A stretch of DNA of 60,782 bases, counting the filler, from Platydemus manokwari (Eukaryota), in the NCBI GenBank assembly GCA_037951405.1. It is 5 parts of 5 records of this genome, joined end to end, with 100 filler letters (N's around TTAATTAATTAA, not from the genome) between each part and the next. Parts side by side here need not be neighbours in the genome. Positions count along the whole stretch, not along the records: positions 1 to 14,853 come from JBBMOY011382536.1; positions 14,954 to 25,986 come from JBBMOY010958862.1; positions 26,087 to 38,288 come from JBBMOY010258893.1; 2 more parts are not named here. The stretch is one strand, 5' to 3'. The notes below the pieces were generated by a model. The model had not been told where the DNA came from. It did not search any database and was given only the letters and a program-made list of their open reading frames with translations. Within the stretch, counting starts at the first letter, position 1. Every line of letters starts with the position of its first letter. This document shows positions 1 to 60,782 of this stretch, piece by piece. The position numbers and the translations under genes were made by a program.

Positions 1-898
1 ATATCCATTAAGCAGACTAAGAACATTCTATAATCGACTAATCTTGTTGCATAGTGAGATCTCCTTATTAGTCAGTTCATTAGACATTTGACTTTTGATA
101 TTTTTAACTATATCGAATGGAAAGGTTGATTTCTTTTTCCTACTAGATAGCTTTTCCATTCTAATGAAATAAATTTTTATAATTTTTAATTTTTACATAA
201 AAAATTATTTCTTAATAACACTAATTCTAATTTTGTTTTACTATTCTTTTAATATTCTTATTAAAATATCCTGATTATTTTTATTTCTTATAAGATCGAT
301 TTTATTAAATTCATGTATTTAGTAAAAAGATATTTTTATACCGGGATTCTAATAGGTCACTTTGGGTGCTTTTAGAATAAATGGTTTTTTTTAATATGAT
401 GATCATTTGCATGTTTGAATTTTAAAATTATAAGGTGTTTTGTTAGTTCGCTCATGAATAATCTTAATAATTTTGTTAAATGAATTTTGTTGTGGTGGTT
501 GTTTGGTTTTTATTATTGAATGATTATTTGGCGCGATTTTTAATCTAAACTCACTGGTCCTAAAGAGGCTTCAACAACTGGTATTGGAGACCAAGCTGTT
601 GGAAGGTAAATTTAATATGTTGACTTTCAGATTGTAGCACAGAGAATGCGTTGTCTCTCTGGGCCTAGAATGATATGAGATTTAAAATCTGTTGTTGATT
701 AATTTGATATGTGACGTTTACAATAATTCGAATCGTTAATAATTATTAAAGTAGTGAGAACGAAACTTGGATTTTCAAAAATATTTATTTAAAAAAATGA
801 AGGTAACAATTAATATGAAAAATGAACACAAAAATTTGAGCTAATATCTCGTACCTCGTCCCAGCGATTAACGAGTAATCCGGTATACGGATGGAGAT

Positions 899-1678
899 TG
901 TTAATGATACGGAGAGAAGATGTAATTTATATAGTTAATAAGTTCATATAACTTTAATTATGTTCGTGCTATTAAAATTACGGTTAAATTAAGTTATTAG
1001 ACAAATGAATGACAAAATTGTGCAAATAAAAACTTAAACCTTACTGCGCTTGTAATGGCACTATGCAGAATTTCACTGTATATTAAAAAAAATCATCGGA
1101 TAGCTGTCGATTATTTCGAATATCTCCTCACCAAAATCCAAATGCGATGTAGTCGACAATATGGCTTCTATAAATTTCTTTCTGTAGAGTTATTCAAAGC
1201 AGCTGCGCGTATATGACAATTACCCTGTATCCGTCTTTCTCGTCGAAGATCACAAATATCGATAATTTTGGAATATGTTAGTGATGATTAGATCAGTGTG
1301 TTTTTCGGCTATTTTGTTTTCTCGCACTTTTGACTTTTTGTGGTTTTAGTTGTGTTGTGGGTGGTGTTATGATCAACGTCGTTATTTATATACCGATCAA
1401 ATCCACCCCCTCACACGGCTCTTCATGCCGATCATTTTTGCTAATTTTTTCACACGCTTCGTGTGAATAATTAATGATTGTATCTGATTCTTATTATCTA
1501 TTATAATTGTTTTTATTATTTTTCTACCTGTCTTTTTGCTATTTATTATTGTTATTTATTATATTTAACTCAATATCGACTATTGTTTATTTGCCTGTAT
1601 TTTTTATTATTTATTTAATTTCATTATTTATTAGTTATTTATTTCTCTCCGTATCTTTATCTCTACCGGATTTTAACA
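899..1678 (-). mobile_element. Probable LTR of a gypsy-like element (5' LTR; internal leader continues toward position 1)
   Basis: TGTTAA...TTAACA termini with subterminal inverted GATACGGAGAGAA; minus-strand TATA (GTATATAAATA ~1383-1393); PBS-like TGGGACGAGG ~854-863; downstream leader (555-605) homologous to 6908-6955. Confidence 0.5.
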
Positions 1679-4600
1679 TAAAAACAATAATAATAAAAGA
1701 ATCGTAAATAAAATACAACATGTAAAAATGATAATAAAACGCTAATGTTTATTACTAGAATAAAAGTAAATGATTAAAGTAAAAACCAATGTTTATTAAT
1801 TAGAGCAATTAATCAGTTATTGATCACGTTAATCAGTTATGGATCACGATTGTTGCATTGTTAGCATAATTGACTGTTATTATTTATAGGATTCATTATT
1901 TGGTTTATCGACAGCAGGTCAGTCCACACTCAGGTTCAATGTATATTTTTTAGGGTATAAGGATCTATATTATAACATATGTACAGATATTAGAAGGGTG
2001 TATATGTTTATAGTATGTTTGTAGAGTGCATGTTAGAAGAGCATTGTATGTTAGAAGGGTTAGTAGGGATTTTGAATAAATATGTTTGTAGGGAATTTGA
2101 GAGTGAGAGTGTATACCCAACAATTTCATCATACAGCAAGGGTCTATATATTATGATTATTGCTGCAGGATTGAGCTTCCATGTTGAGTTTTTGACTTAT
2201 ACAAAAATAAAATCATTTTTTATATATTGGTTTTTATTAATTTTTTGTTTTGTATTCAACAGTTTTGAACTAAATTATAAATTATTAAACAGTTTTCCTT
2301 TTTATTCTGTTTGATGAAGGCATTCATAGTTCAACAACTTTCAGTATTTAAAAAATATTGAAGACAATTAATCCTATACAATCCTATCTAATTTACTATT
2401 TGTAAAATTTTTTCGATCTGATTTATTGATGTTATCTTCAATCTTGTTCAGCAGGTTTCGAATGGTTATGGTTTTGAAATTAGAACACTTTCTGGTCCCA
2501 AACATTTTTTAATGAAAAAATACAAAGTTCGTTTTGATGATTGTTTTACATTTTATTCAATATAAAAATGTCTATTAACATAAAATACACAACCAACAGA
2601 AAAAAATTAAACTTAATACAAAAATGTGTTGCTCAATAACAATACAATTACACACCAAGTAGCTAAAAGTTTACACCCAGAAAGCAACTTGGAAATTGTA
2701 GGATTTATAACCCCTTCGTCGTATTGGGTCATAATCAATTGCAAGTATGAGCTCGATTCCATATATGCAGATGAAAACGTATATATTCTTAATATTGATT
2801 TTATAATAATTATCACTTCGAGTTGACTTATTGACTTTCGAACAATGAGTATTTTCTTTAAGTGATCTTCCAATAGCATACTGCTATATAGTTGTAACGA
2901 TTCAGAAATTTATGAACTTACAAGAACATGGAGAATGAATCATTTATCTCTTTATCTTCACAAAATAAGTTTAGTGATTTCTTTTGAAAGAGATCCCTAT
3001 TTTTATATACGGTTACTGGATAATAAAAAATGAAGTAGGAAATTAGTTGTGATATTGTTTGTGAGGATTTTAAAGTTTTTATAAATTATTTTTAATCATT
3101 TGAAAGTAAAATGATTAAAAAAATTTAAGTAATTTGTTTGAATATTTTGGTTAAATATAATTTTATGGGTTGAAATTCTTAGATTCGTTTTCTATTAGTA
3201 TTTTATGAAATAGTAGCACAAAAGAGTTTTTGAAGGGATAATTGATTTCGAGAATACCAACAAAAGTATTTATTGTATATATATAAAATTTATAAATATA
3301 AAAATGCAGATTTTTTCCAAAGTGTTTTTAAACATAATAGATAAGTTAATTACAACTTTCTAATATTCCATATAATAACAAACAAAATTTGAATAAGATT
3401 TTGATTTTAATTATTTTCGGGGCAGTTATGATCTCTTGATCCTGAACATGATTTTTAATTTGAGATATTTTACTTTCACAAAAAATCTTTCGAACAAATG
3501 AATATCAAATATGTATTTACTTTAAATAATTTTGAGTTATCTAAATCTTCTGAAGTTGATACATGAAATAAATATTATCTTAATTAAATTGACGATGATG
3601 CAAGTCAATATTCTTATCTCGATAGTAGTTTCTAGAAATGTTTTCTCATTTATTCAATATTTTCTTGTGTTACTTTCTTATTAAACATATATTCACATTT
3701 AAGTATGATTTATTTCTAGTGATTAATACTTATGATTTTCAATTTTTAGAAACAAATTGGCTAATCAATTTTGAAAATTAATGCTTTTATTTTAATTAAT
3801 TTTAGAAATTGATTATATTATCCATTTGTATATCTTAGGAAATTTTTAATAATTTTAAATTTATTTTATGATTTATGTGTTCGCATTTAATATTTAACGA
3901 ATTTTTATGTTATTCGAATTATATTATTAGTTTTATTTCATTTCTGATGGAGTAATAGGTTTTGAGTTCTGAATTTGATTTATCTATTTTTTTATTATCC
4001 TGGATTTAGGATTTGAATGCGGGATTTTGATTAAGGCCTTTTGATTCTAATTTTGGTTTTAAGAATTAAATTTTGTACCAATGATAATGTCTCATTCTTT
4101 AATAATTACTGTAATAATTGTAAAAGTTGTACACGTTTAAACAAGTTTAAATTCGATTTTAAAATTCATTAGAATTTATTAATCTAAAATATATGATAGG
4201 AAAACTTTGTCACTGGACAGTTTTGTCAATATTTAATTCCATTGACAATTTAGTGAGATTTTAGATTTTAAAATTTGAACAGAAAACTGCATATCTTTCA
4301 AATAGTTTTGATATATGTTGGAAACTGGATTATTCTGTGTTGAGATAATAATGAAGCGGTTTATATTCAATTTTGCAACAAAATCCACTTAATTGTGAGT
4401 TTGGAACAAATTGTGTCGTATTTGTAAGTTTAACACTTCTTGGCACATGAGCTGACACAGTGATGTACTGAAGGAATCTGACGGTGTCTAATAATTTATT
4501 AGTTGTGAAAGTAGATATATGGTTAGACAATTTCACCAATATCTGACTCGTCACAATGCTGAAGAGTGCGTTGGGTATATTAATTAGAATTGGACATAAT

Positions 4601-6227
4601 TAAAAATATTTGAAGACGAATATCTTTTGTTGCATAGATATGATATAAAATTGCCAAAATTAATTTGTGCGTTTCTCTTTATTTTATTGTAGCTTTATAT
4701 ACTCTTTTTGTGTTTATGTTTCTGATTGATTGTTTTCTTAAATCGTCACTTATTTTATTTTCTACCAAGTTGTGAACTGAATTAAAATGACTAGTTCTGT
4801 ATATTTTTTTAAATTCGTTATTATAAGCTGTTCTATAATAACTTCGTTACTAAGAAAAGGAAGTTCATTATTAGGTACAACAATTGACTAAGTGTCATTT
4901 AGAAAAACATGTTTTATGAGTTATAAATTCAAATATTAAATGAATAGCATTTCTTTATAATTTATGTTCAAAATATTACTTTGAGAATCCTAATTATAAT
5001 TGATTATGTGAAAAACATGACTTGTAATTTTTATGTTTCCTTTAGAAACATGTTCTTAAATGAATAACTTTTTTCCTTATCTTTAATTAATTGTATTTAA
5101 CGTGTTTTGTCTGTTTTATTTCTTTCATATCTTACAGTACTAATTAAATTACGAACCCATAATAAATATGCATAACCTTTAAAGTTAGAAATAAAATTAT
5201 AATCTACTCATCTCTTAACAGTCCTAATAAGTGAGAAATTGTCGTCATAAACGTATCTCATAAAAGATTGTCGATAATAAATCTACGTCGAAACTTGACC
5301 GGTGATGATTTTATGTTGAGAACCCTTAACCATTGAAATGCAAAACTAATCTCTAATATATTTTTGAAGAAATCTTTTTACCTCATTGAATCTCATACCA
5401 GAATTGTATATAACAATATCAAGAAAGCTTCCATTAAAGTTTGAAATCTTTCAAAGTCATTCGGTTTTTCTAAACTTTGATTGTCTAATGATATCTATCA
5501 GTACTTAGTGGAAACTAATAAATTTATCTTATAAGTGCCATTATATATATATATATCATTGCTTGTAAATTCTTTATGTACTCTGCATTCAATTTTGGTT
5601 AATGCTCTGCTACTGATCTCAGTTGAATTTCTGCGTCATTCGTAATGTTGATTATGTTTTAAATAATTGATGGTTGGTTCAATTTCTGTTTGGATTGACG
5701 ATTATTCGATCTTCGGTATGAAATATTAGAAATATTTTTCGATTTAATCTTTTACACATCGTAGTTGTACTGTTTATTCTTTCAGATTTGCTTGATTTTG
5801 AAAATTTTATAAAAATCAATATTTATTTCGCATAAACAGGATCTTCACGACGCGGTGGGAAAATCCCTCACGTTGACTTTAAAATGATATAATAAATTTC
5901 TCTTTGAGCAGGATCTTTGTTTGGACGGGAGCCCTACTGGTTGTTGCTTCTGATTGAATTTTTTGACTTTTAATTGTTTTTTGGAGTTTTTGAAGAATTT
6001 AAGCTTATCAGATGCTAAGTACGAAGATATTTGCAACTGTCTGGAGATGATTGTCCCGAAAAATATAGTTGGCAAGTCGATAGTGCTGCTGGAGCTGGAA
6101 GGTGTCGTAGTACGAAGACTTATTTGTATCATATGTGCTTGGACAGTTGAAGTAGAGTTGTTGTAGATTAATTTTTTAATATTATTATCATATGGAATAC
6201 TTACTCACTTAGTTCACTCTGTGTAGT

Positions 6228-6228
6228 A

Positions 6229-6276
<48 letters not shown>
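6228..6276. repeat. (AAT)n microsatellite
   Basis: Perfect AAT run. Confidence 0.95.
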
Positions 6277-7098
6277 TGAAAAAGATTAAAATTTTAAATA
6301 AATTAACGATTGATGTATCACCATATCCAAAATTATTTTTAATTTTGCACACATTTATATTGTGAAAATTAAACTATCGAAATTATAAAATATTAATTTT
6401 TTTATATATTTTATTCACATTATTCCTAATTTGCCAATGTATTCAGAATTTATTACGGTAATATCACCGGAGATACCACAAAGAACTCTCAAGTTAATAA
6501 CAGAATTATCCAAATCAAATATTAAAACTATCATGATGTATGAAAAATAATTTGAAAATAATTAAACCTCTTAGATTAATATAATCAATATTTTGGATTA
6601 CTTCCAACTTAAAAATGTTCTAATGATAGATGTTCTGATTATAATAATCTAAGCGTTCATTCTTTTTTATCAATATAATTTTTAATGATTTTTAAGTAAT
6701 ATTTACAAAACTACTGGAAAACTTGTTGGTACAAAAAATTACTGAAATAAAATAAACAATAACAATTATTTATTTAATAAACATTGGATTTTATGATAGG
6801 GTTGAAAGTTAAGATTCCAAAAACTTAACTTGTCAGAATAAGATCTTTAGAATTTCCGAAGATTGTATTAAACAAAATATTGGTTTATCGGTTAGATGTT
6901 AAATTTTTGGTTCGCAGTGGCTTCAGTAACCGGTATTGAGACCAAATTACTGGAAATTTATTTAGTTTCACTAAAGGTCTTGCTCACAGAAGAATAACTG
7001 ATACTGCGCCTTTTCTAAATGAGATTTAAATGTTTAGCTAAGAGTTTATCTGTTATCGAAAACGATAATAATTACGATTATAGTATCCTTTAATCAAA

Positions 7099-7719
7099 TG
7101 CGGTATGCCGAGTATCGTGACTATTGGATACCGGTTAATAAATGAGTTAATTAAACTTTGCTATTGAGTTATGAACGACACAAGGTTATTTAAATAAAAT
7201 ATTGTAGTAATAAAATTTATTTCCGAAACAAAACGAAACAATTATTAGTTATAAACAAAAAGATTGTGCAAAATGGCTTGTAATTTGACTCCGCAATTAA
7301 CCCGCGAATTCGTAAGACGGACGAAGCAGAGATTATTTGGATAGAGAAATTTAGTTATCGATAATTTTTTCGGCCAATCTCCTTTGTTACCCACTTTTAT
7401 ATAGTATTTTCTCCTTGTGGGCATACGTTGTAGTTGATTATTAATTTTGCGAAAATTTTTTCATTTTTTGGATTTTATTTAACGTTAGCATGGTGATCCA
7501 TTAAATCACCATGGTGATTAATTTAATAAATATTATTATTATGATTGTTACCACGGTGACTTATAATTTCACCATGGCGATGGGTAATGAATTTTATTAT
7601 TATATTTTTTCGGTGATGTGGGCAGTACGTGGGCGATTAATTAATTTGCATTTATTATTATATTTTGTTTATATTTTATTTTATTATATTTTTGGTTCCG
7701 AACAATAAGCATGTCCTCA
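7099..7719 (-). mobile_element. LTR (TGAGG...CCGCA) of the glycoprotein-bearing element
   Basis: Preceded on - strand by polypurine tract AAAAAGGGAAGAAGCA (7720-7735); TG..CA ends; TATATAAAA ~7395-7403; AATAAA ~7217-7222; U3 part homologous to 31650-31830. Confidence 0.65.
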
Positions 7720-7741
7720 TGCTTCTTCCCTTTTTGAGAAC

Positions 7742-8670
7742 TCATTTGAACTTCCGGATCTCTTTCTTTTTCTCTATCTTATCTGGCTGACTGTTTATGT
7801 TTATCCATAATTGTCCTGGGATAAACTCGTTGGCATTTGGATTCAGATTATAATTTTTGACGATGTCCTGACGAATATATTCTTCAGCGTCCTGCCACAG
7901 TTGTTCGAATTCTTTCTCATTCTCTTCTTTTCTCATTTGTTCGTCGACTATGGACTCTTACCATAATTGCTCAAGAAATTGCTCATTCTCCAAAGTGAGC
8001 TCATAATCGTCGCATTCCATAATTTGTTCATGATAAAACTCGTTTTCTGGCTGCTGAATTTTAATGTTATGATTAATTACCTGCACTTTCTCTTCTCGCT
8101 CATTGTCCTTAAGCATTTTGAACTCTGATATTATTTTTCCAGAATTTGGTGAGTTTATTTTCAAATAATTGCTCCTCCGCAGACTTGAGCTTCCAAGTTT
8201 GATTTCTTCTGATTATTGAATTTTCAGTTAAAAGCTCTTTATCCACCCATTCAAATACATTGGTGGCCTTGGTTATCATCTCTTGCTCTTCTTGAATCTT
8301 TTTCTTCCATCTAGATTCTTCATTGTCATCTTTTCTGTCTTTCCAGTTTGCTTCTATATTTTGATATATGCTGATTATTGCATCTATTTCATCACATCGA
8401 TTGCCATATTGTGGCATCCTCTTTCAAATGATTGCTGCATGAATTTCTTTCAGATTTTTGCTTAAGAAATGTCGGCTTTCCTTTATTTCTTCTTCTACTG
8501 TTATTGCACCTCTCAAATCTCTTTCTCCGAGTGCTTCCTCAAGATATATCGATATTGCTTTTCTTTTCATATCGTATCCGTCTAGGATTTTCCCTCTGGC
8601 GATTTCTATTACTTTCTTGCTTGCCTCCTCCGCATCCATTTTTCCTCTGATTACTGCTTCTGACGTTTAA
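7742..8670 (-). pseudogene. Fragmented unknown ORF(s) of retroelement 3' cargo (charged/coiled-coil)
   Basis: Consecutive - strand ORF fragments 8424-8639, 8109-8417, 7958-8164, 7742-7936; the last ends just before the PPT. Confidence 0.45.
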
Positions 8671-8673
8671 TTT

Positions 8674-9365
8674 TTATTCTCTTGATAGTGTTTGATTTCT
8701 GATCTTGGGCAACAAATCTGATTGAAAATATCTTCCCTTTTGAAATTTTTGAGAGCTTTCCAGACTGGGTACTCTATTGTTAAAGTCGATGGCATATTTC
8801 ACATCGATGAAAATGGTTAATTCTCTTTCCTCTTGTTGGCTCATTGGAATAATATTTCTTATAAAGGACATTTAATTTTTTGGTTGCATGAACGGCAAAA
8901 TCCTGGAGATTAAATATTTGCGCCTCGTGAAATTCTACTGGATCCAACTGGTTGGGTTCTACTAGTTCAATCATTAGAATGTACGGAATACTCTTAGATT
9001 TTATCCTTATCTGGGAGAATTCATTTTGAAAATTTGGTTTTTTCTGGGGTGTCAGATAAATTGAAATTGATGAGTGTAACTCCAATTCAATTCTCTCTTC
9101 GGGAAATTCTACGATCTCCAATTCTTTCGGGACATATTGTAATATCGGTAAGATGCCTTTGAGCTTGAACCTTCCTTGTTCTTGTTAGTGAAGTATTATC
9201 GCTGTTCTTAATTGTTACGCTGTTTTATTTATTATTATTTGGAATATAGGTCATATCTGCGAATATTCTTCTTCCGATACCAAAGGGTGCTTTTTTAACC
9301 GCCGAAAGAATGGCAGTATAAAATCTTCTTGGGAAATATTGAACTATGCTTGTTACGGGTTCCAT
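8674..9365 (-). pseudogene. Fragmented unknown ORF of retroelement cargo
   Basis: ATG at ~9365 (MEPVTSIVQYFPRRF) plus overlapping fragments 8780-9121 and 8674-8871; GC-richer than flanks. Confidence 0.4.
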
Positions 9366-9759
9366 TATTTCTACTAAGGTGTTAAAAATTATACTAAAAT
9401 AAATAAAGGGGTATCTTACTTCTACCGTTGCTGATCGAGAATTTTTGTTCAGTAATTTATGACTATTATCAACTGGGGTTTTGTTTATATGAATTTAGCG
9501 CTCGGTTTTGATTGGCTAATTTTGTATGGACAACTTTCTTAGTGGGTAGAATTTTTGAGATAATTTTCTTATTGGTCAATTTATTTTTTCCCAATATTTT
9601 TTTATTAGGAGTTTTATGAGAATTCAATTTACATTATTTCTTATTTTATTTTTACAAAGTCTAAATACCATATTCATGCTCCGAATGAAAAAAATTATTT
9701 TTATAATCATATCCTAACCATTTGACAACGCTCGTACGCCGGCAAAATTGCCGAGAGTG

Positions 9760-10200
9760 ATCCTTAAACCTATTAGCCCTTCCAACACTCTGGCCAATAA
9801 CTATCGATCCTCGTAGTAGACTATTAACTTCTTCCTTTACTAGCAGTTCATCTTTCTTTCCATGAACTGTTTGATTCATAGGGCCATGTTGAGGCGGGTT
9901 CTGTAGTCTATTATTCTTGCCCTTGGGGCTATCATGTTGGAGTATATCAATTTACCTTGGTAATTCAGGTTGTTTATCGCTATCGGGACAAGCTCATTGG
10001 CGAATTGCGGTTGTGCTAATCCCATTCTTCTTATTATCCCCTTCGGGTCATATTCATCTTTAAGAAAGACCCGTGGTTCTGTATTTGGAGACAGTCGTTG
10101 TCCAGCTCTCCAAATTTTTTCCTTCGACTGCCTAGGCACCATGCTCAGTTTGGTTGATTCTTCTTTTTTTCCTTCGTTAAATTTTAATTTTTAACTCATT
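9760..10200 (-). pseudogene. Fragmented unknown ORF of retroelement cargo
   Basis: ORF 9876-10142 with frameshifted continuation; bounded by AT-rich spacers. Confidence 0.4.
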
Positions 10201-10583
10201 TTTGAAATTTTGAAAATCCAATCTTAATTGAACCAATGAATTTTCCATTGTCATTAAATATTGACTGTTTCATATTTGTGCTATTTTGTTTTTTTTATTA
10301 ATTCTTTGTTCACCTGTATTGTCTCTATTTAGGGGCTAGCTCTGGGTTAGATTTGGGTTAGATCTCAACATATCTCCGCCCTCTTAGGTTTTTTCGTCCT
10401 GAAAAATAGGCAAAAAGATTAGATATAGACAGTTATTTACACAGTGGAAAAGGTTATAATGCTACATAAAAATGTTAACATAAATATGTCTATAGTACAA
10501 ATGGCTGTAATAAAAATGGTGTCTACAACGCCGTATAATGTCAGTAAGGTGGTGGCTACAACACCGGATAAATGTCAGTATTG

Positions 10584-11490
10584 TCATTTACTACTTCTTT
10601 CCTCATGGGAAATTCGTCGATTCTCGTTTCGGTGTAACTTCTCATCCCATTGTCCAATGAGATCCTCTTCCTTGACTTGATCTTCTCCTTCATTATGGAA
10701 ATGCCGTATATAATTTCGAGGGGTAACCTTTGGTCGGAGTATTGGTTCCCCAAGGTGATCTTGGACGATGATTGCCTGAACTACTTTATTGGATTCCTTG
10801 GCCCGTGAGTGGTTGAGGATTCCTACAAAACGGGCTGCCATAAATCTCATTCGATCAGGATGATCCGCTAGTTGTCCTCTGACGAACGTCAAATAGTGTT
10901 TGATTCTTGGTGGAATTCCTGTTTTGAATGTAATTTCTGAGGGTAAAAGTCCCTCTTCATTTTTGTCTCGACCGAATTACATGACGAGAGTGGTAGGTAT
11001 TTTGGCAACTTCTAGCATAATACGATTTATCCTTTTTTCATACATCAGAATTTCGGGGGCTGTGCTTGATTCGAGATAGATTGGTTCGTCGAGACCTGGG
11101 ATAAAGACGAGGATAGATTGGTTTGTAGTGGTTATCCATGTAGGCGGTTATTGATCTTCTTGAGAACTTCCGGGTATGATTTTGGTAAGAAGCCTTCGAA
11201 TTGGTGCTTCAACGTATTCGGCTGTGGATACTATTTCTATTTGTTGGGTATGAGTACATGAGTGTGGTACCTTCGACATCGGCAGTTTTGTCGTCGCATT
11301 TCGATCACCATTTCATGCCATTGCATTGGCCCTTATTGAAACTACTGTTTGACTGGATATAATTTGGAGGTTGGTTGGTGTTCCAAGACTAACTGGATAT
11401 TGCAAAATGGGGTCGTCCGGTTATGGTCCTTTGCTGAATGTAATGAATTAGTAATCATAGCTGAATAATACGAATAGTATGTGCAGCCAT
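10584..11490 (-). pseudogene. Decayed ~300-aa unknown ORF directly downstream of the glycoprotein
   Basis: Reading frame continues upstream of ORF 10584-10892 through a few stops (...ILVFIPGLDEPIYLESSTAPEILMYEKRINRIMLEVAKIP...). Confidence 0.45.
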
Positions 11491-11566
11491 TGATTAGATA
11501 TAATATTACGATATAGATATAATTAGTTATATTGATTTTAGTTCGACTCTTTTGATTCTGTAATTA

Positions 11567-13350
11567 TCATAAGGTGGTACTGGTAAAGTACGTTGGGTGT
11601 GGCAAGTAATTTCTATATACGGGTGGCTTATGCCGTCCTAGCAAGAAAGCGCTTATGGGAAATAAGATGGAGGACACGAATGCTGTTGCTACAACTGCGA
11701 TTATGGCTCTTGACGAATATGGGTCTGAAGGTTCGTTCGATAGTTCCCTTATTCCGAGTCCTTGCTTTCCTGATTCTCGATCGTACTCGTAGTGGTGTCC
11801 ACACGGTGTTCCATTGCTTCTCCTCGTTGTCGAGCGAGGTATGGCATATTGATCTTTTTCGGTAGAGGTTTTATTCGAAGTACTTCTCTCCATGAGTTCT
11901 TCAGGCTGATCAAATTGATTTTGTTAGTGCTTTGTAGGGTGGTACATTTTCTCTGGGGTGTGATTTCCTTTTGGATTTCTATACTGTGCGGCAGTATACA
12001 GGTTTTTACATACTGGTGTGGTTCGCGACCAATTGCGGTAGATTCGTCGGATTATCTCGGTGATTTCTCGATCACGTAGTTGAGGAAACATTAAGTCTCT
12101 TCGTGCGTCTTCGATATCTTTAAGGTTGTATAGCTCCTCCTTATTTTCAAGTGAATTAATCGGACCCAATCTGACCCGTTCTTCTATTATGCTAAGGTTT
12201 AATGTCTGCACGAGTAGTCGGGATAATCCTCGCAACGTTAATGTTACCCAAGCGTTCTTGATTTTGTATAATGGGAAGAAGAGTGGTGTGCACGTTCTTT
12301 TGTAGGTTTAGCGGTTGGCAACATGTATCTAGTCTTCCCTTGATAGATGACTTTTGGCTTGTTTGTGCATTCGTGACTTGGGCCATCATGACTTCTATCT
12401 CAGTGCATCGAAACTCATACCAAGCTTCTTCATTACTTTGGCATACTGTGTCTTTTCCATGATAAGGGGCGTGATTAAATCTGGATTCGCTATTGCAAAG
12501 TCTAACCGGTTTCGTAAGATTTCCCTGTCTCATTGGTTATCAGTGCTTCCTGGTAGACTTCGAGTAACTGAATGGAGGTCGTGGTAGAGGAAGTCAACTT
12601 TATTCATGTAGATGGCTATTTTGATGTCATTCTTGTGAAGGATTTGAGCATTTTCCAGTCTTTCCCTGCTATAGTACACTCCTTAGTAATTGGTGCTATA
12701 GAGTATATTAACACATTTCATGATTGGTGACTTGATTACTACTAGGATTGCTTCGGATGACTTGTTGGACATTAGTATCGTAGGTACTGCTCGTTCTCTG
12801 TCATTGGAGTGTTCTGTTGCTCCTCCCAACTGTTTGTTTATTACCTAGGTGCCCGTTAGTCTTTCGTAAACTAATTTGGTACCGGTTATAGCAATAAAGG
12901 GTCCACTCTTGAGTAATGTTAGTCCACAGTAGTCCGCTTCAGGAGGTCGGTAGCGAAGTACTCCTTTATTTACTGTGCATTTTCGATTTTTTAGGTGGCA
13001 TTTCGGATACTGTTTCATTAACCCGGTTTTAGCATCGAATGTTGCTTCGAAGGAATGTAGTTCTACCAGGCAATCTTCGATGGTGACTACCTAGGGTGAG
13101 AATATTTCATCCCTGAATTTGGTTCTTTCGGTGCATTTTCCAATTTGAGCTCTCTTTCCTCCTCTAATTACCGTTTTTTTGGTTATCATGTTTGGTTCGA
13201 TAGTTAGGCTTAGTTCGGGATCGATACTGAATGCATTTCTGCAATCAGTTGACGCTATGTTCAACATTGGTGGGATCAACTTGGCTTCTAGTACCGCTGT
13301 TCGGTTATGATATCCACAATAATACGCGGACGTTGGCTTGAGCTGGAACT
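11567..13350 (-). pseudogene. Decayed viral envelope glycoprotein, chuvirus-G / gB-like class III fusogen (env-like)
   Basis: Frameshifted fragments: AYYCGYHNRT; Cys-rich IEDCLVE..KCHLKNRKC; LYSTNY..NDIKIAIYMNKVDFLY; EAWYEFRCTEIEV..CCQPL; LYNLKDIEDARRDLMFPQLR; C-terminal hydrophobic AIIAVVATAFVSSILFPISAFLLG. The motif order matches chuvirus-type G as I recall it. Confidence 0.65.
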
Positions 13351-13719
13351 AAAATAGATTAATTGTCATAAAATAACAATATCGTAATCAATTGTGGTAA
13401 TTGGTAAGATGGTTAGTGGTTTTTTGGTTTTGCGATTGGCTTTTATAATTGGTTTTGAGAACTTCGGAACTGATGTGGGTTCAGCAGAATTTATTTACTG
13501 ACAATATCAAATCTAGCAAATGAGAGTTCATTGAAACTGATCTATTCAAAATTTACACTAGTTAATAATAAGTACTTTATATAATAATTAATTATAATAT
13601 AATTATTGTTGTGACAATTTTAAATTGAATTAAAATTTTAAAGATTTAATTTTGTATAAAATTTAGTTGTGTATAAATTATTTAATATAAAATCAAATTA
13701 ATTAGTTTAAATTTTATTT

Positions 13720-13780
13720 ATGCTCTCGTGACTTCTAATTTCGTCTTCGATGCGTGTTTTATAAAATAGTAGCGGCTTAC
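13720..13780 (-). repeat. Dispersed repeat; other copies at ~15981-16032 and ~16250-16303 (+)
   Basis: GTAAGCCGCTACTATTTTATAAAACACGCATCGAAGACGAA (rc) matches GTAAGTCGCTACTATATTATTAAACACGCATCGAAAACGAA at 16250. Confidence 0.7.
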
Positions 13781-14065
13781 AATTATTTTTAATTAATTAT
13801 CAAATTGAATCACGATCATCCATCATACTCGTAGCTCAATCTGTAATCCATTATGAATTGGATTTCTTCAAGTTTTCATACTCCCACGGGATTTGTCCTG
13901 ACGACAATAATGCATCAAAATTTATTACCTATCTGCTCTGTAAAATCCCATCGAGTTCTGCGTCGTTTTTTAGTCACAATATAGTAATCCTGGGTTTTGG
14001 AATTTTTGATGGATTAGTATTTAAATTAGAATATAAACGGATGGCTATCTTCTAGATTTCTTTTA

Positions 14066-14122
14066 TTCCTATTTGTTCCTGATCCGAGGAACGGATGAGG
14101 CCCACGGAAGTCCGAAATAGAA
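14066..14122 (+). ncRNA. Degenerate hammerhead-ribozyme-like motif 1
   Basis: TTCCTAT / hairpin GTTCCT-gatccg-AGGAAC / C(G)GATGA / stem II GG..CC / GAAA TAG; outer pairing ATGGCTA(14041)/TAGCCGT; core has a U->G change. Confidence 0.5.
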
Positions 14123-14176
14123 CACTAGCCGTATCATAAAACCACAATCATCATAATTGAAGGCTTCGAGAGATCT

Positions 14177-14230
14177 TCCTATATCTCTCAACCGAGATAC
14201 TGATGATGCTTAAGGAAAGCCGAAATAGGA
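14177..14230 (+). ncRNA. Hammerhead-ribozyme-like motif 2 (type III-like)
   Basis: TCCTA-TA, stem I TCTC/GAGA, CTGATGA (14200-14206), stem II GCTT-aagga-AAGC, GAAA, TAGGA complementary to TCCTA; mismatch at the base of stem II. Confidence 0.6.
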
Positions 14231-14853
14231 CTAATTTTCAACAAAAGGTAGTTTATTTGTATATTTTTATAATTTGACCACTAACAATACTATTTTTAAA
14301 ATTACTTTATTTAGTAACTTATTTTATTATTCTTTTATAGTTAAAAATATTCTCCTTATCTATTATTAAGAATGCAATTTAAAAATACTGCGACAACTCA
14401 CAGAAATGTATATAATATTTTTGTTAGTTGTTTGTATTTCAGAAAGATTTAACTCATAAAAGTAGAATAATAATAATACTTAATTTGTACCTGATTTCGA
14501 AGGTGTGGTACTATAAACCATAAAAATAATTTAAATAAATAAATGAGGATAAATGAAAATATATAATTATTAAATCAAATATTGTACAAATAATAACATC
14601 AATTTACAGATATTAATTAAAATGACAATTGAATAAACAATAATTATTCGATAACAAATAATTAGGCATTTAGTAAACTTTTAATTAGAGGGGATCAAAT
14701 CTTTATTGCTCAAATGTTGAGTGACATCAGGATTGCAATGGACGAGTTGAGAGTTGGGAAGCTGATAGACAAAATCATTATAGGGTTTTTTGAGTTTTAA
14801 AATAAATTTTGCACAATTTAAGATAATTATTTACATGAATAAGAGAATTGTTT

Positions 14854-14953
14854 NNNNNNNNNNNNNNNNNNNNNNNNNNNNNNNNNNNNNNNNNNNNTTA
14901 ATTAATTAANNNNNNNNNNNNNNNNNNNNNNNNNNNNNNNNNNNNNNNNNNNN
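14854..14953. other. Assembly gap with artificial TTAATTAATTAA spacer (also 25987-26086, 38289-38388, 50982-51081)
   Basis: Identical N44-TTAATTAATTAA-N44 blocks. Confidence 0.95.
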
Positions 14954-17199
14954 TATATATATATGTGTGTGTGTGTGCGTGCGTGTTTGAGTGTGTCGCT
15001 TGTCTGGATATATTTAAGCCCCAAAACGAAGATGCGAATGTTTATTTTTAGTCTTCGAATAACTATAATTATTATATAGATAGATAGATAATATATAATT
15101 ATAATAGGAACAATCAACATAATATTATATATATTCACATTATTAACCAAAAACTACTTATCTAATGTTGGCTGTCATAAAACTGTCAATTTCATTATGG
15201 AGAGGAGGAAATTGAATTTCACTTGATGAAAATGAAGGGCAACGTTGAGAAAATTGTGGAAAGGGGAACTGATAATTGATCAAAGTGGTTTCATTGAGTG
15301 GTGTCCTCATTAATTTTAGTTTCAATTAGATTGTCGAATAGTTAGAATGTCATCACAAATAGATAATTTCAATACAAAAAAAAATACTCCAATCAGTAAT
15401 GCATCGAATTCCCATTGTGATTGTTTGATGGTTCGCTGTGAAGTAATTAGCCTGTTATTCTATTCTGCACATTTTACGCTATTGATCAATTAATGATTTC
15501 AGTGATTTTGTTTTGACAAATCATCTTCAAATTATCCATTGTTAACTTTCTTTCATATTTTTGTCTTGTAATTAATTGATTTATTATTTTTTATTAATTG
15601 GTTAGGGTAAAATTATGAATTTTGTTTGACAACAAGTCGACATTTTATTAATGAATTCTTAAGATCTATATTTAAACAGTTATTGTGAATCTAAATGAAT
15701 GTGAGTTTGAGTCCACTGGTGAGAGAATTATTGATTGGTGGATTGGTAAGTCTATTTTATACTGACATGTAGAAAGAATTGGAATAGAAAATGATTCTAT
15801 GAACTATTATGGCTTTACATTACCAATAACAATATATTAATATAACAATATATTATTACATTATATAATTAAGGGTGAACATGTTTTGAATATTTTTATT
15901 AAAAATCAATATATAATGTGTGAATGGGTTACAAAATAAAGTTGAGTAGATTGAGTAAAATCGTTATATTAATTATTACTGTAACCCACTAATATTTTTT
16001 AAACACCCATTAAAACGAACTGAAAGTCACGACACCCTTTCTTTATCATCTTTGATTTTCTTTGTAATCCTAATTGATATATTTATCTACTCTGCATAGA
16101 AATCTATAATTCTTCTCTGCATCTTCTTTACATCTTCTTTACTTCTTCGGTATATATTCTCCATACAGTCTCAACATCTTCATTCTTCGTTTCCATAATT
16201 TTCCGTCATTGATCTTCTCAAAATCGAATCGAGATGCGTAGTCGCCATGTAAGTCGCTACTATATTATTAAACACGCATCGAAAACGAACTGAAAAAACA
16301 CGAATTAATATAATTTTATAATAAAAATTTAAATCTTCAACAATTTCATTCAATTTAAAATTCTCGCAATTACAAATCGAGTAAAAAAATCTTGTAGAAA
16401 AATTATTTTAATCGATTGGAAAAATGAGTGAATCATTATAATGAAAGTTATGATATTGGAGAATTGAAATTAATGATATAATCCGAACACAATGATAATA
16501 AAATTAAAGAAATCAGGAAAACAATTAATAAAATCACTTGGATAAAACTAATGTGATTTATAAACAGTAAAAATATTATTTCCGAAATAATAAATTTATT
16601 TATTTGATGGAAAAATTATTGATATTTAAGATATTTGAAGTTATTAATAGAAAGTTTCAATTATGGGTGTTTATTAGCATTATAATTAGCAAAACAGTAG
16701 CTGCCAATAGGAATTTACATTGTGTTCAATTAAGGAAATACATTGTAGAAGTATTTTAAAGAAAATGTATATAAAAGTAATGGTCAAGCGAGTCACTGTC
16801 ACTTTATGAGTAGCCCAACAAGAAATAAAAATAAAATATTTCTTTTGGCCTATTGTATTGAGCACAGCCAGTGGTGTTGTATTTTTAAGCACTGTAGTGG
16901 TATTTACAATAATTGTTTTGTATTGTAGAATAAGCTACTGAAGTAAAGATAATAGTTAACTGGAAGAAGATTCCGTTGCTGATAGGTTAAAACCGGTATC
17001 AAATTTTAAGTTATTCTTGATAACGAACTTTTAATATGAATTTATATCGCGGTTCTAGCCGACTTACAATAAAAATTAAATTACTAACTTAAGGTTTTGA
17101 TTTAGCAGGGGTTAAACAAAATAATAATAACCAGTTCGTCACATTCGAGATTCTTGATCAAAACTAGAAAAATTAGTTCTGAATTCAGCCTAGGTATGT

Positions 17200-18600
17200 G
17201 AAATAATTGCTTAAGGTATTATTTATAAGAGAAAAAGAAGTACAAACTTCAGGAAAGTTATCGACTATTGGAAATATAAATGGGATGTGGATACCAAGCT
17301 ATTCAGAGATTAAAAAAAATTATTATGTTCAGCGAAATTTTGAAAATACAAAAGTTTCACAACTCACAGAACATTTGATAAAAACGGAAGAGAAAATCTT
17401 GAACTTAAGGAACATTACGCGGACACGAAACTAATAACGGTAGAAGAGTAACCATAAAAAAGACGAGAACAGTCTTCATTTATCAGTGAAATAAATAGTA
17501 GAAAACTATACAATGATAGATATGGTTTTCAGGAGAAGAAAGACGAATGATAGTGACGCGGACATTGTTTCTGGTGTAGTGAAGTAGGTCATTTTAGAGA
17601 TCACTGTCCGATAAGAAACGAATGTCATATATGTGGACATGGAGGTAATGTTTCCCGAGAATGTAACATGTTTAGAGACTGCAATCAATCATCAGAAAGC
17701 CGAGAGAGATAATCAAAAAATATAAGAATGATGATAATCATCAAAAAGTACGGATAACCGAGATGATGTATTGCAAGAAAGACGAAAATGAATTAAGAAT
17801 AATACTTCAAATAATTTTACCAGTGTCGTCAATGACATGATGAGTTTATGCCGTGATATCAGAAAAATGATAGATCTTTATAATGAGTGAGAATATTCAT
17901 GAAATTGGGAACAACTATGCGAGAAGCACTCATTCTGAATCTTCCTCGAGAAAACAGAACACTAAGATCAAAGAAAACGGATCGGAAAAAGCAATGGCAT
18001 GTGGATCGCGGTTGTTAACGAGTAACAAAAAGGTCTACTGTGTGACGAGGAAAGATGTTTTTAACATTGATGGGTTTGTTATCCCTTTCAGAGAAAATCT
18101 GCATGGACAGAAATTTGTTGTACGCATAAAGAAAAAAGCCTCAACTATCTTAAAAGAAATAAAAAATCAATTAGATGAAAGGACCATGTTTGAGGTATTC
18201 CTTAACTCTTGGATTTATCGTTTTGCAAAACAAAATACCATTTTGACAGTAAGCGGATTGAAGTTCAGTTCATAGTAAAAGAATTTGCTAAATTCCGGAT
18301 TCCTGAATAGCTTAGCTCGTCTTATCAGCACTAATCAAATAGATTAACAGAGCAAGTCATTTGTACGGTTAGAGTTTTGGTAGTCTAGTCGCTAAAGAGT
18401 GAAACTAACATTAAGAAATGAATTTTCCATCAGCACTACTCGGTAATATTCTACCAAATTCTCTTCTTTTTAAGTCTCTTGTAGACAGAAGATAAATCTC
18501 AAATTTGAAAGTGACTACAAAGATGTACCGAAAGACATCGTGAGTAAAATTGGTGCCTTACAAGATGTATACAAGGGATACCGATAGAAGAGGGCATAAA
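17200..18600 (+). mobile_element. Highly decayed Ty3/gypsy pol remnant (protease-like and integrase core)
   Basis: DSDADIVS (D-S-G-A-D-like); WIYRFAKQNTILTVSGLKFSS and SSYQH*SNRLTEQVICTV resemble the rve core. Confidence 0.55.
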
Positions 18601-21600
18601 AATTAAAATTTGAAGCCAAAGTATTGGTCTGAACTGACCACAATAGAGGTTCTAAAATTTTTAAGATTTACAACTTTTTTGGGGGTATAGAATCCCCACT
18701 TTGGTCATATCTAAATCCAAAGTCAAGAGATACACTGTTATGTACAGAATCTTCTAAATGTTTTAAATTCATGAGCAAAATCAATTATTAGAACCAAATA
18801 TTGCCAAGCCTAACTTACCGAATCAACTGTCTTCAATTAGATGATTTTTAACCGAATTTTCTAAATCATCCGATCTGAATCATCTCAACTTATTAGCACC
18901 AGTAATCGGCAAAAACCTTAAAGTACAAGAAAAGCCTTGAACTCATTAGAATCGATTTTAAAATTGCTTTTTCTATTATTTATTAAAATCGCTTTTATGT
19001 ACTTTGGTTTGCCTTACCTCATCAAAAATTAATTAAAACAATTATATCAAACAATGTAAAATCGCAGTCAATAAATTTAAACTGCTGCTAATGGAGAGAT
19101 TGGAAACCACCAAATCACTGACTAGGAAGTACTTAAAATGCCTTTTTTATGAAAATAAACAGCAAATACTCTTTTGATAAATCACATCATGAGTGAACAA
19201 GAATGAAGGATACGTGATTTCAATTAAGCATTTCTTTATCTCTGAGAATTAAAATGAAATCCCAAAAGAAAACATCGACTATAGACAACAAAATATACAC
19301 ATTTTTCACAAAAAAAACGTAAAATTTCTTTAATTAATCAATAACTTTTGATTATTTTCAATAAATTATTTATTAGAGAAAAGAAATTCCATCTCGTTTG
19401 TTTGTTATCTATTTGTTGAAAATTTGAGATATTTCTTTCAAATGTTATCAAATTTCCAATTCAGATAAACACAAGGATAACACATTGGATTTATTTAATC
19501 AATAATTTCCTCAATTTAAATCTTTCAGGTTGATTTTGCTTTGTTTTCTTGTATTATTTTCCATTACTATGAAGGGATATACGAAAACTGTCATGTGCCA
19601 GTTGTGCTTTGGCACACCCATATTACATGAGATTCAAGCAGGGTGACGGACACACTGATCGGAATCAGAAACTAACTAATTTAAAAACAAACAAAATCAG
19701 ATGGGATTTTCTTTCTACCGATCACGGTTTTTCTGATGTTTTCGAATTCAAGATCTTGATCTTGTCAGTGCAGGTTTGATTTAATGATTCTTTAGGTCAT
19801 CATCACTTTAAAATTCATAAAATATTATTATTATTTTTGTAATGTTCCAAAAAATATCAGATAAACATGTCACTCCTACATTGGAATCAATATTAAACGA
19901 TAAACAAAACATAAATAAATAAATTAATAAAATAAATGTTTATAGAAATTTTTATTTATTTAAATATTCTACATATTTCTTCTCACGATATCTCATTACG
20001 GTTTTCATTTCATTTTGAATTTTCCTCCTTACTTAAAAATAACGAATACTATTTCTTCTTCAATTTAATACTTGATATTATATTCAAAAATTCCTTTTTC
20101 CTCATAATTCGTCTTTTCTTGATTTGTTTAATGAAATATACTCATTTTATTTTCGATAACCAAATACGAACACTCGTATTCCCACATTAACAACGTCGAC
20201 TATCTGTCATGGAAATGATATTTGGTTGGAAAAATTCCATTGCACTAATATTTTTTGGGTTTGAGCGATGGTAGGTATATGATGATATGGAACCAAAACA
20301 GGTGCACTGCAAATTGTAATTCTCAGTATTGCAACTCAAGATTTATATTATTCATATTCTAGAATCACTTATTTCTTGATCGTTTGTAATAAGATATTGA
20401 GAAATGCATGGGCATCAATTTCGTTTATTCGAAGATATACATATCTACGCTTATATATTTTTACCTCAATGTTAAATATCGATTATCAAACTACCTACTT
20501 GAATTAGCTCTAAAAAATGCATTTTACTCGAACTAGATTTACCTCCAATTAATTGTTGGTGATATATCAATTTTTATTGCACTCTCAATCGATATTTTCT
20601 CAATTAAAGACAAAGAATATTTTTAAAAAAGTAAAAATCGTTTTTAAAGATATTTTTTAATTCTTTTAATTGAATTAAATGATTAGAAATGACCTTTCGG
20701 TCATTCGTTCGATTTGGTTGACTTCTTAAAATAGTTTTGAAACCGAATTTAATGAAGTAGAAACAGCTAAAGTGGCAACCATGTATTTGGAATCAAACAT
20801 TTTTTTTAATTTTTAAAGTTTTTATCAGAAGGTTTTATGCATTTTAAATAAAATAAATGATTTAAAACATTTTTTAAATAATTTATTTTAATATTTTTAA
20901 TTTTACAATAATATTTTGATGGATTTTATTTAAATTTTATAAGTCAGCATCTCATACAGATATCTTTAGAAACTTGTGTCAACAGCAACACAATTAATCT
21001 GACCTAAAAATGAAAAAACAAACCACAATCGTTAAAATTTAAATAAATGATGCATTTTAAAATTTCATAAATCCCGCCGGATCTTTTCCAATAATTATTT
21101 GAAAATATTAATGTTCAGTGCAGAAAAATCATATCTCAAATAAATTCCAAAGGCAATGTGTGTGTGTCAGAAGTTTCAATATTTCTGAACTAATTGAAAA
21201 TTAATGAAAACATAAGATGATGATGCCCTAATCGATACAACCAAAATATTAACCAATTACTTTAATATTTGTATTTCTCAACTATATTTTCATCATTTTG
21301 AAAGTTGTAACTAATACATTTAGATCTTCTAATATTTTAAAACAACATCATTGGCCAATTAGGAGAAGAATAAAAAATTATTTTAAAAGCGGTTTAAAAT
21401 TTATTTCAGAAACTTATTTTAATTTTTAGATAAATTAATTTTTTTCATTACGCTTGTGGGTTTCATTATTTCTTAAAATATGTAATTATAAAGAATTAGT
21501 TGAATTTTTGTGAAACATTTCGCACCTTTTTGAAACAATGAGAAAAAAGAGTCATAGTGGAAATATTTATATTTCACTCTTAAATATATTAGTAACGAGG

Positions 21601-22449
21601 GAAATAGCATTGGGTCAATTTCCATATAAACTACTCGTATATATTATTGTCCTACATATCAACTAGTCCACCATTTATAATATTAATTATGAACATTTTT
21701 CGTCTTCAAAATACTTCCTATGTTTCTTACATTTAGATATTATGAATTATTTTCAAGATGAATTCGGATTTCATTGTAACTGTCGATCACGCTGATAGGC
21801 GTGCTTTTCGAGCTTGCTTCGGAAAACTCAAAAGTTTTTTATTCAAAAAATGTTCGTCATGTCAACCAAATGATTCTCGATAACCAAAATCTTTTTCACT
21901 TCAAAAGTTCCAAACCTGCAGGTTAATAAAGGAAAATAGAAAGTACTTGGAAATGTTTTAGGCCTCTTAATAGATAAGAAAATGTTTTTGCATTTCGAGA
22001 AAGGAAACATTTGAAGATTCGTTGATTTACTATAAATTTTAGACATGAGAAAATTCACCCAAACCAATCAGTGGCCAGTTTCGTGTGTGTTTAACTAAAT
22101 TAATAAAATTTTATTTTGAATTTCTCAGCCCGAAAATTCAGATTGAAAATCTCGGTTTAGTTAAAATTTCCAATTACAACACTTAATGCTACACAAAGAA
22201 GCCAAACCAAAAAGTCACTTTATCAAAAAAAAACTGTGAAATGATGAGTTAATGATGAGCTGAGAAAAAATGAAAAAATCAATACTATAATTTGTTTTAA
22301 TCTGAAATGATTTTCTCAAAGCGGAAACTGGAGTCTATACATCGATCAATAAAAGCTATTACTTTACCAATTTAGAGTAATACAAAATGTTTTTGAAGTA
22401 TAATGATAAAGGAGCGAAGCAAACAGATTACCATTCACAAAAATTTAAA

Positions 22450-24800
22450 AATTTATCCTCACGAGAAGTTATTTCAAATAAGAAGTAAGAAATTGGTTGG
22501 TTAAATTCAGCTATAAGTTTATCCCAATCATCGAGGATATTTTCAGACATCACAGTCACTACCAACTCTAAAATTGTCCCAATTATGTTGGTAGAATGAT
22601 GTAAGCTCTTACGTAATGCCCTATTTGATAACCACTGTTCTTACCAGTTCACCTTCAAACGCCTATCGGATCACTTTAATTATTTGTGGTCTCCAAATTG
22701 GTAAATGGCCTATGAAACGCGATTCATTTTTATATAAAACAGAACTCAAACTTACTGAACCGACCAATAAATACTTAAATTTGGATTGAAAATCTAGTCT
22801 TGAATGATTCTTTAGTTTCACTAGGGATACTTTGTGATTAGCACAGATCTGACATTTTCAAACTCTATGTTCAATATTTCTGCTCATATTCGATTGGTGG
22901 TAGAGATTCTGATTGTAAATAAGTTGCTTATTACGGCCTATATGCTATAATTCTTCGTGAAGCTATTGAGTTAACTTTTGTACACGAGACACTGGAATGA
23001 CTACGCTTCTTCTCATTAATCATAGTATGGGAATAATTTCCTTACCAGATTATATCTCTCAAAATTTTACTAGTAATCACTCATATTGCCTTAGAACCCA
23101 CATTACTCGTCTGATCTCGAAACAACTTACCTATTGAGTCTACACCCACATCATCTTGATAATTTTTTCCAAGTTCATTGTTATAAGTAGTTCAAAGGTC
23201 AAGTCTTTGTCCTAAATGCTTTATCACTCTGGTATTTTGACAAGTATTGAGAATATATTGCTTCTTATCGTCATTGCAAACATTCCCTATTAACATGGTT
23301 AGATCTACGATTTAGCCTTTTTCAAGTAAAGTCTTGGTAATCCATTCATGATACTTATTTTTTCAAAGCAAATATTTATTGAAATACATTGTGAATACGG
23401 AAATCGATAAGAGGAGCTTTCCGGTTATGAAGTAATCCTTTATTTGATTGTTCAAGTTTCATGATGACCATGAAATTAATATTTAAAGATTGTTATCAAC
23501 GATCTGACATCGCCAATTGATCCAAGATTTCCATATGTATCTGAAATCATTTCTCTGTTTTGATCTGGATACACCGACATCAAAGATGTCAATAGAGTAT
23601 CTTTAAAATCTTTTTACTATCTATCGCTTTCATTTGACTTCTCAATCTTCTTATCAAACCCAAACAATAATGAATATAGTGGTACAGTTATCATTGTATA
23701 ATTCCTAATAAATCTCCTAGAATAAAAAAGACACATAAACTACCGCAGTTGCGTCATACAAACCGGTATTACAGCATTTATGATTTGCATGCATTCTGAT
23801 GTAATCGTATAGCGAAAAAATTTCAAAAGCATGGTGTCAGATAAGCATTTGTAGTGTTCATTCCCGCCAGTAATTCAATTTATTTAAAAATCTTGAAAAG
23901 ATTTGCGTCACGGTAATTTTCCAAGTTCTATTTTATCAAAATATCGTCTAGATAAACCAGAACTTTGTTGTAAATAAATTATAAATTATTGGGTTTATTT
24001 AAATATTGGATCCATTAAGCTCTGGAATGCAGTTGGATTTGTCCGCATGCCAAAAGGCAATTTCGTCGAAACAATATTTTCCGATTATGGTGTTAATAGA
24101 GGCTATTAATTTGTGTTTTAAAATTATGGCTACACGTATCGAATCTAGCATAGTTTCAATATCGAGTGAGAGAAATATCAATTTCTCTGACAAATCACAA
24201 CATTTGTGGAGATTCAAGCACATCCTTATTGAACCATCTTTTTAAGAACGAACATTAAAAGGTATTTTCATTTCTATTACAGATATTACAGTTCTTACAG
24301 ATTCGATTTCCAGATAATTGCCTATTAATTCTCCAATTTCCTTTTCTAAATTCGTCGGTGTGCCTTTTGCGTATCTGGTAAATCAGTCCTTCTTTTGCCA
24401 CAATTGTAAATTTTATTTAACTTTATTAATCCGATATGAAACGCTGGTGCTACAAAAATCGAGGTATTTTTCCTATAGTTATTCTTATTGAACCATCATT
24501 ATCTCTGGCAATGCATTTCATTTCTAAATCAATTCTGTCTTTGTCATCAAGAATTTTAGCAATTTCTAATATATCATCAATCATTTTTATTTCGGTCAAA
24601 AGATTCAAAATATTCTCAAATCTAGGTGGAATACTTTTAGATTTTAATCGATTCACAAGACTTATAACCTTATCAGGTCTAATTACAGCTATTACTTTTG
24701 TCAATTTTAGATTTAGATTTTTTTTTATTAATAGCCCTTCGATACTTTTCGAGATATCTTCACTCATAATTGTGATGAATGGTCCAGAGTGCTGCAGGAA
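22450..24800 (-). mobile_element. Decayed Ty3/gypsy gag-pol remnant
   Basis: KKDGSIRMCL (~24240) and frameshifted KLPFGMRTNPTAFQSLMD (~24060-24005) RT motifs; degenerate knuckle ~24400; RNase H/integrase-like traces downstream. Confidence 0.7.
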
Positions 24801-26719
24801 TTAAATCAATCTCTTATTAAATGTTATCCAACTCCATTTCTTTTAATCTACCCTTTGAAACATATTCGAACTTTTCACTAACATTTCTTCTTTCCTCACT
24901 TAAGTATCACTTCTGCTTCTCTCACTTACTATTACTATTAATTCAGACCAACCGACAAGATAGCTACAGCGTTTGTGACCGCATTATTTTAATCATCATC
25001 GTTTATGATTTCAGATTGGACATCGTATTTATCCCGAAAACAAAATATTCTTATCTGTTTGTTGCGGAATATTCTAGTTTGAAACCACTATCTAAAAATG
25101 TCTTCGTGAAAAATAAAACAGTAGCGCAAGGTGAACACTCGTTTCTTTCGTGTTCCATTTTTACACAGCAAAACCATGCATCTAGCCAAAGATATCGATC
25201 TCATATCGTGGGTCTACATCATAAAATCTTGTTGCAACCATATGTACTTATATTTGATGATTGCAGTCTATGAACCCAAACACAAATTCTATCGATTAAC
25301 AAGGATGAGTTTTCCTTGAAAAATTTTTTTATAATTTGTGGTTATCTGTGGTTTTTGAGGCTTCTCAGGGTGTCAAGGTTTTGGTGCGCTCAACTTGTAA
25401 GTAAGAACATACTCTAATTTCCTAACTCTAAGTTTAACACTACGATATTTTTTTATCCGATATATCATACCTAATTAATGCTTAGTCATGAGTCTTGTCA
25501 GAGTTTTTATTGTGCCGAAAAAGCTCTAAATCATCATCAGTTATTGGAGCGTTATCTTTACAAAAAATACATCCGCCGAAGGCATTTATGTCCTTCAAAT
25601 ATATATGAGATAAAATTTAGCTCCATCTGATTAAATATAGCGAAAGCATGAGCTTCATGAGTAGCTCCATCGAAAAGTTTTGCTTTGGGATTCAGTATTT
25701 GAAGATCTTTTCAAGCAATGCCGAAATATCTCATCCAATAAGCAGTGTTTTAAAAAATGATTTGTTAAGAATTACTAAAATTTTTAAAATCACATCAATT
25801 AAGCAATCGTAATACGAGCGCTTGATTATGAAAGTGGTATAAGTCATTTCAACATTTCAAAACCAAATTTCCATTTAAAAATGGTAACAAATTTCACAAT
25901 CATATGAAGTGCTGATTTACCGGCGCTAATTAATTGTCAAAATATTTCATTCTATAATACACAAATATTTTTTAATTCTTTAACATNNNNNNNNNNNNNN
26001 NNNNNNNNNNNNNNNNNNNNNNNNNNNNNNTTAATTAATTAANNNNNNNNNNNNNNNNNNNNNNNNNNNNNNNNNNNNNNNNNNNNTGTAGGGATAATAA
26101 TCAATTATTATGTTTTGCAAGGAGTTTATTGATTTGAGACTAATTGATATGTGGTATCTATTGAATGAAGAATCGATTTTTATTAAATGATAGATATTTA
26201 AATGACAAATATTGAACCCTCCAGTAATAGAAAGAAAAAAGAAACAAATTATTATATAAATAAAATATAAACAAAAATTAGAGATTTCATATTATCGATT
26301 TAATCATAAACAGAAACACAATATTTAGACGTGGAAGAGGAATACATAGAAGCATTAAATATAATTATTGATGGGTTCATTTTTGTGTTTTATTACGATA
26401 ATTTATTTTGTGTTAATGGGTCTCTTGAGAGGCTTCAATAATTCGTATCATGGTGAATTATCCGTTATATAAAAACATCGAATATCCACCCTATCTAATT
26501 TATATAATAACTGATTATCACCAAAACGATTTGCAGTTTCATTGACAAGAAATAATTCGCGAATAATCAATTAATCAATTAATCCGTACTTGACAAAAGA
26601 TTATTAATAATAACCGTACTGCAATGATCAACAAGACTGTCTTAATGCTTTTTTTGTGAAATAAGAAAACACTAGAACAGTAAAACAACAAAAATATATC
26701 AGTCAAATTACATAACGCG

Positions 26720-27177
26720 TCACGTAAGTGAGTGACTGTGAAAATCTAAAGTGGATTGGTGAAGACCAATAATACAATGCAATGAAATAAGAATTACTAA
26801 AAATATTATGATTGGGAAAATATAATTTAAATCTTACTTACTAGAACCAATTTATGGCCTGTGATAGAAATTCACCGATTTGGTTTTTTAATCAATATCT
26901 TTGTTGAATTAATTCTAATAACTGGCTCGGCTATTATTTCGTGTGATGTGCCATGTGTTTTATAGTCTATGTGGTGGTGGCTTTTATACTTTTTTCATAG
27001 ATGCCATCTATTAGTTCGTTACTTGGTTATTATAATTTATTCTTTTCGTCTTCACCGGTAGTATCTTATTTCACATCTCTGTTAATCAATAACTTTATTT
27101 TAGTATTTGTTAATTGTTCTCTTTATTATTTCTTATTAAATTTTATTATTAAATTATTATTATTATATTAGTATAAG

Positions 27178-27208
<31 letters not shown>

Positions 27209-27260
27209 TTCATTGCACTTTTACATTGTGATTACTTTGTTTCCATTTATTAACTTTCTC
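26720..27260 (-). mobile_element. Possible solo LTR related to the 899-1678 LTR; includes a (TTA)n tract
   Basis: Minus-strand GTATAAAAG followed by CACCACCAC...AATAGCCGA, the same order as after the TATA in LTR 899-1678; boundaries approximate. Confidence 0.3.
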
Positions 27261-29158
27261 CTTACATTTCAATATTAAAGACGTGAATATTCATTTAATA
27301 CAATATAATACGATATTAAAACATGATATCGAAGATTCACGCGACGGAACCAGTTATGAAAAGTTTTCTTTAAAGTAAAGTTAAGCAGATTATTTTGATT
27401 ATTGAGAATGATTTTGTGGATGGTTTTTGATTACTGAACTAAGAGGATGATTTAGAGGTTAATTTCTAAGATATTAAGATAATGTATGAAGACTTTTTCA
27501 TAAGGCTTAAGAAGTAGGTTTGGTTGATCGTTCAACACCAATAGTATACTAACGGCAGCTTTGATATATTTCTTTATACCGTCGAATTTCCTGTAAAGAA
27601 TTTTTCATTTCTAGAAAAACTTATTAATTTCTAGCCAACTTTAAGGATATATAACCAATTATCATTTTTAAACCATTTTTCCCTTATTGATAATATGATT
27701 TTTTATTGCTTTGTAGTTGGTTTTTTTAGTCTTTTAGTTTTTATAGTTTTTAAAAATAAAATTCGTCTCTATATTTGTCATCAATTCTATCTCTATCAAA
27801 TTTTTATTTATCTAAAAGCGGTCAACTAATTGATATCTAACATCAATTCTATTGTTTATTATTATTAATATATCAACACGCTTCTACAATTATGAAAGTT
27901 TATTCCGAGATCACTTTACAAAGGTCGGGTTATTTAAGGCTAATGAATAATAATTATTACATATATGATAATATTATTAATAATAATTATATTAATAATT
28001 AAATAATATTAAATTTGTGATAATAATAAATTAAAATTAATGAAATAAAATGGTGATGAATCTGATAACAATCAATACGGCATCTGAGATTTATCTGTAA
28101 CCAGTAGAAATTTTATCACAAGTTAGAATTTGCTGAATTTGATGTGTTAATTTATCTTTATGTACTTTTGTCAACTGTAATTGTAAACATATTTGTTTAT
28201 TTATTGTTTAAGGCTCACCATTCGGTCAAACCGACATTGCCTGTCCTCACACAGGTACATCTCCTGCCAGGCATTTGACGATGGAATTTTTCGAAATGTG
28301 TACAGAATTAATCACTGCTTTAGCCCGATGATGCGCGCCTATTAAATGAACCTGTGAAAATTTTCAACAATCAAATCCAATAACAAATTGAATATAAGTG
28401 CTTCTTTGATATATTTTCATGAAACAATAACACATCTATAAATATAAGATAGCTCCCAGACTCAGAAAATTAAATCATATTTGTAATAATATGTTGATAC
28501 TAATTTTTATCTACATCGATTTATCCAGTAAAATTATTCAATTATGTTGTTTATTAAATGATATTTAATGCATCGTTGGATTTTGTTTTATTTATTGACA
28601 ATCAATAATTTTCATTTTTGGAATTATTGAATTAACCACTTGCTCCCCTTGTCGTCATAAATGTTAAAAATTCGATAAATGATAAACTGCTAAAAGGGTT
28701 ATTCGTCACAATTTTCACTTATCAAATGAATGTTGCGACAAAGTAGTTATGATTGGTCTTCAAAATTAATTTTTCATTAATTTTCGAATCAAATCGTTGT
28801 ATTTTTAGATAATATTGTGAAGATGTTTTAGTTGTTTGTTATTGGTTGTAAAATATTGTTCAAGTATTCGTTAAACTAGTTGTCGCGATGAATTTGAATT
28901 ATTGGTTTGTTGATCAAATTATTGGTTAGATTTAATTGGTTGCTTATTGATCTATAGGTGATCAATACCGATTGAGTTATCGAGCATTCTCATTTGGTAG
29001 TGAATCAATTATTAACTTTGGGCTCAATTTTCTGCATGGTAGTTGGGCTGATCATGAATGAAAATAGGTTAAGAAAATTCTTAAGTTGGCCATTTGATTA
29101 AATCAATTATACCGATAATTTAATAATTTTAAATTAGATCATGGATAGAAATAGTTAA

Positions 29159-29419
29159 CACATTGACGGACAGTAGGAACAGATGAAGTTCGAAATTTAA
29201 CAATTAAGCTGCAAGTCGTGTATGGAAAACAAAAGTCAACCGAAAGAATCGTTTCCAAAACATGACACTAGTCTTCTATTTGTACTCCAGTAAATGCACA
29301 TTTGTGCCGCTATAGCCGCATTGTTCAAAAAAGACCGTTTCGTTTTAGACGGTTATTGCCGTTCTGCCACATTGTGAAGTTCTCTTTGACGGTTATAGAC
29401 GCAAGTGTCCGTCAACGTG
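29159..29419. mobile_element. piggyBac-type MITE
   Basis: 14-bp TIR CACATTGACGGACA / TGTCCGTCAACGTG (1 mismatch), flanked by TTAA (left) and TTCA (right). Confidence 0.75.
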
Positions 29420-31628
29420 TTCATTAAAAAATTAAATCCATTTTAAAGATGATTAAAATAATTTCAATCCTATATACTTAATTCATAAATATATAAAAAT
29501 TAACAGAACGTTATTTACATTTACATTACAAATATTGATTATTTAATAGTTAGACACTTAACGGAAAATTAGTGGTGTTAATGATACTTGGTTTTTGTTT
29601 TACTTGTATATTGGGTCTAGAGGACTTTTATTAAGGCGTATGGAGTGTTGGTAAAATACTGAGGGGCGGAAATCGTCGACGAGGACAATTGGAATGGAAT
29701 AGTACACAAGGAAACAGACCCGAAAGAGCAGGACCAAAGTGAAATTCAAGAGATCAAGTTGGAACCAACAATTTGTGAGGAAGTAATAAGCACGCCAAAA
29801 TGGTGGGAGCTCGTCAAAAGAGTAGGGATCGATGAGGAGTATTACAATGAATGTGTGTAAAAACCAATACTCGATTTACATGTCTTTTTTCTTTTATAAA
29901 TGCATATCGGAAGTCCTTTCATTACTTATCAATGTGTATATAAGTCCAATAATAATTTTTGGAGAATATCATAAAAATTTTAGCAAGTGGACTAATTCTA
30001 TAAATCCAAAATATTACCATGGCAATTAATTATAGAATTTGGAAAATTAATTCCACGAAATTTATGAAAATTTACAGAAATTATAAAAATTAATAAAATA
30101 AAATTCTTGATATGATGAAACGGAAAATAAAACTAATTTTTAAATCAAAATGGAAAAATAAATGTTTTAAATTACTCTTCTAGAATTTCGACACCTAAGA
30201 TAGTATAAATATCCCATAAAAGTTGAAAATTTCGATCATAAATTTGTGATGCAAATCTATGTATAGAATTCAACATCTGTGTTTTTATACAGGATATCTG
30301 AAAATCTCAAACCATTTTCAGAAAAAGAATCTTCGAATGTTGTGAAGTCTATGTTTATAATGAAATATAAAATTTGCCTCTCCCAACCTTAAATTGCGTG
30401 TGCTGAAATAATTTTGCAGATTTGAATAATTAATTTGGTTTGGTTTGTTTGATTATTTGTTTATTTAAATGCAAAATCATTTAGTTTACAATGGAAATTT
30501 TGATAAACATGTTTGTAATTGTTGTTTTGATTTCAATAGAGAATTATTGAATGTGCATTTTATCTTTTTAATTGATTTGAAATTTGATTGATTTTCGTGA
30601 GGGTTAATTTGAATTTAAATAATTGTCAATAGCTGCTATTTTAATTAGTGCATACATTTTTCATCTCTAACAATAATTATTTTACTATTATTTTTTAAAT
30701 TATTTTTAATTTTCGTGTACTAAATTTTATATTGCTTTTATTTTTCGTCACCTTTTTAATTTTCCAATTTTACACAACTTTTAGCTAGAAGGCTTGGGTC
30801 ATTATAAAATAAATAACTAGCACATAAAAACCAGGATTACTTAAAATAAAAAATAAATAACTTATTTGAAAATCAGTTAAATATCACAATTAATCGAAAT
30901 TAGGTTAGAAATTAGTTAAGAATAGTGATATTTGATTGAGCTACTTTGGATTGAAATAATTGGAATGATCGGATTTTGAAATCGGAATTGTAATATGTTA
31001 TATGTGATGTATTTTTTGGTGGATTGTCAACTGTCAGTATAAATAAGATAATAAAAATCACGAGAGCGCACTTGCATTAAAACTAAAAGCTCGCAATAAA
31101 CAAAAGCAAAAAAAACAAAAAGAACACAAATTGATTCGCTCTCAATTGATAAGCAGACACGGAATTAGATATGTATAATTACAATATCGCAATAATTGAT
31201 TAACGAATAAATTTATTATTGTTATCACTGTGGTAATGTCCACAAAGTGATTAATCAATACTTCGAATCTTTCTAAAATATTTTGTTCCAATGACCTTGT
31301 ATTTTATTAGATTTGTATTTCACTTGACTTCATTAGAAATAATAACATTTAAAGAAGAACAAAATGAACATGACCAATGTCCAAAGCATAGTGCAAGATT
31401 TTTTATTAATATAACGAGAGAAATGTCAGATTCTTAAAAGTAAGAGGATACGCGTTTTTCAAATAGTGCTGTCAGATTTCAAACGATAATTTATCACAGA
31501 AAGTTGAATGGTCTTCCGTTTTGACATTGTTAATTTAACAAAAACGTTCATATAACAATTTTTTTTAGTTATCTACATAATGGGTTTAGTTTTCCTTCAC
31601 CAATCGGCTGTTATTATTGCTCTCGGCT

Positions 31629-32354
31629 TGTCAGCCTCAACGTACTGTAGAGAACCAAAATATAAATAAATATAAAAATGTAGTTGTCCACGTACTCACA
31701 CGTCACCGAAAAATACAATAATAATAAAAATTATAATAAAATTCATGATTCATCAACTTGGTGAATTAATACGTCACCATAGTAACAATAATGGTAATAA
31801 TATTTAAAATACACATCACCATGGTGAGTTGCTACAAAATTGTTCTTCATTGATTCGCCGAAATTGTGATTCGCTACGGGAATTATTCATCCGATTCAAC
31901 GAAAAAACTGTTCATCAGATTCAACGTCTCGTGCTTCGAATCAATCGTTAAAACTCTCAACTATATTCGTTATTTGGATTCAACGTATCGTTCTACAGGC
32001 GTTTCGGATACATTCAAATCCTCAATAAATTTGATCACTCGCATCATCGGATAAGCTTGTTACTCAATCCTGAAATGCAATCGGTAATTATTTCAATCAA
32101 TTATATGAGTATCGTACAAAGTCGTAAGAATTTGTACTGATATTCATTCATAAAATTATATAGCTATACAAAGGCGAAAGCATTCAGTGCGCTGTAAAGC
32201 CACAAGGATTTGCAGACGCCACCTTAATTAATAAGCTAAAATCACATCTTCTTTAGTTTATCGTCCGAAGTAAGGCGGTAATTAGTTCCTTACGTCTATT
32301 TGTTTTAAACTCTTCAGGATACAACACTGCTCTGTGTCAAATTGTTGCATGACA
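31629..32354 (+). mobile_element. Probable 5' LTR (TGTCA...TGACA) of the gag-bearing element
   Basis: Inverted TGTCA/TGACA ends; 31650-31830 homologous to rc of 7490-7700, including CCACGTACT..TCACCGAAAAA and TCACCATGGTGA. Confidence 0.55.
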
Positions 32355-32798
32355 CATTTGTTAATTTTTATTATAATAAACGTAGTATTAAGATTTTGTT
32401 ATCATTCATATCATTATTATATTTAACAGTACTTGAATAATTACACGCAACGTATTTATTGATTAAAGTCGGATTATTGGTGGAATCATCCGCTTCTAAT
32501 CATTACTTAATAGTGCACAGATAATTCATCGAGTTCTGTTAGTTGAATTATCTCTTAGAATCACTCACTAGATACTACTTAGCACAGGCTAGTAGGATTT
32601 CATCAAATTTGATGAGCCCGACGTGATCATAATCATTCGGGTTAGAACATAGAGCTTGCTGAAGCTATCATCAATTAGGTATCACAAGGCTTTTTAAGCT
32701 TTACACATTAATTAATTGCCTTAGGGCTACAATATAACTATCACAATATAACTATAATCACTAATAACTATAACAATATAACTATCACTCATTCTCAA

Positions 32799-33920
32799 AT
32801 GACGGTAAAGATAAGGATTCCGAACAAAACTTCACTCCAGATAATTCATCTACTAGGCACAAACGTTATCCTCGGAAAAAGAGACCAGTCATGATTAGTT
32901 ACACAGAAAGAATAAACCAATGCGACCATAACGCAAGGCAATCATCGGATACCAGATGGAGGCCAGCACTTCAAGAACAGTCCTATTATCTCCATCCCAA
33001 TCAAATCATACAAGGGGGAGCCAGGGCTCTTCCAACAATTCATGGCTGATTATTACCAGTTATCTGACGCAAACGAAGTCAGCCCAAATATTATGATCAA
33101 GCGGTTACCGATATACTTATCAGGCATGGCTCGCAAAAAATCGTCACGCTGAAACCTTAGGCCACCTGGACCGAATTCAGGCAAGCACTGGCCAAACAAA
33201 TCTTACCAGCGGACACAGGACACCTGTTCCGACAACGATTTAACAGGCGCAAGCAAAACACGGACGAGCATGTCAGCGAATTTGCTCATCAATTACTTCT
33301 CCTCGCTGAACGGGCGTTCGGAGAACGATCACGATGGCCCACGGATACAAAATTAAATGTAAAGGATCACTTATGGGAAGGATTCCTTCCCCACATCAGA
33401 GATGCACTCAGTTTACACATGGGCGACGATTTCGATGATCTCTTCCAAAAATCCAGATTGGTTGAAATGAGTTTAGGAGATGGGGAACTCATGTGCTCAT
33501 CATATGAAAAACTACGAGCCACGGGCACTCAACATAAGGATAATTAACCAGAGAAAAATAAACCGGCTGATCCAAAAAAGGGATCCAGTCAGAACAGGAT
33601 GTGCCAAATCTGCCAGAGACAAAATCACGGAACTCGGGATTGCAGAGCAACTACAAACGTTAATGACGAGAAATTAAAGTGCCAAAAATGTGGGTTGGAC
33701 AATCACATAACAAGTGACTGCACCAGCACAGGGCTGAAGTGCGAACATTGCGGTAGAACCGGACACGCCTAATCCATATGCAGAACAAAGAATAACCCAC
33801 CGAAGAGGGACGAGGTTAACCAACAAGGAAAAATTAAATGCTATCGATGTAACTAGTTCGGACACGTGAGCCGAAGCTGCCCACAAAAAGAATCAGAAAA
33901 GTCGACTTCAGTTTTAGTAG
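32799..33920 (+). pseudogene. gag: Ty3/gypsy-type gag (capsid plus 4-5 CCHC zinc knuckles), frameshifted
   Basis: IKRLPIYLSGMA, WTEFRQAL, RRKQNTDEHVSEFAHQL (capsid Q..E...F motif); knuckles CQICQRQNHGTRDC, CQKCGLDNHITSDC, CEHCGRTGHA*SIC, CYRCN*FGHVSRSC. Confidence 0.85.
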
Positions 33921-34075
33921 CACGGAAAACACTCCTCAACCGAACTTAAATCGGTTACAGCAACTTGAATTAGAATTTTTAGAGGAAGAAAGTCGAGTCT
34001 ATAGACTCCCGTAAAGGGGAGGCCCTCGGCATAAACCCGAAACCGAAAAAGCAGAAAGACACACGTAAATACATC

Positions 34076-36120
34076 ATGGACAAGAAAACGAACAGAGCCG
34101 AGAAACAAAGGGAAAAGAAAACACAGTTTTCCAAGGCATCCTCACCAACTGATATACTTTCAACGACATACTCCGAGTATGACCACCCATTCGCACCCAC
34201 ATTCGAAGACGCATTAGCATCTACATTTGAAGACGAAGAACTCGAAGACCTGTCCTGGGAAGATCACGACGTGTTACAGGACGTAATCGAGAAACTATTC
34301 ACATGCCAGACGGAAACAGCCTCAGTTACGTCAACGGGAGTAAGGCATTATACTCACGTAGAAAATAGAACAAGCTCATATACGCCAGCTGGATTAGACC
34401 AGTACATTTATCAACATAATAAAAAAAGAAGTTGATCCGCATCGGGCAGACCCACGCAGAGACGGGGAGCCAACTGCACCAGACGACACACCAATAGAAA
34501 AAGAAACCACAATGGGAATCGATCCTGAACCGGATGAGGCATATAGTAAAGAAACAACGGCCGGGCCATACATTAAAACAAATCACGCTGAAATAAATCC
34601 ACAAAACCCTACTAATGAGGAAAAAGAGGGAACAGTCGGAATCGAACTTGAATACAATGAACCACAGGGCAACGACTGGCTACTGTAGCCAAACAGAGAG
34701 TCCGCAGAGTAAATGGGTATCCCTAACATAGAATTAATAGCTATGATTAATGAGGAAAACGACACCGTAGGGGACACAAGTCAAACAGAAAGGGAAGCTG
34801 TATACGCTATTGACACAGAAAATTGTAGAGTCATACCAGAACTAACACAAGCCGAGAGAAATGAATTGGAAGCACTACTGGCCACTCTTATCGAAAAATT
34901 TAATAAGACACCCATAGAAGCCGAAAAAGTAAAGGATATATTATCAAGACACGTTTACGACAACGTACCTGAAGAATTGCTAAGGATTATTGCCCCAATC
35001 TTGGTAAAACAGCTCACAACTCTCACTATTTATAGAATCGAATTACAACTATTGCTACAACGAAACGGATTAATATTACGCAATGGGGCACAGCGCAAGA
35101 AGTCGATGTGTTACTGTAAAGCGAACACCAAGGAAAAATTAGCAAACAGGTGACGACATTTATGAAAACGAATAAGATACGTAAATAATCAAAAAAGAGT
35201 TCTACATTAAGGAACCATTCGTACTCACCGTGTGGGATTACCCCATTGACGACGATGAGTATCTTACCGATGTCGGATACTTACCGGACTTTGTAACGGT
35301 CATCAAAATAATCGAAATACCAGCATATGCAAATCAGGGACAGCGAAGTAGTCTTACGTTACGGGAGCCACCAGTCACAGCACGGCAAGCCAATGCTGGG
35401 GAATTTCCCGTTGATTTAGACGAAGAGCCACCGAATGAGGCCCAATTGAACACACCCGATGTTACAATCGAGAACATCGTTGAGGATGACCTCGACCTAT
35501 TGCTCAGAATAGATCCGGATAATGACCTATTCGCAGAGCCAGTCAATGCTCAAGTACAGACTAGCGCCATGCAGGAGATGCCCGGAGAAATGCCACCATC
35601 ACCGGTGGAGGATCGTCAACCAAAGAAAAAGAGGGGCCGACCACCCAAGAATCCATTGGTAAACCCAGTGGTAAACGCGGCACAGCCCATTAGCACCAGT
35701 AATCAAGCAAACATAGTAATTAACACGAGGGCAGCAAATCTAATTAGGGAACCTCAAACGAGTTTTAGACAAAACGAGGCAAGCGGAACGAGACAACCCA
35801 CCGCACATCGGAATCAGCAATCATCCCAAGTACAGTTATTAAAACATTTAGCAAGACAAATCGAGAACACACCTCCACCCGAAATTCGCAAATATCTGCT
35901 CACCTTGGCTAAGGGAGTGGAACCACGGAACATTCGGTTACCAGAAGACGACCTGACAGGATATGAAACAATAGTAGAAGAAATAAAAGAGTATTCGAGA
36001 CGCATACGCCGCATCTTGTGTAACATGGATATAGAAGATCCTCACAAATCAATCCAAGAGTTACTTTGCAGACGGAAATACAGAAACACGAGCCAGATTA
36101 GTCCTGACCTGTCTAGTTAA
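34076..36120 (+). pseudogene. Fragmented unknown retroelement ORF downstream of gag, with AT-hook/NLS motif
   Basis: ORFs 34076-34435, 34713-35153, 35230-36120 (296 aa) with PKKKRGRPPK; no protease, RT or integrase motifs seen. Confidence 0.55.
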
Positions 36121-36559
36121 TAGAAGATCAACAGCAGCACAATTTTAAATAGAAGTCAATAGCATGACCAGATTAGCCGATAAAAACTCGTTCTGGTTAT
36201 TTATTTAATAGTTAATACAACAAAGAAACATAAAATTGAATAACTTTTTAAAGTTATTATTAAAAAACCGATTTTCAAAATATAATTAAACCCAAAAATA
36301 AACTCGTATTTTAAATCCAGTAACAAAAAATATAATTAAAAAAATTTGCATTTCAACCGAAATTTAACCCCAATAAATTCAACCCCTTTAAAATCAATAG
36401 CCTTGCCCGAAACCGATAGTAACCACTAGTCATGTGTGTCCAATTTGCAAAGCGTCAATTATTCGAATTTGTTGCCGAAGAAATCCAAGCCAATTTCCCT
36501 AGTATCAATAACAGGCCCAGTTCATCTGGAATATCAATTTTGTATTTATAATTGTTCTG

Positions 36560-37700
36560 ATTGATGGGATACAGAAAACCCAGAACGTGATAGTAAGATA
36601 CGATTCTTGTAAAATTATCATCAATTTATATTTGAATCGCATATTCTCCCAATTTATCGGGTTAATCCCAAACATCTTGAATTATCAGTTCTACTCATTT
36701 TGGAAGCATTGTTGTCCAGGATTGTAAATTGTTCTGTCCATTTCAGTGTATACAAATATTTGGCGAGTGCCCTAAGTATCATTTCATTGTTTGTAAAGAA
36801 TCATTGCATTGTCATTTCATCACCTTTTTAGAAGGGTGTAAAGAGACAAATAGTAATAATAATAATACTAAATTGAGACTGATAAACAATAATGCAATAT
36901 CATTGAGCCGTTCATCCCGTCTTCATACGAAGATTGATACGATCAAGGCGAAGGAAGATAATACAATAATAGGTTTGGTTGATACCCGGGGTTATAAGAA
37001 CTCCGTGAGACTGATAGACTCTGATATTCCCCAAATAAGTTTAAACATCATTGAAAAAGCATTGACAAAAAGAGACTGACACCAAAATCGAACATGATTA
37101 TTATTTGTGAGGAGCTAGCAATTATGATCTACTTCATAAATATTTTATACAAAGACTTCTTATAACTCTCCAACAGCTTTTAATTTTATAATCATTATAT
37201 ATAAAGGAAATCCTTTATATGAATAATTGCCGAATGCAGATAATAATTTTAAACGATCAGATCAAATTATTATTTTTCTTTTCCATCAATGGTGACCGAT
37301 TAAAGTTAGCGAAATTTAATCAAACAAAATGAAGTGAAAGCTACCTACCTGATCAATCAAGACAATTAATACAGAAAAATATATTGAGCAATTGAATAAG
37401 ATGCACAATGTGAATACAATTAAAATATAAATTTCGAATAGATCCAATTGTTTTATAGTTCCATTTCGAAAGAAGATAAGCTTTCAGTTTCAATTATCCA
37501 TCGTCACTTATTTTAACCGAAACTCACAAGTGTCGAATTATATATAAACATGGAATGAATTTCAGGCAGTAAATTTGTATTGAAATACTAACTCATTGCT
37601 TGTAATGTTTCTTCCAAATCGAATAATATATCACGGCTAGGCAGTTAGCAATGTTGATGTATAATGCTTAACTGAAATCCTTGCTATTGGTTTCTTGTAG
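36560..37700 (-). pseudogene. Possible strongly decayed innexin-like remnants
   Basis: DERLNDIALLFISL..TMK*YLGHSPNIC..SW (N-terminal-like, ~36900-36710) and KTIGSIRNFIF..C (EL2-like, ~37440); many stops. Confidence 0.3.
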
Positions 37701-38388
37701 AATGTGGTCAAGTGCTGCTTGACTGTGGTTTTATACCCTTTGCTAAATGAAGATTTTGATTTACTTAATCTCACTAAATGATTTACTAATTCTTTTGAAT
37801 TTTTGGTTTAATATCTAATCACTTATTTCATCCAGACTTATGTGTGGTATTTTAATTATGCGGATTAATTTTATACTTTCTTACCATTAAATTTATGACA
37901 GTGGAATTATATAATTGCAAGGAATTATTTCTGAAATTATTCGTGATTTAATGAGCAATATTTTGGGTTATAATTTTAAATAATCAATATTCGAGGTTAA
38001 TAAATTTTTAAATCTTTCGAATATATTTTAAAAATAAAATAAAAAGTAAATGAAATTTAAATCGTTTTTAGAAAATAAAAATGCGAATAATTTATTGATC
38101 TTGCAACCAAAATATGAATATTGAAAAGTCATGATAATAATCACGTACAGTTTTTGAGACATTAAATACTTATTATAGTATTTTCATTGCCAATTTCATA
38201 ATAATATGCCTCAAATCGCAAATGAGAAATGTTCACATTTCAAATTCAAATTTGAAATAATAATTGAAAATTTGAAAAAAATTTCATANNNNNNNNNNNN
38301 NNNNNNNNNNNNNNNNNNNNNNNNNNNNNNNNTTAATTAATTAANNNNNNNNNNNNNNNNNNNNNNNNNNNNNNNNNNNNNNNNNNNN

Positions 38389-38786
38389 TTGTAACAAAGG
38401 ATTTGCCAGATCAGTCGCGGTATGTAGAACATGATGCATTGTAGACCAAGTGCAAATGGAACCCACTGATAATATTGCAATTCAGCTTCGTATCTTAATT
38501 TGCTTTCATTGGGTAATTCATTATTCGGTGGAACATAATACGTGTTTTTAATGTAACACCATGATTCTGAATATTTTTCCCAACCTCCACTAAAATGGAT
38601 CGGTATCCAACATTGCAATGGTTCGCCGACAATGTAAGATTTGGTACAAATAACAATTGCTAATATTCCGATAACCAATGGTGTATAGTGATTATTTAGT
38701 CTATCGACGAAATCATTATCACTACAACGTTTGATATGGCTAGTTAGGTTGATCTTTTGTAAGACGCTCAGTAAGCTGCTAGTCAT
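38389..38786 (-). CDS. inx: Innexin, N-terminal part (truncated by gap)
   Basis: DFVDRLNNHYT, GEPLQCWIP, WEKYSESWCYIKNTYYV, YYQWVPFALGLQ signature. Confidence 0.95.
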
Positions 38787-40366
38787 ATTGTTATTACAAG
38801 TTGATTAGAATGCGATTATCACAAGTTTGATTTATCAAAAATTATTATGTTCTCATAATACATATACATTCAATCGATTACCATTGAAGTGATCTTTGAT
38901 CGTATTTCAACTCATATTGAGTTTAGACTTCAATTTATCAATTATCGCGGTCAAGTATTTATTCTCTCTTTATCTTTTGATACCATCGATTGGTTTCGGT
39001 TTAAAAACTCAAAAATTAGATTTTTATTTTTACGATTCAATTAAAATTTTATAAATATTATGAAAATCGAAACTATTAATGATATTATTAATATTAAAAA
39101 CAATCATAATAATAATAAAAATAATAAAGTTATTATGTTGAATTTTTGGAAAAAAGAACAAAAATTTCTATGGTCCAGCCTTCAACTCCTATTGAATCAT
39201 TTTTTGAAAGTTGAGTCTGGTTCTGATAGACAATTTTAACAAAATGATTTAGTTCGCTTTCCGTCCTTATATCAATTTTATGACATAATCATATTAATAT
39301 TTCAAAGACAACCTAGTTTAGATCAATATCTTGAAGACTTTTTGCAATTAATTACGGAAGTCTATAAATTACCTCAACTTATACATGGATAATCCATATT
39401 AATGATGTAATGCTAATAAATATATAAATTCACTGAATTGTCTCTACTTCATTTTGAAATAATAAATTGAGCATTTAAAAAAGAATTTTGAAGTTTTAAT
39501 TAAAAGATATGTTAATATAGTCATAAAGTTATTTTAGGTTAAAATAACTTTAAAAATTTCATAAAGTATAGGTCAATGCAATGTTGGATAGAGTTCGTTT
39601 TTCTATTTCAATTTTTGCGGCTCCGGATGCGATACTTAAACTAATCTTGTAGCTCCAGTTACTGAATCTAAATTAAAACTTAGAATAAAATTGTTAATGC
39701 GATTATTTATCAAGAAATCAAAAAATTAACTCATTTAAAATTATTTTTAATGTAAAACATTTTTAACGTTTTGATTTGATTTGATTATCTAATATTAATT
39801 TATCTCTAAGCTTTTGCAATTAGCAGGTTGTTTATTCAAAACAATATCATATCATAATGTGACAGCAGAATTTTAAAAATTTCAACGATAGGTCGGTAGC
39901 AAATTTTAAAAATTACTTTCTCTGATTTGACTTCTGATAAGTAGCATAAGACCAGGAGTTAATCAGTCGAAAAGGAGAACTAATTGATAACCACTTTTGA
40001 GAAGGCAGGATAGTTTCTGGAGATTTTTTTGGAAATATTCTAATGCGAATTTAATATTTTAATTTCGAATTAAGTAGCGGAATAGATAATTAAATTGACT
40101 TATCGAAATTAGTGGAATGGAGTATGAACAAGATGTTTAGCAAGTCATTAACAGAGTTTTAAGATCAATTAATATCGAGTTTCAACATTTTAGTAATAAA
40201 TTAGTAAAGTTCAATGATTGTGCTCATAGGTAGTATATGTGCGAATTTTACATTCTTCAGACAGTGTGGTTAATAATAGCGTGGTGTTAATAGCAATAAA
40301 GTAATTGACCTGTAATCAAGATAAGAATCATAAAATATTTAGAAAGTAAAATATAATATTTATTGA

Positions 40367-40879
40367 TATAATTTTACGAGCGTGTATAAAGACATATCAT
40401 TTTTGCAAAAAAATTCAGTCTAAAATTCAGGGGGTCTAAATGGGTGTAGTCAGCAACTTGGCTTACTGGATCAACCATTAATGCGTGTAATTAACTAGTT
40501 TTCTGCCGTAATTCAGCTGCTTTATGATATTTCAGTTAACAAATCTGTGAGCAATTTTTTGATTCTGTAAAAAGGCTGAAAGGCGAAATTCCTATACTGC
40601 AAGATACAAACTAAAAGTGGTTGAATTTGCCAAAATTGGCTCTGAGGATTGAGCTATTTTTGCCCAAAGTGATTCCTCGGGCACAGATGATGAGGAAATG
40701 AAAGAATTAACTATAAAACTGTTTAATCAACATGTGGAAATAGAAGATATGTTTGAGAGTGAAGAAGAATTTCATGGTTTCCATGACAAATACAGTAATT
40801 TAGGTTTTTCTAAAATTTTGGATCTAAAAATGAAGGAGTTCTTAATAGATGTAGAATCTTAATAAACGTAATTTACGGT
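40367..40879 (+). mobile_element. Internally deleted pogo/Tigger-type DNA transposon
   Basis: RRNSYTARYKLKVVEFAK (Brinker-like DBD start) joined to acidic C-terminus ESEEEFHGF; right end ...GTAATTTACGG-TA; degenerate left TIR. Confidence 0.65.
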
Positions 40880-42694
40880 ATATAGGTAAGCATAAAAACT
40901 TATTTTATTGATGTTGATTTATTTGAAAAAATCTTTTTCAACATGTTGAATATATATTGTTGAGTGAAACGAAATCTTGCAAAAGAAAACGGATTTGCAC
41001 CTTAGAACCCTGCACAATCATACTGTCATGGCTATCAACCAGTTAAAATTGACTTAAATGGAAAATGATAATTGGAAAAGGGACATAGCCACATAACAAC
41101 ACATTTATAGAATTGGCCAATCCCATGCATACATAAACCAATAGGCCCAATAAAAGCATGAGGAAATAAAGATCAAATCAAAATTTTTTATAAACATGAC
41201 ACAAAAAATTACACACAGATATCTAGTATAAACACCTATGTAAAGATGACCAGCTGCCAGTTGAAGTCCAAGTTGTGGTTGCATTTTTTGGGACATTGTA
41301 TTGAATTTTAGAATCGTACCGAATGGCACCAGTACTAGTCGTAAACCAATTTTGATTGTACCTTTGTGTTATTTTGCTAGTTGTACTGATTAGTACGTAA
41401 GTTAGAAATAAAGTTGACAATCTTCGATTTTTAGCGTCAGCAGTTTCAGAATCTAACTCCAACAATTTTCTAGATTTTATTTATACTTCTTTATTTTTTA
41501 ACCTTTCTACAATGTAAACTATGATATGATTGAAAGAACAAACAAAATCAATTAGAGAAATTATTATTATTATTATTATACCACTGTTAAGATATCAATT
41601 GTCGCTGATTAGTGAAAATTGTAATTATAAATCACAAAAGATTACAAAACCTGAATTGTCACTAAACACGATTAAAATCAAGCTAAATCAGCAATAGATA
41701 ATCAACGCAAGATGCCTTCAACACCCGAAAGTTAAACAACAAAGCAGAAGACAACCGCAAAGACTGGTTGTCAGAAAAATTCTTGTAAAAGTCACACATA
41801 ATATAAGTTACCTAATACAAAGAGTACCATATGCTCGTGAAATCCAGCTCCTTTTAAAGATATCTCAGAGCTTCACTTCTCATCCAATAGAGTCGTTCAC
41901 AGGTTGGTCTATTGGCAATTTCTCTTACATCTCACGAGATATTAGTGAATTTCAATGCATGCTGCCACTTGTTGGTATGTTCCAATTGATTATTAAATTT
42001 TAAATGTAAGAAGAATCTGGTTGGCTATTGGCACTTGCGCCCATCGAATCCGTGAGTATCAAACCTTTGAGATTTTTTCCATGGTTTCTTTTATGACCTA
42101 GTCTACACCACGAAGAAATTTGCATATGACATAGTGGAGTTATTTTAACTTAAACATAAGCTTAAACGCTAAAGGGAGTTTAAGGACACTTAATTTTTCC
42201 TAGCAAGTTCTAAAAATTTTACATTGTTGTTCATTTCACAACTATCTGTGGACAATGTAGAATATTGGCAATATACGACAAAAAGAAAAATTATAAATTA
42301 TAAAAACAACAATCAAAACTAGAGTTCTCATAATCGATTGAAACACATTCTCTCGGCTACGAATCAGATATGTTATGATTAGTAAATAATGATTGAATTT
42401 TCACTACCTACCAATGTACATGAACAAAAGGCTACAAAAAATCGCAATAAGTCCATTGAAAATAGACACCAAGGAATTATGAAATAGTTTCCATGAGTCA
42501 ATATCTAGAATATTGGCGAAAGATCAAAAATTAAAATTGTTACTCAAACCTAATGAGCAAATTTCAATTATAAGTTGAACCGACTTTCACTAAATTGACC
42601 ACTTATTTTTATAAAAACTTTTTAATTAAAATGGGCCTTATGCACTGTTTTTAAATGACATTTTTCACATTTAATTCGGCTGGTCTACTAATAT

Positions 42695-44440
42695 TTATCC
42701 ATAAACATTGATATTCGAGATACCCATACATAGAAATATGGGATGTACGTGGCTCTTTCTTTCGATCGATCCATGAATCACATTTCCTTGTTCATATATA
42801 ATATTTTTAGAACTGTGTCGTTCGTCTGTGTTTGCCAAGTTCCGAGAACTCCTACAATAAAAGTGAACAGTTCCACAGTCCATTTGAGCTGCTTTTTTAT
42901 TGTATTTAAGGAGTCTGTATTTTTCTATATTCTTTTGAGCTGTTTCGGTCATTAAAGCATGTTCGTCTGTGGGGCATTTTACATCGACTTGAACCATCGT
43001 GGATGTTCGATCATTTATCAGTTGAAGATCTACCCTTGATTTGGATTCCGTGAATTGGCATTCTTTCTTTACAAAGACTCTGTAATCAGTATTGTTAACA
43101 ATTTCCTTGGCCAGTATATCCATGATTCTGTACTGCCGATAGAATACAAAGAGTGAGATGGTTTGCACCATGTTAAAACGTGTGTTTGTGATTCCACTTC
43201 ATATAAAAATTTTCTGCATGCCATTCCTTTCATGTTCTTTTTATTCAGAGTTGGAAGGTTGTTCATCCTTGCGTTATGAAAAAATCTGAATTCAGCAATA
43301 GTTAGGTGCTCACTAATACTACTTTTGACCACATTGGACTAGTAGCTTCTGAGTAGCTGCTATAGGGTACATTTATTATTTGATTAGTCCAGTTTAATTG
43401 GTAAGATCGTAAAAAACATTGTCTCAGCAATTTTGAAGTTTCTTTGATTTTCTTTGGTTTCACTATGGTATTCCTTTCGTAATGGGAACAATTGATTGTA
43501 AGGCTTTTATTAACTCTAAGCATTATCTCACCATTGATAATAATGAAAGAAACCGTGATATATGTTTTCTTTCCGGCATATTTAATGCTCTCTCTTATTT
43601 CACCCCACCATGTTTTGCTTCTCTTATTTGGTAGAATACGCGAATTGATCCATTCTAATGCTTCATTGATTGTCGCAGCTTGATTATTCAAAATAGCACT
43701 TTTGCACAAGTAGTGTATGGCCGTAATCCTAATCATTTCATGTTTGCTCGTTAATAGATGATACGCATGGGTGATCGATTGTATTGTATACTCCTATGTT
43801 ACGCTTCGTAGTCCACAACCGCCATTTGATTTTGTTGAGTAAATTCAATGGGTAAAATTTCGGTACGCCAAGGATTTCTTTCAGATATTTTCTTATCATC
43901 ACATCAAACAGCAGTAATCTACTATCAATGACATAGTAATTTCTCATGTTGAAGGTCACTTTTATGTGTACGAACAAATCAAAGGCCCTTATCTTCTGCC
44001 ATGGTAGTAAAATGCATTTTTCCAGTTTAATAATCAGAGTTTCTATGTCGATAAACAGTCCTTCTGTTGTATTATGTAACTTCAAATAAAAGTTCACTCT
44101 TAGGTAGTTCTTCTACACTGTTTGTAGGAATTTTCTCATTGTAGATGAGGAGTTCCTCCGCGTTAGTAATTGCTCTTTGATTATGTAAGTTCTCATATTT
44201 TGAAGGTTTGAACTTAAAACCAAGTTGGAACCCGAGAGCCGATTGATCATCATTTATCATCATTTGGAGTGCATTTTTGTTTTTCGCAATAATTGCTATG
44301 CCATCTGCATAAACATGGCATGAAATTCGATTATTTGGAATTATCAGGCCTCCAATAAGATAAGTTTCCATTTGTACCAAGATTGGACTGATGGCTATGT
44401 TGAATAAAAGCATGGAGATTGGGCAGCCCCGTTTATTACA
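42695..44440 (-). mobile_element. Decayed, 5'-truncated non-LTR retrotransposon of the REL-endonuclease group (R2/NeSL/R4-like)
   Basis: RT motifs GCPISMLLFN, YADG(D), FKPSK; C-terminal CRKF..ESQTHVLTWC knuckle; RVDL..VDVKCP..KNIEKY restriction-like endonuclease. Confidence 0.85.
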
Positions 44441-46766
44441 ATAAAATACTTTCACAAATAGAATATTTTGTAAATTAATTGTCAACACAACAAAATAAGT
44501 TCAAAATAAGTTCGAAATCTCAACAAAGATGTATATAAAAGTTTCATCACTTGATAAATTGCTAAAGACTCAACTGTCAAACTTTCATAACTGTATCCTT
44601 GATATATGCATTCCAAATATGTACCTTCATCAAAGTACTGATCATCATAACCTTGATATTCAGATAATATATCAATCAATTCGAAACTTGATAAGCATGA
44701 TAAATATGAGTCGAACAGTTTCATACTTTTCAGTGGAGAACCAACCAACAAATTTAGAATTACCTTGTATTAGAAAATATTAAGAAGATTATACTCATAG
44801 ATATCAGACATTCACTTGACCTCATCAAAATACTCAAAGCATTCAAAATATTAATAAGCATTGAAAGAATTCTTAATCTTTCCTTACCCATTCTAGTAAT
44901 AATCTTTGAAGCCCCATGACGGATTCGTTCTGCAACTATTTCAATATAGGAAATCCCAGAGATAAGAAATATACCGGTAGACTATTTGGTAATACGAACT
45001 TTCTATTTCAAATTTTATGCACCTATGTTGAATGCATTAATTCTGTAAAATGGGTGTCTTGATTGTTTTTATGGTCGAAATAATTTGACAACATAAGCAG
45101 CCAAAAATTACGAAGCTAAAATTTATAAAACTGGTAAAGATCAAAAATTATATTACCTATTAGGTAACCGTTGTAAGTTGGGAAATTACATAAATAAATA
45201 TTTACGTGATAGATGCTTGAGAATCTCTAGTGAGGTGATATTTTGTTGAAGCCCATCAATAAATACCAATGGAATATTTGTTGGGATTGTCTTTATTTAA
45301 TTCTTAACAACCCTATATTGATCAATCAAAATTCCAAAAGGTTTGTCACTTGAACAAAAAGTAGTTAAATACCATGAATGCTTTTGCGCTTAGTTCATTT
45401 CTGATTTTAGATTTTTTTTCTTTTAATTAAAGTTTTGCCAGGCAGATGTTTAAAATTTTGACTACATTTTTGAAATTAATATTATTAGCAAAAAAAGATT
45501 TGTTCATATATATATTTGCTGAAGAGGAACCCCTCGGAAAAATCTAATCGTTTTATGCAGAAAACAGCATTTATTTTTTAAAATGTAATAAAATTATTTA
45601 TGTTTAGAGTATTGTGGAGAACTAACCAGTCCATTTTGACCCAACCAAATTAACCAAAAAATAAATATAAATTGATATAAATTTTTTTCAAATTAAGTCT
45701 CAAATCAAGAAAATAATAATACGAGAAATTACAAAAATATTCACAGAATTTTTAAATTTTTTTACTGCATCAAAACTAATCGGCATTAAAGTCATTAGGA
45801 AAATCCGCATCGAAATCTAAAAATAGAACCTCAGATGAATGGAAAACATAAATAACAACACTAGTTGCTATAAATAGACATTAAGACTGAAAATAGTAAT
45901 CTATGCTGTACATATGCTAAAATTAGCAGCATATGCTACTAAGCATAGAATGTTACCAAAAATAGCAACACGATGCATGACTCACAATAAGACACAAAAT
46001 TGAAAATTGGCACTTCGCACTTCGACTAATCACAGTTCTAAATTTAATGAATTTGCGCAAGCACAATTACGACACACTTCAAAATGACTTATTTACAATT
46101 TAAAGAAGTTATTTTGTTCGATTCTGATCCGCAGATTTTACCGTTCTAAAGATATTTTTGTATGCCAATTTTGATTTGAAGACTTTAATGATGCATCCCA
46201 CAAGTAATTTTTCTAACTGCTCAATTAATTTTCGACCCACGACTAGTTATAGCCTTGAAATCTACTAAAATCATATAAGTTCTACTTCAAAGTTCCACAC
46301 CTTCATATTGGTCACAAGAGGCTTACCCGAGCACCTAAGCGGTATGCCCTATACTGTTCACTCTTTGCTCCGACAATAGCTAACACCGCCTTTAGTATTT
46401 TAAATTGATTGTATTCAGATTTTTAATTGTTCATTAATATATTTTATTTTGTTGCATTTGTTCACTATATTTTATTTTATCATTCTATATATTTAAATAT
46501 TATTTTTTATTATAAACGAGAGATTAAGCGACAATAGCCTCTTATCTGTTTGGAGTCCAGATAAGTTGAATAACTAGGGTAAATACATTTGGGAATCTAT
46601 TTAACGTTATTTAAAAATCCTTCTGATAAAACTACAATATTAATTTATACCTTTTTACAAATTGCACATTTTTAGTTTGGGCTTATTCTTACTATAATAA
46701 AACCCAATAATCTTTAACAGTATTGTACATGTTTGAATAGCCTAAATTTATTCTTATCGAAAAATC

Positions 46767-47041
46767 AGTGGCAAATTTGAGCTTGGTGTTTCTTGCTCAA
46801 CTCTTTAAGATTCGGTCGTGTTTTTGACACACACGAAGTTCATCTTGTTTCTTGTGATTGATGATTTTCAGAGCTGAAAAGCCAAATTCACACAAATATG
46901 AGGTTGAAAGAAGTCGTCGCGTTTTCTGGGCAATTGCAGGATATTTAACATGTTAATTATTTGTTCGTTGTTATCATTTAAAAATTTAGAAATTGTGGAA
47001 CCCCTGAAGTGTACTGGCGAAACACTGGTTGAAAACCACTG
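46767..47041 (-). mobile_element. hAT (Charlie/SPIN-like) deleted derivative
   Basis: TIR CAGTGGTTTTCAACC at 47041; STSYLCEFGFSAL..HQAQICH* dimerisation-domain C-terminus. Confidence 0.8.
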
Positions 47042-47586
47042 TTATATACTCAGAAATTGTATTATCATGATTTGTTAAAATCTCAAAGAATCAACTCTTA
47101 CGAAACCATACTTTACATAGTAAATTTAAGATTAAGACAAAGCCTGGTATCCTCATATGTTAGTGAGGCAAAACCTAAAAGAATTTGTGTGAGTACTCAA
47201 GTTAAAGAACTCATTAATGTTCAAAATTCCTCTTCAACAATATGAGACATATAAAAGAGCTTGCAAGGACAATTTTGGAAATAATAAAGCGGAAATGTAT
47301 TTGGACATTATAAATGATTCCGTTAATGATCAACAAGACTATATGGTGTATCATTGAACATTTATTTATTACATTCACACGGTGATAATATAAATCATCG
47401 CGTCATCAAGCTTTATCAATTACATGAAGGCTGGGATTGGTTGTTAAAATATCACATAGGACAAACATCAAACACCACTGGAAAATATAAACAAAACAAG
47501 AACAATTTCAAATCAAAACCATTGGAAAGCAAATGAAAATCATTATATTAAACTTTAATTCAAATATATATATACACAAAAGATCA

Positions 47587-50319
47587 TCAAACTGGCCCGA
47601 CATTGAACCCAGCTGGTTTCTTTCCTGGCCAAGCTTCTTTGGCGTACTTCTTCTTGCGAGGTTCATCATCTTGGGTTTTGTTGAGAGCGGTTTGATCGAG
47701 AGTGATATGTTGCGAACTGTGAACGAGTGTCACACTGGGTAACGCTTCGAATGTTGATTGGTCAACTTCTGGTGCGAGATTTGGCATGGGCAGGCCGAGT
47801 TTCGTTGCTGCCGAATAGGCTGGATTGACGAGATGGTGTGACATGGATGAATACTCGTATGGATCGTCTTTCGCTAACAAATCGTTCCTCGTTGCAACCA
47901 AATAACTACTCGATCCAATCGATGAAACCGACAGTTTTTGGCGCTGAAATTGAAATATTTGATGAATAATTATTTGAAACAACAAATTATCGATCATGTT
48001 TTTCAAGACTCGCCTGTTGATTATTGATATAATCGATGATATGAGGACATGTATTTACAAAACGTGAATTCAATTAATGAAAACCGAGTAACTGTGAGCT
48101 TCTCTGTCATTTTTATTCATTAATTCGTCAGAAATAATATATAATCAAAAATCTCAATTCGTCAAATCCAAATGTTGGTCAAACACTCGTCAAGTGTTCA
48201 TGATAGTCATGGAAAGTCAAATTTTTAACAAGCTGAAATATTTAAACATTTCTGTAGAAGAACTTTAGGAGATCAATTATTAGAGCCGATTCGGCAACTA
48301 TAGCAACGATGTTCGCGCTTATGGGTTTATAATAATAGTATATGATGCGAGAACTTATATCTACCAAAATGCAATTGTAATCCACAAATAATACACGCAG
48401 AATTAAGATTATCAATTTCCAAATATTAAGAAATAATCAATAATAAAAATATCGTTTCACTAGAGGCGAGCGTTCGTCAAAAACTCGCGATTATTTAAGA
48501 CGTCAATTTTTTTAATATACTGAAATATTAAATTGTATTTCAGAAAAAGAACCTTAGAAGAACAATAATTAGAGCTGATTCGGCAACTATAGCAACGAGG
48601 TTCGCTCTTATTGGTTTATAATAATCATTGATGATGCGAGAACTTATATCTACCAAAATCCAAATGTATTTTATAAAAATATACGCAAAATTAAGATTTT
48701 CCATTTCCAAATATTAAGAAATAATCAATAATAAAAATATCGTTTCACTAGAGGCGAGCGTTAGTCAAATGTTCGTCAAAAACTCGCGATTATTTAAGAC
48801 GTCAATTTTTTTAATACACTGAAATATTTAATCGTGTTTCGGAAAAAGAACTTTAAAGATCAATTATTAGAGCCGATTCGGCAATTATAGCAACGATGTT
48901 CGCTCTTATTTGTTTATAATAATCGTTGATGATGCGAGAACTTACATCTACCAAAATGCAATTGTATTCCACAAAAATATACGCAAAATTAAGATTTTCA
49001 ATTCCCGAATATTGAAAAATAATCAATAATGAAAATATCGTTTCCCGAGAGGCAAGCGTTCGTCAAAGGTTCGTCAAAAACTCGCGATAATTTAAGTAGT
49101 CAATTTTTTTTAATAAACTGAAATATAATCCTAGAAGACCAATAATAGATCAGATCAACAAACTATAGCAAGGAAACTCGCTTATTGGTTTCTAGAAATC
49201 AATAATCTTGTAATAATAAAAACTTACAGCAATCTTTTATAATACAAACGTAACAAATCTTGATAAAATCAAATGATTACAAAGTGTTCGCGTTGATAAA
49301 AATTGCTACAATTTCAATAAATCTCACCTTGTTGGGGATGAAAGTCTCTTGGACAAGATTTCTGAAACGCCCAATCGATGGATCAATGTCTTCTGGGTTG
49401 ATAATCTCCTCTTGGTCGGTGAAATGAACATACAGATTCATTTTGTGTGATGGTCGTTTGACTTTTGTGTCTTTCATATTGATAATTGTTGTGTTTCTGC
49501 GATTTTGAGCAGTGTTAAATTCGGTAAGATTATCCAGTTCTTCTTCATCATCCGGTAAATTGCCAGCAAAATTGGCGTCTTCTGAACGGCCGAGACCGTT
49601 TTGTATGGAACCAGGCCGTTCACGTATGACATACATTCGAGTGCTGGCACCAAAATGTAATTTAGAATCGATTGGAATCTACCATCATTTATATAAGACT
49701 GCTATAAACATCTTAATGATTAAAAGTATTTATGAAGTCCGTCTTTACTTAATTAGATTAAAATTTCCAGTTTTACTGTAATTAATAGAATTTAAATAAT
49801 TGAAATTTATTAATTTACCAACAATAAACGAAAATTTAATCAATATTAAAATTAAATGTATAAAGTAGTTCAGTTAACAAAAATATAACATTTACTTGCT
49901 GAGGTTTTCTAGATTCTAATCGAATACTACCAACAAATGTCCCATGAACACTACCAAGATCAATTAAAAATGGTCTATGTAAATCCTTATGCCAAACTAA
50001 TGCACTGTGTACACGAGAACCAGATTGATGATCAATTGCAAAATCACATAATTGTCGATTACGACCAAAAAAATAACATTTCTTTTCATCAATCATCAAT
50101 TTCTGAAATATTGTTTACATTATAATTCGATATATTTTACTACAAATCCGAACTTGTATCAATTTACCATCTTTCATGACATCTAAATGTAATCCCGGTG
50201 GAGGTTTGCCAGCCCTAAATTGTTAATAATGAAAGCAAATTTCAAAAATCTAACCATTCTGGAATTTTAAAATTATTTGTCAAACTTTGAGCAACTGCAT
50301 CATATTTTGACTTTGACAT
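47587..50319 (-). CDS. PPP1R8: Nuclear inhibitor of protein phosphatase 1 (FHA domain); exons 50255-50319, 50154-50214, 49896-50102, 49328-49678, 47587-47943
   Basis: W AGKPPPGLHLDVMKDGK, FFGRN..SRVH..DLGSVHGTF (FHA), LTEFNTAQNRR, EEIINPEDIDPSIGRFRNLVQ, KKYAKEAWPGKKP; GT-AG introns in frame. Confidence 0.93.
48259..49180. repeat. ~290-300 bp tandem repeat (3 copies plus a partial) in NIPP1 intron 4
   Basis: Units start at ~48259, 48548, 48847 and 49130 (..GATTCGGCAACTATAGCAACG..GATGCGAGAACTTA..GTTCGTCAAAAACTCGCGAT). Confidence 0.92.
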
Positions 50320-51330
50320 CAGTTTTAATATTCAAAATAAAAATTATTATATATAGATTTTAAACAAATTTTGAAACTTTATTCATTAACTTAAAATTTT
50401 CTTGCTTAACATTGAAAATAAAAAATTGAAACTTTATTTTTTTAAACTTTCAAGTTAAAAACTAATTTGACTTTTTGATTTGAAAATCAGTATTTTTTGC
50501 TTATATTACTTTTTTAAATGATAATATCTGAGTAAAAAGTTACCAATATAAATTATGTATTAAAATCACTTTTATCATTAATGAAACATACACAATGTTC
50601 CGTACGTAGTCTCTTCGAATAAATAACTTTACTATTGAAATATGTTCTGTTTAGTTTATTATCCCAATTACCATTTAAACAGGCATGAAATATCTATCAA
50701 AATATCATGCAACAACTTTTAAAAATATAATAACACTATTATTTAGAATTTTAATTCTTCAACAAATTAGAAACTTTGCAAATAATTGAATATTTTCAGC
50801 AACGCCTGTATGAATGTGCGTATGTTGAGTAAATTGTGAATTGTAAATTGAATTTACTTGTCGAGTGTTAACGTCGTTTATTTGAATTTTAAGTCTAACT
50901 TTGTGATCATAATTACAGTTTTTATTATTCAGCGTTAATGGACATATAAATTTTATATATATCCAACGGGAGGAAACAGTCNNNNNNNNNNNNNNNNNNN
51001 NNNNNNNNNNNNNNNNNNNNNNNNNTTAATTAATTAANNNNNNNNNNNNNNNNNNNNNNNNNNNNNNNNNNNNNNNNNNNNCGAAGCACTATATTTGAAG
51101 ATATATCAAACAAATCAATTTTTTAATAAAAGTATTAATATTTAAGTGATATTGTTAAAAATTTTTTGATCTTAAATTTAATTTATTTGTAATATCGTTT
51201 AATATAACATATAAAAAACTGAATATATACTAAAACTTTAAGTTTGTTTAAATATTTATCCGATTTTGGATATTTTAAGGTCCATATAATTACTGAAACA
51301 ATTATTTTAGAGTTATTTATTTACATTCAG

Positions 51331-52302
51331 ATGACAGAAACAGATAAATTTAAAATTTGGCTCCAAACTTATTTATTGGATTTGGACAAAGATTTAGATA
51401 CAGATATCTATTTAGATTATATTTATGAAAATCTTACAAACTATTCTCCAAATCCTTGCAATAAAAATGAAATTATTGAAAATCTACATTCAATTATGGA
51501 ATCCCTGATGGTAAGACGTTATTCATATTGTTTGGTATATGAATTTTAAATGTAAATTTCAGCCCGATGTTAAATTAAGCACATCAAACGAAATATTAAA
51601 TAAATATATCATGGAAATTAACAACATTGGTACTTAACTGTATTTTTATATTATAATTAATTCAAACTATCTAGAAAGGGAAACAGAATTAAATGCCGAA
51701 TCTGAAAAAATTGATGTATTACTTGAGATTATTCAAAATGACAAGAATGCTATCGATATTAATAAACGATCGAAAGTAATTGATCCCAAATATGCCCTGG
51801 ATTACAAGCGAGCTGATAACTCGGAAATCGAAGAAGATTCCTTTTCTGATGGAGATATCGATGCCGAATTTTCCAATATAAAACTCGAACCTTCTAGGAA
51901 AATCGATGATGTATTGTGCGTTTTCGATTCCGAAAACCCGTTAAAATCTTCAAATCATGTCAACACAAAGCAATCATCGGTTTCTGTCACAAAAGATTTT
52001 CTTAGAAGACGTTTTAATTCAGATGATGACGATTCTGATGATCCTGATTATAATCCCATTTCTGGTAAATTTATTTGTTAAAATATGGCATTCGAAATTA
52101 ATTAATTTTTTTAGATGATTACGGCAAGGCAAACAGAGAATCGGTCGAGAAAGCTTCCCAAGAATTACGTGCCAAAATGAAAGAGAAACACCAGCAAAAG
52201 AAAGATAAAGACAAGTTGGATAGACAGAAGCAAAAAGAACAAGTGAAAGCTCGAAAAGAAAATGAAAAAAAGCGTACACAAAAATCTGAAAAGCGTCGAT
52301 AA
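51331..52302 (+). CDS. CCDC43: Coiled-coil domain-containing protein 43; exons 51331-51510, 51563-51629, 51675-52064, 52115-52302
   Basis: N-terminal FKIWL..LD.D..IYLDYI; C-terminal KDKLDRQKQKEQVKARKENEKKRTQKSEKRR*; GT-AG introns in frame. Confidence 0.8.
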
Positions 52303-55300
52303 TTTGTGGTGAAATTGTTTTAAAATTTATTTATCATGTTTTCAAATAAATCGGAGTTGATTTTTATTTTGTTTCAAGTTATTTTCTAACAGATTCACTT
52401 ACTGTGTTTTTTGTAATGGTTGTCATGACTTCTTATTGTAGGACGATTAATGAACTCAAGGAATATTTGTAGTACGCAGTTTCATTCATAAATCATTCTT
52501 ATTTGATTTCTAATTGGTCAGTTCTACTCATGATGATGAGTAATTGTTAATGTCTTAAAATAATTCATAAAATAATAAGTCAGGAAAAATTAATATTCGA
52601 TGGGATTGGCTGGATTTCAAAATAATAGTTTTCGATGAGTAATGTTTTATGATTCGATGTTTAACATTTTAGTTAAAATTTGTGTGATTATTTTTATAAT
52701 TAAAAATTTGATAAAACAAACAAGTGTTGATAATATTTTTAGCAATAATAATTCATATATTAGTATCATATTTCGGTGTAAATTTCAATATTTTTCGATT
52801 ATCACACTGACTGTTTCCAATAGGAACCTCTACATGATTTTATACATTTAATAATTAAAACAATATTTTCCATAAAATAAAATATAACCATCACAATAAC
52901 TAAAAGGTTAATTATAACTGTTAATTATTCATAAGTCTTCGCCTGTCAAACTAAAATAAAACAACAGTAAGAACAAACTAAATGTATTGAGTTACTTTAA
53001 TGCACAATAAAACCAAATAACAGTAAAAACAGAAAACAGTAAATAATAAGAAATTTCATAGCAACTGTTTAAAGTGTTTACCATCTTGCTCCAAACAGAG
53101 ATGGAATCTTTTCCTGAAGCTTGAATAACTTTAACGGAAGACTTCTTGATTGATGTTTATTAATTCATGTGAAATTGCTTTTTCACGTTCGTTGAGCGTT
53201 ACATAGTTATTATGGATTGCATAAACTCTATCTATGGTAAAGCTCCATAACCAAAAGTTCAATATCGTGAGGCGAAAATTTGACATTACCAGCTACTTTC
53301 GCCATATTGTAATAATGCAACTGATTAATAAGAAATAAAATACATTAATCAGTGAATAATTAATATCAATCAGTATAAATTATGTTGTGCTTGTTGTTTT
53401 ATTTACTAGTTTTAGAGACGGAGACATATGAATCGCACGGTATTTATCTATTTCTAGGCCTGATTAAGATTAGCAATAAAAACTCTCTGGAAATGATCTT
53501 AAATTTGCTTAAATAATGTTTGTTTTGTTTATAATAATACATCATTTCAAAAAATCGTATTAATGAATTCTTCCATTCAATTTTAAACCAGACAGACCTA
53601 CAATTGGTTTCCTTGTTATATTAAATTATTAATAATACCAATGAGACAACGTTAAAATTTTACCTAAAAAACTAATGCAGAAGGTGGTTTCTGTAACTTT
53701 TTTAAAAATAATAATCACACCATATGTTTCGCATTTTAAACTTCAGATCAAATTATAAGTCTTTGTTTGAAGATTTAATGAAAGTGCGACAAGTTTAATG
53801 CTCTAAAGTGACAGTAATAAAAATCTATCAATGTATTTTTCATAAGCGTTGATTTTGATTATTTTATGTTTGAGCCATAAAAATATTTTCATGATGATTA
53901 TTTTGTTAGCCAATATTCCCCACACTTTGATTACACTCAAACATGGCATTGTATTTTGAAAAGGCTGTTTGAGTTTAAGCTCCAGTTTTATCTCTAGCTT
54001 CAATGTGAATCACTTTATGTTCGACAATGATTAAAACTAATTATTGATTACGAGCCTTTCCGATTATATCAGAAACAGCCTCTAGCTGAATCGATAGGAT
54101 TTTTTTAAAATTGTAATCCACTATATAGATTTTATGAAGTATAAACAATACCAATTAATCAAAACGGTTTGAATTTTATTAAAGAATCGACCAGCTGACT
54201 ATTCCTAAACAATTATATGGATCAGTAATCCGGAACTGCAATCAAAAGTTTTCTTACAACAAGTCTCACTTAAACGTTTTTCATTTTCAATTAAAACTCG
54301 ATTATAATTTGGTGAAGTTCACTTAAACGAACCAATATCTTTAAGTTCCTGGTATGTATTGATTTGTCCGATAATAACAGAGAACTATTATTTCCTTGAT
54401 CCCAATATTTACATACTTTATGAATTGTTGGTTTTAATTTAGTTTTTATTAGAAATTATAATTGCAAATTTATTCTTTAATTAAGAATTATTTTAAATTT
54501 ATTTATTATAGAGAGTTTATTAAGAAGATCTTTTCTTAAACTGTTGTCAGAAAGAGTCTTTGTGAAATACGAATTATCGAGATGTAGAAGATTAATTTTG
54601 CTGTTGATAATTCTCAATAATAATGCGAATTCTAATAAAAGATAAGACAAAAATATATTTATTCATTCATATAAAAAGAAAATTAATCAAAAAATACAGT
54701 GCTCGTACCTCGAGAGAAGAAACTGACTCGTATATCTATTACACTAGGTAGTGTTAATGAGATGAATTGACAATATTGCAACTAAGCCTTCGGGCAGTTA
54801 ATGATTGATAGAAACAAAAATTATCGAAATTTATTGCATGGAAGCTTTCGTTAATGAATTCTTGATCAATACTACTGGCTTCTTTAACTCATACAATTTA
54901 CTGGATCGTATGACAATAATAATGGTCAATTTAACCTTTTGTAAAATCCAAAATTTTGTCAACCAACATATGACATAACATAATAGAGCTTTGTTTTGTA
55001 ATTCATACTGAACATTTTCATCAGTACAACGTCCCGAGAAAATTGATAACAAAAACTTTTACAAAAATAGTTTTATCTCACAACGCAATGGACATAGGAG
55101 AAAATCAGACAAAATTAAAAATTCTTTATCAGCATAAAAATAAAAAAAATTCTTAGTTGACTGATAATAAAATAACGCTGTTGGTGAGTAGGTCAAGGTA
55201 GACGAATGGTGAATCAGTCGAATCAAACAAGAAACCATGATAGATAAATGGAAATAAGTGATAGACTAATTTCAAAAGACACGAAGACATTATATATCTT

Positions 55301-57593
55301 TTAAAGAAGAAGGAAAACAAAAAGGCTTGATGAATGATGAAGGCTGTTATTTTAAAATGAATTATTTTGTTATCACAGTACGATTTTAATTATTTATTGG
55401 GTTTTGTTATATAAACAAACTGGATTATATTTAATATATAAAATAGATTTAGATAGATTAGAAATTTTTTTATCATAATTATCATAAGGGTTTTATTGGT
55501 ATGATCAATATAATTTTGATTTACAATAAATATATGGCCATCAAAGGGTCACAATAAGACAATAAATAAATAAATTTTATGTATGTGAAAATACAAAGAA
55601 GATTAAAATATTGAAAATGAATATTTCAATAAAATAGAAAAAATCATAATCAGACTAGCAGAGTAAAAATTAACCATTGGAAAATAAGAAAAGCAAAATG
55701 ATGAATTACATTTGAATAAAATAAATCTTTTCTTTATGATAAATATGAAATCAAGGGAAATAAAATAATTGGCCACGAATAAAATAAATCATTTTCTTTA
55801 AAGGATAAATTATAAATGGAATAAAATAAATAATAAGAAATTAGTTATAAAAGTTTCGCTCATACAAAGAAAACAGGAGCCCATAAAAGAAAATATAACT
55901 GGAGAAACAAAGAAATTCAATGGCAAGGAAATCTAATTGATTACAGATCTTTTGGTAAGAATAATTTCAAGCAAGACCCTTAACAACCCTTTGAGCAAAT
56001 ACATATAGTTGATACGGTTGGAAAGATATTCTTGTTTTTTAAAAACCAATAATAAACGTTGCGATATCTGTAAATTTATATTTATTTAAAAAAATTTTGG
56101 GTACCCATCATGTGCCGTCTCGATTGAATATAATTTCTCTAATCATTCGAACAAAGTATCTGATTTAACTAAAATAGTACTCGTTTACTGGAATATCAAA
56201 TAGATAATGCATTGAGGATCAACTATATGATTAAGAGAGTGCTCTAAATTCTTCGATTCCACCCAGAAGTTGATCTGAACAAATATTGTGCTGTGTCTAT
56301 TATAGATTCAGTATGGCAGCATTAATATTAATTGGAATTCGGAACAGCCTCGTAAATAAATATTGAAACCCAACACACACACACATTATATATATATATA
56401 CAATTCATTAAATATTTTTTCTGATCTATTAATTGATCTCGGTGCAAAAGTAGTTAATTTTTCCCTATAATACAATGTAGCTTTAATATTTTATCAATGT
56501 TCTCAATTTTTAAATATATATTTTATATGCCTAGTGTATACAAACGATCTTCTGAATATCGACCATTACCATGGTTGTACTTACTCAAGATAATTGCTAT
56601 GCAACTTTTTTCGAGAATTAAATTATTACCTCATCAGTGTCTGCCAGTTGTATACTTAACTAGATTCATTAACTTCGACTGTAATATGTTCGATGCAGAC
56701 ATGTTTATTATTGCTTATCATTGCAATGTTTTCATATAAAAAGAAATTCAAAATGTAGTAGAATAAATTGAAACTCATAATACAAAAACATTCAATGTGT
56801 TATTTATCTAAAATAATAAAGTTTTGTTTTGTGTATTTATTGTAAGGTAATAAGGCAAAGTAATACGACTTTGTTTAAGTTAAATAGCTTCACAAGAATT
56901 GAAAGAGTTTGAAAAAATGGCTAAAATTAAGAAAAGGAGTCCTAAAATAAAATTTTTAATTAGTTGAGTGTATTGCAAAATTCTATATAGTTTACTTAAT
57001 TATATTCTTTGAAAATATTTTGAATTTTTTATTGAAGTACTTAAGAAAAATTTTAATTATTTGGAATAAAATACTAAATACACTGGAGATTAAAAATTTC
57101 TTAAAATTTGATTATTTGAAAAAAAGGATCAAAGTAGGTCGAATTGCTAATTATTGAAAATTAGCGAGAACCCATTTTGTAACATTAGAAGCAAATTGAG
57201 AGATATTCTCAATTTTTACAATTATAATATACAAATATGATATTATTAAGTGATATTATTAAAAATTTTGTAATTAATTTACTCGATTTACAATTAAAAA
57301 ATTTTAATTTAAAAACTCAACTAATCGTGTTGTGATCAAAATAGGAACTTGATTATAAAACTAACTAAAATTATACGAATAAATCAAACATGGCCATTAT
57401 ATATAAGATTAAGTTAAAAAAATTACCTCGTGCGTGAAAATTCATTATTACAAAAGTTGGTCAAAGATTCCCTTTTCTTAATTTAAACCGAAAAAATAAA
57501 TTGTCGAAATTAATCTCAAAATCTTAATTAGAAAAATTATTTAACTGAAAAAATTTAACGATGTACTCAAATTAACAATAAATCATATAAAAC

Positions 57594-57838
57594 CTGAAAT
57601 ATAAAAGGAACAGCTTTGTCTTCACCAAGTTTGTTTATCAATCGCTCTTGTAATTTGGATAAATTTTCCACCTTCTGATCAGTGTATGGATAAATCTGTT
57701 GCCTTGATAAGTAAAGATCCTTGTGAAATGTCAATCCCAAAAGATCGAGACTATCTCCTCCATAACGAAATAAAGCCAACAAGTGGATGAAGACCTTCTT
57801 GTCTTTAAGATATTCGAGATCAAGGAGAACAATACCCT
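57594..57838 (-). CDS. Arrestin (beta/visual type) internal exon, N-domain
   Basis: GIVLLDLEYLKDKKVFIHLLALFRYGGDSLDLLGLTFHKDL..LSKLQERLINKLGEDKAVPF; AG/GT boundaries; other exons not located. Confidence 0.85.
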
Positions 57839-60038
57839 CTACAATGAAAATATGAGTAATTATTTACATAAAAAATAAATTTAAGACAGTGATATTGATG
57901 AATGACAATTGGATATCCCCAGTATATTCATAACACCAGAAGTAACAACCGATTATTATTAAAATAAACTATCGTGAGTGATTATATAGTTAGATATGTA
58001 ATGTCATCTCATATCAATGGTATCTATTTTATAGATAATTAATGTTGATATCCGTGTAAATTTATTTATTCATATTTTTGTCTTTGATATGTTATATGAA
58101 TCATATTTTTTATAACCATTGATAAAATTATATGCTGGCCGGAACAAAACATGTTTTCATCATTATTGTAAATTCTTTTGTGTATATCTAACTATTATTA
58201 TTGCATTGGGACTATATTATATTATTAGAGTTCATTTAAAATGTAACAATAGATATTATCAACAAAGACAATTAATTGAAAAACTAAATAATTATAATTG
58301 CCTTACATTTAAGGTTTAATAAACTCGAAATTATATCTTAACGAGATAGCAGTTCAATATTTATTTTCTCAAATCTAGTTCCAAAATCGACAACGATAAA
58401 TTATGGTTAAATAATTATCAAGAAGATCGGAAAAAATTTATATGTGTGATGTCAATAAAAAATGTAGATTTAGTAGGATTTTAATTGAATGGAATCAATT
58501 AGTTTAGCCAAGGATACACTATCAGAATACTTTATCAGGTTGATATGCTATTATTGATTGAGATCCCATTTTAATCACATATTTCATAATAAAATTTGCT
58601 AAACAATTTTATTGATCCTTTCGAATGAGTCAAATCATGTTTCATGAAACTTTTCGATACATTTTAAACGAATTATGAGTTCAATAGATTAATTCATATA
58701 GACGAGATAGAGAAGTTTTCCTTCAAAAGGAAATGGTACTTCCTGTTTCGCGATTAGAGATAAAAAAAATAAATAAAAGTTGACACTGAAAACATTTTCA
58801 TTATATTCACAATCTTTTCCATCATATTGATAATTACAGTTACATTTCAGTTAAAAATATTGGGAGATATATATTTTCTATGACCACTTGGAGAGAAAAT
58901 TCATGTTAATGCAGAACTGAAAATATTTATCATTTATAGCACAATTAAAGAAATCCCAAATTGTCAATGTCATTTCTAAATTATTACAAATTATATCATT
59001 TGGAATTTTAAATGAGGAAATTAAATATTTCGATAAAATCAATTCGTTACAATTATATGTTAAAAAATATGGTCTGACACCAACTTCCATATATTAACAA
59101 AGATCATTATTAGGCATCTCGGCCATCTCACAGTTTAAAAGAAACTGAAAATAAATTCAATAAAAGTCGTTAATTATGCCATTCGTCTAAAATTCAGTTA
59201 TATGATTGATTTTGTAGACTTTTTCCATTAATGGGATTCATCTGCATATTCGTCTGGAAATTTTATCGCAAATGGTGTGAACAAAACAAAGTTAAACAGA
59301 ATTATAAATATGGAATTATTTTATTGGTTCGATTTTACAAATAAATAAATAATTGAGCCCGTAAGAAACAGAGTTTTAAAATTTATAAGTCAATATACTT
59401 TGTAGGAGAATTATCTCGCTCATTTATCCATCATTATAAATTAAATTTAGAATTTTTAAAAATTTCTCCAGTCACTATTATTAGCACAAAAGTTGGATAT
59501 TTAAAGTACTTATTTATGAATATCCAGTAAACTATGAAAGTAAACGAAATTTTAACGAAAAGAAAGAAGTTCCTTTATGGATATGTTTGATACAAAACTA
59601 TTAGAGGTAATTTCCATAACAACGTCGTAGAATTAATTTAAAAATAATTTGATAAGAATTTTGAAATCAAAGAAACAAATTTCATACAAACTAGTTTTAA
59701 ATCCTTTGAAAAATATATTATTCATGAAATCACATGGAGCAGTGTTTTGCCATAAGCAATCGTTGATTACTCACATTCTCATTGCTGGAAAATCATAAAT
59801 AATATTCCATCATTAACCATGTTCTCACATTCGACGTGGTATAAACGTTATGCAATTAATCATTTAATTTTACAATATATGGGAATTATATTTTCCACTA
59901 ACAATCGATTTTAGGACAACCAGAAATGGCAGTCTCATCTAGCAAACTTGTTCATTAAATTTGAAATTTTATAAATAAATAAAAAAATTATAATTATTAA
60001 AATTACAATTCATAAATTATAATTACAGACAGGAACTT

Positions 60039-60580
60039 CGAGGTTTTATGATCAGTTTTAATGACAAACACAACTCATGATAATTGTGATGAGTATCAGA
60101 GATTTGTTGTTATGTTGAAACCAACAGTTTCTATATCGAATCAGAAGAATATTTTGTAATTTTTTTGACACATAATCATGATAGATTATTCCAATTACGT
60201 ATTTGAATACAATTACTAACAATCAATAAAAGTACATTCAACTATCAAATATTGTTAGTGGCTAACACTTCTTCGTTTTTATGTTATATTCAAAACTCAT
60301 AACTATTAACTCGCAAAAAAAATATTTCTATATTACATATTTTCCAAACAAATATTCCTTCTTTTCAAAATTCATATTAATATAAAAATTATTTTTTTAA
60401 CAAATTTAAATTTTATGAATAATAATTTTTTAACCGTTTTGAGAGGTTACAGTAACGGTCTGAGCAAGATAAATATTAAATATTTTTTTAATATAATCAA
60501 TTAAAAATATTTTTTGTGAATTATTAAATTTAATTTAAAAAAATAAATTTTAAATTATTTAATTTAAATTTTAAACCTCA
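60039..60580 (-). mobile_element. 3' LTR of a gypsy element
   Basis: Begins TGAGGTTT right after PPT AGAAAAGGGGGTG; ends ...AAAACCTCG (imperfect inverted terminus). Confidence 0.6.
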
Positions 60581-60782
60581 CACCCCCTTTTCTAAAATAT
60601 TTGATTTTTTCAACATTTCTTGTTATTACTGCTTCTTTTCAATTTTAAATCGGTAGCTTCTTTCATGATTCATCCCAATTACTTTGTATGGGCCTTCATA
60701 TCTTTCCTGATCCTTATTCCTCATCTCTTTCTTTATTAGTACCTCATCTCCTTCTTTGAATTTACGTTTAGTTGTTGCTTTT
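60581..60782 (-). mobile_element. Ty3/gypsy integrase C-terminus (GPY/F) and polypurine tract
   Basis: RKFKEGDEVLIK..RYEGPYKVI..RSY..RNVEKIK, then PPT. Confidence 0.85.

Follow-up and report, generated by a model that had tools for sequence, protein, structure and literature searches.

A 60,782-nt window of DNA, made up of scaffold pieces joined with filler, was analyzed. At the locus described here, the minus strand carries a decayed, 5'-truncated envelope glycoprotein gene (env), followed by three decayed exonuclease paralogues, a polypurine tract (PPT) and an LTR-like repeat (Table 1). The gB-type env is an already known kind of gene, while the exonuclease cargo is the new part of this locus. 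The host is likely a planarian: an innexin gene encodes a protein 71% identical to Dugesia japonica innexin7, in keeping with the non-arthropod host proposed in a previous sequence-only reading of this DNA.

Table 1. Features of the env locus and of a related element in the same window
Feature	Position	Strand	Basis or remark
Unrelated repeat of very high copy, on the 5' side of the truncated env	13570..13860		Summed contig depth above 10000
gB/chuvirus-type env gene, decayed, 5'-truncated	11567..13348	-	PF24664 match, TM, Cys, planarian-env likeness
Exonuclease paralogue 1, N-terminal domain and first half of DEDDh domain	10584..11490	-	Own profile, phmmer; start codon inferred
Splice-acceptor-like AG (10399), purine-rich tract, TGT	10368..10399	-	Sequence, acceptor filter
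Partial exonuclease paralogue 2, frameshifted once near 9890	9661..10190	-	Own family profile
Exonuclease paralogue 3, ~540 codons in four frames, acidic tail	7742..9365	-	Own profile, phmmer
PAM2 (PABP MLLE-binding) motif near end of paralogue 3	7817..7846	-	Pfam PAM2
Polypurine tract	7720..7735	-	Purine filter; junction recurs in diverged contig
LTR-like repeat, 5' edge 7704, 3' edge ~6990-6920	6920..7704	-	Related copy, contig matches
Related element: LTR, Trp-PBS-like site, four-knuckle gag, long coding tail	31653..36120	+	Other scaffold piece, not physically linked

Envelope glycoprotein gene

The main frame of env (13351-11561, minus-strand translation) spans 597 codons and includes 11 cysteines, five internal stops outside an off-frame stretch and at least two frameshifts. 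By hydropathy (mean 2.24 over 19 residues at 11704) the protein has a C-terminal transmembrane anchor, and a double stop (11569/11566) closes the frame ahead of an AT-rich spacer. The sequence-only reading had described just such an ORF (about 600 codons, decayed, Cys-rich and TM-anchored), and minus-strand translation recovered all three peptides that it quoted (at 12631, 12428 and 12133). As the middle peptide sits in another frame, there are frameshifts on both sides of it.

Comparison with Pfam PF24664 (Monjiviricetes_fusion) gave a score of 44.8 bits (cut-off 27, E-value: 5.8e-12), with env pieces covering positions 83-210 and 426-508 of the 653-position profile. Positions 1-82 were unmatched, and the truncated gene has neither a signal peptide nor an intact ORF. 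Based on this profile homology, env is classified as a class III gB/chuvirus-type glycoprotein gene, as had been claimed. No match to env was identified in word-index protein searches, a PDB sequence search or scans of viral and metagenome contigs. A single-sequence AlphaFold model of env was discarded (pLDDT 29.7), as was a second model (pLDDT 33.8).

The further proposal of that reading, RNA-virus capture of env, was not supported. Of the relatives seen, the nearest is the env of a planarian retroelement, and genes of this kind are ancient according to the argument of Chary and Hayashi (PMC13524379). When env was aligned by eye with that of Smed_errantivirus_4, four ungapped blocks were identical at 19/35, 30/92, 7/24 and 18/43 positions (74/194, ~38%), which is inside the 32-64% span of the pairwise rows listed for the C1a group. 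All seven cysteines in the overlap (by eye, domain I-II) are shared and colinear; the first Cys of the Smed_errantivirus_4 row falls at the lost edge of env and has no counterpart.

Exonuclease cargo

Downstream of env, the minus strand of 7740-11560 contains eight stop-free runs of at least 80 codons, compared to a mean of 0.7 in shuffled sequences (none of 500 shuffles reached eight); such runs are at chance level on the plus strand. The proposal of about four further ORFs separated by AT-rich spacers was thus right as to coding but not as to number, as there are three genes: the last two ORF blocks (~9365-8655 and 8639-7742) have no AT-rich spacer between them and are one frameshifted gene. 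Likewise, the "several accessory genes" of that reading exist, but as a single gene family in three copies.

A single phmmer search with a cargo frame retrieved 22 unnamed, mutually homologous proteins. Pfam RNase_T matches 10 of these above its cut-off and four more below it, and in a search of PDB the family profile matched ISG20L2 (E-value: 3.6e-22), ISG20 (E-value: 9e-11) and SDN1 (E-value: 5e-6). Family members consist of an N-terminal domain, an ISG20/REX4-like nuclease domain and an acidic tail. The full catalytic set (all five residues, E at motif II counted) is present in 16 of the 22 homologues, with E in the motif II column in 12 of these 16. The catalytic His is found in 17 of 22, and the family does not show the motif III Tyr of RNase D-like DEDDy enzymes. 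By profile homology, this is a DEDDh, ISG20/REX4-like family, and the cargo consists of three tandem paralogues of it rather than four unrelated ORFs.

Matches of our own family profile in the window were confined to the three cargo blocks (best score in a reversed-sequence control: 2.3 bits). Paralogue 1, with three stops in 265 codons, scored 39.3 bits at 11168-10638 (model 73-246). Among the 22 proteins its best matches were P0014, P0024 and P0023 (E-values: 9e-15 to 3e-12), which places it closest to a catalytically degenerate subfamily; these nearest relatives also lack most of the catalytic residues. Paralogue 2 has two matches that are colinear across two frames, one of 21.9 bits at 10001-9891 (model 195-231) and one of 7.6 bits at 9888-9787 (model 232-265). 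Its similarity to PDB ISG20L2 has an E-value of 0.11, and its second frame alone had no relevant PDB match. Paralogue 3 is preceded by an acceptor-like AG (9394) ahead of its ATG, and its region accounts for 19 of the 22 phmmer matches. It scored 12.5 bits at 8895-8773 (model 159-197) and 92.9 bits at 8756-8019 (model 204-398), while its N-terminal pieces match the profile weakly (4.0 and 3.6 bits).

None of the three copies in the window is intact, and most of the catalytic residues are missing from each. With ISG20 residues as the reference for the D-E-D-H-D set, paralogue 1 lacks the acidic pair at motif I and ends before motifs II-III, paralogue 2 lacks the motif II acid and paralogue 3 keeps only the first Asp. 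No introns interrupt the copies, as far as the profile matches show. As they barely align with each other directly (best E-value: 0.045), the triplication is not recent. The PAM2 motif of paralogue 3 scored 20.8 bits (Pfam cut-off 20) and aligns to a Paip2 peptide (E-value: 0.04); it was the sole match in six frames, there were none in 300 shuffles and the pattern occurs in none of the 22 homologues.

The cargo was not recognized directly by Pfam, PHROGs or NCBIfam. Scans of viral and metagenome contigs returned nothing for the paralogue 1 query and no match to the nuclease motifs, P0006 or P0011, and the 16 loci from a prokaryote scan included no nuclease (15 unrelated Bacteroidales proteins and one sequence with stops). 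Interpretations of the cargo as integrase GPY/F, chromodomain, dUTPase or MYND were dropped, as the profile matches explain it. An Atlas search with paralogue 1 gave weak HEAT-like leads only. Among the literature listings searched and the papers cited here, none was found that deals with DEDDh or PAM2 cargo in planarian or env-bearing LTR elements; an annotation may exist in Repbase or in published figures.

Termini, flanks and probable unity of the element

Paralogue 3 stops 7 nt before the PPT. This tract, already noted in the sequence-only reading, is the sole one in 6600-13600 (minus strand) to pass the purine filter. A diverged contig (7704-8232, 70 differences) carries the end of paralogue 3 through the PPT. 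Following a 15-nt gap, LTR homology begins with TGT at 7704, and this sequence is 72% identical over 183 nt to a related copy at 31653-31830 (E-value: 3e-20); similarity between the 3' halves of the two copies was not above that of shuffled sequences. The TG..CA LTR of the sequence-only reading is retained as an LTR-like repeat, but starting at 7704 rather than 7719, and its proposed end at 7099 is unsupported: other contigs match 6968-6995 and 6918-6957. Many other contigs also match 7279-7567. The repeat may include PBS/leader-like sequence. An LTR motif had no match in the viral and metagenome contig scans.

The proposed LTR-element setting agrees with this PPT and with the related element on another scaffold piece. 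The latter has a Trp-PBS-like site at 32610 (16/18 relative to the tRNA-Trp 3' complement), the only such site in the window, and a gag gene encoding four CCHC knuckles (zf-CCHC, E-value: 2e-7; Retrotrans_gag, E-value: 0.012). At the env locus itself, no gag, pol, LTR pair or TSD was found on this scaffold piece. Pfam gave no gag or pol match upstream of env in six frames of 13352-14853, where the high-copy repeat and an N gap at 14854 truncate the locus, and PR, RT, RH and IN were absent from six frames of 7700-11560, a region accounted for by the exonuclease genes. Scans for Rfam families and tRNAs gave no matches.

The locus was compared with Logan contigs from X1, the one run listed in a run search and possibly the source sample, contig depth being taken as a hint and not as copy number. 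Contig pieces covering 9265-10218, 10202-12602 and 12575-13648 showed no differences to the locus. Each block recurs in diverged contigs of this run, and contigs of high depth touch env, paralogue 1 and paralogue 2. Among the contigs listed (in one comparison, the best 8 of 326 pieces), none from another locus bridges env and paralogue 1, paralogues 1 and 2 or paralogues 2 and 3. Env and all of the cargo blocks share one strand, one A-rich bias and a similar degree of decay. GC content falls from 0.42 in env and paralogue 1 to 0.35 in paralogue 3 (P = 2e-6), with paralogue 2 resembling the former (P = 0.34). It is likely that all of these parts belong to one element, of which the env-bearing copy here is dead.

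A second purine tract and TGT (10385-10368), overlooked in the sequence-only reading, lies between paralogues 1 and 2 and is followed by AATAAA at 10299. The search pattern derives from this very site, and its shuffle control is therefore not independent. The site is either an internal PPT-like site or the 3' end of a separate element. The spacers show no significant similarity to one another, and the idea of a shared internal promoter was therefore dropped.

Interpretation and comparison with known systems

We consider it somewhat better than an even chance that the locus is the dead 3' half of one Ty3/gypsy-type provirus comprising env, three exonuclease paralogues, PPT and LTR-like repeat. 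The strongest competitor, although rather unlikely, is a composite of two related elements, in which env, paralogue 1, the 10385 tract and a short LTR remnant adjoin paralogues 2 and 3 with the 7735 PPT and LTR-like repeat. The tract with its downstream AATAAA, the GC step between blocks and the lack of a bridging contig among those listed would fit such a junction, as would the continuation of the LTR-like repeat into PBS/leader-like shared sequence, which is found in tandem or nested insertions. However, the same unusual gene family is on the same strand in both halves, the GC content of paralogue 2 matches that of env and paralogue 1, the 7704 LTR has no similar sequence in the stretch following 10371 and the 10385 site doubles as a splice-acceptor motif. 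A contig of depth 14.7 is listed on each side of the tract, although equal depth is weak evidence for a single contig.

An improbable alternative is that the array is a host gene cluster, or belongs to another mobile element or virus, and adjoins the env fragment and LTR by chance. The homologues are unnamed, REX4/ISG20-like nucleases are ordinary cellular genes and PAM2 is a host motif; against this, the intronless copies resemble env in decay and in strand bias, and the junction between paralogue 3 and the PPT, 7 nt further on, recurs in a diverged contig. We infer that the exonuclease family is element-borne. That env is a solo endogenized chuvirus-like glycoprotein gene unrelated to the flanking LTR element is most improbable, since, although its Pfam family is named for the Monjiviricetes and mosquitoes have solo chuvirus glycoproteins (according to the available part of PMC7642597), it is colinear with planarian gypsy env, at the identity and with the cysteines given above, and related contigs are of high depth.

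Under the single-provirus reading, env would let particles of the intact lineage pass between cells, and subgenomic RNAs would serve to express the nuclease genes, of which paralogues 2 and 3 are preceded by acceptor-like AGs. The most likely role of the nucleases, put forward tentatively, at a little under even chances, would be anti-silencing through action on RNA 3' ends: active members would trim host small RNAs or decay intermediates, degenerate members would bind RNA as decoys and paralogue 3 would be tethered to PABP through PAM2. Trimming of the element's own replication intermediates is a possible but more doubtful function. The lack of pol might be explained by its former position upstream (gag-pol-env order) or by its deletion from a GAG-ENV-POL parent. 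More speculative is the wider proposal of an enveloped planarian retrovirus lineage with a 3'-side env and an array of ISG20-like nucleases and pseudo-nucleases that expanded long ago, has one member carrying a PABP-binding motif and serves as a dedicated counter-defence module against piRNA or RNA-decay silencing.

Flatworm gB-type gypsy elements are known, yet whatever else they carry besides gag, env and pol has received little attention. According to the available part of PMC8532177, PIWI silencing acts on planarian Gypsy/Burro elements; if the wider proposal is true, a nuclease array with active and degenerate branches would supply the first concrete candidates for the persistence of these very abundant elements under PIWI control in planarian cells, as well as an accessory set like that of complex retroviruses but drawn from one undescribed enzyme family. 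It would also add to the rotifer DEDDy precedent a second class of nuclease that was acquired independently. These predictions are testable using S. mediterranea relatives, for which there are published coordinates, RNAi and small-RNA data, and the 16 catalytically complete homologues can be assayed.

The gB-type enveloped gypsy element of flatworms is a published concept. Smed_errantivirus_1-6 (C1a, HSV/gB-type Ty3/gypsy; PMC13524379) come from the same host group and are colinear with this env over domain I-II, Smed_errantivirus_4 being nearest by eye. In those elements the order is GAG-ENV-POL and pol lies no more than 2 kb from env, whereas here pol is absent and env is followed by a 3.8-kb run of exonuclease genes and a PPT. 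A term search of the PMC13524379 main text found no mention of accessory or additional ORFs; for all six Smed elements, even one with 215 copies, no LTR pair was called within 3 kb, which would leave room for unannotated cargo. The giant planarian gypsy elements Burro/GYPSM1, as described in the available portion of PMC6431247, are similar in env homology, a multi-knuckle gag and accessory ORFs. The Burro env sits between gag and protease in the same reading frame, while the env described here closes with a double stop, and the extras given there (BIR, BCL2, MATH, ankyrin, dUTPase and others) include no DEDD nuclease. Anakin, a mosquito BEL/Pao element, likewise has a glycoprotein of this broad class (chuvirus) in an LTR element, but it is from an arthropod and the accessible text of PMC7642597 mentions no nuclease cargo; the present env matches the planarian gypsy group. 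Troyka was rejected as a relative, having CG ends and no env in the part of PMC12440569 available.

With respect to the cargo, ISG20L2, ISG20 and SDN1 (PDB 7yw5, 1wlj and 5z9x) have the same nuclease domain but are cellular enzymes, and the N-terminal domain of the family has no counterpart in them, as the profile match starts at position 182. A precedent for exonuclease cargo is provided by ORF3 of Juno and Vesta from bdelloid rotifers (PMC5408684), in which a 3'-5' DEDD-superfamily nuclease is carried at the 3' side of an LTR element. It is a DEED variant, a feature shared with the 12 complete homologues that have E in the motif II column. That ORF3 is single, RNase D-like DEDDy and replaces env; in contrast, the nucleases of this locus are of the DEDDh type, have an extra N-terminal domain and are present as three paralogues beside env.

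A decayed glycoprotein gene

The sequence-only reading had assigned the product of env, the 5'-truncated gene at the start of this minus-strand locus, to the gB/chuvirus-type glycoproteins, and this assignment held. Read in a single frame with X at stops, 13351-11561 matched Pfam Monjiviricetes_fusion at 44.8 bits (cut-off 27), its pieces aligning to profile positions 83-210 and 426-508, and the three peptides quoted earlier were all found in the env region, one of them in a different frame. The reading contains five internal stops, a double stop (11569/11566) and a TM-like 19-mer at 11704, while the 5' part of the gene is absent. The very high-copy, possibly MITE-like short repeat near the truncated gene has a diverged copy in opposite orientation on a different piece (16248-16408).

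In Chary and Hayashi (PMC13524379), gB-type env genes are reported in Ty3/gypsy elements across animals, with the order GAG-ENV-POL in flatworms. The domain I-II row for Smed_errantivirus_4 in the same paper is colinear with the window env: 74 of 194 residues and 7 of 7 cysteines are identical, counted by eye over four ungapped blocks and not from a computed alignment. Based on the profile match, the decay and this colinearity, the window env is, judged by its sequence, a dead member of this already published group.

Exonuclease paralogues 3' of env

The minus strand of 7740-11560 carries coding signal beyond chance, to which profile libraries gave no direct name; the earliest clue to its identity was a weak PDB match to ISG20L2 (E 0.11). 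When one frame of 11381-8112 was used as the query for full phmmer, 22 proteins came back (E up to 0.001), 19 aligning to the last block of this cargo and three to the first; these two sets are mutually homologous. The Pfam RNase_T cut-off was passed by 10 of the 22, and four more matched below it. A profile of all 22 matched ISG20L2 in the PDB (E 3.6e-22), and also ISG20 and SDN1, from position 182 on. When this profile was run on six frames of the whole window (best reversed control 2.3 bits), matches were confined to three cargo blocks, copies 1-3. Coding sequence thus does follow env as predicted, but the "about four further ORFs" are three paralogues of a nuclease that we take to be REX4-like.

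Members of the family (P0005-P0026) have an N-terminal domain of ~180 aa without a Pfam match, a DEDDh domain and a variable acidic tail; the majority are DEED, and there is a catalytically degenerate branch. Specifically, 16 of 22 have the complete catalytic set (columns set on P0006), 12 of these with E at motif II, and the remaining six comprise two truncated and four degenerate proteins. In the window copies most of the catalytic residues are missing, and these copies can scarcely be aligned with one another (best E 0.045). As the three best matches of copy 1 are all catalytically degenerate, an old pseudo-nuclease branch, rather than decay alone, is suggested for this copy. Copy 3 ends in a PAM2 motif, a motif that binds MLLE; a motif search found PAM2 in none of the 22 homologues. 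None of the 10 homologues looked up (sources Logan, ENA and JGI) had an informative protein name, and this unnamed family deserves description in its own right.

Features of the window
Feature	Position	Strand	Details
Short blocks common to dozens of other contigs	6918-6995	-	just past LTR-like repeat; TGG-starting site at 6944
Copy 3 profile match	8895-8019	-	12.5 + 92.9 bits
Copy 2 profile match	10001-9787	-	21.9 + 7.6 bits, consecutive model positions across two frames
Copy 1 profile match	11168-10638	-	39.3 bits
Very high-copy repeat	about 13570-13860		near truncated env
Gypsy-like remnant	17500-18272	+	zinc-knuckle-like peptides by eye; RT_RNaseH 17874-18272; no link to env/exonuclease locus
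Related LTR element, 5' end	31653-36120	+	LTR ~0.95 kb; Trp-PBS-like site; gag with four CCHC knuckles
Innexin exon (host gene)	38391-38804	-	71% identity to Dugesia japonica innexin7
Decayed non-LTR retroelement	42698-44769	-	RVT_1 above cut-off at 44075-44500; following frames possibly a restriction-enzyme-like endonuclease
Tandem repeat	48130-49200		unit ~290-298 nt, at least 3 units, 76-87% alike
FHA-domain gene (host gene)	49280-50114	-	

Extent and probable unity of the element

The PPT (7735-7720) begins 7 nt past the copy 3 stop, and the junction between them recurs in a diverged contig. The repeat 3' of the PPT is 72% like 31653-31830, on another piece. The proposed PPT and LTR are borne out as a PPT and an LTR-like repeat, with the LTR start placed at 7704 by the related copy, but an element end at 7099 is unsupported because other contigs match on to about 6920. 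Sequence behind the repeat may be PBS/leader-like; if the short blocks there, which could be a PBS/leader, are one, the LTR would be common to tandem elements. No gag was seen by eye after them. Six-frame Pfam scans of 7700-11560 and 13352-14853 gave no match to protease, RT, RNase H or integrase, although Pfam did pick up remnants of RNase H and RT in other parts of the window.

Of the five pieces that make up the window, the env/cargo locus is on the first (1-14853), and the related LTR element lies on a separate one. Its Trp-PBS-like site matches the tRNA-Trp complement (motif from 10.1101/400127) at 16 of 18 positions. Beyond the gag knuckles, ~700 codons without a Pfam match end in a stop, and neither env nor pol was found behind it up to 38288. 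The pieces should not be treated as contiguous, with 100-nt N linkers between them (14854-14953, 25987-26086, 38289-38388 and 50982-51081) that are identical and have an all-frame stop core. Three overlapping contigs from a public run, which may be the source sample, reproduce 9265-13648 with 0 differences. Judged by the innexin and its identity to the Dugesia japonica protein, the host is likely a triclad planarian.

We favor the reading that env, copies 1-3, the PPT and the LTR-like repeat belong to one element, for three reasons. First, the nuclease family, strand and bias are the same on either side of an internal purine tract with TGT (10385-10368, between copies 1 and 2). Second, the GC of copy 2 resembles that of env. 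Third, high-depth contigs match env, copy 1 and copy 2 among the matches listed. A composite of two nuclease-carrying relatives is the less likely reading; the presence of the tract, the fall in GC in copy 3 and the lack of a bridging contig among the matches listed point that way. Acceptor-like AGs, one at 10399 with the internal tract and one at 9394 ahead of copy 3, are by themselves not above chance, since the acceptor filter passed 3 minus-strand and 8 plus-strand sites in 6600-13600.

Possible function and comparison with known elements

In the intact element, a class III fusogen would have permitted spread between cells, and the nucleases would most likely have acted on RNA 3' ends, weakening silencing. 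This anti-silencing role is proposed because, among the structural relatives found with the homologue profile, one nuclease degrades small RNAs and one RNase is antiviral (for the ISG20 active site, see PMC9157404), and because planarian Gypsy/Burro elements are PIWI targets (PMC8532177). The main alternative is that the nucleases trim the element's own replication intermediates.

The gB-type env group was already known; as far as the literature was searched, the new part is the DEDDh array next to env, no such array having turned up in topic searches of the literature. In PMC6431247, Burro env lies in frame between gag and protease, whereas the window env is not so placed. LTR elements of bdelloid rotifers carry a single DEDDy nuclease where env would be (PMC5408684); there one nuclease replaces env, while here a DEDDh array stands beside it.

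Follow-up and report, generated by a model that had tools for sequence, protein, structure and literature searches.

Probable Burro-like elements in a planarian genome

Among the closest described systems to the locus studied here are the Burro elements of planarians, for which the available part of a published description gives an anatomy of gag, a ubiquitin/SUMO-like domain, BCL-2 and env followed by protease and reverse transcriptase and reports decayed fragments in Dugesia japonica, too (PMC6431247). We analysed a window of 60,782 nucleotides (filler included) from Platydemus manokwari (GCA_037951405.1) and focused on an env(G)-bearing remnant on the minus strand (piece A) and a gag-bearing remnant on the plus strand (piece B), which lie on different contigs that only N linkers join in this window. 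An innexin with 71% identity to that of Dugesia marks the host as likely a triclad planarian. We consider it likely that both are decayed remnants, probably of two sister families, of Burro-like and envelope-carrying Ty3/gypsy elements, with A representing a pol-deleted 3' part and B a 5' part. A complete element would run from an LTR and a primer site for tRNA-Trp through a single polyprotein (gag, ubiquitin-like domain, AT hook, Bcl-2-like domain, G, protease, RT, RNase H, integrase and a terminal membrane protein) to accessory nuclease ORFs and a second LTR. Each window contig holds a single LTR, and we compared the pieces to three relative loci, L001, L002 (one public contig) and L003. The sum E-values of tblastx between window and relatives contain spurious linked pieces, and z scores from shuffle tests were therefore used instead. 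No related loci were found in the viral and genome contigs searched, and an Rfam search gave no match.

The gag-bearing piece

Piece B begins with the 5' LTR (TG...CA; 31646..32605, plus strand) of a highly repeated family, as seen from read depth that goes up at 31646 and down after 32605 and from loose ends behind 32605 in 28 contigs and behind 32606 in 24 contigs. A spacer of 4 bases separates it from a primer-binding site (32610..32627, plus strand) that is tRNA-Trp-like by tRNA end comparison, differing at 2 of 12 positions from the Trp_CCA end given in the available part of the PMC13524379 supplement, and internal copies of the B family run on past this site. Like this order of LTR and primer-binding site, the downstream gag (32916..33930, plus strand) is of Ty3/gypsy type, with a capsid and four CCHC knuckles that were recognised by profile searches and by its match to L002 ORF1 (z 12.3 and 19.8 in the shuffle test) despite a frameshift and stops. 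Word-based homolog searches returned nothing for gag or for G, and two of the seven pieces of B (33983 and 34398) have no match in L002.

Behind gag, hhalign detected a helical domain (24.9 vs a shuffle maximum of 15.5) and a ubiquitin-like domain (38.6 vs 16.0; probability 90.6%, E 1.3e-6) of a Burro-type linker (34713..35330, plus strand), and the L002 counterpart of the latter matches Pfam ubiquitin with an E-value of 0.0047. A ubiquitin/SUMO-like domain in the linker behind gag is a Burro-like trait. Further along the plus strand, motif and profile searches and comparison to L002 place an AT hook at 35625..35650, and the L002 comparison also locates a helical stretch (35800..36120) at the position of the relatives' Bcl-2-like domain, with a pairwise z of 3.2 and a profile test that was not significant where B ends. 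At 36120, where GC falls from 0.44 to 0.28, the ORF stops together with the GC-rich DNA of the element. The AT-hook ORF had been listed as an ORF of its own by the earlier note on this DNA, but it is probably not a separate gene and rather a frameshifted continuation of the gag polyprotein. A protein atlas search with 35185-36117, and with 10587-10976 of piece A, gave no usable match. Piece B is a 5' remnant (LTR, primer-binding site and gag to linker) that ends before G.

The env-bearing piece

Piece A carries the ectodomain of a class III (gB/Monjiviricetes-type) fusion glycoprotein (12023..13348, minus strand; PF24664, E 5.6e-12, 44.9 bits vs a cut-off of 27), the type found in errantiviruses with an HSV/gB-type ENV, from which both ends, i.e., the signal/N-terminus and the stem/TM, are missing. 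A HMMER search yielded 42 relatives of this G, and a PDB sequence search with it gave no match. It is followed in frame by a tail (11570..12022, minus strand) composed of a Ser/Thr-rich stretch, one TM helix (TM peak 2.24), a short tail and a double stop; the whole of 11570-13348 has nine stops, no frameshifts and a single frame across the junction. The tail does not match G's own stem/TM and shows no significant likeness to the relatives' C-termini (z 2.3), and its position and shape suggest that it is likely the natural end of the polyprotein. Neither piece is matched by profiles of protease, RT or integrase, and a Pfam scan of 18 six-frame read-throughs detected no pol in the two and also missed the nucleases described below.

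The 3' LTR of A (6794..7704, minus strand) was delimited by repeat depth, which extends to at least 6805 and drops before 6644. Its TG lies at 7704, which is also the breakpoint in a diverged copy of the last ORF of A, and its CA end is placed at ~6794 by likeness to the ATCA end of LTR B. The polypurine tract that the earlier note had placed before the LTR exists as a purine-rich candidate in the sequence (7722..7735, minus strand), though not adjacent to it but ~17 bases short of the TG. Upstream of G, read depth and contig joints reveal the insertion of a short, very-high-copy solo LTR of another family (13604..13781, plus strand; joints 13604-13782 in eight contigs and loose ends beginning TGG behind 13781), of which a second copy lies near 16248-16369. 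Only one sequencing run, its probable source, matched piece A and no RNA run was listed, which says nothing on expression. Piece A is a 3' remnant consisting of G ectodomain, membrane tail, nuclease-like ORFs and LTR, with no pol.

Most likely, A lost pol and both ends of G by internal deletion, which would have taken pol together with the G stem and left G in frame with the last membrane segment, while its 5' part may have been lost to other repeats. A different and rather unlikely reading places A in a pol-less, non-autonomous family (gag, a chimeric G with new stalk and TM, and accessory ORFs) that is spread by the pol of a helper and of which B could be the front. G and tail indeed share one frame with no frameshift over the junction, B's ORF stops before G and neither piece has pol, but an in-frame junction is expected by chance one time in three and G lacks its N-terminus as well. 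Moreover, the tail region (11580-11908) has a single-copy depth of 15.7 and the contig spanning the junction one of 15.3, and GC is host-like in the sequence that follows the stop of B as well as in that preceding the G of A, all of which speaks against such a family.

Relationship of the two pieces

The motifs quoted by the earlier note are present where it had placed them, and its proposal of a homologous U3 in the two pieces holds. Positions 7670-7503 (minus strand) and 31653-31830 (plus strand) align with 72% identity over 183 columns at a local alignment score of 124 (self-BLAST of the whole window gives E 2.6e-20). This is significant against all controls, with maxima of 41 (n = 300) and 45 (n = 1000, focused) for dinucleotide shuffles, 47 and 57 for 15- and 20-nt block shuffles keeping the AT patches and 42 for 572 real windows from the remaining sequence. 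Both blocks begin at an equal offset from a TG, at 7704 (minus strand) and 31646 (plus strand). The aligned stretch is limited to ~190 of the ~910-960 LTR bases, and the remainder of the two LTRs does not align (score 22 vs a shuffle mean of 25).

Families of transposable elements are delimited by 80% identity over the LTR. The LTRs of A and B are not alike over most of their length, and because they fail to align outside the U3 block we regard the pieces as likely belonging to sister families and not to one. The earlier notion of possibly two halves of one family is not borne out by this, though its view of the pieces as relatives rather than one insertion agrees with their different contigs and diverged LTRs.

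It is quite unlikely that the two pieces stem from distant lineages within the group that have only the U3 block in common by LTR recombination or template switching. Such an exchange would fit the ~190 alignable of ~950 LTR bases and the modular depth on B (1200-1470 for the block, 86-400 for adjoining U3), as if several families shared the block. Selective conservation of an enhancer yields the same pattern, though, the block sits at an equal TG offset in LTRs of similar length, and B's linker and A's G independently indicate the same clade. A quickly computed tree with 22 rows, in which A's G forms a long branch, places this G inside a clade (SH-aLRT 95) with every one of the six ubiquitin-like-bearing relatives that a profile had found, five of which had also trained that profile, and the four long relatives without the domain are outside of the clade. 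The nearest relatives of A's G (P0013 and P0015) are fragments without upstream sequence. Sister families are the preferred reading, and the lineage of both pieces is likely that of the Burro-like GAG-ENV-POL errantiviruses.

Gene order in the relatives

In L002, gag, CCHC knuckles, ubiquitin-like domain and AT hook match B in the same order, and directly after them follows a G that matches A's G (z 49.5). Like this locus, the polyproteins P0005 and P0018 unite this gag type and this G type within one element, which bears out the earlier comparison to giant planarian gypsy elements. The suggested co-occurrence of gag and G thus stands for B-type gag and A-type G in L002, but among the contigs seen none links an LTR of A or B type with the two genes, and none holds both LTRs. 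The relatives of A's G are G-then-pol polyproteins. Protease follows G in 10 of the 13 G-bearing relatives scanned, RT does so too in four of the 13 and pol precedes G in none. A position of ENV between gag and pol is seen in relatives including L001 and L003 and is not visible in A or B. With pol following G in relatives, A is most likely pol-deleted and not a native 3' end of G then accessory ORFs, and the gene order that the earlier note had offered, with a questioned pol between AT-hook ORF and G, has to be revised. A native order of gag, pol, G and accessory ORFs with pol beyond A's contig end is highly improbable: TM and stop behind G would suit a separate env and GAG-POL-ENV is the common errantivirus order, but apart from the relatives scanned, the flatworm elements in the available part of the same source are GAG-ENV-POL (PMC13524379), A's G lacks a stem/TM of its own and the L001 nuclease ORF sits after G and pol.

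Accessory ORFs at the 3' end

By homology, an ISG20-like DEDDh exonuclease occurs in the 3' ORFs of A as two clear copies and a weak one (all minus strand). These ORFs match, in the same place, a nuclease ORF of L001, where G, pol, a TM tail and a stop precede this ORF by 335 bases. The L001 ORF is intact (RNase_T, 26.1 bits vs a cut-off of 24; ISG20L2 in PDB, E 3.4e-8) and by homology of ISG20/REX4 type; it has the catalytic residues and histidine, with E at the third position, and its AlphaFold model made without alignment was unusable (pLDDT 31.7). In phmmer searches with this nuclease, copy 3 (8112..8880, frameshifted and with stops) scored an iE of 5e-16 at 8768-8328 (z 11-19) and copy 2 (9660..10190, frameshifted and without the first acidic motif) an iE of 5e-5 at 10064-9711, with ISG20L2 as best PDB match (E 0.099). 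Both are linked to the ISG20/REX4 type via L001. Copy 1 belongs to an accessory ORF placed like the first one of L001 (10587..11300) and is weak (z 3.4-3.9, iE 1, no PDB support). Compared with one another, the three copies reach z values of at most 3.3, and the catalytic acidic residues and histidine are incomplete in all of them. An ORF at 9494-9228 was considered as a fourth nuclease and rejected after phmmer with the L001 nuclease. The last accessory ORF (7745..8212, minus strand) is acidic, has one stop and contains a PABP-binding PAM2 motif near 7815-7860 (PF07145, E 9.3e-5, 22.3 bits vs a cut-off of 20).

These accessory DEDDh proteins may act on element or host RNA, with copies 1 and 2 likely being catalytically dead RNA binders.

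Content and possible role of the U3 block

Judged by alignment and motif scans, the shared U3 block is a palindrome cluster with an RFX X-box-like site. In A (7485..7700, minus strand) it comprises four TCACCATGGTGA-like palindromes and one X-box-like site at 7547-7560, and in B (31650..31830, plus strand) three palindromes and one such site at 31773-31786. Seven of the ten palindrome matches in the window fall in the block, as do both occurrences of the X-box pattern (0.04 expected), although its spacer was set after viewing the sequence, the two sites are homologous and not independent and two hits also arose in 1 of 100 shuffles. The end of L001 does not match the U3 of A or of B, and the palindrome is absent from all three relative loci. 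A common RNA hairpin as the cause of conservation was rejected, as the two blocks have no RNA fold in common (z -2.8 and -0.26). The block may instead act at the DNA level as an enhancer built from palindromic X-box-like sites, which would explain why it was kept while the remaining LTR diverged; the factor reading it would probably be an RFX protein in ciliated or germ cells. If so, it would predict which planarian cells produce an enveloped element.

Tentatively, and with more doubt than confidence, we propose that the giant errantiviruses of planarians encode, downstream of pol, an ISG20-like 3'-5' exoribonuclease of their own, which is intact in one relative and would here have expanded to an array of paralogs, most of them dead. 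Together with the PABP-binding PAM2 protein, these would form an element-encoded RNA-control kit, with RFX-driven LTR expression in ciliated or germ cells. Such a kit could serve deadenylation, small-RNA defence or, like the ExoN of nidoviruses, the maintenance of an RNA genome of great length. An ISG20-like exonuclease beside an envelope gene in a giant retroelement would offer a testable entry point to the upkeep of 20-30 kb RNA genomes or to the way in which these elements meet piRNA defence, and the intact L001 ORF is open to direct assay.

Comparison with known systems

The pairing of gag and G in flatworms has been described before, so that our finding mostly adds a decayed Burro-like member and corrects the gene order, and the part that could matter is the 3' cargo of A. 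In the literature searched, we found no report of RFX sites, ISG20-like nucleases or PAM2 in Burro-like elements, though Grohme et al. 2018 and Repbase notes may describe such ORFs. According to the available part of its description, Burro/GYPSM1 of Schmidtea mediterranea and other Dugesiidae shares with the group of A and B a planarian host, a multi-CCHC gag, accessory ORFs, a ubiquitin/SUMO-like domain and, going by the relatives, a Bcl-2-like region and then a fusion glycoprotein of mononegavirus-like type that precedes protease in the same frame (PMC6431247). The A/B remnants differ in their LTRs of ~0.9-1 kb, in that no BIR, MATH, ankyrin or dUTPase was seen in them and in ISG20-like nuclease ORFs, PAM2 and X-box-like U3 sites, which that part of the description does not include. 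Burro-like elements are further characterised by a giant size of over 25-30 kb and by their RT clade, and both pieces are incomplete elements that contain no RT.

The GAG-ENV-POL errantiviruses with HSV/gB-type ENV of Platyhelminthes C1a (Smed_errantivirus_1-6) have the same G family and cysteine pattern and the gene order of the relatives of A's G, with Smed_errantivirus_4 appearing most like A's G by eye and not by computation; the six Schmidtea rows in the available material give no PBS or LTR, and the A/B copies are broken (PMC13524379). The words "exonuclease", "accessory" and "Burro" do not occur in the available main text of that study. The Juno/Vesta LTR elements and Terminons of bdelloid rotifers resemble the lineage of A in an ORF3 3'-5' exonuclease downstream of pol, which the available part of the source describes as a single RNase D-like DEDDy enzyme replacing env (PMC5408684), whereas the nuclease of A is ISG20/ISG20L2-like and of DEDDh type, lies beside env and comes in two or three copies.

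The shared LTR block

Pieces A (1–14853; the minus-strand remnant bearing the class III glycoprotein G) and B (26087–38288; the plus-strand remnant bearing gag) are separate contigs among the five of the window, which are linked by filler only. Self-comparison of the window aligned 7670–7503 on the minus strand with 31653–31830 at 72% identity across 183 columns, with the block at an equal offset from TG in both pieces. Its score of 124, against maxima of 41 to 57 for four kinds of shuffles and of 42 for 572 real background windows, bears out the earlier note's claim of a common U3, while LTRs A and B do not align outside this block (score 22 vs. a shuffle mean of 25). Mapping of run contigs places LTR B at 31646–32605 (+), its start marked by a depth step and its end by 28 and 24 contigs with loose ends, and 4 bases past it lies a tRNA-Trp-like primer site (2/12 mismatches to the Trp end in the PMC13524379 supplement). 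LTR A (−) runs from 7704, where the contig of a diverged copy breaks, at least to 6805, and we infer its end at 6794. Depth reaches 4757 in LTR B and 461 in LTR A compared to ca. 13 for unique DNA and, with the proviso that summed depth is not copy number, LTR B is clearly more repeated.

The block holds seven of the ten window matches to TCACCATGGTGA at up to two mismatches (1.5 expected). Both window matches to GTNRCC-NN-RGYAAC also lie inside it (0.04 expected; 1/100 shuffles reached two), though the spacer of this pattern was picked after the sequence had been seen and its two sites are homologous to each other. This is the RFX X-box pattern according to bioRxiv 10.1101/2022.11.11.515474, making the X-box-like sites of the block putative RFX sites. 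RNA folding is not common to the block copies of A and B, and the block would most likely owe its survival to a role as DNA enhancer.

Glycoprotein G of piece A and its relatives

A single reading frame with nine stops spans 13348–11570 of piece A, and its G matches PF24664 Monjiviricetes_fusion (E 5.6e-12). Profiles of its relatives show that the signal and ca. 75 N-terminal residues are missing and that the match ends at 12023, ahead of stem and TM. Past this position, the same frame continues through a Ser/Thr-rich stretch and a single TM helix to a double stop, a tail whose shape is that of the final membrane segment in polyproteins of the relatives, although it does not align significantly with it. 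The DNA upstream of G is AT-rich and repeated, and 13604–13781 (+) within it is a solo LTR that belongs to another family. This element of ca. 178 bases has a summed depth above 15,000 in the bin, is also present at 16248–16369, and is followed by TGG primer-site-like sequence in its other copies. The adjoining 13782–14250 is repeated (depth ca. 1100) with a decayed coding look, occurs elsewhere without the solo LTR, and has no Pfam match.

A full HMMER search returned 42 relatives of this G. Among the 13 longest relatives scanned, protease directly follows G in ten (with RT too in four), three stop within or at G, and in no case does pol precede G; the related protein P0044 (4844 aa) and the metagenome loci L001 and L003 share this order of G before pol. 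Protease, RT, and integrase were absent from A and B in searches with the relatives' profiles and a Pfam six-frame scan. A quick tree built from 22 sequences of G groups that of piece A with P0013 and P0015 (98) within a clade (95) that includes all six relatives with a profile-detected ubiquitin-like domain (five of these had served to train that profile); P0011, P0027, P0037, and L003, which are without this domain, fall outside. Because A is a long branch, we take this tree as support and not as proof.

Several protease copies and extra C-terminal signal-peptide and TM segments resembling a type I membrane protein were seen in the L001 polyprotein, P0002, P0006, and P0044, and the L001 polyprotein has further such segments between G and RT. 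P0006, a planarian-type retroelement polyprotein, is entered at NCBI as a Flavobacteriaceae MAG protein, probably due to bin contamination.

Piece B and its link to G

The gag of piece B has four CCHC knuckles, and ORF pieces run on to 36120; the cysteine-rich frames beyond, at 36512–37079, match nothing in Pfam or among the relatives. A JGI metagenome scan confirmed at least three loci among at least 594 pattern matches listed. Locus L002 has the order gag, CCHC, ubiquitin-like domain, AT hook, Bcl-2-like region, and then G. Three of seven B pieces match L002 clearly (z 12.3, 19.8, and 7.2) and another two do so weakly (3.2, and 2.9 in an alignment out of register), with no match for the remaining two. 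A five-sequence profile recovers in B the helical domain (24.9; shuffle maximum 15.5) and the ubiquitin-like end (38.6; maximum 16.0) and not the Bcl-2-like part, while G of L002 matches that of A at z 49.5. Since both match the L002 contig, one element does carry B-type gag together with A-type G, albeit with no LTRs in view. The lone in-frame stop at L002 3058–3060, between the gag-to-Bcl-2 ORF and G, is a read-through signal or a mutation.

Accessory ORFs

Locus L001 encodes a ubiquitin-like domain, a Bcl-2-like region, G, proteases, RT, RNase H, integrase, a TM tail, a stop, and then a 496-aa ORF that matches RNase_T over cut-off. The best PDB matches of this ORF are ISG20L2 (E 3.4e-8) and ISG20 (E 3.5e-6), with catalytic positions filled. 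Among the DEDDh exonuclease-like copies of piece A, it matches copy 3 (8768–8328; iE 5e-16), copy 2 (10064–9711; iE 5e-5), and weakly copy 1 (10904–10644; iE 1, z 3.4–3.9). Searched alone against PDB, copy 2 has ISG20L2 as top match (E 0.099), and copies 1 and 3 give nothing relevant. The copies are barely alike (z up to 3.3), so they must have duplicated long ago. Both acidic residues of the first motif are missing from copies 1 and 2; as the stops in G imply ca. 10–14% decay, at which the chance of losing 4/4 acidic residues is 0.003–0.007, both were likely dead already before decay, provided that the alignments hold. The last ORF of piece A has a PAM2 motif over the Pfam cut-off.

Other features of the window

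An innexin exon at 38391–38783, on a contig other than those of A and B, has Dugesia japonica innexin7 as the top one of seven matches (71% identity), which makes a triclad planarian of another species the likely host. The second contig carries decayed gypsy pol fragments at 23360–24360 (−; RT-RNase H) and 17874–18275 (+; RNase H), both unlinked to A or B. A decayed non-LTR retrotransposon lies at 42695–44500 (−; RT PF00078, E 2.7e-7), and the region downstream of its RT, by eye, is presumably a restriction-like endonuclease of R2/NeSL type. The exons flanking a tandem array at 48222–49126 (298-base unit, 3.1 copies, 86% matches) resemble those of an NIPP1/FHA-domain host gene.

Comparison with known elements

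The earlier note had also suggested that gag and G may belong to one family, with any pol between them. This interpretation is partly supported: The pairing stands, as in L002, and was already known from descriptions of Burro (gag, Ubi/SUMO-like, BCL-2, in-frame mononegavirus-like env, then pol; PMC6431247) and of flatworm errantiviruses as GAG-ENV-POL (PMC13524379), but the gene order differs from that guess. The available portions of PMC11410931 and PMC8532177 hold nothing further on the structure of these elements. The literature searched, which did not cover Grohme et al. 2018, yielded no description of the accessory cargo of these remnants, nor any mention of ISG20-like nucleases, PAM2, or RFX sites for elements of this kind. 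Exonuclease ORFs have a precedent in rotifer LTR elements, though the enzyme there is RNase D-like of the DEDDy type (PMC5408684) and not ISG20-like as here. Pieces A and B are remnants, likely from two sister families, and the elements they derive from are of a known kind.

Follow-up and report, generated by a model that had tools for sequence, protein, structure and literature searches.

Two homologous, decayed hammerhead ribozyme motifs are recognized by their sequence at positions 14067-14230 of the window, the 60,782-nt stretch of Platydemus manokwari DNA that was analyzed here. Our best explanation, to which we give a probability of about 0.5, is that the pair is part of a mobile, retrozyme-like repeat, ~0.5 kb long and non-coding, whose RNA is predicted to cut itself twice. 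The window is made of five contigs joined by artificial linkers (14854-14953, 25987-26086, 38289-38388, and 50982-51081), each with two runs of 44 N around a 12-nt A+T word; distances across the linkers are meaningless, and the ribozyme pair lies on the first contig (1-14853). A triclad planarian host is likely, as judged from an innexin fragment on a different contig of the assembly. This fragment (38391-38786, minus strand) is a first exon-like part cut by the contig end and is 71% identical to Dugesia japonica innexin7 (best of 5 matches among 137 candidates). The features of the ribozyme segment are listed below.

14067-14122, plus strand: hammerhead motif 1 in the type III model, with helix III 14067-14072/14117-14122, helix I 14074-14079/14086-14091, core 14092-14098, helix II 14099-14103/14109-14113, GAAA 14114-14117, and a predicted cut after 14073.
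14177-14230, plus strand: hammerhead motif 2 in the type III model, with helix III 14177-14182/14225-14230, helix I 14184-14189/14194-14199, core 14200-14206, helix II 14207-14211/14217-14221, GAAA 14222-14225, and a predicted cut after 14183.
14123-14176, plus strand: spacer between the motifs, 54 nt.
14037-14135, plus strand: long hairpin around motif 1, whose 5' flank pairs with the 14125-14132 region.
~13555-14240, plus strand: multi-copy non-coding repeat, delimited by depth bins and joints, left end weakly defined.
13607-13781, plus strand: solo LTR, TG...CA, 175 bp, with a 5-bp target-site duplication (13602-13606 and 13782-13786).

The original prediction had placed a tandem pair of hammerhead-like motifs about 108 nt apart. 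Both were found there, on the plus strand, and the spacing is exact for the core-to-core (14092, 14200) and GAAA-to-GAAA (14114, 14222) distances; the cuts predicted after 14073 and 14183 lie 110 nt from each other. Judged by the type III model, motif 1 retains 12 of its 17 pairs and 11 of its 12 core positions, and motif 2 retains 15 of 17 pairs and all 12 core positions. The CUGANGA, GAAA, and U-H core is complete in motif 2 and one position short in motif 1. The eight defects of the window copy are one core position and five pairs in motif 1 and two broken pairs in motif 2. Helix III is 5-6 bp in both motifs. Helix I is a simple 6-bp hairpin with a loop of 6 nt (motif 1) or 4 nt (motif 2), and the motif 1 form corresponds to the usual type III build as described in the available sections of PMC7936874. 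Loop 1 of both motifs ends in CC and loop 2 of both holds GG. A loop 1-loop 2 contact of 2-3 bp is possible from these sequences, and contacts of this kind are described as common (PMC3088659, in part).

Folded alone, motif 2 is predicted to form the three-way junction, with pair probabilities of 0.73-0.96 in helix III, 0.80-0.87 in helix II, and 0.42-0.48 for the outer four helix I pairs. Motif 1 folded alone does not form it, and in a 216-nt context neither active fold is populated. The decay noted originally is thus borne out by the eight defects and the missing hammerhead fold of motif 1. The window copy is predicted to be largely dead, motif 1 not cutting and motif 2 cutting weakly at best. 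Aligned to each other, the motifs are identical in 40 of 56 columns, as diverged duplicates (nhmmer E-values of 0.0017 and 0.0004). The earlier argument from different, covarying stems stands in part: one clear two-sided change is found in helix II next to two one-sided changes in helix I, and the stems, being those of duplicates, are not independent. The two motifs by themselves therefore offer thin covariation. Two further ideas, another decayed core (a third one) within the spacer and a tandem period of ~55 nt, were rejected since their alignment scores were no better than those of reverse-complement controls. It is the remaining copies in the genome that lend the motifs strong support.

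These copies were found among the contigs of one public sequencing run, which may be the window's own source, aligned to 7000-14850 at a likeness of at least 80%. Single-copy depth is ~15, and summed depth is not a copy number. The listed positions within 14049-14207 have a depth of 500-2450 and 20-61 contigs each. The bin mean depth is 2355 at 13812-14073 and 810 at 14074-14335 and falls to 152 on the right. The ribozyme segment is a multi-copy repeat, with tens of loci as the safe estimate. Forty majority differences are listed, each with a share of about 0.85 or more (705 further differences are unlisted), and they appear to mark places where the window copy is the outlier. Four of the 40 lie inside the motifs and all four turn a defect canonical: the deviating core position of motif 1 (matched to canonical in 23 contigs of other copies), two of its helix I pairs, and the helix II closing pair of motif 2. 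Substitutions able to restore the canonical form number 19 of 330, which gives a rough p of 1e-5 for four of four by chance. The family therefore has, or had, well-formed ribozymes, and we hold with high confidence that it is a real hammerhead family. The comparison of genomic copies proposed with the original prediction, with 20-61 contigs per listed position and all four listed motif differences pointing toward canonical, was favorable. The other four of the eight defects are outside the listed differences, and the family may share some of them.

The descriptor for a shuffle test was composed after the motifs had been seen. It finds motif 2 at two deviations, and shuffled windows gave 0.05 matches each. 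Two matches within 300 nt occurred in 0 of 100 shuffles at up to two deviations and in 1 of 100 at up to three; motif 1 is four deviations from the descriptor and the shuffles covered up to three only. In Rfam no match reached the gathering score in the window, and none was found in 13500-14800. A search with 211 nt gave a weak RF00008 match to motif 2 only (15.3 bits, E 1.1, gathering score 48.5), and both motifs missed the gathering score of this family. The Rfam check suggested originally was negative at threshold. The scan is insensitive here because a well-paired type III motif of phage origin was missed as well. That motif came from DNA pattern scans. Viral contigs gave two loci, which represent one phage type III motif with unrelated flanks, and none with a tighter pattern. 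Prokaryote genomes gave no match to the tandem pattern and three stemless chance matches to the single pattern; metagenome contigs gave one chance match, inside a bacterial gene. The phage motif is type III hammerhead-like and well-paired in two phage contigs (L002, 2998-3070, plus strand; L001, minus strand). It has an AGGAG run in the 3' strand of helix III a few bases ahead of an ATG, and its folding might gate translation. Further ribozymes were considered at 6900-7800 and 10100-10600 of the window and dropped, as no ribozyme family matched.

The repeat is ~0.5 kb long once the solo LTR is removed, and the hammerhead pair is at its right end. No Pfam match was obtained in six frames of 13787-14262, where one 96-codon open stretch is also without a match. 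No tandem array over the motifs, terminal repeats, or flanking direct repeat was found for the repeat, and no primer-binding site, polypurine tract, or target-site duplication was seen by eye round 13555-14240 (the repeat ends are roughly known). Among the joints listed (15 of 199) are three variants, each seen in a single contig: one fused hammerhead (joint 14102-14214), a copy in which motif 1 is without its body (14076-14125), and a shortened copy (13595-14062). Of the between-letter rows, 12 of 58 are listed. Fifteen contigs in four listed joint rows omit the solo LTR, joining 13590-13607 to 13781-13814; these joints are weak, with a short side of 27-38 letters in sequence of 10% GC. The solo LTR is a later insertion that split the window copy, between the ribozymes and env (the glycoprotein gene described below). 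It belongs to an unrelated, very abundant LTR family, with primer-binding-site-like loose ends behind 13781 in the contigs. Its membership in the ribozyme repeat was ruled out by its own target-site duplication. On the next contig (~16248-16410, minus strand) a related LTR end precedes a TGG that resembles the start of a primer-binding site, and an RNase H remnant lies on the opposite strand at 17874-18275. Directly right of the ribozyme repeat is an A+T-rich hairpin (14321-14440, plus strand, z -5.0).

The 3' end of the spacer pairs over the motif 2 cleavage site (7 bp, p 0.94-0.99). A designed block of motif 2 by the spacer was rejected, with 147 of 1000 shuffles equally stable. The long hairpin around motif 1 was matched in stability by 4 of 1000 flank shuffles. 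The 110-nt piece between the predicted cuts, taken from the window copy, self-pairs about as much as its shuffles do (z -0.9 linear, -0.8 circular).

The glycoprotein ORF named in the original prediction is part of a block of broken ORFs on the minus strand.

11567-13531, minus strand: broken stand-alone fusion glycoprotein (env) gene, PF24664, start codon at 13531 inferred.
10584-11351, minus strand: ORF2, broken, ~250 codons, behind env.
10369-10385, minus strand: polypurine-tract-like run then TG, found by eye, candidate start of the 3' LTR of the env element.
7279-10370, minus strand: candidate ~3.1 kb LTR with several ORF remnants and a TATA-like box near 7403.

When 11570-13348 (minus strand) is translated in a single frame, stops as X, it matches PF24664 with 44.9 bits (cut-off 27). 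The gene has many stops and one out-of-frame stretch, and it ends with a membrane anchor and its own stop. A HMMER search with env found 42 relatives, the best of them 25-31% identical and located in gag-env-protease-pol polyproteins. Among the 21 of 42 scanned, ten have a retroviral protease, four of these also a reverse transcriptase, and none an RNA-virus polymerase; one relative shows a weak Bcl-2 match ahead of the glycoprotein. The domain order of these relatives corresponds to that described for Burro elements of planarians (PMC6431247). An 18-row tree, which has no RNA-virus outgroup, puts the window env on a long branch among Burro-like rows, grouped with two short fragments (support 97/98). 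From these comparisons env is a relative of the env part of Ty3/gypsy polyproteins of the Burro-like kind. One protein of this kind, HBK71150.1, is labelled a Flavobacteriaceae bin protein and is an env-protease-RT-integrase retrotransposon polyprotein; it is likely eukaryotic contamination of the bin. No gag or pol was found by tblastn with 18 relatives as queries against 1-14853, and word-based protein searches returned nothing for env or ORF2. No relative of ORF2 was found, with low-recognition Atlas matches only, and ORF4 had no Atlas match. Seven ORF remnants searched by phmmer against the fetched proteins (a tiny database) gave a best E of 0.008. In viral contigs, 0 of 100 and 0 of 42 pattern matches were confirmed as related loci.

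Multi-copy patches are found over env (depth 420-580, 2-4 contigs) and the env-ORF2 spacer (depth 1108, 7 contigs), and the bin means over the env 5' half (12764-13549) are 25 and 83. Both ends of the candidate 3.1 kb LTR are multi-copy (depth bin 10144-10405, 2458), and no second copy was found on the contig (1-14853). A poly(A)-binding-protein motif, PAM2 (PF07145, 20.8 bits, cut-off 20), is present in one ORF remnant within it (minus strand), for which no relatives were found. Position 7481-7670 is a multi-copy, strongly folding palindromic segment (z -4.5 and -5.2) with a 72% relative at 31653-31830. A G+C-richer multi-copy stretch at 7280-7345 has a small hairpin, a depth of up to 1350, 43 contigs, and no Rfam ribozyme match. 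Elsewhere in the window, pol, gag, and reverse transcriptase remnants of retroelements are found at 23360-24358 (minus strand), 33161-33883 (plus strand), and 44072-44500 (minus strand), and a tandem repeat (298 bp, 3.1 copies, no hammerhead match) at 48222-49126.

Several other explanations of the hammerhead pair were considered. Chance resemblance in decayed repeat DNA would fit the sub-threshold Rfam scores, the absence of a hammerhead fold in motif 1, and the ease with which gapped patterns match by chance in big collections (the stemless L003-L006). It is hardly credible against four of four majority differences toward canonical, the descriptor shuffles, and a motif 2 that folds alone. 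As to the class of the fold, counts summed over both motifs are higher for the type III model, with 27 of 34 pairs (type I 19 of 30) and 23 of 24 core positions (type I 21 of 24). Type III is likely the better fit for both motifs, as predicted originally. An alternative type I fold had also been proposed. It is weaker than suggested: motif 2 is without U16.1 and has 10 of 15 type I pairs, and motif 1 in the window copy is also without U16.1, with 9 of 15 pairs. The proposal keeps some ground in that the U16.1 of motif 1 is supplied by a majority difference downstream of it (44 contigs of other copies). By sequence, type I is unlikely for motif 2 and possible as a second fold of motif 1, given U16.1 in other copies. 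We consider it unlikely that type I is the functional fold and the segment either the terminal repeat of a Penelope-like element or what is left of an ordinary metazoan non-LTR retrozyme. Animal hammerheads usually take the type I form (PMC7761336, PMC7229834), as do those of schistosome repeats (PMC8490949), as far as the available text of these papers goes, and three listed majority differences, the one giving U16.1 included, improve motif 1 as type I. Against this, the pair adjoining the type I cleavage site of motif 1 remains mismatched, the U16.1-giving difference also completes the outer helix with the 5' flank, and one of the four motif-internal differences (helix I) helps only type III. 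There is no tandem array, and no reverse transcriptase match, Penelope type included, was found in the first-contig stretches scanned. The original comparison with Penelope-like elements does not hold, with a helix III of 5-6 bp and no Penelope ORF found beside the motifs.

It is a more serious, still doubtful, possibility that the pair is part of a lineage of giant Ty3/gypsy elements in planarians, env-bearing and related to Burro, and of the short non-coding derivatives of that lineage. The hammerheads would then be a cis-element built into the LTR element or its deleted derivatives, antisense in the env leader. They would cut antisense or read-through RNA and so limit double-stranded RNA and piRNA supply, or trim an antisense transcript. 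Planarian transposon piRNAs are mostly antisense (PMC8532177, in part). The original distance of ~700 bp to the glycoprotein holds when counted from its last open stretch (13348). Counted from 13531, the likely start codon, it shrinks to ~535 bp, 180 bp of which is the later solo-LTR insertion; with that LTR taken out, ~355 nt separate motif 1 from the inferred start of env. The LTR-skipping joints, weak as they are, carry the repeat in fifteen contigs to ~13555, ~20-30 nt from this start. The env patches, the env-ORF2 spacer, and the bin at the candidate LTR start are multi-copy with depths of the same order as the ribozymes. On the other side, none of the 8 contig pieces listed (5405 more are unlisted) bridges env and the ribozymes, and the joints rest on 27-38 letters of 10% GC sequence. 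With a depth of just 25-83 across 12764-13549, most ribozyme copies are likely not attached to a close env copy. Relative to the candidate polypurine tract the ribozymes run antisense, in which they differ from those of plant LTR retrozymes, and the contig has neither pol nor a second LTR. The repeat could either be derived from the leader of the env element or have landed beside env. The reserve expressed originally, that linkage to the glycoprotein is unproven, is upheld. We give very little weight to another origin of the ORF block, an endogenised negative-strand RNA virus (chuvirus-like, glycoprotein first) whose RNA the ribozymes cut or circularised. The glycoprotein is in the Monjiviricetes fusion family, several ORFs run in one direction with A+T-rich spacers, and the ribozymes are on the opposite strand. 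However, the scanned env relatives carry retroviral proteases (10 of 21) and reverse transcriptases (4) and no RNA-virus polymerase, ORF2 has no relative, no related locus was found in the viral contigs, and env is much less repeated than the ribozyme segment. The env tree, with no RNA-virus outgroup and a long branch, is neutral on this point.

The reading we prefer, a non-coding retrozyme-like repeat, starts from the hammerhead anatomy, the more canonical form of most other copies, and the later solo LTR that splits the window copy. From established hammerhead chemistry, an RNA of an intact copy would be cut twice, giving 5'-OH and cyclic-phosphate ends and freeing 110 nt. By analogy to retrozymes, the cuts would provide repeat RNA with defined, ligatable ends, and the reverse transcriptase of another retroelement would copy this RNA back into the genome. 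The two serial sites may be redundant because a fused single hammerhead is found in one contig and motif 1 is without its body in another. The 110-nt piece could rebuild one hammerhead with its ends adjacent because both motifs share the upstream helix III strand. A stable 110-nt circle is not supported because the piece is not notably self-paired (z -0.8). Env would be a bystander, at most a distant parent, and the reach of the repeat to ~20-30 nt from the env start would have to be treated as coincidence.

The consequences differ between the preferred reading and the env-linked one. If the repeat is independent, it would be a new retrozyme build with two different ribozymes in series. If instead it is linked to the LTR element that carries env, an animal retrovirus-like element would use self-cleaving RNA. 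This would be the first animal LTR retroelement (endogenous-retrovirus-like) with type III hammerheads and the animal counterpart of plant LTR retrozymes. The ribozymes, opposed to the env strand, would cut antisense RNA or free a re-closable 110-nt RNA. Transposon silencing by antisense piRNA is well studied in planarians, so the env-tied case would be testable there. In the literature searched, type III hammerheads were reported neither for planarians nor for any LTR element of animals; the genome-wide hammerhead surveys of 2010-2012 in the journal RNA and supplementary hit tables, outside the scope of this search, could hold planarian entries.

The comparison with known systems follows the available sections of the cited papers. 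Type III is assigned to plant LTR retrozymes and type I to animals (PMC7761336, PMC6155905, PMC7229834, PMC4918200), a split that is repeated in bioRxiv 10.64898/2026.07.22.740005. Type III in animals is not new because extended type III motifs have been reported in termite and dipteran genomes (PMC7936874). These HDV-like insect motifs share with the window pair the type III form in an animal genome and a possible Watson-Crick loop 1-2 contact. They have a long helix I with an internal loop and an extra hairpin, whereas helix I in the window is a simple 6-bp stem, and the termite motifs are described as isolated, whereas the window motifs are paired and in a repeat family. Penelope-like elements and Terminons also have hammerheads near the retroelement end, sometimes two close together, but these are type I with helix III absent or 1-2 bp and an adjoining Penelope reverse transcriptase (PMC4209133, PMC6431247); Penelope hammerheads are described as minimal (PMC4209133; bioRxiv 10.1101/2021.04.23.441226). 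Burro giant Ty3/gypsy elements share a planarian host, accessory ORFs, and an env homologous to mononegavirus fusion glycoproteins. The Burro env is in frame between gag and pol, while the window env is a separate ORF with its own stop followed by an unrelated ORF, and the description in PMC6431247, in the part available, mentions no ribozyme. Burro has a long LTR pair; on the first contig a single candidate LTR (3.1 kb) was found, and no partner for it.

Retrozymes, the comparison made originally, fit only loosely: the two motifs do not form a tandem repeat unit, and self-pairing of the 110-nt piece is not high (z -0.8). Plant LTR retrozymes (Cervera et al., 2016, PMC4918200) are alike in being non-coding repeats with two canonical-sized type III motifs per element, an association with Ty3/gypsy, and a long hairpin able to block the ribozyme. 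They have one hammerhead per LTR, 600-1000 nt apart, whereas the window pair is non-identical and 110 nt apart. They also have a primer-binding site, a polypurine tract, and a 4-bp duplication, none of which was found for the window repeat, whose ends are roughly known. The window repeat further differs in its animal host, the absence of a detected LTR pair, and a released piece that is not highly paired. Metazoan non-LTR retrozymes and the schistosome SM-alpha/W-elements are likewise multi-copy, non-coding repeats with hammerheads, low in G+C, and from animals, flatworms among them (PMC7229834, PMC8490949, bioRxiv 10.64898/2026.07.22.740005). They are type I with one motif per 150-450 bp tandem unit, whereas the window has a dispersed type III copy with two different motifs. 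Monomers of metazoan retrozymes are reported to be more than 70% paired, and the window 110-nt piece is no more folded than shuffles. By these membership features the repeat would fall outside both retrozyme classes and outside Penelope elements, and its retrozyme-like working is inferred. A paired, canonical-sized type III repeat family in a flatworm would cross the division between plant type III and animal type I.
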